Part shown: positions 1 through 64,000 of the stretch, piece by piece
Layout: each line of letters starts with the position of its first letter
Position numbering within the stretch: the first letter of the stretch is position 1
Assembly (NCBI RefSeq): GCF_004010195.1
Contig: NC_057756.1
Span: forward strand, 4,247,603 to 4,311,602
Source of the DNA: Chiloscyllium plagiosum
Taxonomy: Eukaryota
Reading direction: 5' to 3'
Length of the DNA stretch: 64,000 nt
The notes under the pieces: model-generated
Database searches by the model: none
Told to the model about the DNA's origin: nothing
What the model saw: the letters and a program-made list of their open reading frames with translations, nothing else
Position numbers and translations under genes: made by a program

Positions 1-2404
1 CTCCGTACATGCTTCAATGTTCTAACATTGTTCTACCCAACATCACGACACTGTTCGTGAAAGAAATTGTTTCTTTCTCACATCTCCTTGTAACTTTCTC
101 CTTTCAAATTAAAGCGAGTAAGTACATTTCTAATCCGAAAAAAAGAAGGCTCCGAGTACCCAGTCTGCCCATGCCTCTCATGGTGTTGCCCTTCAACCAC
201 CAACGGTTCAAATGAAAAGAAATTGGGTTTTCTATTCTCTCCTTAAACCTAATTCCTTCCAAACTAGGCGAAAGTTGTTTTCTCTCTTTCTACAATTAGA
301 CAACATTTCCCACCTCTGTGATTAACCTCATATATACATATTACTTCGTCTGCCAGGATTTTAACTATTAAGCAAATTTTGATTATATGTTTCACCGTAC
401 ACTCGTTAATTCCTCTTGACTGTTTGCCACGATGCTAGAGATATTTGATTCTGTACCTAGAAAAAACAAATATGATAGTACAATTACTTGCATTATGAAT
501 GCGATTTTGACAGATGTTAAACAATCAAGTACAGCGTACTGGTCCATTTAACATTTGTCATATTGGGACATCATCCACAAAATGTCTCAGTCTGCTGATC
601 CCTTCTTATTTATTCACTCCTGCGTAAGTGGTTGGTCTTCTGCGACTGACCATCATGAGTTGCCCTTGAGGAGTTGTGGTGATTTGCCTTCTCGAAGAGT
701 TGCATTTCATGTGGTACTTTCTATCATTCTGACAAACTTTAATCCTTGCTAATGTAGTACCGCCAGCATTTTCGACTCTCACTGTATTAAGGGGTGAATA
801 CTTAATATCCCATGAAACTATGTTTGGAAATACATACTTAAATGCCTCTTGGGAGTACAGTTTTGAAGAAGATCAGGAAGCAGAAATCCAAAAATGCAAG
901 AATATGTCATCTGAGGACACTTGGATTTACGAACATTTTCTTCCTGTAATTACCAATTGTTTTCAGCAACTATTTTACATGTACAACTCGGCTGTAAAAC
1001 TGAATGAACGATTAAAGCAAATTTACTTTTGCTTGTGAACGTGACCAGATATTTACCATTTAATGAGACCCCACCGAATATCAAGATGAACTAACGAATA
1101 CAGATGTGTAAAAACGTAAACTGCTTCATCTTTATGGTTGTATTCTGGTCAATGAATTAGGTACCATTCGATAATAAGAAAAGATAAAGAATATTGCCTT
1201 GATGACAGATTATCTGACAGTGTATTAGTAAGCAAAATTTATAATGTTAGACTGCAATCCCGAAAAGACTTATGTAAAAAAAAACACATAAACCATATTG
1301 GCGACTCAACAGTGCACATCCACGTGTTGTGTTGCACACAAGTTTTCTTGAGTTTTACAGCGGTTGTATCATTAATGCAGCTTCAATTCATTATCCTTTG
1401 TAATGCTTAAATGAGTTTAACTTCTACGTAGGAATGCTTATACAGTAAGAATGAAATTGATTCATAAGCGAAGTTTGTGTTCTCAACTCTGACGAGTGAA
1501 TTCTTGTGTTGAATTTGCCTGCTGGATATCTCGGTTATATCACATTCAAACATGTATGGCTCCTATTGAAGGTCAAAGCTATTTGCACTCCTTTGACATA
1601 AAAAAATCTACAAAGAGCCCTTCTAAAGCATGTTTGTCTTTCATATAATTCTTACATATGAGAAATGAATTTGCAGCTTATAAAATGCATTAACAGATAT
1701 TACACGAAAGTTGGAACAGATCATACACGTTATAACATGGTAAAAATGTTAATGATATGTTTGCTGTTTATTATTTTATAACAAAGGAATGTTCAGCAAT
1801 TCTTATGAAAATTAGCCCAATAATTCATCTAGCCCGAGGTTTCGTTCATGCATTAATTAGTAAGCTGGCAATCCAAGCTTATGCAATATAATGCCATTCA
1901 TTTTTTGTCGGTTTTTAACAGTCAAAATTGAAATTTCATGCATATATGCATTTCTTTCTGCCTTGACATTCCTTGAGCACTGCAAGCACGTACAAAACAT
2001 GCAGTATATTGGACAAGAGAAGCATATTCTACCATCAATTTCAGATACTTAACTTTAGAAGTTATGCAGTGGAAAGCTTCTCATTTTTCTGAAATATACT
2101 GGGTCAACAATAGCTATACACGTTTGAGAAGCATGCCATGATTTTTCACTCGTATTTTCATTTGAACACAAACAGAAATTGCGTGAAAAGCTCTGCAGAT
2201 CAACATGTGTGGATAGAAATCAGAGTTCATATTTCGGTTGGTGTGAGCCTTTCTCAGAACTCTCGAACTAAAATGCGAACTCCAATTACTCTCCACTGAT
2301 GATGTTAGACTTGCTGAAATTTTCCAACAGTTACTGATTTTGTTTCTGACTTACAGCATCCGCAGTTGTTGGATTTTGACTTATAGTGATTTGGACTTCT
2401 GCAG

Positions 2405-2431
2405 GAGAACAGGTGAAATCAAAAGAAGATG
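2405..2431 (+). CDS. 27-nt phase 1-1 micro-exon of putative coiled-coil repeat protein, (G)EQVKSKED
   Basis: ggacttctgcag|GAGAACAGGTGAAATCAAAAGAAGATG|gtaaat; 27 nt, open in phase 1, ends in G like the other exons; aligns with GKQLEQKVK and GEKLEAQKK. Confidence 0.65.
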
Positions 2432-3904
2432 GTAAATATTTTTTAAGTCATATCAGAATAATTTTAAAGTGTCAATTTTAGCAATTTTCAGAGCGTAAAA
2501 TCTTGTGTCTATCATGCCAGCAATATGTGTGTTAGTTTTACTTTGTGTTTCATAGTTTTTGCTACTGCACGCATGGTTGCATTTTCATGCAGCTCATGGA
2601 AATAATGAGGTAAGATACAGCCTAGGAGACCAGCCTAAGTAGCCATCATTTGGAAGCCCCATCATTTGCATTTTCGCTTCTTTTTAAGTATAAAGCAAAC
2701 TTTCCATGATTCAAGATTAACCCAGTGCTTTCACGGCATCCCTTGTTTGTTCCAGTAGTTCTGCTTTAAGAGAGGCAAATTGTCTTTTAATCCACATATA
2801 ACTTTGGGTAGGATCCAGTACTGGGTATTTCCCTTTTCATATACTAAATGCATCACTGTGACAGTTTTAGAAAAAAAAACAAAAAAAAAATAAAATTTAA
2901 AATAATTATCTCAGTTGTGGCATAAATTGACAATTGTTAATAAGGCCATAAGTTGATTCATGTTATTACAGAATTGTTTCCTGTTGCTGTTGAGGAAGAT
3001 TTAATTTGCTTCTTCAATATTCTGACGGTCGCGGGAGAAGTGGATTCTTGTGAATGTGGAAATGAAAGTAGAATCTGGATAATGACTAACGTAGTGGATT
3101 GTGCATTTTTTTTAAAAGTCTGAAAATTTTTAAAAAGAACCTCAAAATTCTACAAAGTGAATTCCCACATTTAGAAAGGACTCAGCCGAAGCAAAACGAA
3201 GTGAAAGCATAACTTAGTTTTAATTTTGAAAGCTGAATTGACGGCTCTCTATCTGAATGGACACAGGAGCCGATGCATAACAGATACATTTTCGAGTAAA
3301 TTAAACGAGAAATGGCCTCATCTGTTTGTCAATGCTGAGATGCATTTAACAGTGGACAAATGGTAAGTTCTGTATTTTAATTGCAAGTTTACAATTGAGC
3401 AGGACGGGCAAAATATTTGGCATATCACTGCGAATGCTGGTGAAAACCACATAGTTATCAGGGGGAAATGAATTCATAGAATTGTGCCTTTTATATTTGG
3501 TGCCGATTCCATTCACCATACTTCACATCAAATAAATAACAGAAGAGAAAATTGAACAGTGACTTCCAAGACAAGGCATTGGGTGCCGCTATTATATTTT
3601 GAAGAGATTGGGAGCTTATATTCTTTTGAGTTCAGCTAAATAAAGATTTAATGCATTCACAAGGTGAATTTTGATTGATAGTTGACTTTGTGGCGTGAAT
3701 TTGAAAAACACAGTGACTATCATGTTATTAAATTGTCAAAAAAAATCTTTAATTTCAGGGGGGTTCTGTTCTTTCAAAGGTAGTATTTATTTGTAGTTTT
3801 CCAGCAGATTATTCAGGAATATCTGTAAATTATCAAATTAAGTATTGAAATCCACCAAAATATTCATTGATTAACCATGCCATTCTTGTCCATGATTTCC
3901 AAAA

Positions 3905-4050
3905 CTGCAGATGTGGGCGGTTAGCACATTAAATAGAGCACGACAGCGATATGGCCGTGTAGGTCTGGGTGATACCTTGTTCAGAGGGCCAGATTGGATA
4001 CAGTGGACCGAATGCCCTACTGCATTACTGTAGGATTCTCTGATTCTATG
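3905..4050 (+). mobile_element. CR1 LINE / SINE-type 3' tail fragment
   Basis: ggaccgaatgccctactgcattactgtaggattctctgattctatg resembles the CR1 3' end with an (attctatg)-type tail. Confidence 0.55.
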
Positions 4051-4188
4051 GTAAGACTATCGTCCAGCCATATGCAGGCTGTGAAGGAACAATATGTCTT
4101 CGATTCTAAGTTGACGCAGTGTGTTAAATGTGATGAACACAAATCAAATGACTGTCTCATTATTATGTTTCAATTTACTTTATGTCAG

Positions 4189-4224
4189 AATTGGCCAAAT
4201 GCAAAGACGAGCTCGAGAAGCTAG
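4189..4224 (+). CDS. 36-nt phase 1-1 micro-exon, ELAKCKDELEKL
   Basis: tttactttatgtcag|AATTGGCCAAATGCAAAGACGAGCTCGAGAAGCTAG|gtgagt; strong donor; peptide homologous to ELAECKKTIKDL at 60597. Confidence 0.8.
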   Translation, partial: NWPNAKTSSRS

Positions 4225-4535
4225 GTGAGTTGAATGTTGAAAACAAAATTCCACATTACTTCATTCAACTTCTACGAACGATTTTTACTTATATGCAGTT
4301 TATTTGAATCAAGCATAACACATTTTATAAATGCATAGTTTGAAGTAAGGCCCATCACAGACTGTGTTTGAAGAAACTCTGTGAACTATAGTATGATGTC
4401 TACGCCTTAAGATCTTCCTTCTGATTTGAGACAATGAATATCAAGTTCGACAGCTTTTGACTTTTCGTGAAAAATAAAATTATCCAACATAATGATGCAT
4501 TTTTACTCCAGCATTAAAAAAATAACGCCCAAACT

Positions 4536-6270
4536 GTCATGAATCCATGGAGATATTCAGCACAGAAACGGACCCTTCGTTCCAACAAATTCAGACAGAA
4601 AGTAATTCCAAGCAATACTAGTACCACCTGCCGACACTTGGCCTATAGCCCTTCATATCATTCCTATTCGTGTATTTATACACATGCCTTGTAAACGATA
4701 CTATGTATCCACATCCACGACATCATCAGGAAGTTTATTCCACTTGTGAAACGCCCTTGGTGAAAAACGATTATACCCTTTTTCAGACTCTCTCTTCCCA
4801 CTGTAAAATTGTGCCCCCAGTCTTAAAGTCCCCATCCTTCATAAAAGAAAATTACTAATAACTATATCTGTAACCATAATAATTTTATAAACTTTTCTAA
4901 GGTCGCCCCTCAACTTCCTACGTTTCAGCAAAAATAGAGTCTGCCTATACTAACATAAGGTAATGAATCAGAGCAGATGATCGACGTTTCAGTAGGAAAA
5001 CATTTTGGCCTTAGCAAACACAATGCCATAAGAGTTCAAGTGTCATGGATGGGGACAAGCATGATCATCGGATCCAAGTGCTGAATTGGGCAACGTCCAA
5101 TGTCATTGAACTTGGATAAAAACAGCTAATGTGGATTGCAAGCAGTTATCTAAAAGTAAATATACATATGACCTGTGGGAGGCAATAATATACAGTTGAT
5201 TAAGGTGCAGGGTATGCATGTCCCTGCAAATGTGAAGGAAAGCAAAAGCAGTATTCAGGACCAATTGGAAAGAGTAGAATGGGCAGCTTCAGCAAAAAGG
5301 GGGAAGAACATATGATCGATCTCGGTAAGAACAACAGCAGCCAAATGGAATGGTGTGTGCATTGTTGATCACCACACTAAAAGAAGGACGTGGAAGGTTT
5401 GGAGGGAGTGTCGTGAATGTTCAGCAGGATGTTGCCTGGTCGCGAGGGCGTTCATTATCAGGAAACGTTAAAAAGACTAGTATTGCTCTCACTGGAAGGA
5501 CGGCGGCTAACAGGAGACCTGATAGAGATCTAAACAATTATGATAGGCATACATAGGGTGGAAAGTCAAAGGCTTTTCTCGCTATTTTGAAGTTTCACTT
5601 ACAAGAGAGTACAGATTCAAGGTGAAAGGGTGCAAGATTACATATGAGGGAAGTGATCGGAGCCTGGACTGCACTTCCAGAAGAGATGGTGGACGGTGAT
5701 AGGCTTGCAACATTTAAGAGTCACCTCGATGTTTCCATGAAGGGAAGGGGATAGAAGAATATGGACTGAATATAAGCAGAAGTTTTATATTTCGTTTATT
5801 AATGGCATGATGATTGGCAGAAGCTTGCATGCCTAAAGGGCCTCTTCTTATGCTGCACAACTATTCCATACCTGGCAGCATCCTGTACGCCTCTTCGACA
5901 TCCTCTTCAGCATATTAGCACCATTTCTGTAATGGGAAGCCAGAACTGAACACAGCATTCCAGAATAGACGCCATCAACGCCCTGTATAAATTCAACATG
6001 ACTTCTCAACTCGTATACTTAAAAGTTTGAGTCATCACACCTTTTTAGCACCCTCTCTGGATGTGATGCAAACTTCAAAGAATGATGCACCTTCACCCAT
6101 ATCCCTCTGTTCTACAATACCACTCAAAACCAGACCATTAATTGTAATAATATTTTTTTTGTTACACCAAAATGTAATACCTCACATTTATCGAGATTTT
6201 GTCCAACTGCCTCATCAAAGCCTATCAACCCATTTGATCAAGATCCCTTTAAACCTTGTGATTGCTCTAT
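4536..6270 (-). mobile_element. Decayed CR1 LINE 3' region, split by a + strand CR1 insertion (about 4950-5870)
   Basis: Minus-strand CR1 tail (cagcacagaaacggacccttcg) and RT 3' end (cagaactgaacacagcattccag) flank a + strand CR1 piece (caggatgttgcctgg; ggagacctgatagag). Confidence 0.65.
4950..5870 (+). mobile_element. Decayed CR1 LINE fragment nested in the minus-strand CR1
   Basis: Ends with CR1-type 3' sequence (gcctaaagggcctcttcttatgctgcac); ORF2 C-terminal remnants. Confidence 0.6.
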
Positions 6271-6506
6271 TGAATTCAAATGAGAGTATCGTGTTTAAAA
6301 GCTATTACAGGTTGGATTTATATACTTCACAGATTTCTCCGATCCAGTATTATTTTATAAATAAACTGTAAAGTCTGCTTTCGACTTGCCTAATGACTTC
6401 TAAGTTCCAAGTCGGTAGTCAGTCACTTAGTCCAACATAGACAAAGTTGCCAACTCAAGTGAAGGTGATCATCAATTGTTGTTACCGCGAGACTGTTAAT
6501 TCATAG

Positions 6507-6620
6507 TCAAGATTAAAGTGGTTTTGGAAAAGCACAGAAGATCAGGCAGCATTCGTAGAGCAGGAAATCGATGCTTCAGGCAGGAGCCACTCATCGACAT
6601 CTGCAGTCCTCACTTTCTCC
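6507..6620. mobile_element. Short Penelope-derived insertion with 14-bp target-site duplication
   Basis: ggaaaagcacag...caggcagcat...catctgcagtcctcactttctcc flanked by ctgttaattcatag at 6493-6506 and 6621-6634. Confidence 0.7.
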
Positions 6621-9600
6621 CTGTTAATTCATAGAGCCAGGTGATTCTATGAGTATGGGTATTCCATCACAACAGACTTTTGAATTTATTTGCAATAGAA
6701 ACCTGACATTAAGTGCCGCAAGAAGGCAATGAAGAAGCGATGGTCAAAAAGAAAATGCTGGTCACTCATATCATTTACGAAAAATAATTGTCATCATTAT
6801 TTCGTCTCACCTGCATATGTCTCAAAAACAAAGTTAATGTGGTTGACTCGTAATTAATCCCCAGATAATCCAGGATACTGGTGATGTCCACATTGCATCA
6901 AATTAATAAAAACATGCTACTATAACGCATGATCAGATAGTCCACATCCGAGACGACAGATAAATATGTGATATGCTGCTTGATGATTCAATATAGATGC
7001 CTCTAATAGATAAAATTCCGAATGCATTTTTGACTAACAGTGTATATTGTATGAACATAGACGTTCGTTAATAATGCTAATTAAAATGATTTGAAAGAAG
7101 TCCAGCATTTTAGTTTGGAGCAAAACTGTACTTACTTTATAGGTGCAGAAATAAGTTGCTTGCATGTCGTGATGAAAAATTTCAAGTCATTACATTTGAG
7201 CCACGTATTGTTGCACACTGAGGAATTATCATAAAGAGAAGGCAAAATGTGGAAGTGAAATTCATCTGGTCAGCCATGTAATGATTCATTTATAGAAGGA
7301 CCGGAGATTTCAAGTAGCCTTCTTCATCTCCAATTCCTCATTGTCAGACAGTCTAATATTAATTTCTCGTGTTTTCTTGTATTCAAAAACAAGCATACAT
7401 CTGAATCTAGAAATCAATGTGTTGTCACATCAGATGCTCAATGATATTTCCAAAGTTAATCTTTTGCTCGCGTAATTAATAAATACATTTGGCCACCGAA
7501 TTGATACCATTTGAGAGTAAATTAATGGCTGAGAGTGGAAAGACTCCAAGTGAATTGTTGAAATAATAAACCAAGCCTTAAAACTGATTGTCAATACTAA
7601 AAGAGTTCAACAGCAAACAAGTGCAAACATTTTCAATTTTCCTGACAAATTTGGGCTATGTAACATGAACACATGATATGGAATGTCCATGAATAAAGAA
7701 GTGAACACATTCATCACATACAATATTACCCATGGCACGAAAATGGAGACAACATAGTAGAACTCATATAAAAACTATGGACTTCCTATATTTTACAGTC
7801 GATGGAGTAGCTGACACAGTGTTGAAACAGAAATATTTTTTCATCAGAATGGTGGGAATTCCAATTACCTAACAACATGTTTCAGACAAGTAAGAAAGAC
7901 ATTTTTGACTGTAAAATGGCATAAATACATGAAGTCAACAATATAATGCGGCGTGGATGATGTGATTTTTTAGGTAGGACTCAAGAATAAGTTTTGGATC
8001 AGTAGCACACCTGCAGACAAGTTGACATTTGTGTTACTTTCTATGTTTTATGAGCATTGTAAGTAATTAGAAGGGGAAGAAAAAAGAATTTCAGGCTTTA
8101 GGTTTTTTTGCAGGCAACGCTTTTCGCAGACAATATCACACAAAATGTTTTATGTGCAGCTGAGAAGCTGAAAGACAAGAAAAAAATGAAAGTCATTAAT
8201 GCAGTTTTTTTTTTGCAAATATCACGTATGTGCCAATAGATTAAACTCGAAGTATTCACCCTGGAAGTGATCATCACCATACGTTTTATCAAATTTTCTG
8301 ATAGGCCGTTTCAACATTATAAAACTGATTAGCACACACTTATGTATTTTCTGGGACGGGTCAGGACCTGCTGTTGGAATTGGCTACTGATACTTTGGTG
8401 AAGGCGTTGTCAGCACGTCCAGCCCAGTGGTGAATGATGTCTCCTGAGTTTAGATTACTTTGTCATTGGTTGGGTCTGAACGGGCCTCCTGTGAAACAGT
8501 GGCAGAAATACATCAAAGCGATATTTACGAAGTTCATTCAGCAGCGAGAGGCGAGACTTTGATACTGGTTAGTTCAGTGGATGCAGTGGCAAGGCAGTGA
8601 CTGAGGAACATCCGCCTAATGATGAATGGTGGCACCTGATCAACAGTGACTTCGACATTGATTTAGTTTCTTGCAGATGACGGTGTAGCAGTGCAGGAGA
8701 GATGGCATCACAAGCATTGTTGATGATGATTGGGTCGTTCAGAACTGATGGGTTCTCTTTAAGCTCTTAGAGAGACTTTCTCTTTTCCCTTGTCACAGTA
8801 TTTCGAAATAACACTGAATCGTGGCGACGCTTGAAAGCTTTTCAATGTATTTTATGGTATTATCACTGTAAGATACATGTGAAAATGAAATCATCAAATC
8901 ATTAACAATATTATTCCGACATGCATCTATGATACAGATCTTCAACAATGTTAGAATATACCGAACTTTATTTTGATTGAATTTACAAATGATTAATGTC
9001 AATATTGAAATAAAAAACAGCCAAAATGTGATCACTCATCTGTGAAATATTTCTTCATTATTAATTTTTGTTTCAGTCCGTGTTGACATCAATCTTTTAA
9101 ATAGAGACTGCAACTTCAACACACTGAATATGCCTGTCTACCAATTCAATGTTCAAAACATAAAACAAACCTATCGCCAATGTGAATATGATATTTTGTT
9201 GTTTGGTTAATTAACCACAGCAGTAAGACATGGTAAAATGATGGTTGTTTGTTTCTATCTTTCAAGTGATGGCCATTTTAGGCCATTTTAAGTTGTTGAA
9301 ATGAGTATGAGGAATAGTTGCAGAGACTTTAGAATGCAGATGTAGAAAGGCGAGCTCATGAAAAAAAAGTGAATCCATCGAATACGGAAAATATTTATTT
9401 TGTAAATTGCAGCATTGCGAATTTTAATTAAATTTAATCAACGTGTAGGAGCCTAAAACCGAAGAAAAATGTACGAATTTTCACAGAACTGACAATAACA
9501 GTATGTGAACACAACTAGGGCATTATAAAACCCCAAGCAACAACAACATTTCTGTGCATAATATTTTGAAATGCTTCCTCCAAATAAGTCAGACTATCAT

Positions 9601-11389
9601 TATATTCTACATTATAGATCTGAATATGTAATCAAAGGGACACAGCAATTGTCGTAAGGGTCTATAGTATCGTATTGTCTTCAAAACCTCTCTTTTGAAC
9701 ATGTTTACCTGGCTAAATAGTTTGATGTCACTATGTGCTAAATTTGTCGACGCTTCTCAGACGTTGTTAGATCAAATACACTGCAGGCACACAGGTATTA
9801 AACTGAAGAATGATGTTATGGAAGGATCTGTACTCGTAACAGAGTACATGTTCTCATTCAATGAAGTGCCTTTCATTTCTGTGCATTATCATATACTTCG
9901 CTTCAAGCAACTAAATAGCATGCAACAGATATGAAGGCGGAAGGATGCAACAGCTCCAGATTAGGGATATTTTTAGAAATGAAGGTTTAAGATTTCCCCT
10001 TCGCCATTTCTTAATGTTGTATGTTTTAATATGCCAGGCAAACCATCTGGCTGGGCAGAAAACCTTACAAAACATTTCCCTGTGCTCCACTGTAATGCAT
10101 TTACAAGCCGTAGTCTTTTCTGCACCGATTTGCCTCCTTTATAGATTTGGATCACTTCAATTTTGGAATAATGCATTTTCTTCTCTCCTCAAGATTCCTT
10201 TACACATTTGGGCGGAATATTCCTTCCAATTTCAATTTTCGCAGATTGGAGGTACTTGTGCACATTGTGGGCGGCTCACACTCTTTAATTTTAAACATAC
10301 AGCGTATTCAGCATAACAAAATCAATATGAGAACGTTCATCGTGTCCCATAAGGGAATTCTGCAATTTTATATCTCAAGAGCACTATGCTGTTGAATGGA
10401 AGCATTTCAGTACGTTATTAAAATAGTCAATCTTTTCTCCAGTACAGCCCAACCTCAAACCAAATGATGATGGCAATTGATATTTCAATTCATGAAATCA
10501 AATAGACAACAAAGACATGTGATTTCATATGTACCCAATCCATTTGTGTATGTCTACACGTGTAGAACTCAATAAGTAACACGATGGGAGATTTTAGCTC
10601 ACATGACATTATGGAAATCTCCCATGGTAGGTATATAACACAAGCTAGAGAGTTGACTTGAAAAGTCTTCCCACATTCAAGAGCATTTTGTGGTATATGC
10701 TAAGAGTGGAGGATGATGGATGATCAACTGCACAATTTGATAGAGATTAAAATTTCATGGATCTGCAGGGTGAACTATTGACGACCGATTGCCTGAACTT
10801 CATATTCACTGTCGAAAGACTAACTTGCACAACTTTCAGAGCAAAAGAGAAATGAACAATTTGCATACTGGGATTGAGGTTGACAAGTTAATGATGTACC
10901 TTACGCAGAATTCCGTTTGGGACATCGATGAAGGATGTTATGATGAAAGCAATGCAAACTAACACTTTTTTAATAACAAAAAGCAAAAACTTTCTCAAAA
11001 ATGCTCGGTGAAGTGTGCGTTTGGTCCTTGGTAGGAACTAACTTGGGAGCTCGTAATGTTGAACATAGAAGTGTCATAGCTCACTAAATTGTTTACCTCA
11101 CTTTTCAAGGTGAAGGACGTTACCGCAATTCCAATGGTAAAATGTAACGCAGAGCTTATATGAAAAAAAAGTGAAATTAATACATTTGTTTTCACCAGGG
11201 AAGAAAATACCGTGTAAGCATCTGACATTTAAGAGAGGCACATCTCCTCAACCCAATGGCACAAATCCTGTGGTTTTAAATAAAGTGGCAGCAGATGTTC
11301 ATAAAAGAGAGACTGGTGTAATGCTTTAATTCATAAAAGAGAGTTATATTATCTGTGAGATGCTGTAAACTATTGAGGCTAAAGTTTAA

Positions 11390-11790
11390 CAAATGGAACT
11401 CCGAAAGATCAAAAACAGGCCATTCAGCCCATCAGGTCTGCTCCACAATTCAATCGTGGCTGATACATTTCTCTACAGCATTCTTCCACTTTCACTGCGT
11501 CCACTTTACAATCGAGAACCCATCTATCTCCATCTTAAATATACTCAATGAGTTTAGCTTCACAGCCTTCTCTGACAGTGAATTCCATAAATTCACCATT
11601 CTCTGGCAGAAGCATTTCGTTGTCCCCGTTAAAGTTATTACTTTTACAGTAAGGCTGATACCTCGGGTCCTGCCTGTCTTACGAATGGAAACGTCTTCTG
11701 AACGTACACTCTGTCCAGTCCATTCAGTATCCTGTAAGTTTAAAATAGACACTCTCCTCATCCTTCTAAGCTCTAAATTCGTCAGAATTC
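11390..11790 (-). mobile_element. CR1 LINE 3' end
   Basis: Minus ORF 11492-11761 reads FCQRMVNLWNSLSEKAVKLNSLSIFKMEIDGF, the typical CR1 ORF2 C-terminus. Confidence 0.8.
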
Positions 11791-11869
11791 ATTAAAAATT
11801 AAGTTAAAGGCGAATATTTTGAAAGCCAAGGCACAGCTATCCATTCTCAGCTGGGTTTCTTGAACGGTT

Positions 11870-13000
11870 AAACAATGACTAATCTGCTAGCGCTCTCCCC
11901 AAGTGCAACGGGTAGATTGGATAATGGTGGGGCCGTAAGTGTGGTGTTCCTGGTTTTCGAGAAGAAATGTGATAAGCTGCAGTACAAAGGTTAACATACA
12001 AAAGACATGTGATAAGATAATAACTTGAATGGAATTCCAGCCAGCCGACATTCATGAAATAGTGGGAATAAATAGGTATATTTCTGATTGTCAACATCTA
12101 ATAAATAGGATACAACAGAGTTTTTCCTCAAGACAAAAAAAAATAATGAATTAAAGGCAGTGACAGCGGGTTCTTAAACCAGATTAACAGATGAAGCTAT
12201 AACAATGGAAACATAGCTTGCAATGAAGAAACATAAAGAAATATACAGGCAGATATGTATTGTTTCAATAAATTGATTAAATTTCGAGAGATGGATGTTA
12301 ATATGGATAACTATGCGGGTTTCCATTTTTGTCTGTTGAATACTAACACAGTTTATTACATACATTGAGAGATTTTTCAGAGTGTGTCTTTCAGAGGAAT
12401 TTATCTGCATTCATGCATTTATCAAAAGAAAAGCGTACAAATGAAACAGGTATTAAGTAACCAAGTAGACATTTCGAATTTATACTAAATTAATACAGCA
12501 CTTTAGTCTGAATGTGATGGTACAGGACATTACTCAGCTCACACCTGAAATACTGGGTACAATTGAAGTCCCTTTATTTGCGGAGGAATGTTAGGTGCAT
12601 TATAGACAGTCAGTGCATTGATTGCAGAGATGAGGGCTTCGTTTTGTGATGAGAGGTTCAGATTTACGCCAATAGACGCTATTGTGCATAAATAGGAGAG
12701 GAAATATAACTTATGTATAAAAGAATCTAATCGGGTTTGACAAAATAGGCAGGGAAACAGAGATGACCCTTGTGAGGCAATTTGGAAAACAAAACATCGT
12801 TTGTCTTTAAATATTAGCAGTTATAAAAGAGGAGCAAGCAGGAATTATTTCTATGGAAGTGTCAGGAAGCGACACTGTGGTGGATAAAGCAATGGTGTTT
12901 ACATGTAAGGAACACATACATTTTAATGTAGCAAACGGCGCAATATTTATGGAGAAGAGGTTGGAAAGGTAAGTTGAGGCTGAGATGAGTATAATCATAC
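11870..13000 (+). mobile_element. Highly decayed CR1 LINE RT and 3' region
   Basis: Remnants such as cacacctgaaatactgggtacaattgaagtccc and a CR1-like 3' end. Confidence 0.5.
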
Positions 13001-16000
13001 TGAAATTCGTAACAGGCTTGTTGAGTAGAGTTGACTGTTTCTACTCTAGTTATATATATATACATATGTACACATATATATATCTGTCCCAGAAGTTGTG
13101 TAACACCAAACCATTCCTGTTACGGTCTGAATTGCAATATTGTTGCGAAGGTCACAACACATCAAATTCTCCCGGGCAACTGGACAGTTTTTGTGCCCCC
13201 TTTGCTGAAATTGACAGGGTTGCATGGACGTGTGAATGAGTGAGTGAGAGAACTGCTGAACATTTTATCAAGCTACCAACTCAATTATTTAGCAAGAAGC
13301 TAACTCAGTCAGAAATGGATAGAGTACACTAATGAAATGTTTCAGCAGGTGAAAGTTTAAGCAATTCTGTTAATATGGTGGGTTAGAAATTGGATGCAGA
13401 GATCGGGTTTCATCGGGTAAGCCAATTTCATAAGGCCATATGGTTTAGAAGAAATAAAAATCAATTCTCCCAAGGTAATGGCAGTTCTGATTATCCTCAA
13501 CTTCATAGTGTCATAGAGATGTAAATTCCATGCCATTTTTTTTTGTCGGAAGTATTGATCCCATTGATGAGTATAAGTCTGCATAGCATAACTAACATTA
13601 TATTATTGACTTAAGGAGTCGTCGCCTCTGTTGAAACAGACCCCAAACACCAAGCATTCCATCTGCAACATCTATTTACTCATCTCTAACTCAAAATGGT
13701 GAGAATTGTATTTTCAGTGTATCCCATAAGCAGCAGCAATCACTCAGAAACACATTTGTTACAGTAAGGTCATCTCTCTATTCCAAACTCTAAGTGCACA
13801 TTTCCAAACTATTAGTTAAATTTCAATCGCATCATCAGTCGACCTAGTTAACCTGAACCAGACTGATTTTGAAACTGACCTGTCGTACCTTAGTTAAGGA
13901 TCAAAAACCTTTCGAATTATTCTGACTTGTTTAAAGCTGTAATGCTTGCCTTGCAAAAACTTCGCTACACATAAACAGTTTACATTCTTTGTCTTTGAAA
14001 TGCATTCCATTATATTACGTGTCATCAGAATTACGTGCTGCATTTTTTTAACACACGTTGAATTGTTCAATATTACATTTCATCTGCCAGGATTTTGCCC
14101 AACAACATCACCTGCATTTACAGCTCCATATCATAGTTCTGTTATATTTATCACTCTCCCATGCAACTTTTTTTTGTTTTACTCAAATTTGTTGACTTTA
14201 CTTCGACTTCATACATTCAACTTATTACAGATGCTCACAATTAGCATGGATCCCTGTAGTATCACAATCATTAGACAATTGTCATAACAATACCACCTCT
14301 ATCCGATGCAGAAATGAAAGTGTTTTCAAATCGTTAATCCCTGATTATATAATTTTGACCAATGTAACGTAATCATTTCCTTTAAACATCAATTTTTTCA
14401 TTATCTCATCAAATCTCTTCGAGAAAACCGGCTACAAGTATATAATGGGTACTAATGTGATACTAGATTAAGTTATTTGTTCTTCTGTTTCTCAGCTAAC
14501 TGTTACATGGTGCAGTTTTGAGGCGTGAAAAGAAACATTTTCCTCAGGGATTCGGTTTTCACATGTACATCAAGCAACGCAGAAAGAAAATCACTGATGA
14601 ATTGCTGATCAACTTGGCATTCCTGTATAAAGGAACTGACATTTTTGAAATTCCAAATCACAACACAGTGACAGCATCACAAATACTAGCTTACAAAATA
14701 CAAAATTTCCTACCTTCTGACATGATGTAAAATAGCTAAAGTACTATTGTTCTTTAATTGATCAGGTCATTTCTATCACACCAGAACACAACAAATGTCA
14801 GGAGTAATTACATAAATTATATGGGTAAAGCCCACGTCTTTCTTTATATTGCTATTGCATTGTTTTAAGTATATGCATTCTTATTCCATTTTTTTTTCTT
14901 CACGTTAAAAGGAGTTGAGCATGTAAGCAGATATATTCAAGCAAGACTTCATAATACGTTTCTCAGCGAATTGCCAAGACATTGTTATGATTCACGTACA
15001 CTCCACAACAATCTCCTTGTAACCTCATCAATTATACTATGAACACAAAGTTCGATTTTTATCATCTGTTGCCATTTTTACTGAATATTACTTACATTCA
15101 TCATTCATACATGCCTCCAAAATTAAAAGGACAAGTGAGTGAAGCCTTTGTTCCCCGCAGTGTCTGGGATTGCACTTTCAATTCAAATTTTCTGTTGGAT
15201 ATTGAGTGATAATCATGCAGCTATGCCTCCTATTCACAATTAAAATGAATGTTACTCGTTTCACATTCAATTCCATATTGTATAAATAAATGTTTTCACT
15301 ACATGTCCGCCTATCATGGTCTGTTCCTATCATGGTACATCTTATATGCAAGGAAATGTAATATGTTTTAAATTTCTAAAGCCTCATTGGCAGATATTGT
15401 ACGGTTACAATGAATAGAATATGAATATCATAGCAAGAAAGCATAAGAACCAAGAGCAGGACGAGACTATCTGGCCCTTCGAGCAGGCTCTGCCATTCGT
15501 ACAAATCATGGCTAATATTTTCTGCCGTTATGTCCACTTATCTACCTTGTCACCATAACCGTTAAATCCTTTACTGTGCAAAAAAGTCAAGGAAGAAGCC
15601 CGAAATACTTCACTGGGCACGGAATTCCACACTTTCCCAACCCATTGGGAGAAGAGATTCCTCGTCGATTCAGTGCTAAATCTGCTCCCCCTAAGATACA
15701 GTGCTAAATCTCCCCCCTCCTATCCAAGAAACAGTGTGGTTGCTCTCCACGGTGGGAGATGACCTCTTATTCAGTTTCTCCCGCCGGTAAGAACAACCAC
15801 ACTGTTTCTACCTTATCTATCCCCTTCAAAATTTTGTATATTTCCATAAGATCCCCTTAAAGTTTTAAAATTTCAACGAATATAATTTCAGTCTAATCAG
15901 TCTCTCTTTATACGCCAAACTGCTCAAATCTGGCATTAACCCAATGAATCTCCTCTCTACTCACTCCAATGCCACTGTATCCTTTCTCAAGTAAGGAGAC

Positions 16001-18544
16001 GAAAACTGTATGCAGTACTCCAGGTGTTGCTTCACCAGTATCCAAATCAGCTGCATCATTACTTCCGTGTTTTTAAACTCAATTCTCTAGCGCTGATAAA
16101 CAAAATTCCATTTGCTTTCTTAATAGCACGTTTCACCTGCAAACTAACCTTCTGCAATTCATGCCAAAGTATGCTGAGGTCTCTCTGCGTAGCAGCATGC
16201 TGCAGATTTTTAGCATTCTTTTTACTGTTACTCCTAACAAAAAGGCTAATCTCACATTCATCAAAATATTACTCCTACTGCCAGACCTTCTCCCACTCAC
16301 TTAAATTATCAAACCCCTTTCCAAACTTTCAGTATTCTGCTTGTACAATGCTCTACGACTCATCTCAGTTTCATCCGCAAACTTTGACACACTACACGTT
16401 GTCCGCAATTCCAAGTCATCTGTAAAATTGTAAACAATTGCAGACTCAACGCTGATCCCTGAGGCAGGCGACGAGACAATGATCGCTGACAAGAAAAAAA
16501 AATATATTTATACCACCCTTTACTTCCTGTTAATTAACTAATCCTCTATCCATGCTCACACATTGCCAGTAATGCCATGTAACTTTATCTTATACAGCAG
16601 TCTTTTGTGCGGCACCGTGATGAATGATTTTTTTAAAAATAATCCGGGTGCACCACATCGAGTGGTTTCCTATGTTTTCGTATGTTCTAAAAAGAACTCC
16701 TGAAAATTAGACAAATATAACCTTCTCTTTGTGAAGCTACACTGAATCTGGCCAATGGAACCATTTTTGTTATGATATATTGATTTTCCTTCTTTGGTGA
16801 TATTTCAAGCATTTTTCCCACTACAGTAGTTAAGTTAACTAGCCTATAATCCCTCATATTTGGCTACCTCCTTTTCTAAACTGTGGCATCACATTTGCTG
16901 TTTTCCATACTGCTGGAACTGCTAGAGTCCAGCCAATTTTGGAAAATTAACAAGAGCACATTCGCTATTTCTCCCACTATCTCTTTTAGTACGCTGGGAT
17001 ACTTTCCATCAGAGCCAGGAACCTTGTTTAACTATAACTACATTAGATTGTTTAGCACTACCTCTTTCGGGGTAATAACCTTTTCTGGGTCGTCACCGAT
17101 GTCAATCTCCTTATTGTCAATTATTTGCATGTTATTCGTATCATTCACTATGATGAACGACAGGAAATTCTGGTTCAATTTCTCTGCTATTTGTTCGGTT
17201 CCCATTTTAAAATCCATCTTCTCACCTTGTAAATACCAATGTTTATCTAAACAACACTTTGTCTTTATGTATGTTCCTAGAGAGTTTTGTAATCTGACTT
17301 TATTTTCTGAACTAGATTAGTTCCATAATTTTCTCTTTAGTATTTTGCGGTTTTCTGTGGACCTTTAATACTGTTCCAATCTTCTAGGTTTCCACTGGTC
17401 TTTGCTACCTTGTAAGCTTTATCTTTTTAATTTGATAGTCTTCCGCATTTCCTTCGACATACATGAGTGATTACCCATTTCCCACTGTTCTTCCTTTTCA
17501 CTGTAAATGCTTTTCCTGAACAATTGGAAAAATTGCCGTGCAAACCCTCGACGTATCCGCAGGTGTACAATTGTAAAGTATTTCCTTGTAGTCTGCTTTA
17601 GTCAACTTCTTCCTCATCCTGTTTTAGTCTCCTTTGTTTATGCACAGACTACTGATAATGGATTTTATTTTCTCTCCTTCATTCTGTATTCTAAATTTAA
17701 CTATACTGTAATCTTTCCTTTTAAGGGGGTGTCTAGTCATGAGATAATTAATTATTCCTGACTCATTATACAGGATCAGATCTAGGATACCTGTTTGCTT
17801 CTTCGGGTCCATTGCATACTGTTCAAGACAATTAACGTTGATACATTCAATGAAATTGTCATTGCTACATTATCATGATTGACTTGGTTGGGACAATCGA
17901 TAAGCAGGTTAAAATCCCCAAAGATGTTTGCCTGCTACTATTACAGACAGTATAGTTTTCTTTGTTTATTGACCATCCCAATATGATGTTAGTATTTGGT
18001 GACCAAGAGACTATGCCTATCAGTGAATTTGTCTCCTTTGAATTCCTAAATTCCACCAATTGAATTCAACCTTATTCTCCATAGAACCAATGCTATTTCT
18101 CACTACAGCCGCGATGTCGTCCTTAAATATCAGACCTACACCAATTCTATTAATTTCGTGTCTGTCCCTCTGAATAGTCAGATACCCATGGATGTTAAAT
18201 TCCCAGTCGTGACTACACTGCAAGAATAGGCCTCTAATGAATACTAAATCATTATCATTCAAAATGATTTATATAGTTAACTTATTTACCGTCTTTCAAA
18301 TGTTAGGAGCGTTCAGTTAAAGTGCTGTTATACTAGATTTTTTTTCTAACTTTTCTTTCAATTCTAACATCTGCCTTAATTATATCTCCTGAGTTTTCTT
18401 AGCTTTTAACTTCTTTCATCACCTTCGATGAGGATACATCTCCTGCATGCTTCTTATCAGTTCCTTAATTTTCTATTTGTTATGATAGTTTCTGTCCCTT
18501 TATCCTTCCCTTATCCCAGTTCACTAGTTTAAAGTTCTAATTAT

Positions 18545-18642
18545 CAGAGTTGTAAAATGTTGCGTTGGAAAAGCACAGTAGGTCAGGCAGCATCTGGGTT
18601 GCAAGAGAGCCGATGTTTTGGGCATAAACCTTTCATCAGGAC
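18545..18642 (-). mobile_element. Penelope-derived terminal fragment inserted in CR1
   Basis: ggaaaagcacagtaggtcaggcagcatc...gggcataaacctttcatcagg (degenerate hammerhead motif). Confidence 0.65.
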
Positions 18643-19321
18643 TGGTTCCAGGTGGGTTCAGTTGGAGATTGTACCAAACACAGAGACGTCTCCTGTTCCA
18701 AAAGCGATGCCAATGACCCATGAAATGGAACTCACTTTAGCACACAATTCATTTAGCACAGTCTTCTTCCTTACTCTTTTTTACCTCTATGAGAATTTGT
18801 GCGCGTCTCGGGAAGTATTTCGGATATTATAATCCCTGAGACCTGTTACTTAATTGCATTCCTCATGCTTGATAATCCCAAAATACATCATACTTCCTAC
18901 CTTTGACGATGTTGTTTGTCCCAAAGTGGACCACACTAATTGAATCCTTGCCCTCATGCCTCAATATACTTTCAAGCTGGTCAGGGATGTTCATCACCCA
19001 TGTCACTAGGTAGGAAAAATCCCATGTCGGACATTCGATACTAATTGCAAAGGATGCTGTAATTCCCCCGATTATAAAGTCATCTGCATTATCACTTGTG
19101 TTTTCGCTCCGATCCCCTTGAATGGCCTCATTTACCAAGTTGCAGTGGTCACCTGACAAATACTGCCACACCCGTTTTCCTCATCGTCAGAGATAACAAG
19201 ACCCTCGTACCTGTTGGATAAAGTCAAGAGCTGAGGCACCTTCGTTCCTGAATTGAAGATCCCCTTTTCTACACACTTGCAATTACACCGTACTGTTCCT
19301 GATCACTGAATGAATTTGAAG

Positions 19322-19643
19322 TAGATTTTAGATTTTTAGATTACATTACAGTGTGGAAACAGGCCCTTCAGCCCAACAGGTCCACACCGACCCGCTGAAG
19401 CGCAACTGACTCACACCCCTACATTTACCCATTATCTAACACTACGGGCAATTTAGCATGGCCAATTCACCTGACCTGCACATCTTTGGATTGTCGGAGG
19501 AAACCGGAGCACCCGGAGGGTGCTCACGCAGACAGTAGGAGAATGTGCAAACTCCACACAGTCAGTCGCCTGAGGCAGGAATTGAACCTGGGTCTCAGGC
19601 GCTGTGAGGCAGCAGTGCTAACCACTGTGCCACCGTGCCGCCC
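19322..19643 (-). mobile_element. HE1-type tRNA-derived V-SINE
   Basis: Reverse complement begins gggcggcacggtggcacagtggttagcactgctgcctcacagcgcc (A box), has B box ggttcaattcc, the V-SINE core, and a (tctaa)-type tail. Confidence 0.9.
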
Positions 19644-20467
19644 ACTTTATCTACCAGGTGTGCCCGCCTCCTAAAGCAAAGGGTCCAGATATTACTCCCC
19701 CTCCTTGATGTGCCGAAATGCTTGAAGCTCAGACTCCAGCTCTTCAGCTCTGAGCTGAAGTTCCTCAAGCAGACACTTGTTGCAAATATGGTTGCTGTAG
19801 CTCGCAATGGGAACGACCAACTACCATATCAACTCTTGTAGCACATCACATGCCCAGCCATCTTTACTTAATTAATAACTTGATTAATTGATCTGAATTT
19901 ATTAATACGCTAATTTGTGTTTTGACAATTCTTTTCTGTGTTCATTTTGAAATTCGTTGCAGATTTCCTACCAGCCAATCAGGCTACAGTTCCCTGTGAT
20001 GTCACCTATCCATTTCAATGTACATGTCCATCTTATTCAAGAAACTGACATTATGGTTCTGAGTTTTGTGGGTAGGCGACTCAGAAATTTGTATCAAATT
20101 ATCTGTTGTCACCAACCAGAATATATATGCAACTTGCAGTCAAGTCAATAATTATTCTGATGACTATCCTAACCCATTCAAAAGAAAATGTATTGGGCTG
20201 TTACTGTTAACATAAACACTTGACGTGAAAATGAATTTCTGCCTGGACTACACTTATTTGGGCGTGGTGATTATATACAAGGCGTAATTATGAGCAACGT
20301 ATAGCAGGAAATAGCTATAAAATTAGCATATGATGTGTTACTGAATATACACATGATATGTTCTGTTGAAGATACATTGGGACCAAGTTTGTAAAATGTT
20401 TTTGAAATGCATTTTATGATCAAATCCGTCAGAAATTTATTGGTAAAAAGTATTTTTTTCCTTTCAG

Positions 20468-20494
20468 GAAAGCAGCTGGAACAAAAAGTGAAAG
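20468..20494 (+). CDS. 27-nt phase 1-1 micro-exon, GKQLEQKVK
   Basis: tatttttttcctttcag|GAAAGCAGCTGGAACAAAAAGTGAAAG|gtaatt; strong polypyrimidine tract; continues the heptad register of the 4189 exon. Confidence 0.75.
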
Positions 20495-20821
20495 GTAATT
20501 AAAATTCATATGTTTTGTGTGCTGTTTCGCTCGTTTTCTGTACCTCATATGAAAATAGGATTGTTAATTCCGATTAGGAACATTGAATAAATTATGAACA
20601 TGTGCACCAGTTGTTGCTGTGTTCTTAATAGATTTTGTATTTGTTGAAATATTTGTATTAATGTGGTAGACTTAGAGCAGGGGAGATATTATCTAAGTTG
20701 CGAGCCAGATGCGCCATGTTTTGAGCACGGTGGTAATTGAAGTACAGAATCTTTCACAGTTAAACAAATTATTCCATGACTGTTGTCTAACTGACTGCAT
20801 TAAGAATTTTGCTTCTTTCTT

Positions 20822-20915
20822 GCTCTCTCTCTCTCTGTGCGTGCGGGTGAGCATGTGTGTGTGAGTGCGTGAGTGTGTGTGTGGGTGTGTGTGTCATTCT
20901 GTGGGTGTGTGTGAG
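20822..20915. repeat. Compound (CT)n/(GT)n microsatellite
   Basis: Seen directly. Confidence 0.85.
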
Positions 20916-21799
20916 GGAGAGAAGGAGCGAGTCAGACAGACACAAAACGAACGGTTTCCTTCTTCAAAGGATCAGAATGTAAGTTATTGTAATTGATGAG
21001 AATGATTAAAACCAGGATTGAAGTACGTGTGGGATTGGATGACGAATATTGGTTGTTGTGGAAATTGAAAACAAATGTAATTAACAAAAACTGAACAAAT
21101 TTTGTGAAGTATACCTCTTGAGAATGAAAAAGGTCAGCAAGTGATACTGCCATACTGCTCTCCCTCCAGCTAAGCAACATTCGATGCCCAAACGCCGGGT
21201 CTGAGCCGGTGTAGCTGCGGCCTTTGTTGGGAAGGGGGCGGGAATGCAACTGGGACGAAGGCTACAGTGAAAAATGTTGAAGAAAGATCTCGAGACTCAG
21301 ACCTTGAGAACTGATTAGTTCTTACATGACATATAATGTGAAATTCACCGTCCGAATTGTGGCTCTGTGCTATTCCGAAGTACAGCAGGATACTTCAGAA
21401 TTACATAGAGAAAGCAGATAGGAGCTGATCGATAATTACACAGTTTGGTATGCTTACAAGTTGGTTCTAATTTAGAGGTTAGTCATTAGGGTCAAAGCTA
21501 AAGCACTATTACGCATTCCACAAGTTGACAGAACAAATGGCATCACCACTGATTCTATCTACATAGATTTCTATCACGAAGCAGAGATGCCCCCAATTAG
21601 CTGAATTGCCATAAAATGGCAATAACTCGTGAAGGAAGTGGGTCTAATTGATAGGTCTATGCCCGCCGACTGGTTCTGCAGCCTGCAGTGATCATTCATC
21701 AAAAAGGGGAAAAGACTAACTTGACACCTTAGGAAGATGAGGCCTACCTTTCACATTACCTCATAGTAAGGATTGCACAGCCAACAAAGTTCTCGGGAC

Positions 21800-24700
21800 A
21801 CAAAATGGTTTTTCAGCTGGATTAGGAAAATTGCTACCAGGCAAACCATGTCAACTTTTTCACAACAAAAAAGAAAAGCCTTGGAGACACCCCACTATAT
21901 GTGTTTCAATATGAATGTATCTCATGCCATCACAGTGGTTCCAGCTATACCTCGAAATCAGAACTTTAACACGCTGCACCCTGGCATAGTAATGCGAATG
22001 TGGCCACGTCAGTATCAACTCAGTGCGGATCTCTGAACCCCAATATCCCATTTCTGTTTCTGAACCTCAACCCACCACACCAGACGCAAGGATCGCAAAG
22101 CCCAAACTCTGCCCTCTGTCATTCGACCACCGTCGTGACTCACCTGGCCTCAGGGGATTCACTGCCAAACTCTATTGCATGGTAGCAGAGACGGGGGATC
22201 CTGGACAGTAAGCGAGGTACCTTTCATGTCTGCTGTCACCTGATAGTCCTTGCCGCAGCCAATTGTGTTTATGGAAATGCTGGAGGCAGGAGCTGGTCCC
22301 TTGCGACGACCATGGAGTGTGGGGGAGTGGTCCATCTTCAAAACCACCCTCACATCTGGGAAGAAGCGCCGTTCCCTGCAGGGGAGGACTTTCATGTGAC
22401 ATTACTGTGATGTAGCGTCACATGTCGGTGTGATTTTGTTGCACCTCATGACTCTCCCGCACCGCGCCCAGAATTTCTGCAGGCCCATGTATTGCAGCAG
22501 AACTTCCGTTGTCATTGCCCGACTGGATCCCGAAGAGCCAGAAATGAATACAAGCCACAGTGCGAGTGTTGTAAATTTAGATCATTTTGGGTCACAGAGC
22601 AGTGAACGGGAGGACGGTGGTTTCCTCACTCCTCACTCGTAGTCTATATTCCCATCGCCCTTGCCCTGGAAGAGAACCTGTTCCCTGAGAAGCTGGGCAT
22701 CCCGATGTCTGGAACAAACCGGGTGCGAGTCTCCACTGCCTGATGACAGTGACGTGGAGCATTCCTCAATGGGTACATTATGAACGTTACTGCTGCTGAC
22801 TGTGGAGGTGGGGTCGCTGGGAGTTTGGGGCCTGCTGGTGGTGCAGAACCATCTCCCACTCTCACCATAGGGGAGGGGTGGCTGACCAAGCAAGAATGTG
22901 CAGAGGAGGATTCGAACCCTGGGTTCACAGGGGGACAAAATGGAGTGCATCTCCGACAAGTTTTTGACGCCCTGGACACACAGCAATTCGTCCCATTATT
23001 GCATTAAACGATCCTGGGATTTTTTTGAGGACACTGCAGTCACAGGGATCGAGCCCTGTGGGCACTGGACCAGTGGAAAATCATTGAATTAGTCTACATA
23101 TTGGTCGAAGGGCCTGTTTCCACACTTTAGGGTCTCTATGATTCTATGGCCCAATGGATCGCCCATTCTGCTTGCTAGGCACATAGATCAGAACAGACAA
23201 AGTGAAGCACTTCAGAAACTTCCTCGCGGTATTTCTGGCGAAGACAAGGACTTCTTCACCCATCCCCCCCGTTCTCATAGCAAACGTGTTTGATTTTTTA
23301 TTGTTTATGTGGTGGTTGCACACTTCTGATGACAATTAAGGTTACTACAGCCAGCCTTAACGTCAATGGCAGCAAAGATTTTTAATGCATTTTCTGTACT
23401 TTCTCCGGCCCTAAGAAGAGGATGTATACAGTGTGATTCTGCAAGAAAACCACACTATCCAGGAAAATGAAGCCTCCAAACTGCCACAATGGCAATGGTG
23501 TCTCTATGAGTCACCTCAGCCAAAGATCTGCTATTTTCAGGCCCACAGTTTGAGATGGAGGTCTTGGCGTTCAAGGAGCTTGTGCTATGCCATTTGTTAT
23601 CTTGACAGTGCGGCTACGGGGTGCGATGCTTCACTTTCTCAGTGACTACGATCCAATGTTTTGGCCCAGGCAAACGTGCTAGCGTGAATAAATGTCCGCT
23701 CATCTCACTTCCATCGACGAAGGTCAGTGCGTTTTCCTTGGGGGGACCGTTTAAACGCATCATCGAGGAGAATGCCCATGGTGATGCATGGTCTGGTTTG
23801 GCGTTGGGGAGATGTTTCAAGGACTTGGTCAATCATTCAAGCTACTACACCTCTGGTTAATGTTCCGTCCTGACATGATCACCTTCACCATCGTGAAGTC
23901 ATATTTTGGAGCCTCAAGGATCGGCGGCCTGAAAGTTTTGAAGGGATATAGCTTCTGCATTCTGGCGGTCTTCATGTAGCATGTGCCTTGAATGGTCTAT
24001 CACCTGGTACAGGAAGAACTCCTTCTGTTAGGCGTCTGGCTCCACGCATGGGCTCTTTAGCAATCTGCTGCTGGAGCACAAGTGGTGCTGGGAATCATAT
24101 CATCGGTTCTGGGCTGGTTGGAGAAGGAAGTGGGCCTGCGATTGGCTTCCCCTCCTTGAGGCTATGGTGTAACATAGGCAAGACTCATGTCTGTATTTCA
24201 GCAAGAGTCCGTGAGGGCTTCGACAAAGAAATGGAGATCCAGGATTAAGAAGTTGGAGAAGGAAGTTTTCAATCTGGTCAGGTCTCAGTCAGCCCAATGT
24301 GGACCCAGCCTTTTGGGGGTGGGGAGGGGGTGCGAAGAGAAGAAGACCGTGCTCCAAGACTTGCAGCTCGTTGGGTGTCGTACATGTATTTGTTGTTGCA
24401 GACCTGACACATCCAGTAAATGGACAGCGTCTCCCCCTTCTTCTACTCAGTGGAATAAAAGCCTGGCAACCATCAGCAGCTACTTAAGGTGTTAGCCAAC
24501 GAGTGGTCCGTCAAATCATATCTGGAGCACATCATGAACCAGATTCCCTCCGAATACAAAGCTCAATTCTCTCTGGATCTGTCCACCGACGATGGTCGCA
24601 GATACATATGGCAAGACCTGATGCAGCTCATACTGGATGCCGCCAGAAGGCTCGACGCTCCTGTTACCTTAGAGGAACTGAATGGCGTCCTCGAATGGCT

Positions 24701-27250
24701 CTCGAGGGGCAAGGGCCCAGAGCTGTTCAGGCTGTCCATGGAGTTCTTCACGGCGTTCTGGGATAGGAGAAGACTACGTGCAGGTTATGATGGGGTGTGT
24801 TAAAGACAGAGAGCTGCACTTTTCTTTGCGCAGGGCTGTCATCGTGCTGCTGCTGAAGAGAGGCAAACATGGTTCTTTAAAGTATTGGCGCCTGGGCTCT
24901 CTCTTCATCATGGATTATAAATCTTAACCAGGGTTTTGCTTTCATGCGTGGCTTCTGTGCTGGTGCACATGATTCACCCTGACCCGTCGGACACGGTCCC
25001 GGACTGGAGAATGCACAACAAAATCCATCTCTTGAGCACCTTCTTGTCCCTTGATCTGGAAAAGACGTTTGAAATGGATTATCACGAGTATCCGGTAAAC
25101 ACTCTGTGGGTTTTTGGGTTCCGGATGCAATTTTTCATCTGGATCCGAATTTTGTTCACTGCCCAAAGTGACTGGTTAAAGTTGACAGATCCCTGCTGGC
25201 GCATTTTTGCTGTGGATGAGCAGTACATCAAGTCTGCCCTTTGATCAGTCATTTTTATTCCCTGTGTGGGGAGCATTTCCTTCTTCTCTGCGAGGTACAT
25301 TGTCAGGACTGCTTCTGCGTAAGCCTGGCGGAAGTCTGGTCGTTATGGCTTATGACAATGATATGCTCCTCACTATCATCGACCAGCTTACCTGTGGAGA
25401 ATTTTTGAGTGCCAGGCAAGGAACTCGGCATTGTCTTCTACCTAGATTAACTGAGCCAAATCTTCAGGAAATCTGTTTGGTCTGTAGTGGGCGGATTCTC
25501 TGCCACAGGCGATACTTGGGTTTAGCTGCTATAACACATATCTCCTCTATCGGGAGTCTACCTTAGCCCACTTGAGAAATTTTACCCGGCGAATTTGCAG
25601 GAGCTGAAGTGCAAGGTCTTGACTCGCCTACACTGCTGGACAGGACTGCCCTGGTGCTGTCTTACAGAAATTGAGTGCTGGTTATAAACCGCTGTTAGCC
25701 TCAATGTCGTTTTACTGGATGATACATTTGGCCCCTTCACCTATGTTTGTCGCTGTCATCTGGAATACGTTGGTGACTTCTCCTGGGATAACGGCGCACT
25801 CGGTAACAGCACAGGTTCTGGGTCTCCCTTATGAAGAGGGTAGTTAATCGCTGGAGTGCATCTGCGCTCAGGTGACGACTTTCCACTATCAGATCTTGCA
25901 GCAATACATTTACTTTGAGCCTCATCTTCAGTGGTGAGCCCTGGCAACCTTTCCTTTTCTGCCAAGTGCATAACATCAATTATGACACGGAGCCTCATGT
26001 AATCAAACTGTGGCATTTTTGAGATCTCCCTCTTAACACCGCCTGCCTTTTGCCAGTACCTGATGATTATCTGAATCATAGTCGAATTGCATCGCGCCTA
26101 TCATCTGTCAGGAACAGCGGCCATCATTGGAATATACACCTCTGTCATCGCGGGTTCGAATGGCTTTTGCAGCAGAGGGCCATGGTTGCGATGGTGACCA
26201 AGGTCAAAGGCGTGCTGGGTGGCAGTGCCCTGAGTTGGATGACGTCATATGAACTAGCACGCAGAGCAATAGTAGACACCTGGTTCGTGACCAGTGCCAT
26301 GCAGTGCCATGCAGTGCATTAAAACTGGTGCAATCAGACCCAACATTCTGACCAGTTAGCGGATGTTCTTGTGTGCGGTGGAATCTCGCTTACGCATGCC
26401 TTTGATTGGATGGCATTTCACATTGGTCCCAGGATCCTGTACTTCTGTAGTATCATGCACTCCAGAACCTGCGCTTCCTCGGCAATTTTATTTCCATCTC
26501 TTATAAAGATATGAAACATCGGGCCTAAAATCAAATGTTGCTGAACACCATCCAGCTCTTCTACTTCAATCACCAGCCCAAAGTTCCCTTGCAGGCCAAT
26601 TTGACAAAGTTGCGGGGGGGGGGGGGAGGTGGTAGAGATCTCCAGTGGAGGGCTCTCTATACGGAGATCCTCCGGCTTTTTTGCCGTGGTGGAGGGTGCT
26701 GAAACGAACAGACCATTGTGCACTTGTTAGTTTGTTTATGCCGTGAAGTCCATGGGACATGTATGTGTGGTGTGTGGCCATCTGTACTCCCTTTTAGTTT
26801 TTTTTTCAAGATTCTCTTTTCTGTTTTTCTTTGCACTTTAGCCCCAAATACCTGAAATTTCGACAAAACGTGAGGAGGGGAAAGGGCAATTCAGAGGATA
26901 CACTTGTGGGTGTGCTCCTGGGCTTCACCAAGCTGTCAATTAGTAGTACCAGGCAGAGGGCCCAGAAGGTGTAGTTTTGGTTGACTGCCATCCCCTCATC
27001 GGCTGTTCGATCTAGGCCAAGGATTTCTGGAGAGGCAATATGTGGTGTCCATCAACCCTCCCAAGTTCTTCAGGGAGAATTGGGCACCGCGGGGAGTACA
27101 CTGTTTTATTGCTCCCTTCAATTCTGTTCTGATATAATCTCTGCTCCCTCTTCACTTTTTCGTTCATGTCGGCTTTCTCCATAAAAATGTGACTCTGCTT
27201 GTCACTGACCACTCGATTGTTTTTCTTCCTGTTGGTGGAAAAAAATAAAC
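21800..27250 (+). mobile_element. Decayed near full-length Tx1 (L1-clade) LINE
   Basis: Endonuclease ASLNVNG (about 23350) and ILQENHT; RT LDAPVTLEEL, MEFFTAFWD, RRAVIVLLLKRG...WRLGSLFIMDYK, MIHPD, FLSLDLEKTF, AYDND; C-terminus FFRENWAPRGV (about 27070); weak ORF1 remnants 22150-23050; A-rich end about 27240. 5' boundary uncertain. Confidence 0.85.
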
Positions 27251-27537
27251 AGGAGCTTTAGAATTTCCTCAGTTTAGGGGTCTGAATCCGGGCTGGCTGG
27301 CCACAGACAATCTTAATCTGAGGAGGAAGAAATTGTGTGAGACTGTGCTGACGACTTGACTGACATCGTTTTCTGTTCAAGTCTATCTCTAATTCTACTG
27401 ATGCTGCCTGACACTTTAGTACTTCTGCTCCTGCTGCCCGTGCCTCCATGGACCTGCAAGAAAATATGAAAAAAAATGGCAAAATATTTAAACAGGAGGT
27501 GCAAAGTTTTCTCATTGTGGGAACTGACTCCGAGCTG

Positions 27538-29239
27538 CCTTTATTCCTGATGAAGGATTTTTGCCCGAAACGTCGATTTCGAAGCTCTTGGATGCTGCCT
27601 AAACTGCTGTGCTCTTCCAGCACCACTAATCCAGAATCTGTTTTCCAGCATCTGCAGTCATTGTTTTTACCTCGTTGTTTTTAACCCGACTGCGAATCCT
27701 CTTGCAAGGATGCCTGCCTTGAAGAAGTTTTGCTCCTCCCTCTACAAGAATCTCAGGAAGTCCCTCTCCCACTGCAACTCCCAGGTCATTTCCTCTGCCC
27801 TGAAGCTCATCAACCATGTCCTGAAACAAACTCGCTACCACAGCCACATTTGCTTCCTCAGTGCATGCCTCCGTAACCAACTCATCCCACACGGACGCCG
27901 GACCACCTTTAAACCAGCAGAGTTCGGACCCGAACAGGACAAACAGTACAGACTACAGATTCAAAAACACCAGCCAACGGTTCTCCATCAAGATCCTCCG
28001 CTCCACGCTTGCAGCAATGCGCCGGCACCTAACATCTCTACAGTCTGCTCTGCCTCAGCTGAGGGCCACACTCTCTCAGAAGGTATTCCTGATGAAGGGC
28101 TTTTGCCCGAAACGTTGATTTTACTGCTCCTCGGATGCTGCCTGAACTGCTGTGCTCTTCCAGCACCACTAATCCTGATACTATTGAACTGTCGTTCCTA
28201 TTATTTCCCCTCCACTATTTAACAAATGTTTTTTGTTTGTCTTTGTGTGTGTAAAGTTTTAAAAGAGGATTATAATTTTAACTAGTGAAACAATTTTTGA
28301 TTGTTCATAACTGTTTACTTGTAGGGGAACACTACCCCTGCTCATGACTCCACCCCCATTCCCCCCACCATCACACCCACTCCAGTTACAGGTTCCACCC
28401 CCACTCCCAGCTCTACACCCACACCAGATCCCAGCTCCCAGCCCTGCCGAATTTTCATCATTCTGCCAGACCTCCCCCTCACTGAGGACGAATGATCAGT
28501 CCTCAGCAAAGGACTCACCTTCATCCCCCTCCATCCACGCATCAATGAATTTAATACATGCCGTGATGTCGAACAATTCTTCCGTCGCCTCCACCTCCGA
28601 GCTTACTTTCACAATCTATACTCCCGCCCACCTTCCGAGGACCCCTTCACCCACCTCCAACACACTGTATCCACCTAGACACACCGCGCTGGCCTATTAC
28701 CTGCCTCAGCCTCTTCATTTCCAACTGCCGCCGGAACATTAACCGCCTCAACCTGTTAACCTCCCTCCCCCACTCCAACCTCTCACCCTCACAATGCGTA
28801 GCCCTCCAATCCCTCATCTTCCGCCTCGGAACACTTCAACCCCGGGCATCAATGTGAAATCCACAGTTTCCTCATTTCCCCTTCCCCCACCTCAACTTGG
28901 TTCTAAACTTCCAGCTCAGCACTGTCCCCATGAATTGTCCAAACGTGTCCTACCTGCCTATCTCCTTTTCCACCGATCCACTCCACCCTCTTCCTCCTTG
29001 ACCTATCACCTTCATCCCCTCCCCCACTCACCCATTGTACTCTATGCTACTTTCTCCCCACGCCCACCCTCCTCTAGCTTATCTCTCTACGCTCCAGGCT
29101 CACTGCCTTTATTCCTGATTAAGGGCTTTTGCTCGAAACGTCGATTTCGAAGCTCCTTGGATGCTGCCTGAACTGCTGTGCTCTTCCAGCACCACTGATC
29201 CAAAATCTGGTTTCCAGCATCTGCAGTCATTATTTTTAT
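27538..29239 (+). mobile_element. Penelope-like element(s), internally deleted, with three direct terminal repeats
   Basis: Terminal repeats at about 27538-27672, 28085-28175, 29106-29239; ORF N-terminus RYHSHICFLSACLRNQLIPHG; VLSKGLTFIP...FFRRLHLRAYF; C-terminus LIFRLGTLQP; outer duplication ctccgagctg at 27528-27537 and 29240-29249. Confidence 0.85.
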
Positions 29240-29240
29240 C

Positions 29241-29790
29241 TCCGAGCTGGCTGGTCACAGGCAGTGCCACAGTGGGTTATTGGTTTTCCTTTTTTTGCAG
29301 GTAAATGACTCTTGAGCTGGCTCACCACCGGACTGGCTGGATGCAGACAAAGTATGCTTGATTCCTGGCTATTGAGCGGGCTGACCACAATCAGTGGCAA
29401 TGGAAGTATTTTTTGTTTGATGTGAACGGCTGTTGAGGTGGCTCGCCACAGCCAGTGGAACGGGCGTTTCTAGCTTCTCAGCTTGTTGGTCACCAGCAGT
29501 GGATGGAGAGGCACTGGCTCTTGAGCTGGCTGACCACAGCCTGTGTACCCTGGGGGCCTGGCTGCTGAGGTGTCTGGCCGCAGCCATTGTACTGTTAGTT
29601 TTTGTTTTTATTGATTTGTGGGGAACTGGCTCTTGACCTGACTGGACACCGAAATTGAGCACCACGTTCCTGTTTGTTGAGCTGACTGGCCACAGGCAGT
29701 GGTACTCAGTTGTTCTTTTAATGAATATGGCTTCTTAGTGCCTTTTGAGGGACAGAATTTAACTAGCTGTCTACGGCCAGTGGCACTGCT
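29241..29790. repeat. Degenerate irregular tandem repeat (core ttgagctggctggccacagNcagtg), about 10 copies
   Basis: Motif copies at about 29241, 29310, 29370, 29430, 29475, 29518, 29563, 29630, 29676, 29761 and one at about 27288. Confidence 0.6.
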
Positions 29791-30333
29791 AGTTTTCCAA
29801 TTTTTATTTGAGAAAAGCGCTTTTAAGTTTGTTGGTTTCAGCCAATGCTATTGGTAGCTTGGAGAGGAAAAGGGGGTGAAATAGACAATTCATCAGTGGA
29901 ACTTATGCGTTGTTCCACGGTCAGTTGTCTGGACAGGACTCCTAACGTGTCTTGTCTCCATATTTTTTACATTGATTGAACCTCTGTGGTATGCATAAAC
30001 TCATTATGCAAGTCGATTGGTCGTTTGAGGACTGGGTCTCATGAGTGGACTGTGTTGACGTGAGTGGACTGGACCTAATGAGGGAACAGAACCGTTGCAT
30101 GCAGTGTATGCATCATGCCGACTGGAGAGGATCCTGCCTTCCAGAGCGAGCCCTGCTGTCAGGGATGGATTTCGGTTTGGAATTGGATTCTCTGCCAGAC
30201 TGCAGACTCTAGAAGTGGCTACTGTGTTTGGGGCAGCCTCTGTTTTGGAGATGATCTCTGTGTTGAAATGGACTCTCTCAGAATTGACTATGTCTTGGAA
30301 AGGACCCGGCGATGGCTGTAAACTCGGTGTCTT

Positions 30334-30799
30334 TTCTCTTTTTTTCCTTTTTTAAACCTCACACTACCGCCTAACTGCGGTAGTGCTTATTTTTTCCCCA
30401 GCACCCATGGTGTGTGTATGCAGGTGTGAGACACAGTGAGAGACACAAAGTGCACGAATCTTTATTTAATTTCCACACCAGGAAGATAGGAAAACACCCG
30501 ACTGGCCAGTGACAAGCAGTGCCCTTCACAAAAGGCAATGCTGTGTGTATGCAGGTGTGAGACACAGTGAGAGACACAAAGTGCACGAATCTTTATTTAA
30601 TTTCCACCACCAGGAAGATAGGAAAACATCCGACTGGCCAGTGACAAGCAGTGCCCTTCACAAAAGGCAATGCTGTGTGATCAAACAGTGAAGGGGAGTG
30701 CAGGGATTAAATCAAAATAGAGTTGGGGGGGAAATAATGCACTCAACTCCCTGCGGCGCCCACCTCTCCCTGAACAACTCCAGGGTGTTGGTGGACACC
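30334..30799 (-). mobile_element. 5'-truncated Tx1 LINE 3' end with target-site duplication
   Basis: Minus peptide VSTNTLELFRERWAPQGVECII; T-rich tail at left; aaactcggt(g/t)tctt at 30320-30333 and 30800-30813; internal 131-bp tandem duplication. Confidence 0.85.
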
Positions 30800-32129
30800 A
30801 AACTCGGTTTCTTCATGATTTGCACTGCACCCATACTGGTGCACTGTGTTGCAACTGTTATGTATTGCTTATGTCGGAATTGAACTGTGTTTTCATATGT
30901 GTATTGCATTTTGTGTGTCCCTGCAGAGACCCAGATTCTTTGAGAGAGGTGGCGTGTGTGTTTCCTTTTGTGCTTACACTTTTGATTGTTTGCTGAGTGC
31001 TGTTTTGATGGACAGTGATCTGCATTTTGTAATACTGTTTCCGTACATTGTTTCCTTTCCTGTTGGTTATAGAGTTTTTGAGGTTTCTTGTTTTTGATAC
31101 ATCATTTCTTTAGTTCATTGATTATGAAATGTTACTGTGTTTCACGTGCATTGTTAATTTATGTAATTTTGAGTGGCATCCAGTTTATTATGTCCAATTA
31201 AATAATGGGTACAATGCTGATGGTATATATGCCTTTGAGCAGTTAATTCACTTAACGAACATAAAGACTGCTGGATAACGTGTTTTTTTTTTATAAGGGG
31301 TTGTGTACTTTTTAGATTCTAGTCTAAAAATAAAAAATAAACAAATGATTCCACAGGTCTTAGTAGAAAAAGAAAATATTGTATATATAGGAATTGTTGC
31401 AATGCCATTAGTTTAGTACAGTGACAAATCCGGGATAGGGCATGATGAAAATGAAACAAAAATGTTGTGAAAGGTGTATATCAATTATGAATAGAAAAAA
31501 GTGCTTTAAAATATTGTGTAAAACTCGAAGAAATAAAATGTTCTGACGGAGGGACATGATCCAAAATCATCCCGTTGATTTCATTCCACTGATGCTACAA
31601 GACCTGCTGAGCTTTCCCAGAAATTGAAACTTTTGTTTCGAAAATAATCTGCTTGTACACTCCGTCACAGAGAGGCAGCATATTTTGAGAGATTTGTACA
31701 AGATATAAAGAACTTTGCTATCTTTTTCAATTGTGGGAAGGTACACAAGAACAGCCTTGTGTTAATGGTCAGGAACAATTATGTTTTGATTATAATGCAG
31801 CGCCCACAGAGTACAATACACAGAGCAAATGGAGTATCACGAATTATGAAATGGTATGTGGAGAAATCCAAGAACGACAGAGAAGTATTCTGTTCATCCA
31901 CAATTGACACATTCCTACAATTGATCTTACATGATGTCATGAATGAAATCCGAGACAGACAAGTTCTTATTACAAACTTTCATTGGCAGAACAATTTTTT
32001 TCGAGTTCATTCTTCGCAGATTAGTTAGAATTTATTTTAATAAATCGGAAAATTTTGGAACGTCAAGAATAATAATTCAACAAAACATTTTGATATGCTG
32101 GAAATAAAGTTTAGAAAACAAAAATCTGA

Positions 32130-33580
32130 ATTCCAATTAGGATTGCATGTTAAGGAAAGAAAATGGAAAACAGTAAAGCATTTCACCAGGTTCCTTAGGG
32201 AAGACTTGTGAGTAACGTTTGATCACATGGAATCCAGGGATGGTTCGACATTTGGATGCAAAATTGATTTGAAGGTAATCTACAGAGGATCGTGGTGAAG
32301 GATTATTTTTTCGGTCTGGAGGCATGTACCAAAGTCGATACTGTAAAGATCATTGATGGGTCCACTGCTTTATGTCATTCATAACAATGATTTGGACCTA
32401 AACACAAGAGAAATGGTTAGTAATTTTGTAGGTGACACTATAATTCGTAGTGCAGTGGCCGATGAAGAAGGGTATCTCAGATTGAACGGGACATAATTTG
32501 ATGTACTGATGGGGTACAAACTGGCAGCTGGAGATTAATTAGAAGAAATGTGAGGGTCTGCACTTTGGAAAGGAAAGCTTTGGCAGGATGTACTCATCAA
32601 ATAGTCGGGGTCTAGGGAATTTTGCTGAATACATAGACATTGGGGTACAGGTTCCGAATTCCTTAAAGGTGGAATCGCATGTGAACTGAGAAATGAAAAA
32701 GACATTTAGCACGCTTGTCTTTATTCATTGGTGCATTGAGTATGTTTCAGCGTTCGAGCTCATTGGTTCGGCATTATTTGACGTATTGCATTCAATTCTG
32801 GTCTCCTCGATAAAAAAAAAGACGTAGCGAAACTTGAAACGGTTCGAAAAACTTTTAAAGATATTGTTGTGGTTGGAGAATGAGTGCTATAGGCCAAGAT
32901 TGAGAATGTTGGGGCATTGTTTACCCTGTATCATCGGAGATTGAGGGGAGTCATTATAAAGGTTTGTAAAATCATATAGGGCGTGCATACATTTAATAGC
33001 CAAGACCTTTTTGAATAGTGAAGACTGCATGGTGGCTCACTGTTTAGCATTGCTGCCTCACAGCACCAAGGTCTCAGATTCGATTCCAGGCTCGGCAACT
33101 GTCTGTGTGGAGTTTGCACATTCTCCCCGTGTCTGCGTGGGTTTCATCAGGGTTTTCCGGTTTCCTCCCACAGTCCAAAGATGTGCGGGTCAGGTGAATT
33201 GGCCATGCTAATTTGCCCATAGTGTTAGGTGCATTAGTCGGAGGGAAATGGGTCGGTGTGGACTGGTTGGGCCGTAGGGTCTGTTTCCACGCTGTAGAGA
33301 ATCTAATCTCCGGAGCAGAGGTTTATGTTGAGCGGAGTCAGATTAAAAGAGAACGTTTGGGACAGTTTCTTTTTATTCTACGCAGAGGGCAGGGTGTTCC
33401 TGAAACAATCTGCCAGGGGGAGTGGTGGTGATTGGTACAAATACTGTAGTTGAAGGCAAATGGTGTGTACACGATTAGGGATGATTTGGATAAATATGGG
33501 CAAAATGCGTCTGGATTAACATAAGTTATCTGGTCTGTCGAAATGAGCTGGACTGAACAGTCTGTTTCTGTGTTGCACAA
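32130..33580 (+). mobile_element. Decayed CR1 LINE RT and 3' end, interrupted by a SINE
   Basis: ctgctttatgtcattcataacaatgatttggac, ttttgtaggtgacacta (degenerate FADDT), tgcattcaattctggtctcc, CR1 tail at about 33545-33580. Confidence 0.75.
33022..33310 (+). mobile_element. HE1-type V-SINE
   Basis: ggtggctcactgtttagcattgctgcctcacagcacc...tgtgtggagtttgcacattctccccgtgtctgcgtgggtttc. Confidence 0.85.
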
Positions 33581-33849
33581 ATCGCTGACAATGATCCGAG
33601 GAATAAAGGTTTCTCAAGTACATAGGGCATCTAATGCTTTGAACCAGACGGATTGTGGTAATATCAAGTAATTGTTTCATTCCATTATTTTGCTTTTGAG
33701 ACTGAAGTTTGAATAAATGTTTCAGACTAATGTACGGCATGGAAGATCACAATCGAAACTCAATTGATTACAGCACATTGCCCACAGTTTTGAATTTTGC
33801 AAATTAATATCATTATGTCGGAAGGGATAGGTGGTTTGAAAGACAATTG

Positions 33850-36110
33850 TTTGGAAATGATACCAGCTACTTGGTTGGATGTACTTAATTTCAGAGGTTT
33901 CGTGAGGACTCTGTAGGAAACAATATTATGGTTTTAGGAGGTGTTTTTCTACCTTTTTTGAAGCAAATTGGTTCAGAAGTGCTTGCCATCTGTTTCAGGC
34001 CAATAAACGAAACAGCTAATGGGGCTTTGTCTACGTTATGTCAATTATTGAGTAATACGAGCATCAGGAATGGGTGGATTCAGGCTCCCACAGAACCAAG
34101 CTTTCAATTTGGCTGTCAGTTGTTGGGGTTTTGAATTTGAGTGTGAACTTTGCCATACCTCTTTCTCTACCAGGGTTTTCTGTTGATAGTCTGTCCTTCT
34201 GGCCTGCAGAAACATTGCATGTGAGAATTTGCCTTTGACAAGACTGTATTTATGGGACGTTGTTACATTGGACCAGTTGCTGTTTAGTCGTTGATTAATG
34301 TATTAATCTGTCAAGTTTTCCAGTAGGTAAATTTATTTCAAATCTTTCTTTAGTTTGCATTTTATCCATATTGTCAGAAATAAAGTGTGTGTTGCTTAAA
34401 ACACGAGTAGTGTAACCAATCGAATTCCACTTGGGAAAACATTCCAAGTTACATTTGTTGAAAATAAGATACAAGTAATGGGCAATATTATCGCCTTGCC
34501 ATATTTCAGGTGCTTTGCACTTGGTAACGCAAAATAGAGGCTCCTGAAACTGAGCAAGGGAAAGATTTAAGAATTGTTGAAAATGGAGTTACCTAAACCT
34601 GAGAGGAAAGTAATTATAATTGTAGCAGTAACGAAGCAGCTGCAATGACCAGGTAAGCAAACAGAATCATTGGGACTTGCGAAATTCCTTTTGCAAATTA
34701 AACAGTTTGCATGTAAAAACGAAACGAATTAGTTGGAGTTGTAATCGAATTTAGAGGAAGAAGAAAAAGAAAACGAAAGGAAGGCCCGAGCAGATTAGAA
34801 GGAGAAAAAGTTGTGTTTTGAAATTCAGAAGTTGGCAATGAAAGAGGAAATTCAACTTAAAATGGCGAAGGTAGAAATTAGGATTCGTGATGACGGCAGT
34901 GATGTAAAGTAAACCCATCACAGTCAAAAGCCTGCTTGGGATCCGTCTGAACATGTCTAAGTGTCACCTAGTTCTAATCTGAAACCTGTCCACACCTCTT
35001 ATGTTTCATTTCATTTCATTTGAGTGACCATGTCGGTAGTTGTATGTAGGGCTGGAAAGGTGCTTGCATCACCACCAGGGGAAATATCGTACAACGTTTT
35101 AAGAGGTGTTGTACAACGTTTTAAGAATCACAAAATGGAAATGGTCAACTGTGCACAAGGATCAAACACAATAGCATTGATGTGTAGTGCGGGTATTTAA
35201 AATAGCACAGGTGGAGACCAGGAATTCAATTTGTGTATAAGCAAGATCTCACGTGGAGGAATAGAAAGTTGAAACTTCAAGATTAGCAGCAGAAATTGCA
35301 GTTAATTATGAGTTAATTCATAATTCAATATTTGAATATCTACATCAATTTCAAACTCTAAGGAAGACACATTGCAGACGAGAGAATCAAAAGATTCCAA
35401 ATTTCAAGGGGATCACCTTGAAGGTAGTAAAGATAGTTTGCCACAAGTTTAACAAAGCAACACATGAGGCTGGAAGGGAAGTGACAATGAAAAACCTCAG
35501 ATGTTTTCCCTTTAATAAAGAAGGATACATGAAGTTGCAATGTTGGCGGTTTCAAAAAAGGTTGTTGGGAATACAGAATTGTTAAAAAAATAAAATCCAG
35601 TGTGATTTATGAAACTGGTAAAGAAGATACCAATGGAAAGTTAAAACAAAACTGCAAAAGAATATAGAGCCAGGTCAGGAAGTTGTCAATAAGTAAGCAT
35701 CAGACCTGTTTAGATACTTTACATGGATTGGGAAGGTTTACTCATGTGTCCGAGGAGGAGTACAAAAAGAAATTAAAAATTTAAGAGGGACAGTATCAAG
35801 CCCATCTTTGATGGTGAGACATGAGGAGGAATACACGTTTGGACGTGTATCGCTAAAAAAAAGCAACAATGTGATTGTATGTGTAAAGTTTCATTAGAAG
35901 AATACTTTTTCGATGAGTGAAATCAGGTTGGAGAGTCCAGGGAAAAGTGATTGTCGAAGTAAAAGATAAAGTCTCTGTTCTGAAGATGCCATTTACCTTG
36001 GGGGATTGTACATCTGCATTACAAGAAAGGGACACGTAGTTCTTGATGAAAGAAAACAAATGGAAATTCAGGTAATTGACATGTTACAGGAAGTTTTTTA
36101 AAAAAGATTC
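33850..36110 (+). mobile_element. Decayed Gypsy-type LTR retrotransposon 5' part (LTR, gag, protease)
   Basis: Degenerate primer-binding site aaatagaggctcc at about 34532; K/E-rich gag; zinc-knuckle remnant RCFPFNKEGYMKLQCW (about 35500); protease-like NLRGTVSSPSL (about 35780). Confidence 0.6.
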
Positions 36111-36139
36111 TGGTAAAAGCTTAAATGCACATAAGATGG

Positions 36140-38026
36140 CTTTCTGATAGTCATAGAAAGACCTCATAAGCTCTACCTTATACCAAGCAAAAAATCAACT
36201 AAACCCACATGGTCACCAGCCACTTCATTTGCTTAGCAGATTTCTCAAATGAAATTTTAAAAAGGCCCCTATACCTTTAGCCTCGAATTTAGGCATTTTT
36301 TGAACATATTTGAGCAGATCCCCACCAGCCCTTTGTCTACAACAGTCGTCGTTATTACCCTCCTCAGTCATCCTACCTTCGAACTTCATTGCTACTCTTT
36401 TAAGTCAACTCTTCTCTCACATGGCAACTTCTAAAGTTCAAATGTTCTCCGTTGCTCTCTTTCTTCTGCTTTGGCCTTTCTCTCCTTTTTTTTCTTCTGC
36501 TTTGAATCTAAATTCAAACTGTTTCATTTCATTATTTTTTTTCGCCTTTTTTATTGGGCACTGGTTATTCTTTCATTTCGTTTTACCTCTAGTAGAAGCT
36601 GCTCCATTTGTAAGTTAATCGAAGCAATTACCAAAGATTCCGATGGTGTTTCTGGTAAAGTCAAATGCCAGGATTTTGCTGAGGTTATGCCTCCTTTATT
36701 CACAAAAACAAGCAAGCCCAACTATAGTCTTCCTAACAATTCCAACAGCTTTGACTTTCTCACGTCTTGTAAAACTACTGAAGTCACATTTTCCATGCAC
36801 AGTAAACTCTTAGAGACATAGAACATATAGAACATAGAAGAATAAAGCGCAGTACAGGCTCTTCGGCCCTCGAAGTTGCGCCGATCCAAGCCCACCTAAC
36901 CTACACTAGCCCACTATCCTCCATATGCCTATCCAATGCCCTCTTAAATGCCCATAACGAGGGAGAGTCCACCACTGCGACTGGCAGGGCATTCCATGAA
37001 CTCACGACTCGCTGAGTAAAGAACCTACCCCTAACATCTGTCCTATACCTACCCCCCCTTAATTTAAAGCTATGCCCCCTCGTAATAGCTGACTCCATAC
37101 GTGGAAAAAGATTCTCACTGTCGACCCTATCAAAACCCCTAATCATCTTATACACCTCTATCAAGTCACCCCTAAACCTTCTTTTCTCCAATGAAAACAA
37201 CCCCAAGTGCCTCAGCCTTTCCTCATACGATCTTTCTACCATACCAGGCAACATCCTGGTAAACCTCCTCTGCACCCGTTCCAGTGCCTCCACATCCTTC
37301 CTTGCAACGCAAGGCACAAACCAATTTAGCAAAGCGAATTCAACACATGAAACAAAAGACACTAACACTCACCACTCGCTGACTCTGAGTCCAATGATCC
37401 AAACCCCAGTTTGGAATTATAGGTTTCGATCCGACAAAGAGCCCCTAATTGTTCTCGGCCTGACCAGACCCCTTCAAAGTATTTAAAGCAGGTAATCTGG
37501 ACTCTATCTGTCTCTCATTTTAAAGATTGATGTGAAGTGCGTATTCCAGATGTGAAGTGACTGGTAAACCTAAGCGACATTAATAAGACCAGAATCTATT
37601 TGGAAAACATAACCAAAAATTCATTCACTACCTATTTCTAATTAACTGTTCCAATATTGCAACAATCAACAAACGTACCCCACAGCATAAAAGCAAATCC
37701 AGACACAGATTAGTAAATGCAGTTCTACAATCAAGAAGGACACAAAATCAAGAGAGCCCCCAGAGAAAGTAGCAGCTACGAATCATTCACTGAAGCCTCC
37801 AACTCTTTGGAGACTCAAAACTGCTTCTGACTCGCTGAAAAATAATACTACACAAGAGTCATGATCTATCAGGGCTGGCCGCACGTCTTCACGCTATTAA
37901 CAAAAATCACAAGGCCTCGTAGACTGGCTACTTAAGCCGTTTTCCGTGGTTTTTTTCTTTAACTCTGCCTTTACAACCTCCCCTCCAAAAAAAAATTGAC
38001 ACAATAACCTTTTTGAAGTGACAACA
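36140..38026 (-). mobile_element. Decayed Gypsy-type LTR plus gag fragment, opposite orientation
   Basis: LTR about 37450-38026 with TG...CA ends on the minus strand; adjacent taggggctctttgtcggat resembles the tRNA-Pro primer-binding site TGGGGGCTCGTCCGGGAT; gag-like VRKSKLLELLGRL. Confidence 0.6.
36815..37300 (-). mobile_element. Young 5'-truncated CR1 LINE
   Basis: Open frame RKDVEALERVQRRFTRMLPGM...RGRFFTQRVVSSWNALP...FKRALDRHME; (catagaa)n-type tail. Confidence 0.95.
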
Positions 38027-38987
38027 TCTTTATAAATAAAATTCATACCCTAAATTCTTACCTTAAAACCATCTTACAAACGACATGGTCTTGCAGATGC
38101 AAACAGAATACTCTATCTGCACGTTATTGATTTATTAGTACATTAACGTTATCATGATTCGCAGAGTGGACTTGTGACATACTCACAAGTTATCCCAGTA
38201 AACACTTATTCCTGCTTCTTGAGCAAATATGGTGGTTCTACATTAAATTCTTTCGTAGAAAACTTTAATATATTCATAATATGCTTCACCGCATTTGGCA
38301 TATATTTAGGTCGCACAAACGTATTTGCATTTGTAATCGGAATTAGACCAGATATATCAAGTCTCTACATTCTGTTCATTAGGCATTGTCGATGTTAATA
38401 GATTACATGCAACACTGTGAACTGTAACACTATTTAGCATTGTTAAACGCAACAACATACCAAATACAATTTATAAATCCAAATACGGAATCAACTGGTT
38501 CCAATTTATCGATCCTGCTTCGTAGATCACCTGATGATTCGAACACAACTGTCAAATGCCAGGATAGATCACGCATCTCTGAAAGAAAATCTGTGATTGC
38601 ACCCTTTTCTTGGATTACAACATACTGTCAATGCAGATGTTTAATTATCTGTGCAATTTCAGCTCTTGTCTCCTCACTTCCTTTTCGAAAACATGCACTA
38701 CATTAGCAATGTTTTCCATTCGCTGAGCTATAACCAGGACAGAAGGATTCCGAGACAATCCCTCCTTTTGTATTCAGTTTCTCTGAATATCTTCAAACTC
38801 AACTGCTCACCTCCAATGAAGTGAACTTTCTAGAGCTTCTTTCGTTTGCAGCTTTTTTTTTGGTTTTGGTGATTATAACTGCTTAGATTCCCTTCTTCCC
38901 ACGTCCTTGTACCAAAAATCGTCTTGATTATTTCGTAATTTTGGCATGCTATTGATATTTCCACCTTGAAAGTTTGTACAAAAACGT

Positions 38988-39012
38988 TCTCTCTCTCTCT
39001 CTCTCTCTCTCT
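38988..39012. repeat. (TC)n microsatellite
   Basis: Seen directly. Confidence 0.9.
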
Positions 39013-39118
39013 GAAAGGACATTGCTATTTCCTGTTTTAACTTTAGTTAAACTATTGCATCGTTCTCTGAGCGGTGTACGATAACTTATGAAAATAATGG
39101 CATTAGATTTAGGGAAAC

Positions 39119-39174
39119 ATGCATATGCATATATTGAAATATCTATGAAGATATTTCAATATATGCATATGCAT
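39119..39174. repeat. Perfect 26-bp inverted repeat with 4-nt spacer
   Basis: atgcatatgcatatattgaaatatct-atga-agatatttcaatatatgcatatgcat. Confidence 0.9.
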
Positions 39175-41139
39175 ACTATATACAGTGTATGTATGTATAT
39201 AGTTACAGTAGCAAAAACATTTGCTGCTTTCCTTCAAATCTTACGCTGTCTGCTTTGATTATCCTTTATCAAGATTATTTTGTCCTTGTAACTTTCTTCG
39301 TGAGGGGTCGAAGGCTGAGATTCAGATATGTCTGCGAATATCGACTTCAGAAGGTCGTTAAGGTTTTTGTTCAATACACGGTGCAAAAGAAGAGCAGTGA
39401 CGAATTCTCGCAGCTGAGGATATTTTCTGGCTTGGGTTGAAGGAATTTGAGCAACCAGTCTATTTGAGGTTGCTGGTCAAAAGAAACAGCTTCATACTAA
39501 TGCCTCACTGTGACATCTCTCCTGTAAGTATCTGTGTATGTTTTTTTTGTTTGGGAGTTAGGGTCAACGACACCATTCCTGGAATATCCTTTCTGTGCAT
39601 GATTAAAAGAACTAAAACGTTTCGAGTCTGGGCTACCTACTCAAATTATTGAGAGTATCTGATATAGTCCATATCTCCATGCGTTAGTCAGGCATATATA
39701 TGTATATATTTTTTGGAACTTTTCAACTTCACTGGTTTGTGAGCAACCTCTGACAGCTTTTACTTTAATTATTTCTGTCGAATTCAGTCTAAAAGTAACT
39801 GCCTTCGCTAAGTCTGTTTGTTTTATCCTTTATTCCCATTTTGTTGCAACTTTTGAATTATTTTCTTAAACATCTGACACTGTTGATTAACTAACATTTC
39901 TCAAAACCGTCCTCAGCGATACCAAATATCATTGCTGTGTGTCATTTATATTTACACTTAACTGAACTTGACTTCAGATTTGCAAATATGTCACTGATTT
40001 GGAACCTGAAAGCTAAATGTGATCATGTTCTAATTAATGTTTCCAAGCGGATCACTTCCAAGCGGTTTGCTGACTATCGACAGCGCATTGTGAGATATAA
40101 AATGGCCCGTTCTGTAACCAAATTCAAAATATATTGCCGCACTTAAGCGGCCAGTATACTTTATCATTATAAATCGTGTTGGTTAACACAGTCTGCTAGG
40201 TATTTGCAAATTATAGAGGGCCCAGTCTAAACCCAGACAGACATGGTGTGAATGTGCAAACTACATGCTGGAAACATGGCTCTAGTCCCTTGACAGTCTT
40301 AGTTGACAATGCTAATCACTGTGACACGTTTTGGTATGTTATTTACAGTGAACCTTAGCTAATGTGAACTCTCCGATGGAACACTTACAGTCGTATCTTC
40401 TCCAGTTTCTTATATCGTAGATCCATCCCTATGAATTCATGATTTTTTTAGCCGTGGGAAATTTCTTGCCAACACATTTATTCCATCACATTCAAATAAA
40501 GCAAACCTACGACACTCTCTGTCCCAGATCTCATTTCTACTCTCCAGGTTTTACTTTGTTCGCGTTCTGAACTCATTGTAATCGCATCTTGATAATGGTC
40601 TAATAACATACCCATTAAATTTTAATTGCATAGCTAATTAAAGAGTCTGTACTGAAGGCTTAATGCATTTAAGTTAGGAGCAAATAATTAACTGCAGTTT
40701 TTACATTTGCTCCAAATGACTCGAGGTGCTTCAGTATTTTTGCATGTGTGTTTTTACATACAGGCCCTTCTGTTCTACGTTTGGTATTCTTACAATGCAC
40801 CCTTTTATTTTCTTTGCAAGCATGTGAACACCCTCTCAAGAAACACAATCCCTCTATTAGTTTTCATGTTATCTCCACACCTGTCGATTTTATTGTCTTG
40901 CCAGTCCACTTGTCAGAATATTATTCAGCTGAAAGCATTGCAAAGCAACAGTTCTGTTCAACCCTAGCACTGGTGCCAAGTCCCCATTTAACTGAAATCG
41001 AATCCTACAAAGGTATGAAACATGAAATAACTTTGTGACTTTATTTTGACTGTGCCTATTTAGTCGTCGTTGATTCAGAAAATACAGCATATTTGGCTTC
41101 GGGTCGATCCAGTCAGATGGCAACATTGTCGAGCTTAAC

Positions 41140-41420
41140 TAGTTTCCTCGTCTCCCCTCGTCAATGTCCTTGCAGATTCAATCTTACAACTCAGCGCCAT
41201 CTTCTTGAACTGTCCATCTTCCTTCCACCTCTCTGTTCCACTCTCTTCTCCGTGTTATCACCATCATCCCACAATGCATCTACCCGTCATCTTCCCAGCT
41301 ATATTTTCCCAAACCCTCCCCCACCCAGCTTATTTATCTCGCAGCCAACTCCCCCACATTCCTGATGAAGAACTTATGCCCAAAACGTCAAGCGTCCTTC
41401 TCACTGGATGCCACCTGACA
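41140..41420 (+). mobile_element. Decayed Penelope-like 3' UTR and terminal repeat
   Basis: C/T-rich UTR followed by cctgatgaagaacttatgcccaaaacgtc. Confidence 0.6.
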
Positions 41421-41744
41421 TTCTGCATTTGATTCAGTGCTACACATTTCGATTTTGTCTTTGTATTCCTTGCCATCATTAATAACTATGCAAAAGACTT
41501 TTCTTTTCGTTCTGTCCATTTCCTGAAGATTTCTGTTAAGTCCAATTTGGTTATATAACTTATTTTCTAATGAACCATCTCCGAGCTTGGCCACATTAAG
41601 CAAAGTGTTGTTTGATCGACGGGAACACTCTTGTGATGCATTTCAGAATTATCTGCAATGCTAAAATTCTGTTACCACGATGTGTACAAAATAACCCAAT
41701 AGTGTCAAGACCAATATGTTGTCCAAGTTTATTTTTCTTCTTTT

Positions 41745-42000
41745 GTAATTCTGTGTTTCGGCATCTTCCTGACCTCTCCGCCCCCACCCCACTCCGGCCT
41801 ATCACCCTCACCTTGACCTCCCTCCACCTATCGCATTTCCAAAGCTCCTCCCCCAAGTCCCTCCTCCCTACCTTTTATCTTAGCCTGCTGGACACACTTT
41901 CCTCATTCCTGAAGAAGGGCTTATGCCTGAAACTTCGATCCTCCTGTTCCTTGGATGCTGCCTGACCTGCTGCGCTTTTCCAGCAACACATTTTCAGCTC
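41745..42000 (+). mobile_element. Penelope-like 3' UTR and terminal repeat
   Basis: cctcattcctgaagaagggcttatgcctgaaac...ggatgctgcctgacctgctgcgcttttccagcaacacattttcagct. Confidence 0.8.
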
Positions 42001-44517
42001 ATACACTTCTTACCCGATTTTCAAATAAGAGTGAACTGTAACGAATTCCAAGAGCAAAATTTAATCTTTGAATATTTACGAGAAATGTTTAACAACAGTG
42101 GGCTTTTTGGAGACTGCACATTCTCCAGAACAGATCCCCACGTCCCAGCAATGAAAAGGCTACCCACCTGCTCCATGTCTTCAGCGATGCATCTGTTCCT
42201 ATCCGACAAATATTAATTGAAACATTGCACTTGACACTCGGAATAATCCAGAGAATATGGCATTCGAGTCATTACTTTTTAAACAATCAGCTAAAAAAAA
42301 AACTATATTACGATTACTGGATTTCATCAATGTTTTGGCAACAATCCGAATTAGGATCTCTTACTCTTTGTCCGTTCCCTTAGAATTGCCTGGCATCTGT
42401 TCCTAGAAAACCCCTCAGCTATCATCTTGAAGTTACATCTGTGGCTGCAAGATTACCGTTAACAATCACGATTGAATCCACTTGAACATTGTTCTCTCTT
42501 TCTATTTGCCCCCAATCTCTTGATTAACTGAGCTCTTGCCTAAGGAAACGCCACTTTCACCGTTTCTACTAGAAGAAAAATAAATATTTTAAATCAGATT
42601 TATTCTGGTGTGATGCCCACCTTCCATGCTTTTCAAACTGAAGATCTTGAATCCTCTTTGAAAGCACTTTCTGAAACTGTGGGATTACAACACCTTAAAT
42701 CAAAAGTAACTCTAAGCTTCCACGATGCACTACGGCCTCTTTACCTACCACTCAAAGTACAGAAACAACAATTAAGCTAATAAAGCCCGTCGAATAAAGC
42801 CCCTCAGAATGCAATCCAGACTGCTGAAAACATCTAGGATCTCTCATATATTGCATGTTATCCATAACATTTGCTGGACTCTTCTGCCATGTCAGCTTTG
42901 ATATTGAGGTATCGTCCTTATGCTGACGTTACTTATATGCCTTATCCTACTTTAAATTACCTATGTTTCTTCAATAAAATGTGAGATGATGTCCATTTCG
43001 GCTGCTTATAGCAATTTCTTTACCAGCCCGAAAACTAGGTTCCTACCAGTCAATATAAGCATAACTCTTCGTGATTTTATATACGCTTTTATAAGTTACA
43101 TGAAGAATTAAGTACAGAACATGGTTTCTGAACCATTTGCCTGTGATGCTGAGGGCAGGGTAGGTTCCCAAACTTTTCTTTGCAATGCTATCTTCGCTCC
43201 ATATTTCCTTTATCTGTTGAAATCAATAATTGTGTTTTGAACTTTGAAACATGGATTGTCTTAAAAGAGATGTGGACATAAAACAAATGCTGGGAACTGG
43301 CCTCGAAAGAAAATGCAAACAATTGATAATCTAAAGATGCTGAAATCGCATCAGAAATCAAAAGTTCCGATGTTAAAAGCAGGACAATGTTTAGATATTG
43401 CATTAGTTACGAAAGAGGGAAACGTTTCTGATTGCGTTTTGGTAGAATTCAATGTAATTTTTTGTGCTTTACAAATACAGTGCTGCTCGTTTTCTGCCCT
43501 ATCTCATTGCACTAAAGTGACAGAATTGTTCAATATTCTGGTAAAATAGATCATTGTTTGGCAGGACTAAGTTAAATATCTCTCGAACTCGACTGCAAAT
43601 ATTTACACGAAACGAAAACTTAGCACTTCAAACAAGATGTACTTACTTGGTTCTGAACCATTCATTGTGTACGGACTTCACTGACACATGATAGCAGTGA
43701 CCCAGAAATATTTATTGATTTCGCAAATGACAGTTCTTGAAAATAAAAAAATGCACCTGTCTGTGTACATTTGAGTGCTTATCTCCCTGAAGCTTGCAAG
43801 AAAGATAACAAAGATCTAGAATTGGATTTTGGGGAACCTTCGATCACTGAATATGATATCAAGTTTGCACAATGATTTAGGATGGCTCTAGATTTTGTTA
43901 AAACGTTTTGCAAGTGGCAAAGTTAGGTCGATACTGTGCAGAACCATGACAAAACGTCATCCAACAGAGTTAAACAGTTTGCTGTGAATTAACCTTCAAG
44001 ATCAAGCTAAGAAAACAGGCTTTACGATTTTGTATTGATGCATTTGGATTTCATAGAAATATCAGAGAGGCCAAGTAGGCCAATTAGTAAAAAGGATTAA
44101 TCATTGAAATTTCAGTTGCAGTTAAGGCAAGGGGAAATTAAATTATTTCAGCTGGAACTCAAAATAGCAGAAGACGAGAAATAACTCTTAAGAGCAATTT
44201 AACTTTTAAAAAGCGAAGAAAATGAATTTAACAGAATTTATTGACAAATGTTATCACTCGGTAAGGGAAAATCAAGGTTTGGGACAGTTTGCCCTTTATG
44301 CCAGTTATGTTGCTACACAAGATTAACGTCGAATGCATATCCCCAGTGCTTCGAAATCTTACTTAATAACAGTATCTAATCTAACTTGCAATAAGTACTT
44401 GGGAACCAAGGGATGAATATGATAAATAAAATTTGGTTTGATAGGATAGACGACTTACGTCAGTCTCCAAGAGAATAAGCAACTGAATAGCGTTAAATGA
44501 TTGATGCAATGTTTTTG

Positions 44518-44860
44518 AATCATAGAAGCTTTACAATATGGAAGTAATAAGTTTCGCCCGAGAAGCCCACGTTAAATTTCCAAAGATTAACCAGCGGACC
44601 CATTCCCCAACCATATAACTCTACATTTACCTCTGACTATTGCATCTCATTTAAACATTGCTGAACATTATGTGCAATTTAGCATGGCCAATTTAACTAC
44701 CCTGAATGTCTGCAGATTGTAGGTTGTAACCAAAGAACCTGAAAGAAACATATGCAATATGTGCAAACTCCACGCAGACAGCTGTGCGAAGCTGAAATCA
44801 AACCCGGTTCTGCAGCATTGTGAAACAGCAGTGCCAGTCACTGAGCTACCGTGCCACCCT
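44518..44860 (-). mobile_element. Older HE1-type V-SINE
   Basis: gcaatttagcatggccaatt, gtgcaaactccacgcagacag, ctgagctaccgtgccaccc. Confidence 0.75.
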
Positions 44861-45019
44861 CAACTTTTGACCATTTCAGACTATACAATTCAGCTGAAGA
44901 TGCATATAATTTCTTGAAATCCATCTAATTACATAGGATCACTTAAGTGTTGCGACATATTCTGTTGAGATAATTGTTTCTTACTCATTTATTAAAAATG
45001 AACATTTTTTTCCTTATAG

Positions 45020-45046
45020 AACTGAAATTAGAAAAGAAAGACAAGG
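45020..45046 (+). CDS. 27-nt phase 1-1 micro-exon, ELKLEKKDK
   Basis: tttttttccttatag|AACTGAAATTAGAAAAGAAAGACAAGG|gtgatc; strong acceptor, weaker donor; same length, phase and L-E-x-K pattern. Confidence 0.65.
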
Positions 45047-46601
45047 GTGATCTTTTGCGAATTTATATTCTCTGTGTATTTGCAATAGTACATGTGACAA
45101 TGTTCATCGGAGATATGTTGCACTTTACCAGGCAAACTTTGTACTCTTCAAAGAGCATGAGATAGAGAGTGTGACTGCATGCCATTGAGGGTATAGAAAC
45201 AGCTGTTCTTTGTGTTCAGTGAGAGATGGTGTGGCCACGGCTCATGATTATGGTCAAAAGCTTTTGTACAATAAAACCTTCTTTGAGTTTCTTCCAAATT
45301 TGAGCATTGATTAATATTAACGACAACAAACTGAAAATGCGAATGTGATCCTGTTCACAGCCTCGAGTAGGATGATTACCTCACTGGAGCAGGTGTATGA
45401 ATTTGGGCAAAGGCAAGTCAAACTACAGGAACTGTAGGTCTGATAAGAATGAATAAGAAAGTATCTGTTGTGCGGCCTATGAGCGCGATTGTTCCTGATT
45501 GGGATAAAGGCCAAGAGTAAAATAAGCGGGATATACAGAATGGATCACTTCATGAAACAGGCATCGCCAGACTCTGATGGGAATGTTTCTGAGTCAGAAG
45601 CAGCTGGTGCGAAAACACACAACAGTCGTAACTTGTGCATAAATGTGATCGAACGACAGAGTCTCGATGAGTATAAATCTATCATTATTATTGCAGGACA
45701 GAACCCGGGGTTCTCTCGTTACCCGGGATATGACAGACAGACATTCGCTCATTAAGCAAATGAAAAGCCCTAGATCAACAGCGTAATTGGCCTGTAAGTT
45801 TACAAAAAAAAGGACAAAGAAACTGGAGTCCTTTTAGTGTATTAGTTACTCAGCCATGTCGGCCATACCTCAGAATCCACAAATCAATGTACAGAGGAGT
45901 AAATAATCTTAGCATCGTGATTTAGCAAACTAGGGAATGTAAGTCTATCTGCGAAATTGGATATTTTGGTAAATTCTCTGTGTTAATTGATCAACTTGCT
46001 AAATTGTTGTATGCAAATTTAAGGACATTTGGTTTGAATATTTGAGCGATTGAGATTACGTATGTTTGGGGTTTGGGGTGTGTAGTGATGGTGGCACGCT
46101 TTCAACAGATTGGAAATTTATTCCCAAACTATGACTTTGTCAACAAATGCGTGAATTGGACGCAGAGAACTGACAAGTCATTTTTATTTGATGGTGTTTT
46201 TAATTGCATGAATCAATTCACAGAGTTTTCAAAAAAAAACTCCAAATCGGGGGAGGAACTGAGAGACAGAGAGAGAAAGATAGTGATTGAGGGTTCCTGA
46301 TTCTTGCTGTCACTGAACTGAGTGCAAACTCCATGCCGTCATTTGTAAATGTATTTTTATTAATTGGTGGTTACATGCGGTCTTGTGAAACATATGTTTT
46401 GTTCCCTGTAACTCAAGACCCAGGAATGTTTTGAATTAAGTCTAACATGGTACACCATCGTCCAGCAGACCCCATGGGCATGAGTGGTAAGGAGGATAGG
46501 ATTTATGTGTTTGCACTAATAGGAGGAAGACAGTGTGTGGTGGACACAAGAACCTTCATATCCATTATTGACCTACCACAACTAATAAAGTTGTTAATGA
46601 G

Positions 46602-46692
46602 AAGTTAAAAATCACACAATACCAGGTTATAGTCAAACAGGTTTAATTGGAAGCACACTAGCTTTCGGAGCGATTCTCCTTCATCAGGTGAA
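46602..46692 (-). mobile_element. Short Penelope terminal-repeat insertion, unit A only
   Basis: aaaaatcacacaataccaggttatagtc...gctttcggagcgattctccttcatcaggtg; absent at the paralogous site about 57730. Confidence 0.75.
46659..46687 (-). ncRNA. Minimal type I hammerhead ribozyme motif (Penelope-associated)
   Basis: Reverse complement cac-CTGATGA-a-ggag(aatcg)ctcc-GAAA-gc-TA-gtg: intact core, stem II, cac/gtg stem I, palindromic AGCT in place of stem III. Confidence 0.65.
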
Positions 46693-47509
46693 AGTCTAAG
46701 GGGTTTAATGGACATTGTACTCCTGTGTACTTGAGTAAGACCAATCTCATAGACATCAATAATCTCTTCACACCGATGCGTTTTCATGTGTTCAGAAATA
46801 TTATGGGAAATGATTTAATAGAGAAATGTGACGTCTTTATAGATTGTGATAGGGGTGAAGCAGTCTGGCACTGTCCTGATGACAAACAAAATGCGAGCCT
46901 TTGCGAGCCATAGGGTGCAACAGGTTGTTCAAGGCACATCCGCCACAGGGTGCAACAGGTTTCTGAATCCATACCAGGACATCAGGAGATGCTATAATTA
47001 CTCCTGAAGCACTTGTATGGCAGCGATTAAAAGCGAGCCCGTAGAAAGCTCACTTTGGGAAAAATAAAGTTATTTACTTCGGATATCTAATCTCCCAAGG
47101 CATGAAAGAAAATCACGGAGATAGGAAGACTACTATACAGCAAATGCCAACACCAATGAGAGCCTGTAATGTGAGTAAAGCCTTAGGCTTCTTAAATACT
47201 GCAGGATTTTTTCCCACAGCTTGCCAAATTGGTCGAGCACATACAACAATTAAAAGGGGGGAAGCCTGAGTGTTACTCCATTGTCTTGTGAGCTGGAAAT
47301 AGGTGACTCCAATAAAAACATTGGAAGCGGAGTTAATGTCAGCCTGGGACTGAGATTGCTGGATGCGATTAAGGAATGTCACATTTATTGCAGCAACGAA
47401 CGTGGGGACTTTTACTCAACGATGGCTCGTAGAAATATGTTGAAGGATCACCATGTACAGTTTTGGTAGTAGTAATCAGGTCAGGCAGCATCCAAGGAAC
47501 AGGAGAATC

Positions 47510-47537
47510 GACGTTTCGGGCATAAGCCCTTCTTCAG
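47510..47537 (-). ncRNA. Minimal hammerhead ribozyme motif (duplicated at 49029-49056)
   Basis: Reverse complement CTGAAGA-a-gggc(ttat)gccc-GAAA-cg-TC. Confidence 0.6.
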
Positions 47538-47838
47538 CTCTGATTAGATTAGATTAGATTAGATTACTTAGATTACTTACAGGGAATTGAACCCGGGTCT
47601 CTGGCGCTGTGAGGCAGCAGTGCTAACCACTGCATCTGCAGACCTCACTTTCTCCTAGTCGTAATCAGGACCTATGAGTTCTCTGGACTGGAGGAATGGG
47701 GTGAGGGGAGGCTGTTCACACAGATGGCAGAGTTAATGGCCCTTATGCAGCCCTGCACAGAGGCGATGAGGAAGAGAATTCATATTTACACTGATAGCAG
47801 ATCTGTATTGGGATTGTCCGTGATTACATGACGTTTTG

Positions 47839-48470
47839 CCCCTTATCAAATTCGGCATCTAACCTATGTCTCCTTACAAACTGCAACACTCCTCCACACT
47901 ATCCACCTCTCCACCAATCTTCGTGCCATCAGCAAACTCGCTAACACACCCTTCCAATTTTTCATTCAAGTCATTTATAGAGATCACAAAGAGCAGAGAT
48001 CCCAGTCAGATCCCTGCGGAACAACGCTGATCACCGAGCTCCAGACTGAATAATTTTCATCTTTGAGCACTCTCTATCTTCTATGAGCCAGCCTATTCTG
48101 TATTCAGTCAGCGAACGTTCCCTTTATCTCATGCCTCCTCAATCTCTGAATGAGCCTACCATGGGAAACCTTGTCAAACGTCTTTCAAAAGTTCATGTAC
48201 TCCACATCTAATGCTTTCCATTCATCAAAGTGTTTTGTCAAGTCCTCAAATGATTCACTAAGGCTTGTGAGGCACGTCCTGCACCCCACAAAAGCATGCT
48301 GACAACTTCTATTCAAACTATGGTTTCCAAGTAATTATAAACCCTGTCTGTCAGAAACTACTCCAATACTTTGCCCAACACAGACATAAGACTACTTCAT
48401 CTGTAATTCCCAGAGTTTCACCCAATTACTTTGCACAACTGAGCATTCAAGTTGAATCTATAAACACCTG
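47839..48470 (-). mobile_element. Internal CR1 RT fragment between the 885-bp duplicates
   Basis: catcagcaaact (KFAD on minus), gatccctgcggaac (VPQGS), aaaccttgtcaaacg (FDKV). Confidence 0.8.
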
Positions 48471-51400
48471 GCAACAGGTTTCTGAATCCATACCAGGACA
48501 TCAGGAGATGCTATAATTACTCCTGAAGCACTTGAATGGCAGCGATTAAAAGCAAGCCCGTAGAAAGCTCGCTTTGGGAAAAATAAAGTTATTTACTTCG
48601 GATATCTGATCTCCCAAGGCATGAAAGAAATTCACGGAGATAGGAAGACTACTATACAGCAAATGCCAACACCAATGAGAGCCTGTAATGTGAGTAAAGC
48701 CTTAGGCTTCTTAAATACTGCAGGATTTTTTCCCACAGCTTGCCAAATTGGTCGAGCACATACAACAATTAAAAGGGGGGAAGCCTGAGTGTTACTCCAT
48801 TGTCTTGTGAGCTGGAAATAGGTGACTCCAGTAAAAACATTGGAAGCGGAGTTAATGTCAGCCTGGGACTGAGATTGCTGGATGCGAATAAGGAATGTCA
48901 CATTTATTGCAGCAAAGAACGTGGGGACTTTTACTCAACGATGGCTCGCAGAAATATGTTGAATGATCACCATGCACAGTTTGGGTAGTAGTAATCAGGT
49001 CAGGCAGCATCCAAGGAACAGGAGAATCGACGTTTCGGGCATAAGCCCTTCTTCAGCTCTGATTAGATTAGATTAGATTACTTCGATTACTTACAGGGAA
49101 TTGAACCCGTGTCTCTGGCGCTGTGAGGCAGCAGTGCTTACCACTGCATCTGCAGACCTCACTTTCTCCTAGTCGGAATCAGGACCTATGAGTTGTCTGG
49201 ACTGGAGGAATGGGGTGAGGGGAGGCTGTTCACACAGATGGCAGAGTTAATGGCCCTTATGCAGCCCTGCACGGAGGCGATGAGGAAGAGAATTCATATT
49301 TATACTGATAGCAGATCTGTATTGGGATTGTCCGTGATTACATGACGTTTTGAGAAGAACGGGAGCTTGTTGGCACAAGAGGCCACCGTTTCAATCATGG
49401 GCAGATAATACAGATCCTACTGGAATCCAGTGAGCTCCCATTGGAAGCCGTCGTATTGAAGGTCAAGGCTCACCAGAGGGAACCAGGCAAACAGAATCCT
49501 GAATGAGACAGAAGTCAAACTTTCTTTGTCTGCCACTACCACCGAAGATGGCCACAACATAAGTAATGCCAATTACCCCTTGATACCCCTGAGGGTGAAC
49601 GTGCCAGGTGGAAAGTGCAGGGGGACATGTATCTGCAGATTGAAAGGTATCTGCAGATTGAATGACAAGATTATGGTCCTGCTTGCATGCAACATACTCT
49701 TATGCATTGAAACCATGGCGTTTCACACGTGCGCCAGGATTCCATGATAACCATTACGAGGAAGAAATGATGGTGTCAGGGCATATGCACAGATATAGCT
49801 CGATTCTGTCACTGCTATGTATCATATGCAAAGACAGGCCAGTTAAAATTAGAATGGGGCACTACCCGTGTACCCACAGGGCCCTGGGAACATAAACAGA
49901 TAGTAGTCTTCCCCAGTCCAATAGGGCATGTGTTGCCTCGTGTTGCCTCCCCCTGTTCAGCTAATACCGTTGCAAGGATTCTAGTTGAGGATCCCAGATT
50001 GAGTTTAACCAGGAAACCCATTTCACTGGAAGAGTAATAAATACCCATATGTTGGATGACGGGCAGTAAACAGAAATCCCACATTAACTACCATCCACAA
50101 AGTTCCACAATGGTGGAGCATATGAACAGCATCTTTTAAGCCTCCTTTCATAAAGCAATGCAGGTCTCTTGCAAACGATGGAATGAGGTCCGACCTGCGA
50201 AACTCATATGACTCAGGTCGACCACAAGCCGATCAGCTGACTTGACCCAGTATGAGCTAATCAAAGGCAGGGCAGTGCAACTCCCGAGTGCAATATCATG
50301 GGGTCCTGGATGCGGCCCTCTGTATGATAGAATATGTCAGAAATACGTTTGCATTTACGTGAGAGGGCAGAGGGTCTTGAAACAATTGGTCCAACAGAAG
50401 TAATATGTGCGCACTGACTGAGGGTCCTCCCCCTCTGCTTTATTTTCAGACTGACTGCTCTCGGAGCCTGCTGACGTCCTTTGTGAATGCGTGTTTGTTG
50501 CGTTATTGAGTGTAAACCAGGAGTGTGGGTTGTTGCATGTGGGTAGTATCACCTTTGGACCAGTGTATAACTCTATTCGGTAAGCTTCAGACTGATATTG
50601 TTCATTTCCACACCAGTCCTTTGCCTAGTAGCCGTTTGGTGGAGTATCAACGGAATTGTGCTGGCCACGTGTTAAATTATTTTCAGAATCAACGTTCAAA
50701 AAAACTCCTACGAATGATTATTGTAACGTTTGAACTCGATGCTTGCATTCAGGCAGACTGAGGCCAGTGGTCACCATGGTTGAATTCACAGCAAAAGATT
50801 GCGGAGTTCCTGCCCTTGAGCAAGTCTGATTTGAGCCATCCTTGCCTCATTGATAAAGGCTGCTCTTTGTGTAATGGAACTGTACCGGATGAAGTAATCA
50901 TTATTCTGTTAAGGTAGACAAACGTATGTTTAACTGAAGTAGGAACAATTGGCGATTTGAGATTGAGAAACATGCCATGACAAAGAAGGCAAAAGTTTTG
51001 AAATGGTTATTTTAATACAATGTCTCAAAACCGAATTTTTGAATATGGTTTAATTTGCATAGGGTACGTGGAATGCCTTGAATGAACCATAACATAAGTT
51101 TAAGATATGCGTGTAAACTTGCAGAAAGAATACACAAGAGATGGATTGAAATAGCAATTGAAGTTTTCAAACATTTTCAGTTAGCAGGTAGTTTAGGTGG
51201 AAGTGCTGGACTGATAGCTATCTCTTAGTGCTATTTGTGCCCTTGTCTTTACCTGGTGAACAGGTCACCACCCGAGGCATCGGGACTCTACGTAGAGAGG
51301 TATGTGTATCTCAGACATCTTTTGGTAGGATCATATGGAAGTCAAGAATGTGTGACAGCCTTGGAATACCGATGTAAGTGTGCAAAGGTGATTGTTAGCT

Positions 51401-54120
51401 CAGAGATAATGGACTTGGGTGAAAGCTGTATTTTTCTTTCACTGAAAAATGAGCCTTAGATATGTTCACCTACTTGACAATTAGGTCAGCGTGACACGAG
51501 AAGACGCAATACTATATTTTAAACAATAAACCATTGATACATGGCATTTATAGGGTGGAAACAACAATGATACTTCTGTTGCTTTACTGATACTTCGAGC
51601 CCTTGATTATTAGTTAGAGGCACAGTTTGGCACTATGTTGTTCCTGGTCCCGAATGCTGCACTTACATTCTGTACTCTTTGAACGTTATGATGGGCCAAG
51701 CTGTTCACATACGCCTGGAGGCTGAAAAGTTCCGGCAGGAAGGGAAACTGTTTCATGATTCTAACCCTCGGGATGGCTAGGATGGCTCCTCAGCGAATCT
51801 TGGGTCTCGTACCTTTTCCATGCTTTCATCATGCTCATTACAATTGTTATATTAGTTGCGTTCTTATGGCTCTTCTTAACTGATGTTTTGAAGTTCTGAC
51901 TGCGAGAATTATGCAGGGTGCTAGCAACCGCGTTGAGTCGCCGGGGGTCAGCCCATTGTCCCCTACTGATAATTACTGTGTGTAGGTGGTCTGTTCGACA
52001 TGCTCCCGCATGTCTCGGAGTACAAGGCGGGGTCTGAATATGGAAAATCAACGGTTAAAAATCAAATGCTTTCAGACCACGTATGTGACGAAGTGGATAT
52101 CGTAGGGTGTAGGGATTGCGTCTGCAAGTCATCGAGACTATAAAGATAATTGTACCTTTGTTCACTGACAGACAGAGTGGTCGCGGCTCGTGGTTAGGGT
52201 AATGGAAGCAATGCTACCTCTCCCAAAATCATTTGTTTAATAAACTACAATTTTACTTGCTTCTATACTTTCGATTTTCGATTAATTTAACTTCCACAAA
52301 TGTTAAATATTAATATTTTAAATTGGAGAAGGGTGACAAACCTGTTGATGTTAAGTCACCTCAAGTGAAATTCAGGAAATACACTGCAACAGTGAACAAA
52401 CGTAAATAATTAAAAGCAAATGCAAAGACTTCTGAGCAGGTCAGTTTCTGACATTATGTAAGCAAACATCATAAGAATATAATTGCTTCCGAATTAAGCA
52501 GTAATGGTCCCGTTCAACATTAAATGTCAAAATACTTCTAGTGTAATTGGTGCTACACATTGTGAACAGTTTCATCCAAGGGTAGGCTTCTTGCTACATT
52601 GACGTATGACTGTAGCTGGTATGTGGCAATTTTAACACTTGCCACCCCAAATGAAATGTACTCAAGCACGAGATTGCTGCTGGCAATTATGCAAAAGTTC
52701 GCTTGTAAAATGCGTATTAAGCCATAGGAAGCATTTAAGAATGTTGAAGCCTCTTAGACTTATATTGGTGAGTACAGTAAGCCATAAGGTGGCAGTTTCA
52801 AAATTTGGACAAATATTCTGCGAGGCAGATAGCCTTTGGGCGTACATTAAACTGGAACTTTGTATTTATATCATAATTTTCGGTTCCCTCGTTACCATCT
52901 GTTCAGAGGAGGCCATGTAATTCACATGCCACGTATGTGACTAGATACTATGGTCTTGACGTGAGGGTGAGAGAACATCCCAGAAGAATATAACAAGAAC
53001 TGATAAAATTGGATACTTGGTGACCATTCCCTCAGTGTTGAACTGATATGGCCCCATTGCGTAAAACTGATTAACTAGAGAGGGACAAAGAAAGAGCTAC
53101 CTCGATAAAGACCAAACGTTGCTCAGATCATCAGTGCTGAGAATGCAATCTTTCAATTGCATGGGTGGTACCTGGTCCTCGCATGGTAACCATTAGTTGT
53201 ACATTAAAGGATTGTGCTAAAGATTTAACATTCTGAAAGATAAAATAATTAAGGCAAGAACCAGGAATTCTCCTCAGAATGAGCAGGATTTTAGCCTATT
53301 GTCCCCTTTATGTTTTAGTATGAATTGTCTGCAGAACATGCATTGAATTAAGAATTGAGTCCAGCTATGTTTCTCGTCTCATAAATACAGTACCAGAGTA
53401 AAACACATTTATGTTGCAACTTGGTTTGGATGAATAAAAAAGTAAAGAAGTCGAATTTTCATCTTTTACCTTTAACTTTAGAAACTTGAAAATATTTTCT
53501 TCATTCCATTGTTTGATTAGGAACTGATCAAGATCAGGAAAACATGTCAGAAAAGTAACAGACTGAAAATTGTGTTCACTAGATAATGTGATGAACAATT
53601 TTCATTGAAGTAAGCAGGCATTATTAAGGTTTAATTAAATGAAAGCGATCTAATGTTAATTATGAATGTCAAAGCATTGTTCAGGATGAATGGGTCAAAA
53701 CTGCCAACTGATTTTCCCACGATAGAATGCAAAACAAGGATCATGATTTCAAAAAGATGATCGAACATTACGTTTAATATGTGAAAACGTTTGTTCATCA
53801 ATATGTTTGCATTAGGACTGACGGTGTTCACACAGAAAGCAGAAAATCTTTGTTGCAATGCTTGCATATAGAGTTCAGACTTTGGGAACATGATTTACAT
53901 TTTTGTGATAATTACCGAATATTGCAGGAATGGTAGAAAATTAGCTTGATGTATTTCATTAACAGTTTCTTCCTGAACATCGAATTTGAATAGATTGCGA
54001 GCTCATTAACTCTCGCAAGCTGTCTGATCGTCTGACCTTATATTATGTTATCGAATGTTTCTCAGCTTGAAGAATCAGTTTATTAATAAGCAGCGCAAAA
54101 CTTCTTATCTTGCCTTTCAG

Positions 54121-54156
54121 AGCTAGCCGAATCCGAGAAAATAATTAAAGATTTGG
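54121..54156 (+). CDS. 36-nt phase 1-1 micro-exon, ELAESEKIIKDL
   Basis: cttcttatcttgcctttcag|AGCTAGCCGAATCCGAGAAAATAATTAAAGATTTGG|gtgagt. Confidence 0.8.
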
Positions 54157-54653
54157 GTGAGTGTACTTGAATTTTGATGACATTAATGTTGTTCACCTTG
54201 AAGCATAGTATCCAATCATTGAATACACACAGTGTCTCTAATCAGTTATGCATTTTTGTTTCAGGAAGAAATAAATTGTATTATATCATCCAACACACAT
54301 TCATCAGCACAACTTCTACTGTGTCTCAAATAGAACTCACGTCCAAATATACGTTAAACTCATGCACAATGCATTCACACTCTTTGTGTCCTAAGGATGT
54401 TTATGTTGCAGATGAACATTAGAAATAATTGTCTCCAAAAACAATTCCAAAGTGACCAGTTGAAACACTGTAAGAACGATTTTGACCATCTGTTTGCAAC
54501 TGTCTATGTAAAATTCGCATTAAATTTTTCATTTTAGAAATGCAGGATGTAGTAGTAATCGAATGCAACATAGTCGATCAATTGATACATGTTGATCGTT
54601 GTTACTGCAATGATACAGACATGTATGCTCCAAGATTGTGACAATAAATCTGA

Positions 54654-54927
54654 GATGGATTGTTCCAAAGGGAATGCACAAACTTCGTACCCTGGTCGAG
54701 AAATTGCTACCCTGTCTAAACAAAAATAATCATTCCTGATTTAGATTTTCAGAATAAAAAGCGGGTGATTATGTGAAAAGCACCAAAGAAGATGGATTGT
54801 TCCAAAGGGAATGCACAAACTTCATACCCTGGTCGAGAAATTGCTACCCTGTCGAAACAAAAATAATCATTCCTGATTTAGATTTTCAGAATAAAAAGCG
54901 GGTGATTATGTGAAAAGCACCAAAGAA
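54654..54927. repeat. 137-bp tandem duplication (2 copies), unit A only
   Basis: gatggattgttccaaaggg...gcaccaaagaa at 54654 and 54791; single copy at about 61130-61265. Confidence 0.9.
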
Positions 54928-55602
54928 TAAAAGTATTCCAACTGAATGAGGCGTAAACTCATGCGTTTCATTTTCTTCTCTTTCCTATGATTATGGATTT
55001 TCATTGTAGAAAATGTTTGAAAGTTAAAACTGTGACGTTGTAATATCGCTAAGATAATTACTTTGTCCTTCCGAGGAATGAAGTCCCATTAAATTTCCTT
55101 GCATCTGTTACCAACGTTTCTCAATTTGTTCCTTAATCTGTTCATTCTTATACGTTCGTGAAATTTACGTTATCCAATGATTTCACAAAATTGTGGAGAA
55201 TTCAGATACATGTAACAATTTGCTTCTTTCAAACCAAGTATCTTCACTTTTTCTATGATTGTATTGATTGCAATTATTAGAGTGACCGTCGAGCACTAGG
55301 GATGGCTAAACAAATGGGGTTTTCATTGCTGTTTTCTTTGGATCTGGTAATCGGTATTCATTTGAATTTTCTCTTGTCCCTTATTAAGAATTTCCATTAC
55401 TTAAGTGTATAGTTAATAATACAAGGATGATGAACATGCATATAATGCCCTGTCTAATCAATTCTGCTAAGTGAGGAACATCAATATACGAAGTATCTCA
55501 ATCAAGGGATGGAAGCAATAACAATGAATTAATCAAAAATGTAATCAAATAAAAACGTAGAGTCTGTCCATGTATTTGCAATCCGTTGATGCACAACTGA
55601 AC

Positions 55603-56102
55603 NNNNNNNNNNNNNNNNNNNNNNNNNNNNNNNNNNNNNNNNNNNNNNNNNNNNNNNNNNNNNNNNNNNNNNNNNNNNNNNNNNNNNNNNNNNNNNNNNN
55701 NNNNNNNNNNNNNNNNNNNNNNNNNNNNNNNNNNNNNNNNNNNNNNNNNNNNNNNNNNNNNNNNNNNNNNNNNNNNNNNNNNNNNNNNNNNNNNNNNNNN
55801 NNNNNNNNNNNNNNNNNNNNNNNNNNNNNNNNNNNNNNNNNNNNNNNNNNNNNNNNNNNNNNNNNNNNNNNNNNNNNNNNNNNNNNNNNNNNNNNNNNNN
55901 NNNNNNNNNNNNNNNNNNNNNNNNNNNNNNNNNNNNNNNNNNNNNNNNNNNNNNNNNNNNNNNNNNNNNNNNNNNNNNNNNNNNNNNNNNNNNNNNNNNN
56001 NNNNNNNNNNNNNNNNNNNNNNNNNNNNNNNNNNNNNNNNNNNNNNNNNNNNNNNNNNNNNNNNNNNNNNNNNNNNNNNNNNNNNNNNNNNNNNNNNNNN
56101 NN
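55603..56102. other. Assembly gap (500 N)
   Basis: Run of N. Confidence 1.
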
Positions 56103-56125
56103 TCTGTCTTTATTTACAATAGTTC

Positions 56126-58580
56126 ATGTGGCAATGTTGATCGGAGATATGTTACAAATTACCAGGCATGAAATTAATGCGGAACATGAAGAGTTAAAAT
56201 AAATGCTTGCAAACTTTGTAACTAACATAGTGCATGTGAAAGAGAGTGGTGACTGTGTCTACACGCCATTGAGCGTATAAAAACACTGTGCCTTTTGTTC
56301 AGTGAGAGATAGTGTGGCCACGGCTAATGATTCGGGTCAAAAGTCATGCTGCATTTTCCAAAAGCGTTTGTATAATGAAACCTACTTTGAATTTCTTCTA
56401 AATTTGAGTAACGATTAAGGTTAACTACAGCAAAGTAAAAATACGAACGTGGTCCTGTTCACAAGCCCGAGTAGGATGGACACCGCTCTGGAGCAGGTGC
56501 AGAACTTTGGGCAAAGGCAAGTCTAACTACACGAACAGTACATCTGGTAAGATTGAATAAGAAAGTGCCTGTTTTGTGGCCTCTGAAGGTCATTGTTCCT
56601 GCCTGGGATGAAGGCCTAGAGTAAAATAAGCAGGATATGCAGAATGGATCACTCCATCAAACAGGCATCGCCAGACTCTGATGGGAATGTTTCTGAGTCA
56701 GAAGCGGCTGGTGGAAAAACACACAGCAGTAATAACTTGGGGATAAATGTGACCAAACGACAGAGGGTCGACGAGTATAAATCTATCATTATTATGGCAG
56801 AACAGAACATGAATGGGGAACCCGGGGTTTTCTCGTTACCCGGGATATGACAGGCAGACATTAACTCATTAAGCAGATGAAAAGCCCTAGATAAACCACG
56901 AAATTGACCTGTAAGTTTAAAAAAATAACGGACAAAGAAACTGGTGTCCTTTTAGTGTATTAGGTAGCCAGCCAAATCGGCCATACTTCAGAATCCACAA
57001 AGCGATGGATAGAAGAGTAAATAATCCTAGCATCACAATTTAGAAAAATAGGGATTAAAAGCCTATATGTGAAATTGGGTATTTTGGGAAATTCTCTGTG
57101 TTAATTGGTCAATTTGCTAAATTGTTATATACGAATTTAAGGACGTTTGGCTTGGATGTTTTTACGATTGAGATTGCGTGTGTTTTGGGTTTGGGGTGTG
57201 CGGTGGAGGGGGCACACTTTCAATAGAGTGGAAATTGATTCCCAAAATATGACTTTGTCCACGAATTGGAGAACTCGACGCAGAGAACTGACAAGGCGTT
57301 TCTATTTTATGGTTTTTAGTTGCATGAAACAATTCGCAGAGATTTTTTTCAAAAATAACTCCCTTTGGGGAAAGGAACTGATAGAGAAATGGAGTGAGTG
57401 AGGTAGAGAGACAGGTTCCTGTTTCTTGCTCTCATTGAACTAAGTGGAAACTTTTTGTTGTCAGTTGTGAATGTATTTTTGTTCAATGGTGGTTGCATGC
57501 GTTCTTGTGAAACATTTGTTTTGTTCCCTGAAACTCGAGACGTAGGAATGTTTTGAATTAGGTCTGATATGCTGCACTGACGTCCAGCAGACCCCACGGA
57601 ATGAGTGATAAGGAGGATAGGATTTACTTGTTTGCACTAATAGGGCGCAGATATTGTAACACGCTGGTGAACACAAGAGCCTTCATATCCATGACTGGCC
57701 TATCACAACTAAGGAAATTGTTGATGTGAATGGGTTAAATTGACATTGGACTCCTGTGTACTTGAGTAAGACCGATCTCATAGACATCAATAATCTGTTC
57801 ACACCGATGTAATTTCATGTGTGTTGAAACATTGAAGGACCTATTATGGGAAGCGACTTAATATAGGAATGTGACGACTTTATAGATTGTGGTAGGGGTG
57901 AAACAATACGGTTCTGTCCTGGTGGCAAAAAAAAGGAAGCCTTTGAAAGCCACTTGGGTGTTGTTCAAGCCACATCCACTACAGGGCCCAAATGGCTTCT
58001 GAATCCATACCGGGACAGCAGGAGATGACTAGGATGGCTACTCAGCGAATCTTGGGGCTCGTGCATTTTCCATGTTTTCATCATGCTCCTTATTATTGTT
58101 GAACTAGTTGAGTTTTTATGGCTATTCTCAACTGATGTGTGAAGGTTTGACTGCGAGAATTGCGCAGGGTGCTTGCCTCCACGTTGTGTCGCCGGGGGGA
58201 GGGGGGTTAACCGATTGTCCCCCTACTGATAATTACTGTATGTAGGTGGTCTATTCGCCATGCTCCCGCGTGTCTCGGAGCACAAGGCAGGGTCTGAATA
58301 TGGAAAATCAGCAGTTAAAAATCAAACAATTTTAGACCATGTAATTGATGAAGTGGATTTCGTAGGGCGTAGGGATTGTGACTGCACGTCATCGAGACTA
58401 TGAAAATATCTGTGCCTTTGTTCAGTGACAGACAGAGTTTTCACGGCTCGTGGTTAGGATGATGAAAATAATGCTGCCTCTCCCAGCAAATCTTTTGTTA
58501 AATAACATGCACTTCTACTTTCTTCTAAATTTTATGTTCGATAAATTTTAATTTCAACAAACGTGAAATGTTAATATTGT
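56126..58580 (+). mobile_element. Duplicated copy of the ERV with most of pol and env deleted
   Basis: Homologous to about 45093-46990 joined directly to about 51775-52310 at about 58027 (caggagatgactaggatggct). Confidence 0.8.
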
Positions 58581-59623
58581 ACATTGGAGAAGCGTGAGAG
58601 TCGTGTTGGTGGTAATTCACCTCAAGTGAATTTCAGGACCTTGACTGCAGCAGTGAACACACGTAAACGACTTAAAAACGAATGCAAAACACTTCTGAGC
58701 AGGTCAGATTCTGACATTATGTAAGCAAACATCATAAACAATTATGTGCTGCCCAATGGTGCTCCGCAAATACGAACAGTTTCATCCAAGGAGAAGCTTG
58801 TTGCTAAATTGATGTATGACTGTAGCTGGTATGTGGCAATTTTAACACTTGCCACCCCTAACTGAAATAAACGCAAGCACGAGATTGCTGCTGGACAATG
58901 ATGTAAAAGGCCGCTTGTAAAATGTGTATTAAGCCATAGGAAGCATCGAAGATTGATGAAGCCTCTTACACTTATAATGGCGAGTACAGTAAGCCATAAG
59001 GTGGCAGTTTCAAAATTTGGACAAATGTTCTGCGAGGAAGATAGCCTTTGTACGTACATTAATCTGGAACTTTGCATTTTTATCATAAGATGTGGTTCCC
59101 TCATCACCATCTGTTCAGAGGAGGCCTAGTAATTTACATGCAATGTATATGACTGGACGTTATGGTCTCGATGAGACGGTGAGAGAACAGTCCAGAAGAA
59201 TAAAGGATGAATTGATAGAGTTGGATACTTGGTGGCCATTCCCTCAGTGAAGAATTGATATGGCCCCGTAGAGTAATTCTGATCAACTGGAGAGGGACAA
59301 AGAAAGAGCTACCACGAGACAGACCAAACGTTGCTTAGATCATCAGTGCTGAGGATGCAATCTGTCTAAATTTCAATTGCACGAGTGATACCTGGTCCTA
59401 GCATGGTAGCCGTTAGTAGTACTTAAAAGGATTGTGCTAAAAATTTAATATTGCGAAAGATAGAATAATTCAGGCAAGAATCAGGAATTCTCCTCAGATT
59501 GAGCAGGATTTTAGATAGTATTAGCCCATATGCCCCCTGTATGTTTTAGTATGATTTGTCTTCAGAACTTGCATTGAATTAACAATTCAGTCTAGCTAGG
59601 TTTCCTGTCTCACAAAGACAGTA

Positions 59624-59855
59624 GGAGAAAGTGAGGTCTGCAGATGCTCGAGATCAGAGCTGGAAATGTGTTGCTGGAAAAGCGCAGCAGGTCAGGCAGC
59701 ATCCAGGGAACAGGAGAGTCGACGTTTCGGGAAAATCAGCATTTGATTCTCCTGTTCCCTGGATTCCTGAAGAAGGGTTTATGCCCGAAACGTCGATTCT
59801 CCTGTTCCCTGGATGCTGCCTGACCTGCTGCGCTTTTCCAGCAACACATTTCCAG
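59624..59855. mobile_element. Fold-back Penelope-derived insertion with 15-bp target-site duplication, unit B only
   Basis: Inverted arms 59657-59731 and 59784-59858; ctcacaaagacagta at 59609-59623 and 59856-59870; empty site at about 53378-53392. Confidence 0.9.
59767..59794 (+). ncRNA. Minimal hammerhead ribozyme motif
   Basis: CTGAAGA-a-gggt(ttat)gccc-GAAA-cg-TC. Confidence 0.55.
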
Positions 59856-60596
59856 CTCACAAAGACAGTACCAGAGTAAAGCACATTTATGTTGCAAATT
59901 GGTTTGCATGAATAAAAAAACGAAGAAGTCGACTTTTCCTATTTTAGCTTAAACTTTGAAAACTTGAAAATATTTTCTTTATTCCACTATTTGATTAGGA
60001 ACTGCTCAAGATCAGGAAAACATGTCAAAAAAGTAAAAGACTGAAATTTGTGTTCACTAGACAATACGATGAGCAATTTTCATTGAAGAAAACAGGCATT
60101 ATTAAAGTTTTATTAAATGAAAGAGATCTAATGTTAACTATGAATGTCAAAACATTATTCAGGATGAATGAGCCAATGTGGACAACTGATTGTCAATGAT
60201 AAATTGCAGAACAAGAACCAAAAAGATGATCGAACATTACATTTGAGATGCGAAAACGTTTATTCATCAACACGTTTGCATTAGGACTACCGGTGTTCAC
60301 ATAGAAAGGTACACAGACTCTGCTGCAATGCTTGCATATAGAGATCATACTTTGGGAACATAAAATGATTTAGATTTTTGCGATGATTACTGAATATTGC
60401 AGTAACGGTAGAAAATGACCTTGATGTATTTCATTAACCAGTTTCTTCCTGAAAATCGAATTTGAATAAATTGCTAACTCATTAACTCTCGCAAGCTGTT
60501 TGGTCCTCTGAGCTTATGTTATGTTATCGAATGTTTCTCAGCTTGAAGAATAAGTTTAATAATAACCAATGCAAACTTTCATATCTTGCCTTTCAG

Positions 60597-60632
60597 AGCT
60601 AGCCGAATGCAAGAAAACAATTAAAGACTTGG
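60597..60632 (+). CDS. 36-nt phase 1-1 micro-exon, ELAECKKTIKDL (paralogue of 54121 exon)
   Basis: catatcttgcctttcag|AGCTAGCCGAATGCAAGAAAACAATTAAAGACTTGG|gtcagt; splice sites and frame kept in both duplicated copies. Confidence 0.78.
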
Positions 60633-61333
60633 GTCAGTGTACTTGAATTTTGATGATTTTACTGTTGTTCAGCTTGAAACGTAGTATCCAATCTTTGAAT
60701 AAACTCAGTGTATCTAATCAGTTATGCATTTTTGTTTCAGATATTAAGAAATGCTATTATATCATCCAACACACATTCATTAGCACAACTTCTACTGTGT
60801 CTCAAATAAAACTCACGTCCAAATATACATTAAACTCATGTTCGATGCATTCACACTCATTATGTACTGATTATGTTTATATTGCGGATCAACATTAGAA
60901 ATAACTGACTCAAAACACAATTCCAAAGTGACAAGATGAAGCACTGTAAGACAATTATGACCATCTGTGTGCAACTGTCTATGTAAAATTCGTGTTAAAG
61001 TTTCCAATTTAGAAATGCAGGATGTAGTAGTATCTGCATGCAAGATCGTCGATCAATTGATTCATGTTGGATCGTTGTTACTGCAATGATATCAGACATG
61101 TTTGCTCCAAGATTGAGATCATAAATGTGAGATGATTTGTTCTGAAGTGAATGTCCAATTTCGAACCTGGTCAAGAAATTGCTACGCTGTCTAAACAAAA
61201 ATAATTACTACTGATTTCGATGTTCAAAATAAAAAGCCAGTGATTATGAGAAAAGCAACAAAGAATGAAAGTATTCCAACTGAATGAGACGTTACCTCAT
61301 GAGTTTCATTTTCCTCTCTTTCCTATGATTATG

Positions 61334-61546
61334 AAGGGTGGTACATGTATGGAATGAGCTACCAGAAGATGTGGTGGAGGCTGGGACAATTGCAAAATTT
61401 AAGAGGCATTTGGATGAGTACATAAGTAGAAAGGCTTTTGAGGAATATGGGCCGGGTGCTGGCAGTGGGAATAGATTGGGTCGGCATTGACTGTTTGGAC
61501 CGTAAGGTCTGTTTCCATGCTGTTCATCTATCTGACTCTATGACTC
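61334..61546 (+). mobile_element. CR1 3' end insertion, unit B only
   Basis: tggaatgagctaccagaagatgtggtggaggctgggacaattg...ctgactctatgactc; absent at about 54995. Confidence 0.85.
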
Positions 61547-62249
61547 AAAATGTTTGAAAATTAAAACTGTGATGTTGTAATATCATTAAGATAATTACTT
61601 TGCCCTTCCGAGAAATGAAGTCACATTACATTTCCTTTATCTGTTACCAACTTTTCTCAATTAGTTTTTTAATCTATTCATTCTTATACATTCTTGAAAT
61701 CTACGTTATCCAATGATTTCACAACATTCTGGAGAATTCAGACACATGTCACAATTTGCTGCTTTCAAACAAAGTTTATTCACTTTTTCTATAATCATAT
61801 TGATTGTAATTATTAGAGTGACCGCTGAGCACTAGGGATGGTTAAACAAATAGTTTTCAGGCCAATTCGCTTTCGATCTGGTAATCTGTAATCATTTGAT
61901 TTTTTTCTTACCCCCTTATTAATTATTTCTATTACTTCAGTGTATAGTTAATAATACAACAATGAATGTGCAGATAATGTCCTGTCTAATCTATTCCTAT
62001 AAGTGAGGAACATCAATGTACGTAGTATGTCAATTAAGAGCTGGAAGCAATAACAATGCATTGATCATAAATGCAATCAAATGTATACGTAGAGTCATTC
62101 CATCCATTTGCAATCAGATGATGCACAACTGAACTGTATGGAACACAAATGTGACAATTTGTAATACGTTATTCTGGTATTAAGTAATCTGAACCAAGTA
62201 GTACGCATTATGTAAAGAATGTAATATTCAATACATAAAGATGACATAG

Positions 62250-63470
62250 TTAAAAATCACACAACACTAGGTTACAGTCCAACAGGTTTAATTGGAAGCA
62301 CGCTAGCTTTCGGAGCATCGCCCCTTCATCAGGTGGTAGTGGAGGGCTCAATCCTAACACACAGAATTTACAGCAAAAATTTACAGTGTGATATAACTGA
62401 AATTATACATTGAAAAATTGATTGTCTATTGAGCTTTTCATCTGTTAGAATACCGTGATAGCTTCACTCCTTCCATGTGTAAATCACAAAACCTTTTTTT
62501 TTAAAAAGTTGCATCCTCGGGTTAGCTGTTATCAATGGGTGATAGCTCGACAATATGTTGAAGGTGTTAGCCCCCTGTGTTCTCTGTCTATGCCATGACG
62601 CCTTGGACCATTCTCCAAGGTGGACTTCTGGACAGGCAGCAGAGAAAAGTGGCCGAGCAGAGGCTGATAGCTAAGTTCAGTATCCAAATGCAGGGCCTCA
62701 ACCGGGTCCTTGGGTTCATGTTAAATTTCAGGTGACCACCATTGTACTATGCACACACACAGATACTCCTACACACATACTCTCTCTCACACACAGGCAC
62801 TCCTATAAACACGGACGCACACACAGAAACTCACACACACCCTTACAGGCATACACATTCCCGCACTCACACATGCACCCCCTCCCTGATTTAAGACGCT
62901 CTGCACTCACCCCACACACACATACACTTTATCACACTCACAACCCCCAACCCAGGCAGACACAGACAAAGACCCACATGGACACATATATTTTCTGGGG
63001 TGAATTTGTACTTGCAGGGTGACATTGTACTTTGCTCAAAAACTGCATGCATTCATGTAGAACTCTGAGCTCAAAAACTGCATAAATTCATGTAAAACTC
63101 CGTTACCTCATTTTTTAGATTACAATCAATCTAAACATCATGGCATAGACAGAAAACACAGGGGACCAACACCTTCAACATATTGTCTAGCTATCACCCA
63201 TTGTTAACAGCTAAACCGAGAATGCAACATTTTAAAAAAAGATTTTGTGATTTACACATGAAAGAAGTGAAACTATCACAGTATTCGAACAGATGAAAAG
63301 CTTAACAGACAATCAATTTTCCAATGTATAATTTCAGTTACATCACACTATACATTTTTGCTATAAATCCTGTGTGTTAGGATTGAGCCATCTACTACCA
63401 CCTGATGAAAGAGCAACACTCCGAAAGCTAGTGTGCTTCCAATTAAACCTGTTGGATCTTAACCTGGTGT
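62250..63470 (+). mobile_element. 5'-truncated Penelope-like element with inverted terminal repeat
   Basis: Inverted repeats about 62264-62598 and 63138-63470; endonuclease C-terminus TILQGGLLDRQQRKVAEQRLIAKF...GLNRVLGFM (62607-62735); CA-rich UTR; hammerhead motifs at 62304-62332 (-) and 63402-63430 (+). Confidence 0.88.
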
Positions 63471-63772
63471 CCACTAGGAAAACACCCCAAATGCATGCAT
63501 GGTCAACGTAATAATGTCTGTTCAATGCATGTATGGACGATAATAGGATATCGACATAAATGTGTGCCCTATGCATGTTAAATGTCGAAGAGTTCTCGCC
63601 ACGTTTCTCCAAATTCTGGATAAGTGTTTCAAGTAAAATATCGGGAGTGCCAAAATACTATTGTTATTTTCGCATTGGTTCTGACGTTGTATGTTAAGAA
63701 GCTCAGCAATTTAGCGCTTGCATCTGTCAGTGTGATTTACCTTGCAAAGTCATATCTTTTGCTTCTTAAAAG

Positions 63773-63799
63773 GTGAGAAGTTGGAGGCACAGAAGAAAG
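63773..63799 (+). CDS. 27-nt phase 1-1 micro-exon, GEKLEAQKK
   Basis: atcttttgcttcttaaaag|GTGAGAAGTTGGAGGCACAGAAGAAAG|gtaagt; consensus donor; continues the heptad register of the 60597 exon. Confidence 0.78.
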
Positions 63800-64000
63800 G
63801 TAAGTGCATCTGGCCTTGTGCAAGAGAAACGTTTCCACAATGAGTTTCATCTCTGTGTAACAGAGATTGGACTGATGTATTTTTTAGTGAGCATCTAAAT
63901 ATTTCAAGACATTTATAGCGTAATTGTAGTGGAATACTATGGTTCAGGATGATATCCAGAAAGAGAATTCACAGATTTAACTTCTTTACTTGGAAGAACT

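Follow-up and report, generated by a model that had tools for sequence, protein, structure and literature searches.

Seven micro-exons of a shark genome as probable internal parts of a giant coiled-coil gene with a B30.2 end

Seven short segments spread over a 64,000-nucleotide stretch of Chiloscyllium plagiosum DNA (the window) are probably internal exons of one giant plus-strand coiled-coil gene, whose last part is very probably a PRY-SPRY (B30.2) domain and which would be a member of an unnamed chondrichthyan family. Its apparent span is at least 466 kb (C47:4,112,043-4,578,019), and it could reach about 600 kb.

Micro-exons in the window and the extent of the array

The original prediction had listed seven AG/GT-bounded segments of 27 or 36 nt, each with an open phase-1 frame and G as its last base. 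All of them were located on the plus strand at the places it gave, with one occurrence per peptide (Table 1). Each stands after AG and before GT and is open with two leading bases completing the codon. The ELKLEKKDK exon has identical 33-nt copies on contigs C41018, C57012 (two) and C95580, and near-identical copies of the GEKLEAQKK exon with a TAG acceptor are found on C65761 and C92478. The surroundings, previously called transposon debris, were gauged indirectly: many bins have a very high repeat depth, and weak matches to reverse-transcriptase and LINE-like sequences are present.

Table 1. Micro-exons and duplication in the window (window coordinates), the downstream B30.2 exon and its four closest genomic paralogues
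Feature	Peptide or identity	Position	Strand	Remarks
27-nt phase 1-1 micro-exon, class C	(G)EQVKSKED	2405..2431	+	acceptor ctgcag, last base G, donor gtaaat
36-nt phase 1-1 micro-exon, class B	ELAKCKDELEKL	4189..4224	+	acceptor gtcag, last base G, donor gtgagt; PSSM 26.9
27-nt micro-exon, class C	GKQLEQKVK	20468..20494	+	acceptor tttcag, last base G, donor gtaatt
27-nt micro-exon, class C (EL-K-L subtype)	ELKLEKKDK	45020..45046	+	
36-nt micro-exon, class B	ELAESEKIIKDL	54121..54156	+	first copy of duplicated unit
36-nt micro-exon, class B	ELAECKKTIKDL	60597..60632	+	second copy of duplicated unit; donor GTCAGT
27-nt micro-exon, class C	GEKLEAQKK	63773..63799	+	acceptor aaaag
Segmental duplication, one 36-nt exon in each copy	83-86% identical	51772-55602 vs 58024-62134 (span 51772..62134)	+	
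B30.2 exon		L032:8486-9016	+	acceptor ttttgcag followed by TC
B30.2 paralogue	59%	C47:994536	+	24 kb past last same-strand class-C pattern match
B30.2 paralogue	42%	C47:1296638	-	46 kb past last same-strand class-C pattern match
B30.2 paralogue	40%	C37:22229878	-	93 kb past last same-strand class-C pattern match
B30.2 paralogue	33%	C37:20720070	-	74 kb past a same-strand class-C pattern match

Within the 344 kb examined, about 50 micro-exons of the same kind were found on the plus strand and none on the minus strand at a position-specific scoring matrix (PSSM) score of at least 5. The same region holds 2386 plus-strand and 2178 minus-strand segments of 27 or 36 nt between AG and GT. Among those that are open in phase 1 and end in G, a coiled-coil-like composition was observed in 47 of 352 on the plus strand vs 4 of 219 on the minus strand (Fisher p=5e-7). 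These 47 segments were picked by composition alone, splice quality playing no part in the filter; a YAG acceptor is present in 40 of them (85%) vs 1101 of 2339 background segments (47%), a purine at donor position +3 in 40 vs 1148 of 2339, and the mean pyrimidine tract is 0.64 vs 0.47 (p=5e-14). A PSSM scan of 264 kb returned 39 plus-strand matches, 25 of them its own seeds and 14 new, with 0 on the minus strand, and heptad-position criteria selected 16 36-nt exons on the plus strand and 0 on the minus strand. Conservation in the micro-exons is highest at codon position 2, followed by position 1 and then position 3 (close to the intron level), a result that is partly circular because the exons were selected by composition.

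In window coordinates, the array reaches at least from -135559 to +258515, with introns of 0.4 to more than 24 kb, which supports the proposal that the window holds an internal part of a very large plus-strand gene. Genome-wide, 10 of the 11 exact matches of a first pattern lie on C47, the contig of the window, with 0 matches of its control pattern, and 29 of the 33 matches of a second pattern lie in family loci or copies of them, with 12 for the control. It could be argued that such segments are chance open stretches in repeat-rich intron DNA, as they are short and of an AT-rich composition rich in Lys and Glu codons. This explanation, whose probability is negligible, was rejected: it is ruled out by the strand asymmetry, by splice signals that are enriched though absent from the selection criteria, by the clustering of the genome-wide patterns on few loci (0 to 12 control matches for the two most specific ones), and by the occurrence of the same 12+9-residue unit in proteins of other species. 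The seven segments are thus very probably real exons of a giant shark gene.

The three-heptad module

The two size classes correspond to two peptide families, as had been proposed: in and downstream of the window, the 36-nt exons follow the consensus E-L-x-x-C-x-x-x-L-x-x-L and the 27-nt exons x-E-K-L-x-x-K-x-K. A 36+27 pair encodes 21 residues, i.e. three heptads with core positions L2, C5, L9, L12, L16 and K19. The predicted 3-4 spacing was seen in a set of 12 such pairs: between 92 and 100% of them have a hydrophobic residue at each of positions 2, 5, 9, 12 and 16, and 11 have Lys at position 19. None of 2000 shuffles matched their period-3.5 hydrophobic power. In the part upstream of the window, the unit seems to be 36+27+27 nt. 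Within the window itself the modules follow no regular order; when all seven exons are joined in order, the heptad register is broken at the 27-27 junction (20468 to 45020) and at the 36-36 junction (54121 to 60597). Since all exons are of phase 1-1 and end in G, any subset joins in frame. The heptad register would be kept only by whole 36+27 pairs, and with the shared phase this would allow rod length to change by duplication or loss of modules and probably by cassette splicing.

Duplication and divergence of the exons

The idea of an expandable modular coiled coil gained support from a duplication of about 85% identity that carries exons 54121 and 60597, from further near-identical copies on unplaced contigs, and from paralogous arrays elsewhere in the genome. 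An assembly gap at 55603-56102, where a 27-nt exon may lie hidden, interrupts the duplication. Recent exon copies differ at 4 of 36 nt vs about 14-15% in the flanks, or at 3 of 36 nt vs 3-4%, and the changes are mostly replacements. These exons diverge at least as fast as their flanks and so show no sign of purifying selection.

Such rapid change, together with the weak GTCAGT donor of one copy and the irregular module order, is what a decaying or silent paralogue would show, i.e. a pseudogene array whose exons are still recognizable and no longer spliced into a working mRNA. This is quite improbable, as extended splice signals have been retained at about 50 exons over at least 300 kb, all three copies of the duplicated exon are open with intact AG and GT, and the B30.2 frame described below is uninterrupted over 177 codons and ends as in its relatives.

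The downstream B30.2 exon and paralogous loci

An intact SPRY exon lies 266 kb downstream of the window (at about +330 kb) on the same strand and is entered in phase 1. Of 293 SPRY candidates, 150 were listed, and it is the only one of these from C47, a contig of 10.7 Mb; it reaches 65.8 bits with Pfam SPRY vs a cut-off of 26.3. The open frame ends in a stop, and the coding exon makes up most of it; with the acceptor given in Table 1, G joined to TC reads as Val, hence the phase. Its ...ISIV end matches the relatives, and TRIM58, TRIM21, pyrin and BTN3A1 are among its PDB relatives (E 1e-19 to 1e-15). In the 8.5 kb upstream of it, ORFs of at least 60 codons and micro-exon candidates were listed.

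We infer that this exon belongs to the gene of the window because three plus-strand pattern matches (window coordinates about 197189, 205123 and 258515) lead toward it, because strand and phase agree, and because the paralogous loci are arranged in a comparable way. Each of the four closest B30.2 paralogues shares its strand with a similar array, three of them lying just past the last mapped exon, and the next best genomic match has an E of 2e-20 or weaker. The genome contains at least five loci of this coiled-coil-B30.2 family, of up to about 0.5 Mb.

An unlikely alternative is that the array gene is real and stops before the B30.2 exon, for example with a BG-like coiled-coil tail, so that the exon at +330 kb is part of a neighbouring gene. 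About 71 kb separate it from the last pattern-mapped micro-exon, and chicken BG genes end without B30.2 in the account cited (PMC4046983). A separate B30.2 gene is nevertheless opposed by the shared strand and phase, by the repetition of the same order of array and B30.2 exon at the paralogous loci, and by relatives in other species that hold both parts in one predicted protein.

The original prediction had suggested that flanking windows be examined for Ig-V/TM, B30.2 or C-type lectin exons; they yielded the B30.2 exon. No lectin or other domain was detected in 84 downstream ORFs (+154 to +194 kb), and no Pfam domain in 86 ORFs from 30 kb around the first mapped (upstream) exons. No V-set match lies near the arrays among the 150 scored of 1319 candidates, the sole one on C47 being at 10.2 Mb, 5.6 Mb away; with no Ig-V or TM exon found at this sampling, an immune-type receptor remains a guess. 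No RING or B-box was found, a result that rests mainly on the relatives.

Phase 1-1 exons are a usual mark of extracellular modules. This feature, the 21-residue periodicity and the regularly spaced Cys at a core position would suit an extracellular receptor with a stalk, be it a CD23-like type II C-type lectin receptor or another. That possibility is highly unlikely: none of the 35 Lectin_C matches in the genome is on C47, none occurs in the 84 downstream ORFs, and the terminal domain here is B30.2, described as cytoplasmic in accounts of TRIM and butyrophilin proteins (PMC4046983, PMC12841164). Of the earlier interpretation, a large, poorly annotated modular coiled-coil gene with likeness to butyrophilin and BG was supported, the likeness being strengthened by the same-strand, phase-1 B30.2 exon, and the CD23-type lectin was not.

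Relatives in other cartilaginous fishes

The nearest single-stretch relatives of the B30.2 exon come from Leucoraja, Scyliorhinus, Callorhinchus, Narcine and Chiloscyllium (35-59% identity). They were compared as proteins and are automatic gene models with misleading names. The nearest long one, XP_042192744.1 of the elephant shark Callorhinchus milii ('nuclear-pore anchor-like', 1697 aa), consists only of coiled coil and a C-terminal SPRY; the proteins of the electric ray Narcine bancroftii (XP_069775384-90, 'zinc-binding protein A33-like' X1-X5) and the skate Leucoraja erinacea (XP_055510696, 'TRIM69-like') are short, at 295-378 aa. The closest carpet-shark entry, chiPu_0007878 of Chiloscyllium punctatum (59% identity), is a stand-alone 'hypothetical protein' of 178 residues that corresponds to the B30.2 exon only. 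No protein closely matching the B30.2 exon of the gene was found in the collections searched, which, with this stand-alone entry of the sister species, fits the suspicion of poor annotation.

A 21-residue PSSM built from 12 units of the window locus gave five matches of at least 8 bits in XP_042192744.1 (maximum 19.1, reached by 0 of 500 shuffles), 22.1 bits in the Narcine protein and 10.4 bits in the Leucoraja protein (0 of 200 shuffles each), and no match in six unrelated B30.2 proteins; with a 21-column HMMER profile, no relative gave a significant match. The relatives carry the 12+9-residue unit ELxxCxxxLxx / xEKLxxKxK, e.g. ELKNCQQLLKQK followed by EKKLQDTKK, and isoforms of Narcine and Callorhinchus differ by blocks of 6, 9, 7 and 9 residues. 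In four relatives, Pfam detected SPRY or PRY-SPRY only, with no RING, B-box or Ig domain. An N-terminal hydrophobic stretch is present, among the models of the relatives, in Callorhinchus only, and this N-terminus is without a match in the C. plagiosum genome. Judged from these similarities, the gene of the window appears to be one of an unnamed family of coiled-coil-B30.2 genes in cartilaginous fishes.

Proposed protein and its significance

The predicted product would be a long alpha-helical coiled-coil rod encoded by about 60 or more micro-exons, built in and downstream of the window from the two-exon 36+27-nt module and closed by a PRY-SPRY domain from a single terminal exon. The analogy with TRIM, pyrin and butyrophilin proteins suggests that the rod oligomerizes and spaces the molecule and that the B30.2 head binds a ligand.

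Giant genes that consist almost entirely of 27- and 36-nt exons escape ordinary gene finders, and in the sister species the last exon alone has been annotated. The locus offers a clean natural case in which the exon structure of a coiled coil tracks its structural repeat and its length is evolvable by module. The family would also add to the world of TRIM, butyrophilin and pyrin innate-immune sensors, and the origin of the heptad micro-exons of BG and butyrophilins becomes testable in the oldest jawed vertebrates.

More tentatively, the genomes of cartilaginous fishes may harbour an undescribed gene class of its own, with members of half a megabase in which the three-heptad module has been multiplied dozens of times to give adjustable rods tipped by a B30.2 sensor, perhaps membrane-anchored by an N-terminal hydrophobic segment. 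As the exons share one phase and the register is kept only in module pairs, the length of the rod would be tuned by duplication and cassette splicing, and pairing by position 5 of the core, where S, C or Y occurs. Such genes could be a missing link between the heptad micro-exons of BG and butyrophilins and the coiled coil-B30.2 architecture of TRIM proteins.

Comparison with known systems

We class the gene with the BG/butyrophilin/TRIM-like kind. The CD23/FCER2 stalk consists of 21-residue repeats, one per 63-nt exon; the shark array shares the repeat length and differs in that each unit is split over two exons, as well as in the lack of a C-type lectin match on its contig. As in TRIM and pyrin proteins, PRY-SPRY would come after a coiled coil; TRIM58, TRIM21, pyrin and TRIM11 give the best PDB matches, and the relatives have received TRIM-like names from automatic annotation. 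Unlike in TRIM proteins, RING and B-box are absent from the relatives by Pfam, and the rod would be far longer and made of repeated modules. Butyrophilins (BTN/BTNL) have few heptads plus IgV, IgC and TM, none of which was found in the relatives or, among the V-set candidates scored, at the shark locus, whereas the shark B30.2 matches BTN3A1, BTN2A2, BTNL3 and BTNL8 chains (E about 1e-15), and its probable place as a terminal exon is shared with butyrophilins and not with BG.

According to the cited descriptions, the coiled coil of chicken BG comes from 13-38 tiny exons that each begin with a split codon, the number of exons varies between genes and alleles, and hydrophobic a/d positions occupy fixed codons of every exon (PMC5938342, PMC4046983). 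Ig-V and TM exons are part of BG genes and B30.2 is not, whereas at the shark locus a B30.2 exon follows the array and no Ig-V was found among the V-set candidates scored. In both, a coiled coil is built from many phase-1 micro-exons encoding heptads; the BG exon of 21 nt (sometimes 18 or 24) holds one heptad, whereas the shark unit of 36+27 nt holds three.

Micro-exons in the window and extent of the array

Seven micro-exon peptides had been claimed for the window, and each was found once, on the + strand, with every checkable detail of the original prediction correct. All seven exons have AG/GT borders and a terminal G, and their frames are open if the terminal G of the preceding exon is read together with their first two bases as one codon. 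By using 344 kb of DNA (the window plus 280 kb of flank, window coordinates -149999 to +194000), the array could be followed on both sides. A PSSM seeded by coordinates recovered 39 + strand AG|27 or 36|GT phase-1, G-ending segments in the first 264 kb (25 seeds and 14 new), and none among 371 candidates on the - strand of the same DNA; over 294 kb, the count was 40 on the + strand versus 0 on the - strand. A second selection, based on amino-acid composition alone among phase-1-open, G-ending segments and with splice quality not filtered, gave 47 of 352 on the + strand versus 4 of 219 on the - strand (Fisher p=5e-7). Several splice features lying outside this selection were also enriched in the 47 segments, including a YAG acceptor (40/47 versus 1101/2339 in the background), a purine at donor +3 (40/47 versus 1148/2339), A at donor +4 (32/47 versus 691/2339), and the mean pyrimidine tract (0.64 versus 0.47, p=5e-14). 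With a third criterion (36-nt exons hydrophobic at positions 2, 5 and 9), 16 segments were found on the + strand versus 0 on the - strand. Thus, the array is not a product of chance and is far bigger than the window, with approximately 50 micro-exons catalogued between -135559 and +172402.

Three exon classes can be recognized: class A (36 nt, E-I/L-x-x-L-K-x-x-L-x-x-x), class B (27 nt upstream of the window, and 36 nt with ELxxC in the window and downstream), and class C (27 nt, xEKLxxKxK). Over the stretch 60597-158538, exons of 36 and 27 nt follow each other in almost strict alternation, and upstream of the window the unit resembles 36+27+27. Pfam searches of the + strand open reading frames at the two ends (84 at +154 to +194 kb and 86 at -150 to -120 kb) detected no domain. 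A KIN17-like winged-helix frame at 170782-170997 scored 20.3 bits, below the cut-off; since the real KIN17 exons sit on another contig (C23), this match is chance or an old fragment. A long satellite-like tandem array with several open frames and a repeated ...SLSLVPLHRCALS... was also observed at ~188000-194000, within a presumed intron.

RNA evidence was examined for window positions 44001-64000, where cover was repeat-derived only (single-cell 3' RNA with ~2% and 6% of reads sampled, guessed RNA contigs, and DNA reads). In this sparse sample, RNA depth was zero in the unique bins containing exons 54121 and 60597 and no exon-exon joints were seen, and the single-cell set sampled at 6% placed nothing on this interval.

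The encoded coiled coil

The proposal of a three-heptad, 21-residue unit encoded by a 36+27 nt pair was borne out by both residue conservation and periodicity. Among 12 such units, hydrophobic residues occupy positions 2, 5, 9, 12 and 16 in 92-100%, Lys occurs at position 19 in 11 and at position 21 in all 12, and Cys occurs at position 5 in 7. When 25 exons are conceptually joined in order, the 264-aa product contains 22% K, 19% E and 16% L, and its 3.5-residue hydrophobic periodicity was matched by none of 2000 shuffles. Such a product represents a canonical heptad coiled coil in which every 21 residues include one conserved core Lys.

Since 27 nt contribute 9 residues (7+2) and 36 nt contribute 12 (7+5), neither exon size preserves the register by itself, and only the pair does. 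The order within the window is 27, 36, 27, 27, 36, 36 and 27 nt, and two junctions would therefore break the heptad register if all seven exons were joined. One of them falls at the assembly gap 55603-56102, where a 27-nt exon may be concealed.

Recent duplications

Part of the window is a duplication with a unit of ~6.3 kb, in which 51772-55602 and 58024-62134 are 83-86% identical and each copy carries one 36-nt exon. A separate contig (C95580) carries one more copy, with 96-97% identity to the second. All three versions of the exon (ELAESEKIIKDL, ELAECKKTIKDL and ELAEYKKTINDL) are open with AG and GT intact. They differ at one shared base of codon 5 (TCC, TGC and TAC, encoding Ser, Cys and Tyr, at window 54133, window 60609, and ~1632 of L003, a fetched stretch of genome DNA); this codon specifies the 'd' residue of the heptad core. 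Exon divergence is not below that of the flanks, so that no purifying selection is evident in these young copies.

Several unplaced contigs (C95580, C65761, C92478, C41018 and C57012) also contain sequences nearly identical to window exons 45020, 60597 and 63773, which points to haplotype or copy-number variation, or to a collapsed assembly around the N gap. Further downstream, identical 34-nt class-C sites (ELKLREKNK) lie 24.8 kb apart at C47:4420001 and C47:4444788 (~172402 and ~197189; C47 is contig NC_057756.1, which carries the window), and they flank long assembly gaps at 175922-181119 and 184347-186333. This pair represents either a very recent duplication or an assembly artefact.

A downstream B30.2 exon and paralogous loci

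It had been suggested that the flanks be inspected for globular-domain exons. A B30.2 exon was found 266 kb past the last exon of the window, while a C-type lectin exon was not seen on C47 (a whole-genome Lectin_C search gave 35 matches, 0 on C47). In a whole-genome SPRY search, a single C47 entry was present among the best 150 of 293 candidates (4577660-4577983, +). Its open frame of 177 codons ends in a stop and reaches 65.8 bits for Pfam SPRY. Among its relatives of solved structure are TRIM58, TRIM21, pyrin, TRIM11 and BTN3A1 (E 1e-19 to 1e-15). The acceptor reads ttttgcag|TC and the exon opens with the last two bases of a codon; it is thus in phase 1 and, with the terminal G of a micro-exon, reads Val. 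Most of the best 150 SPRY matches lie on another contig, C37 (~9 Mb and 17-34 Mb); this concentration among the matches listed implies that C37 carries a very large B30.2 gene expansion, inside which its micro-exon arrays sit.

The whole genome (3.56 Gb, 101,977 contigs) was scanned with IUPAC patterns that combine the class-C exon and its splice sites, alongside control patterns. The strict pattern gave 11 matches versus 0 for the control, 10 of them on C47, including four in the locus of the window. With one mismatch allowed, 56 matches versus 32 were obtained, 29 on C47 (0.3% of the genome), one of which, at C47:4506114 (~258515), reads GEKLKAKEK. A second pattern (48 versus 43, 22 on C47) added C47:4444788 and 4452722 (~+197 and +205 kb) as well as 3974703. 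A third (33 versus 12) had 22 matches on C47, 3 on C37, and 4 on small contigs that are copies of window exon 45020. A pattern for the Cys-type exon was not usable (584 versus 305, the matches listed ending short of C47). The class-C-like sites at C47:3187252 and C47:3974703 (+; the latter at ~-273 kb) lie far upstream of the mapped array, and either the gene is ~600 kb long or more family members exist between 1.85 and 4.1 Mb.

Coordinates of micro-exons, B30.2 exons, further arrays and related repeats
Feature	Location	Strand	Remark
Window micro-exon	2405-2431	+	
Window micro-exon	4189-4224	+	
Window micro-exon	20468-20494	+	
Window micro-exon	45020-45046	+	
Window micro-exon	54121-54156	+	
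Window micro-exon	60597-60632	+	
Window micro-exon	63773-63799	+	
B30.2 exon	329897-330414 (window coordinates)	+	putative terminal exon
Further array	C47:528172-970963	+	pattern matches
Further array	C47:1343250-1845854	-	pattern matches
Further pattern matches	C37:20.06-22.32 Mb	-	
B30.2 paralogue	C47:994536-995036	+	59% identity, E 4e-66
B30.2 paralogue	C47:1296638-1297123	-	42% identity
B30.2 paralogue	C37:22229878	-	40% identity
B30.2 paralogue	C37:20720070	-	33% identity
Repeat matching XP_038668997 N-terminus	-5902 to -6069		
Repeat matching XP_038668997 N-terminus	-49944 to -50108		
Repeat matching XP_038668997 N-terminus	-65356 to -65520		
Repeat matching XP_038668997 N-terminus	-40024 to -39860		

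A genome search with the B30.2 exon identified four best paralogues besides itself, the remaining matches having E values of 2e-20 or weaker. Each is on the strand of an array, and the closest pattern match of that strand precedes them by 24, 46, 93 and 74 kb. The array-then-B30.2 order recurs at four to five loci, which is the main argument that the array of the window ends in the B30.2 exon. This continuity is inferred, as little of the DNA from +194 to +321 kb was read.

Relatives in cartilaginous fishes

When a full set of 1.84 billion representative proteins was scanned with the B30.2 exon, 2488 matches were obtained, and the closest single-domain matches come from cartilaginous fishes. 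They include a cluster with Leucoraja XP_055510696 (46% identity), Scyliorhinus XP_038668997 (41%), Callorhinchus XP_042192744.1 ('nuclear-pore anchor-like', 1697 aa; 40%), Callorhinchus 'TRIM58' isoforms (39%) and Narcine 'zinc-binding protein A33-like' isoforms (37%). A further relative, Chiloscyllium punctatum chiPu_0007878 (178 aa, the B30.2 exon alone; 59%), came from a word-based search. A search for longer proteins with the exon returned only TRIMs, at no more than 35% identity. The Callorhinchus protein has an N-terminal hydrophobic stretch, a basic cluster, a coiled coil of ~1500 residues with repeated ELxxC, and a C-terminal B30.2, and in four such proteins Pfam detected nothing but SPRY or PRY.

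A 21-residue PSSM was built from 12 units of the window's locus and scored against each protein's own composition. In Callorhinchus it gave 5 matches of at least 8 bits, such as ELKNCQQLLKQK + EKKLQDTKK, with a maximum of 19.1 that was reached by 0 of 500 shuffles; in Narcine and Leucoraja it reached 22.1 and 10.4 bits (0 of 200 shuffles each). None of six unrelated multi-domain B30.2 proteins reached 8 bits. A HMMER profile of the same unit found nothing significant among 168 proteins, and the Callorhinchus coiled coil (residues 380-900) as a query matched only the two versions of its own gene. Isoforms differ by one 6-residue and one 9-residue block in Narcine and by one 7-residue and one 9-residue block in Callorhinchus, which is the pattern expected of cassette exons with lengths of 18, 27, 21 and 27 nt.

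When the relatives were compared with the 344 kb by tblastn, nothing was recovered apart from the B30.2 exon and LINE-like sequence matching the Scyliorhinus model at its N-terminus; the Callorhinchus N-terminus (233 aa) had no match in the shark genome (best E 7.65). Dispersed repeats of the locus are 44-52% identical to the first 120 residues of XP_038668997 ('TRIM39-like'), and this part of the model is probably transposon-derived. As a lead only, a protein atlas contains clusters of long chordate SPRY/PRY proteins with names like 'nucleoprotein TPR isoform X51'.

Comparison with known systems

The locus most likely represents a giant gene whose product is a modular coiled-coil rod carrying a B30.2 head, and its family is most likely an unnamed chondrichthyan one with similarities to BG genes, butyrophilins and TRIM/pyrin; the literature searches brought up no account of a gene of this type. 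In such a protein, the rod would oligomerise, the B30.2 head would bind a ligand, and the number of modules could tune the length of the rod. No Ig-V, TM, RING or B-box was found (150 of 1319 candidates were scored in the V-set search), and the gene is therefore not assignable to the butyrophilin or TRIM families.

In TRIM and pyrin proteins, a coiled coil precedes PRY-SPRY, an order that the window gene would share. Butyrophilins carry heptads followed by B30.2 (PMC4046983, PMC12841164). BG genes are described as having many phase-1 heptad micro-exons in variable number (PMC5938342, PMC4046983), and the window gene is likewise built from phase-1 heptad micro-exons.
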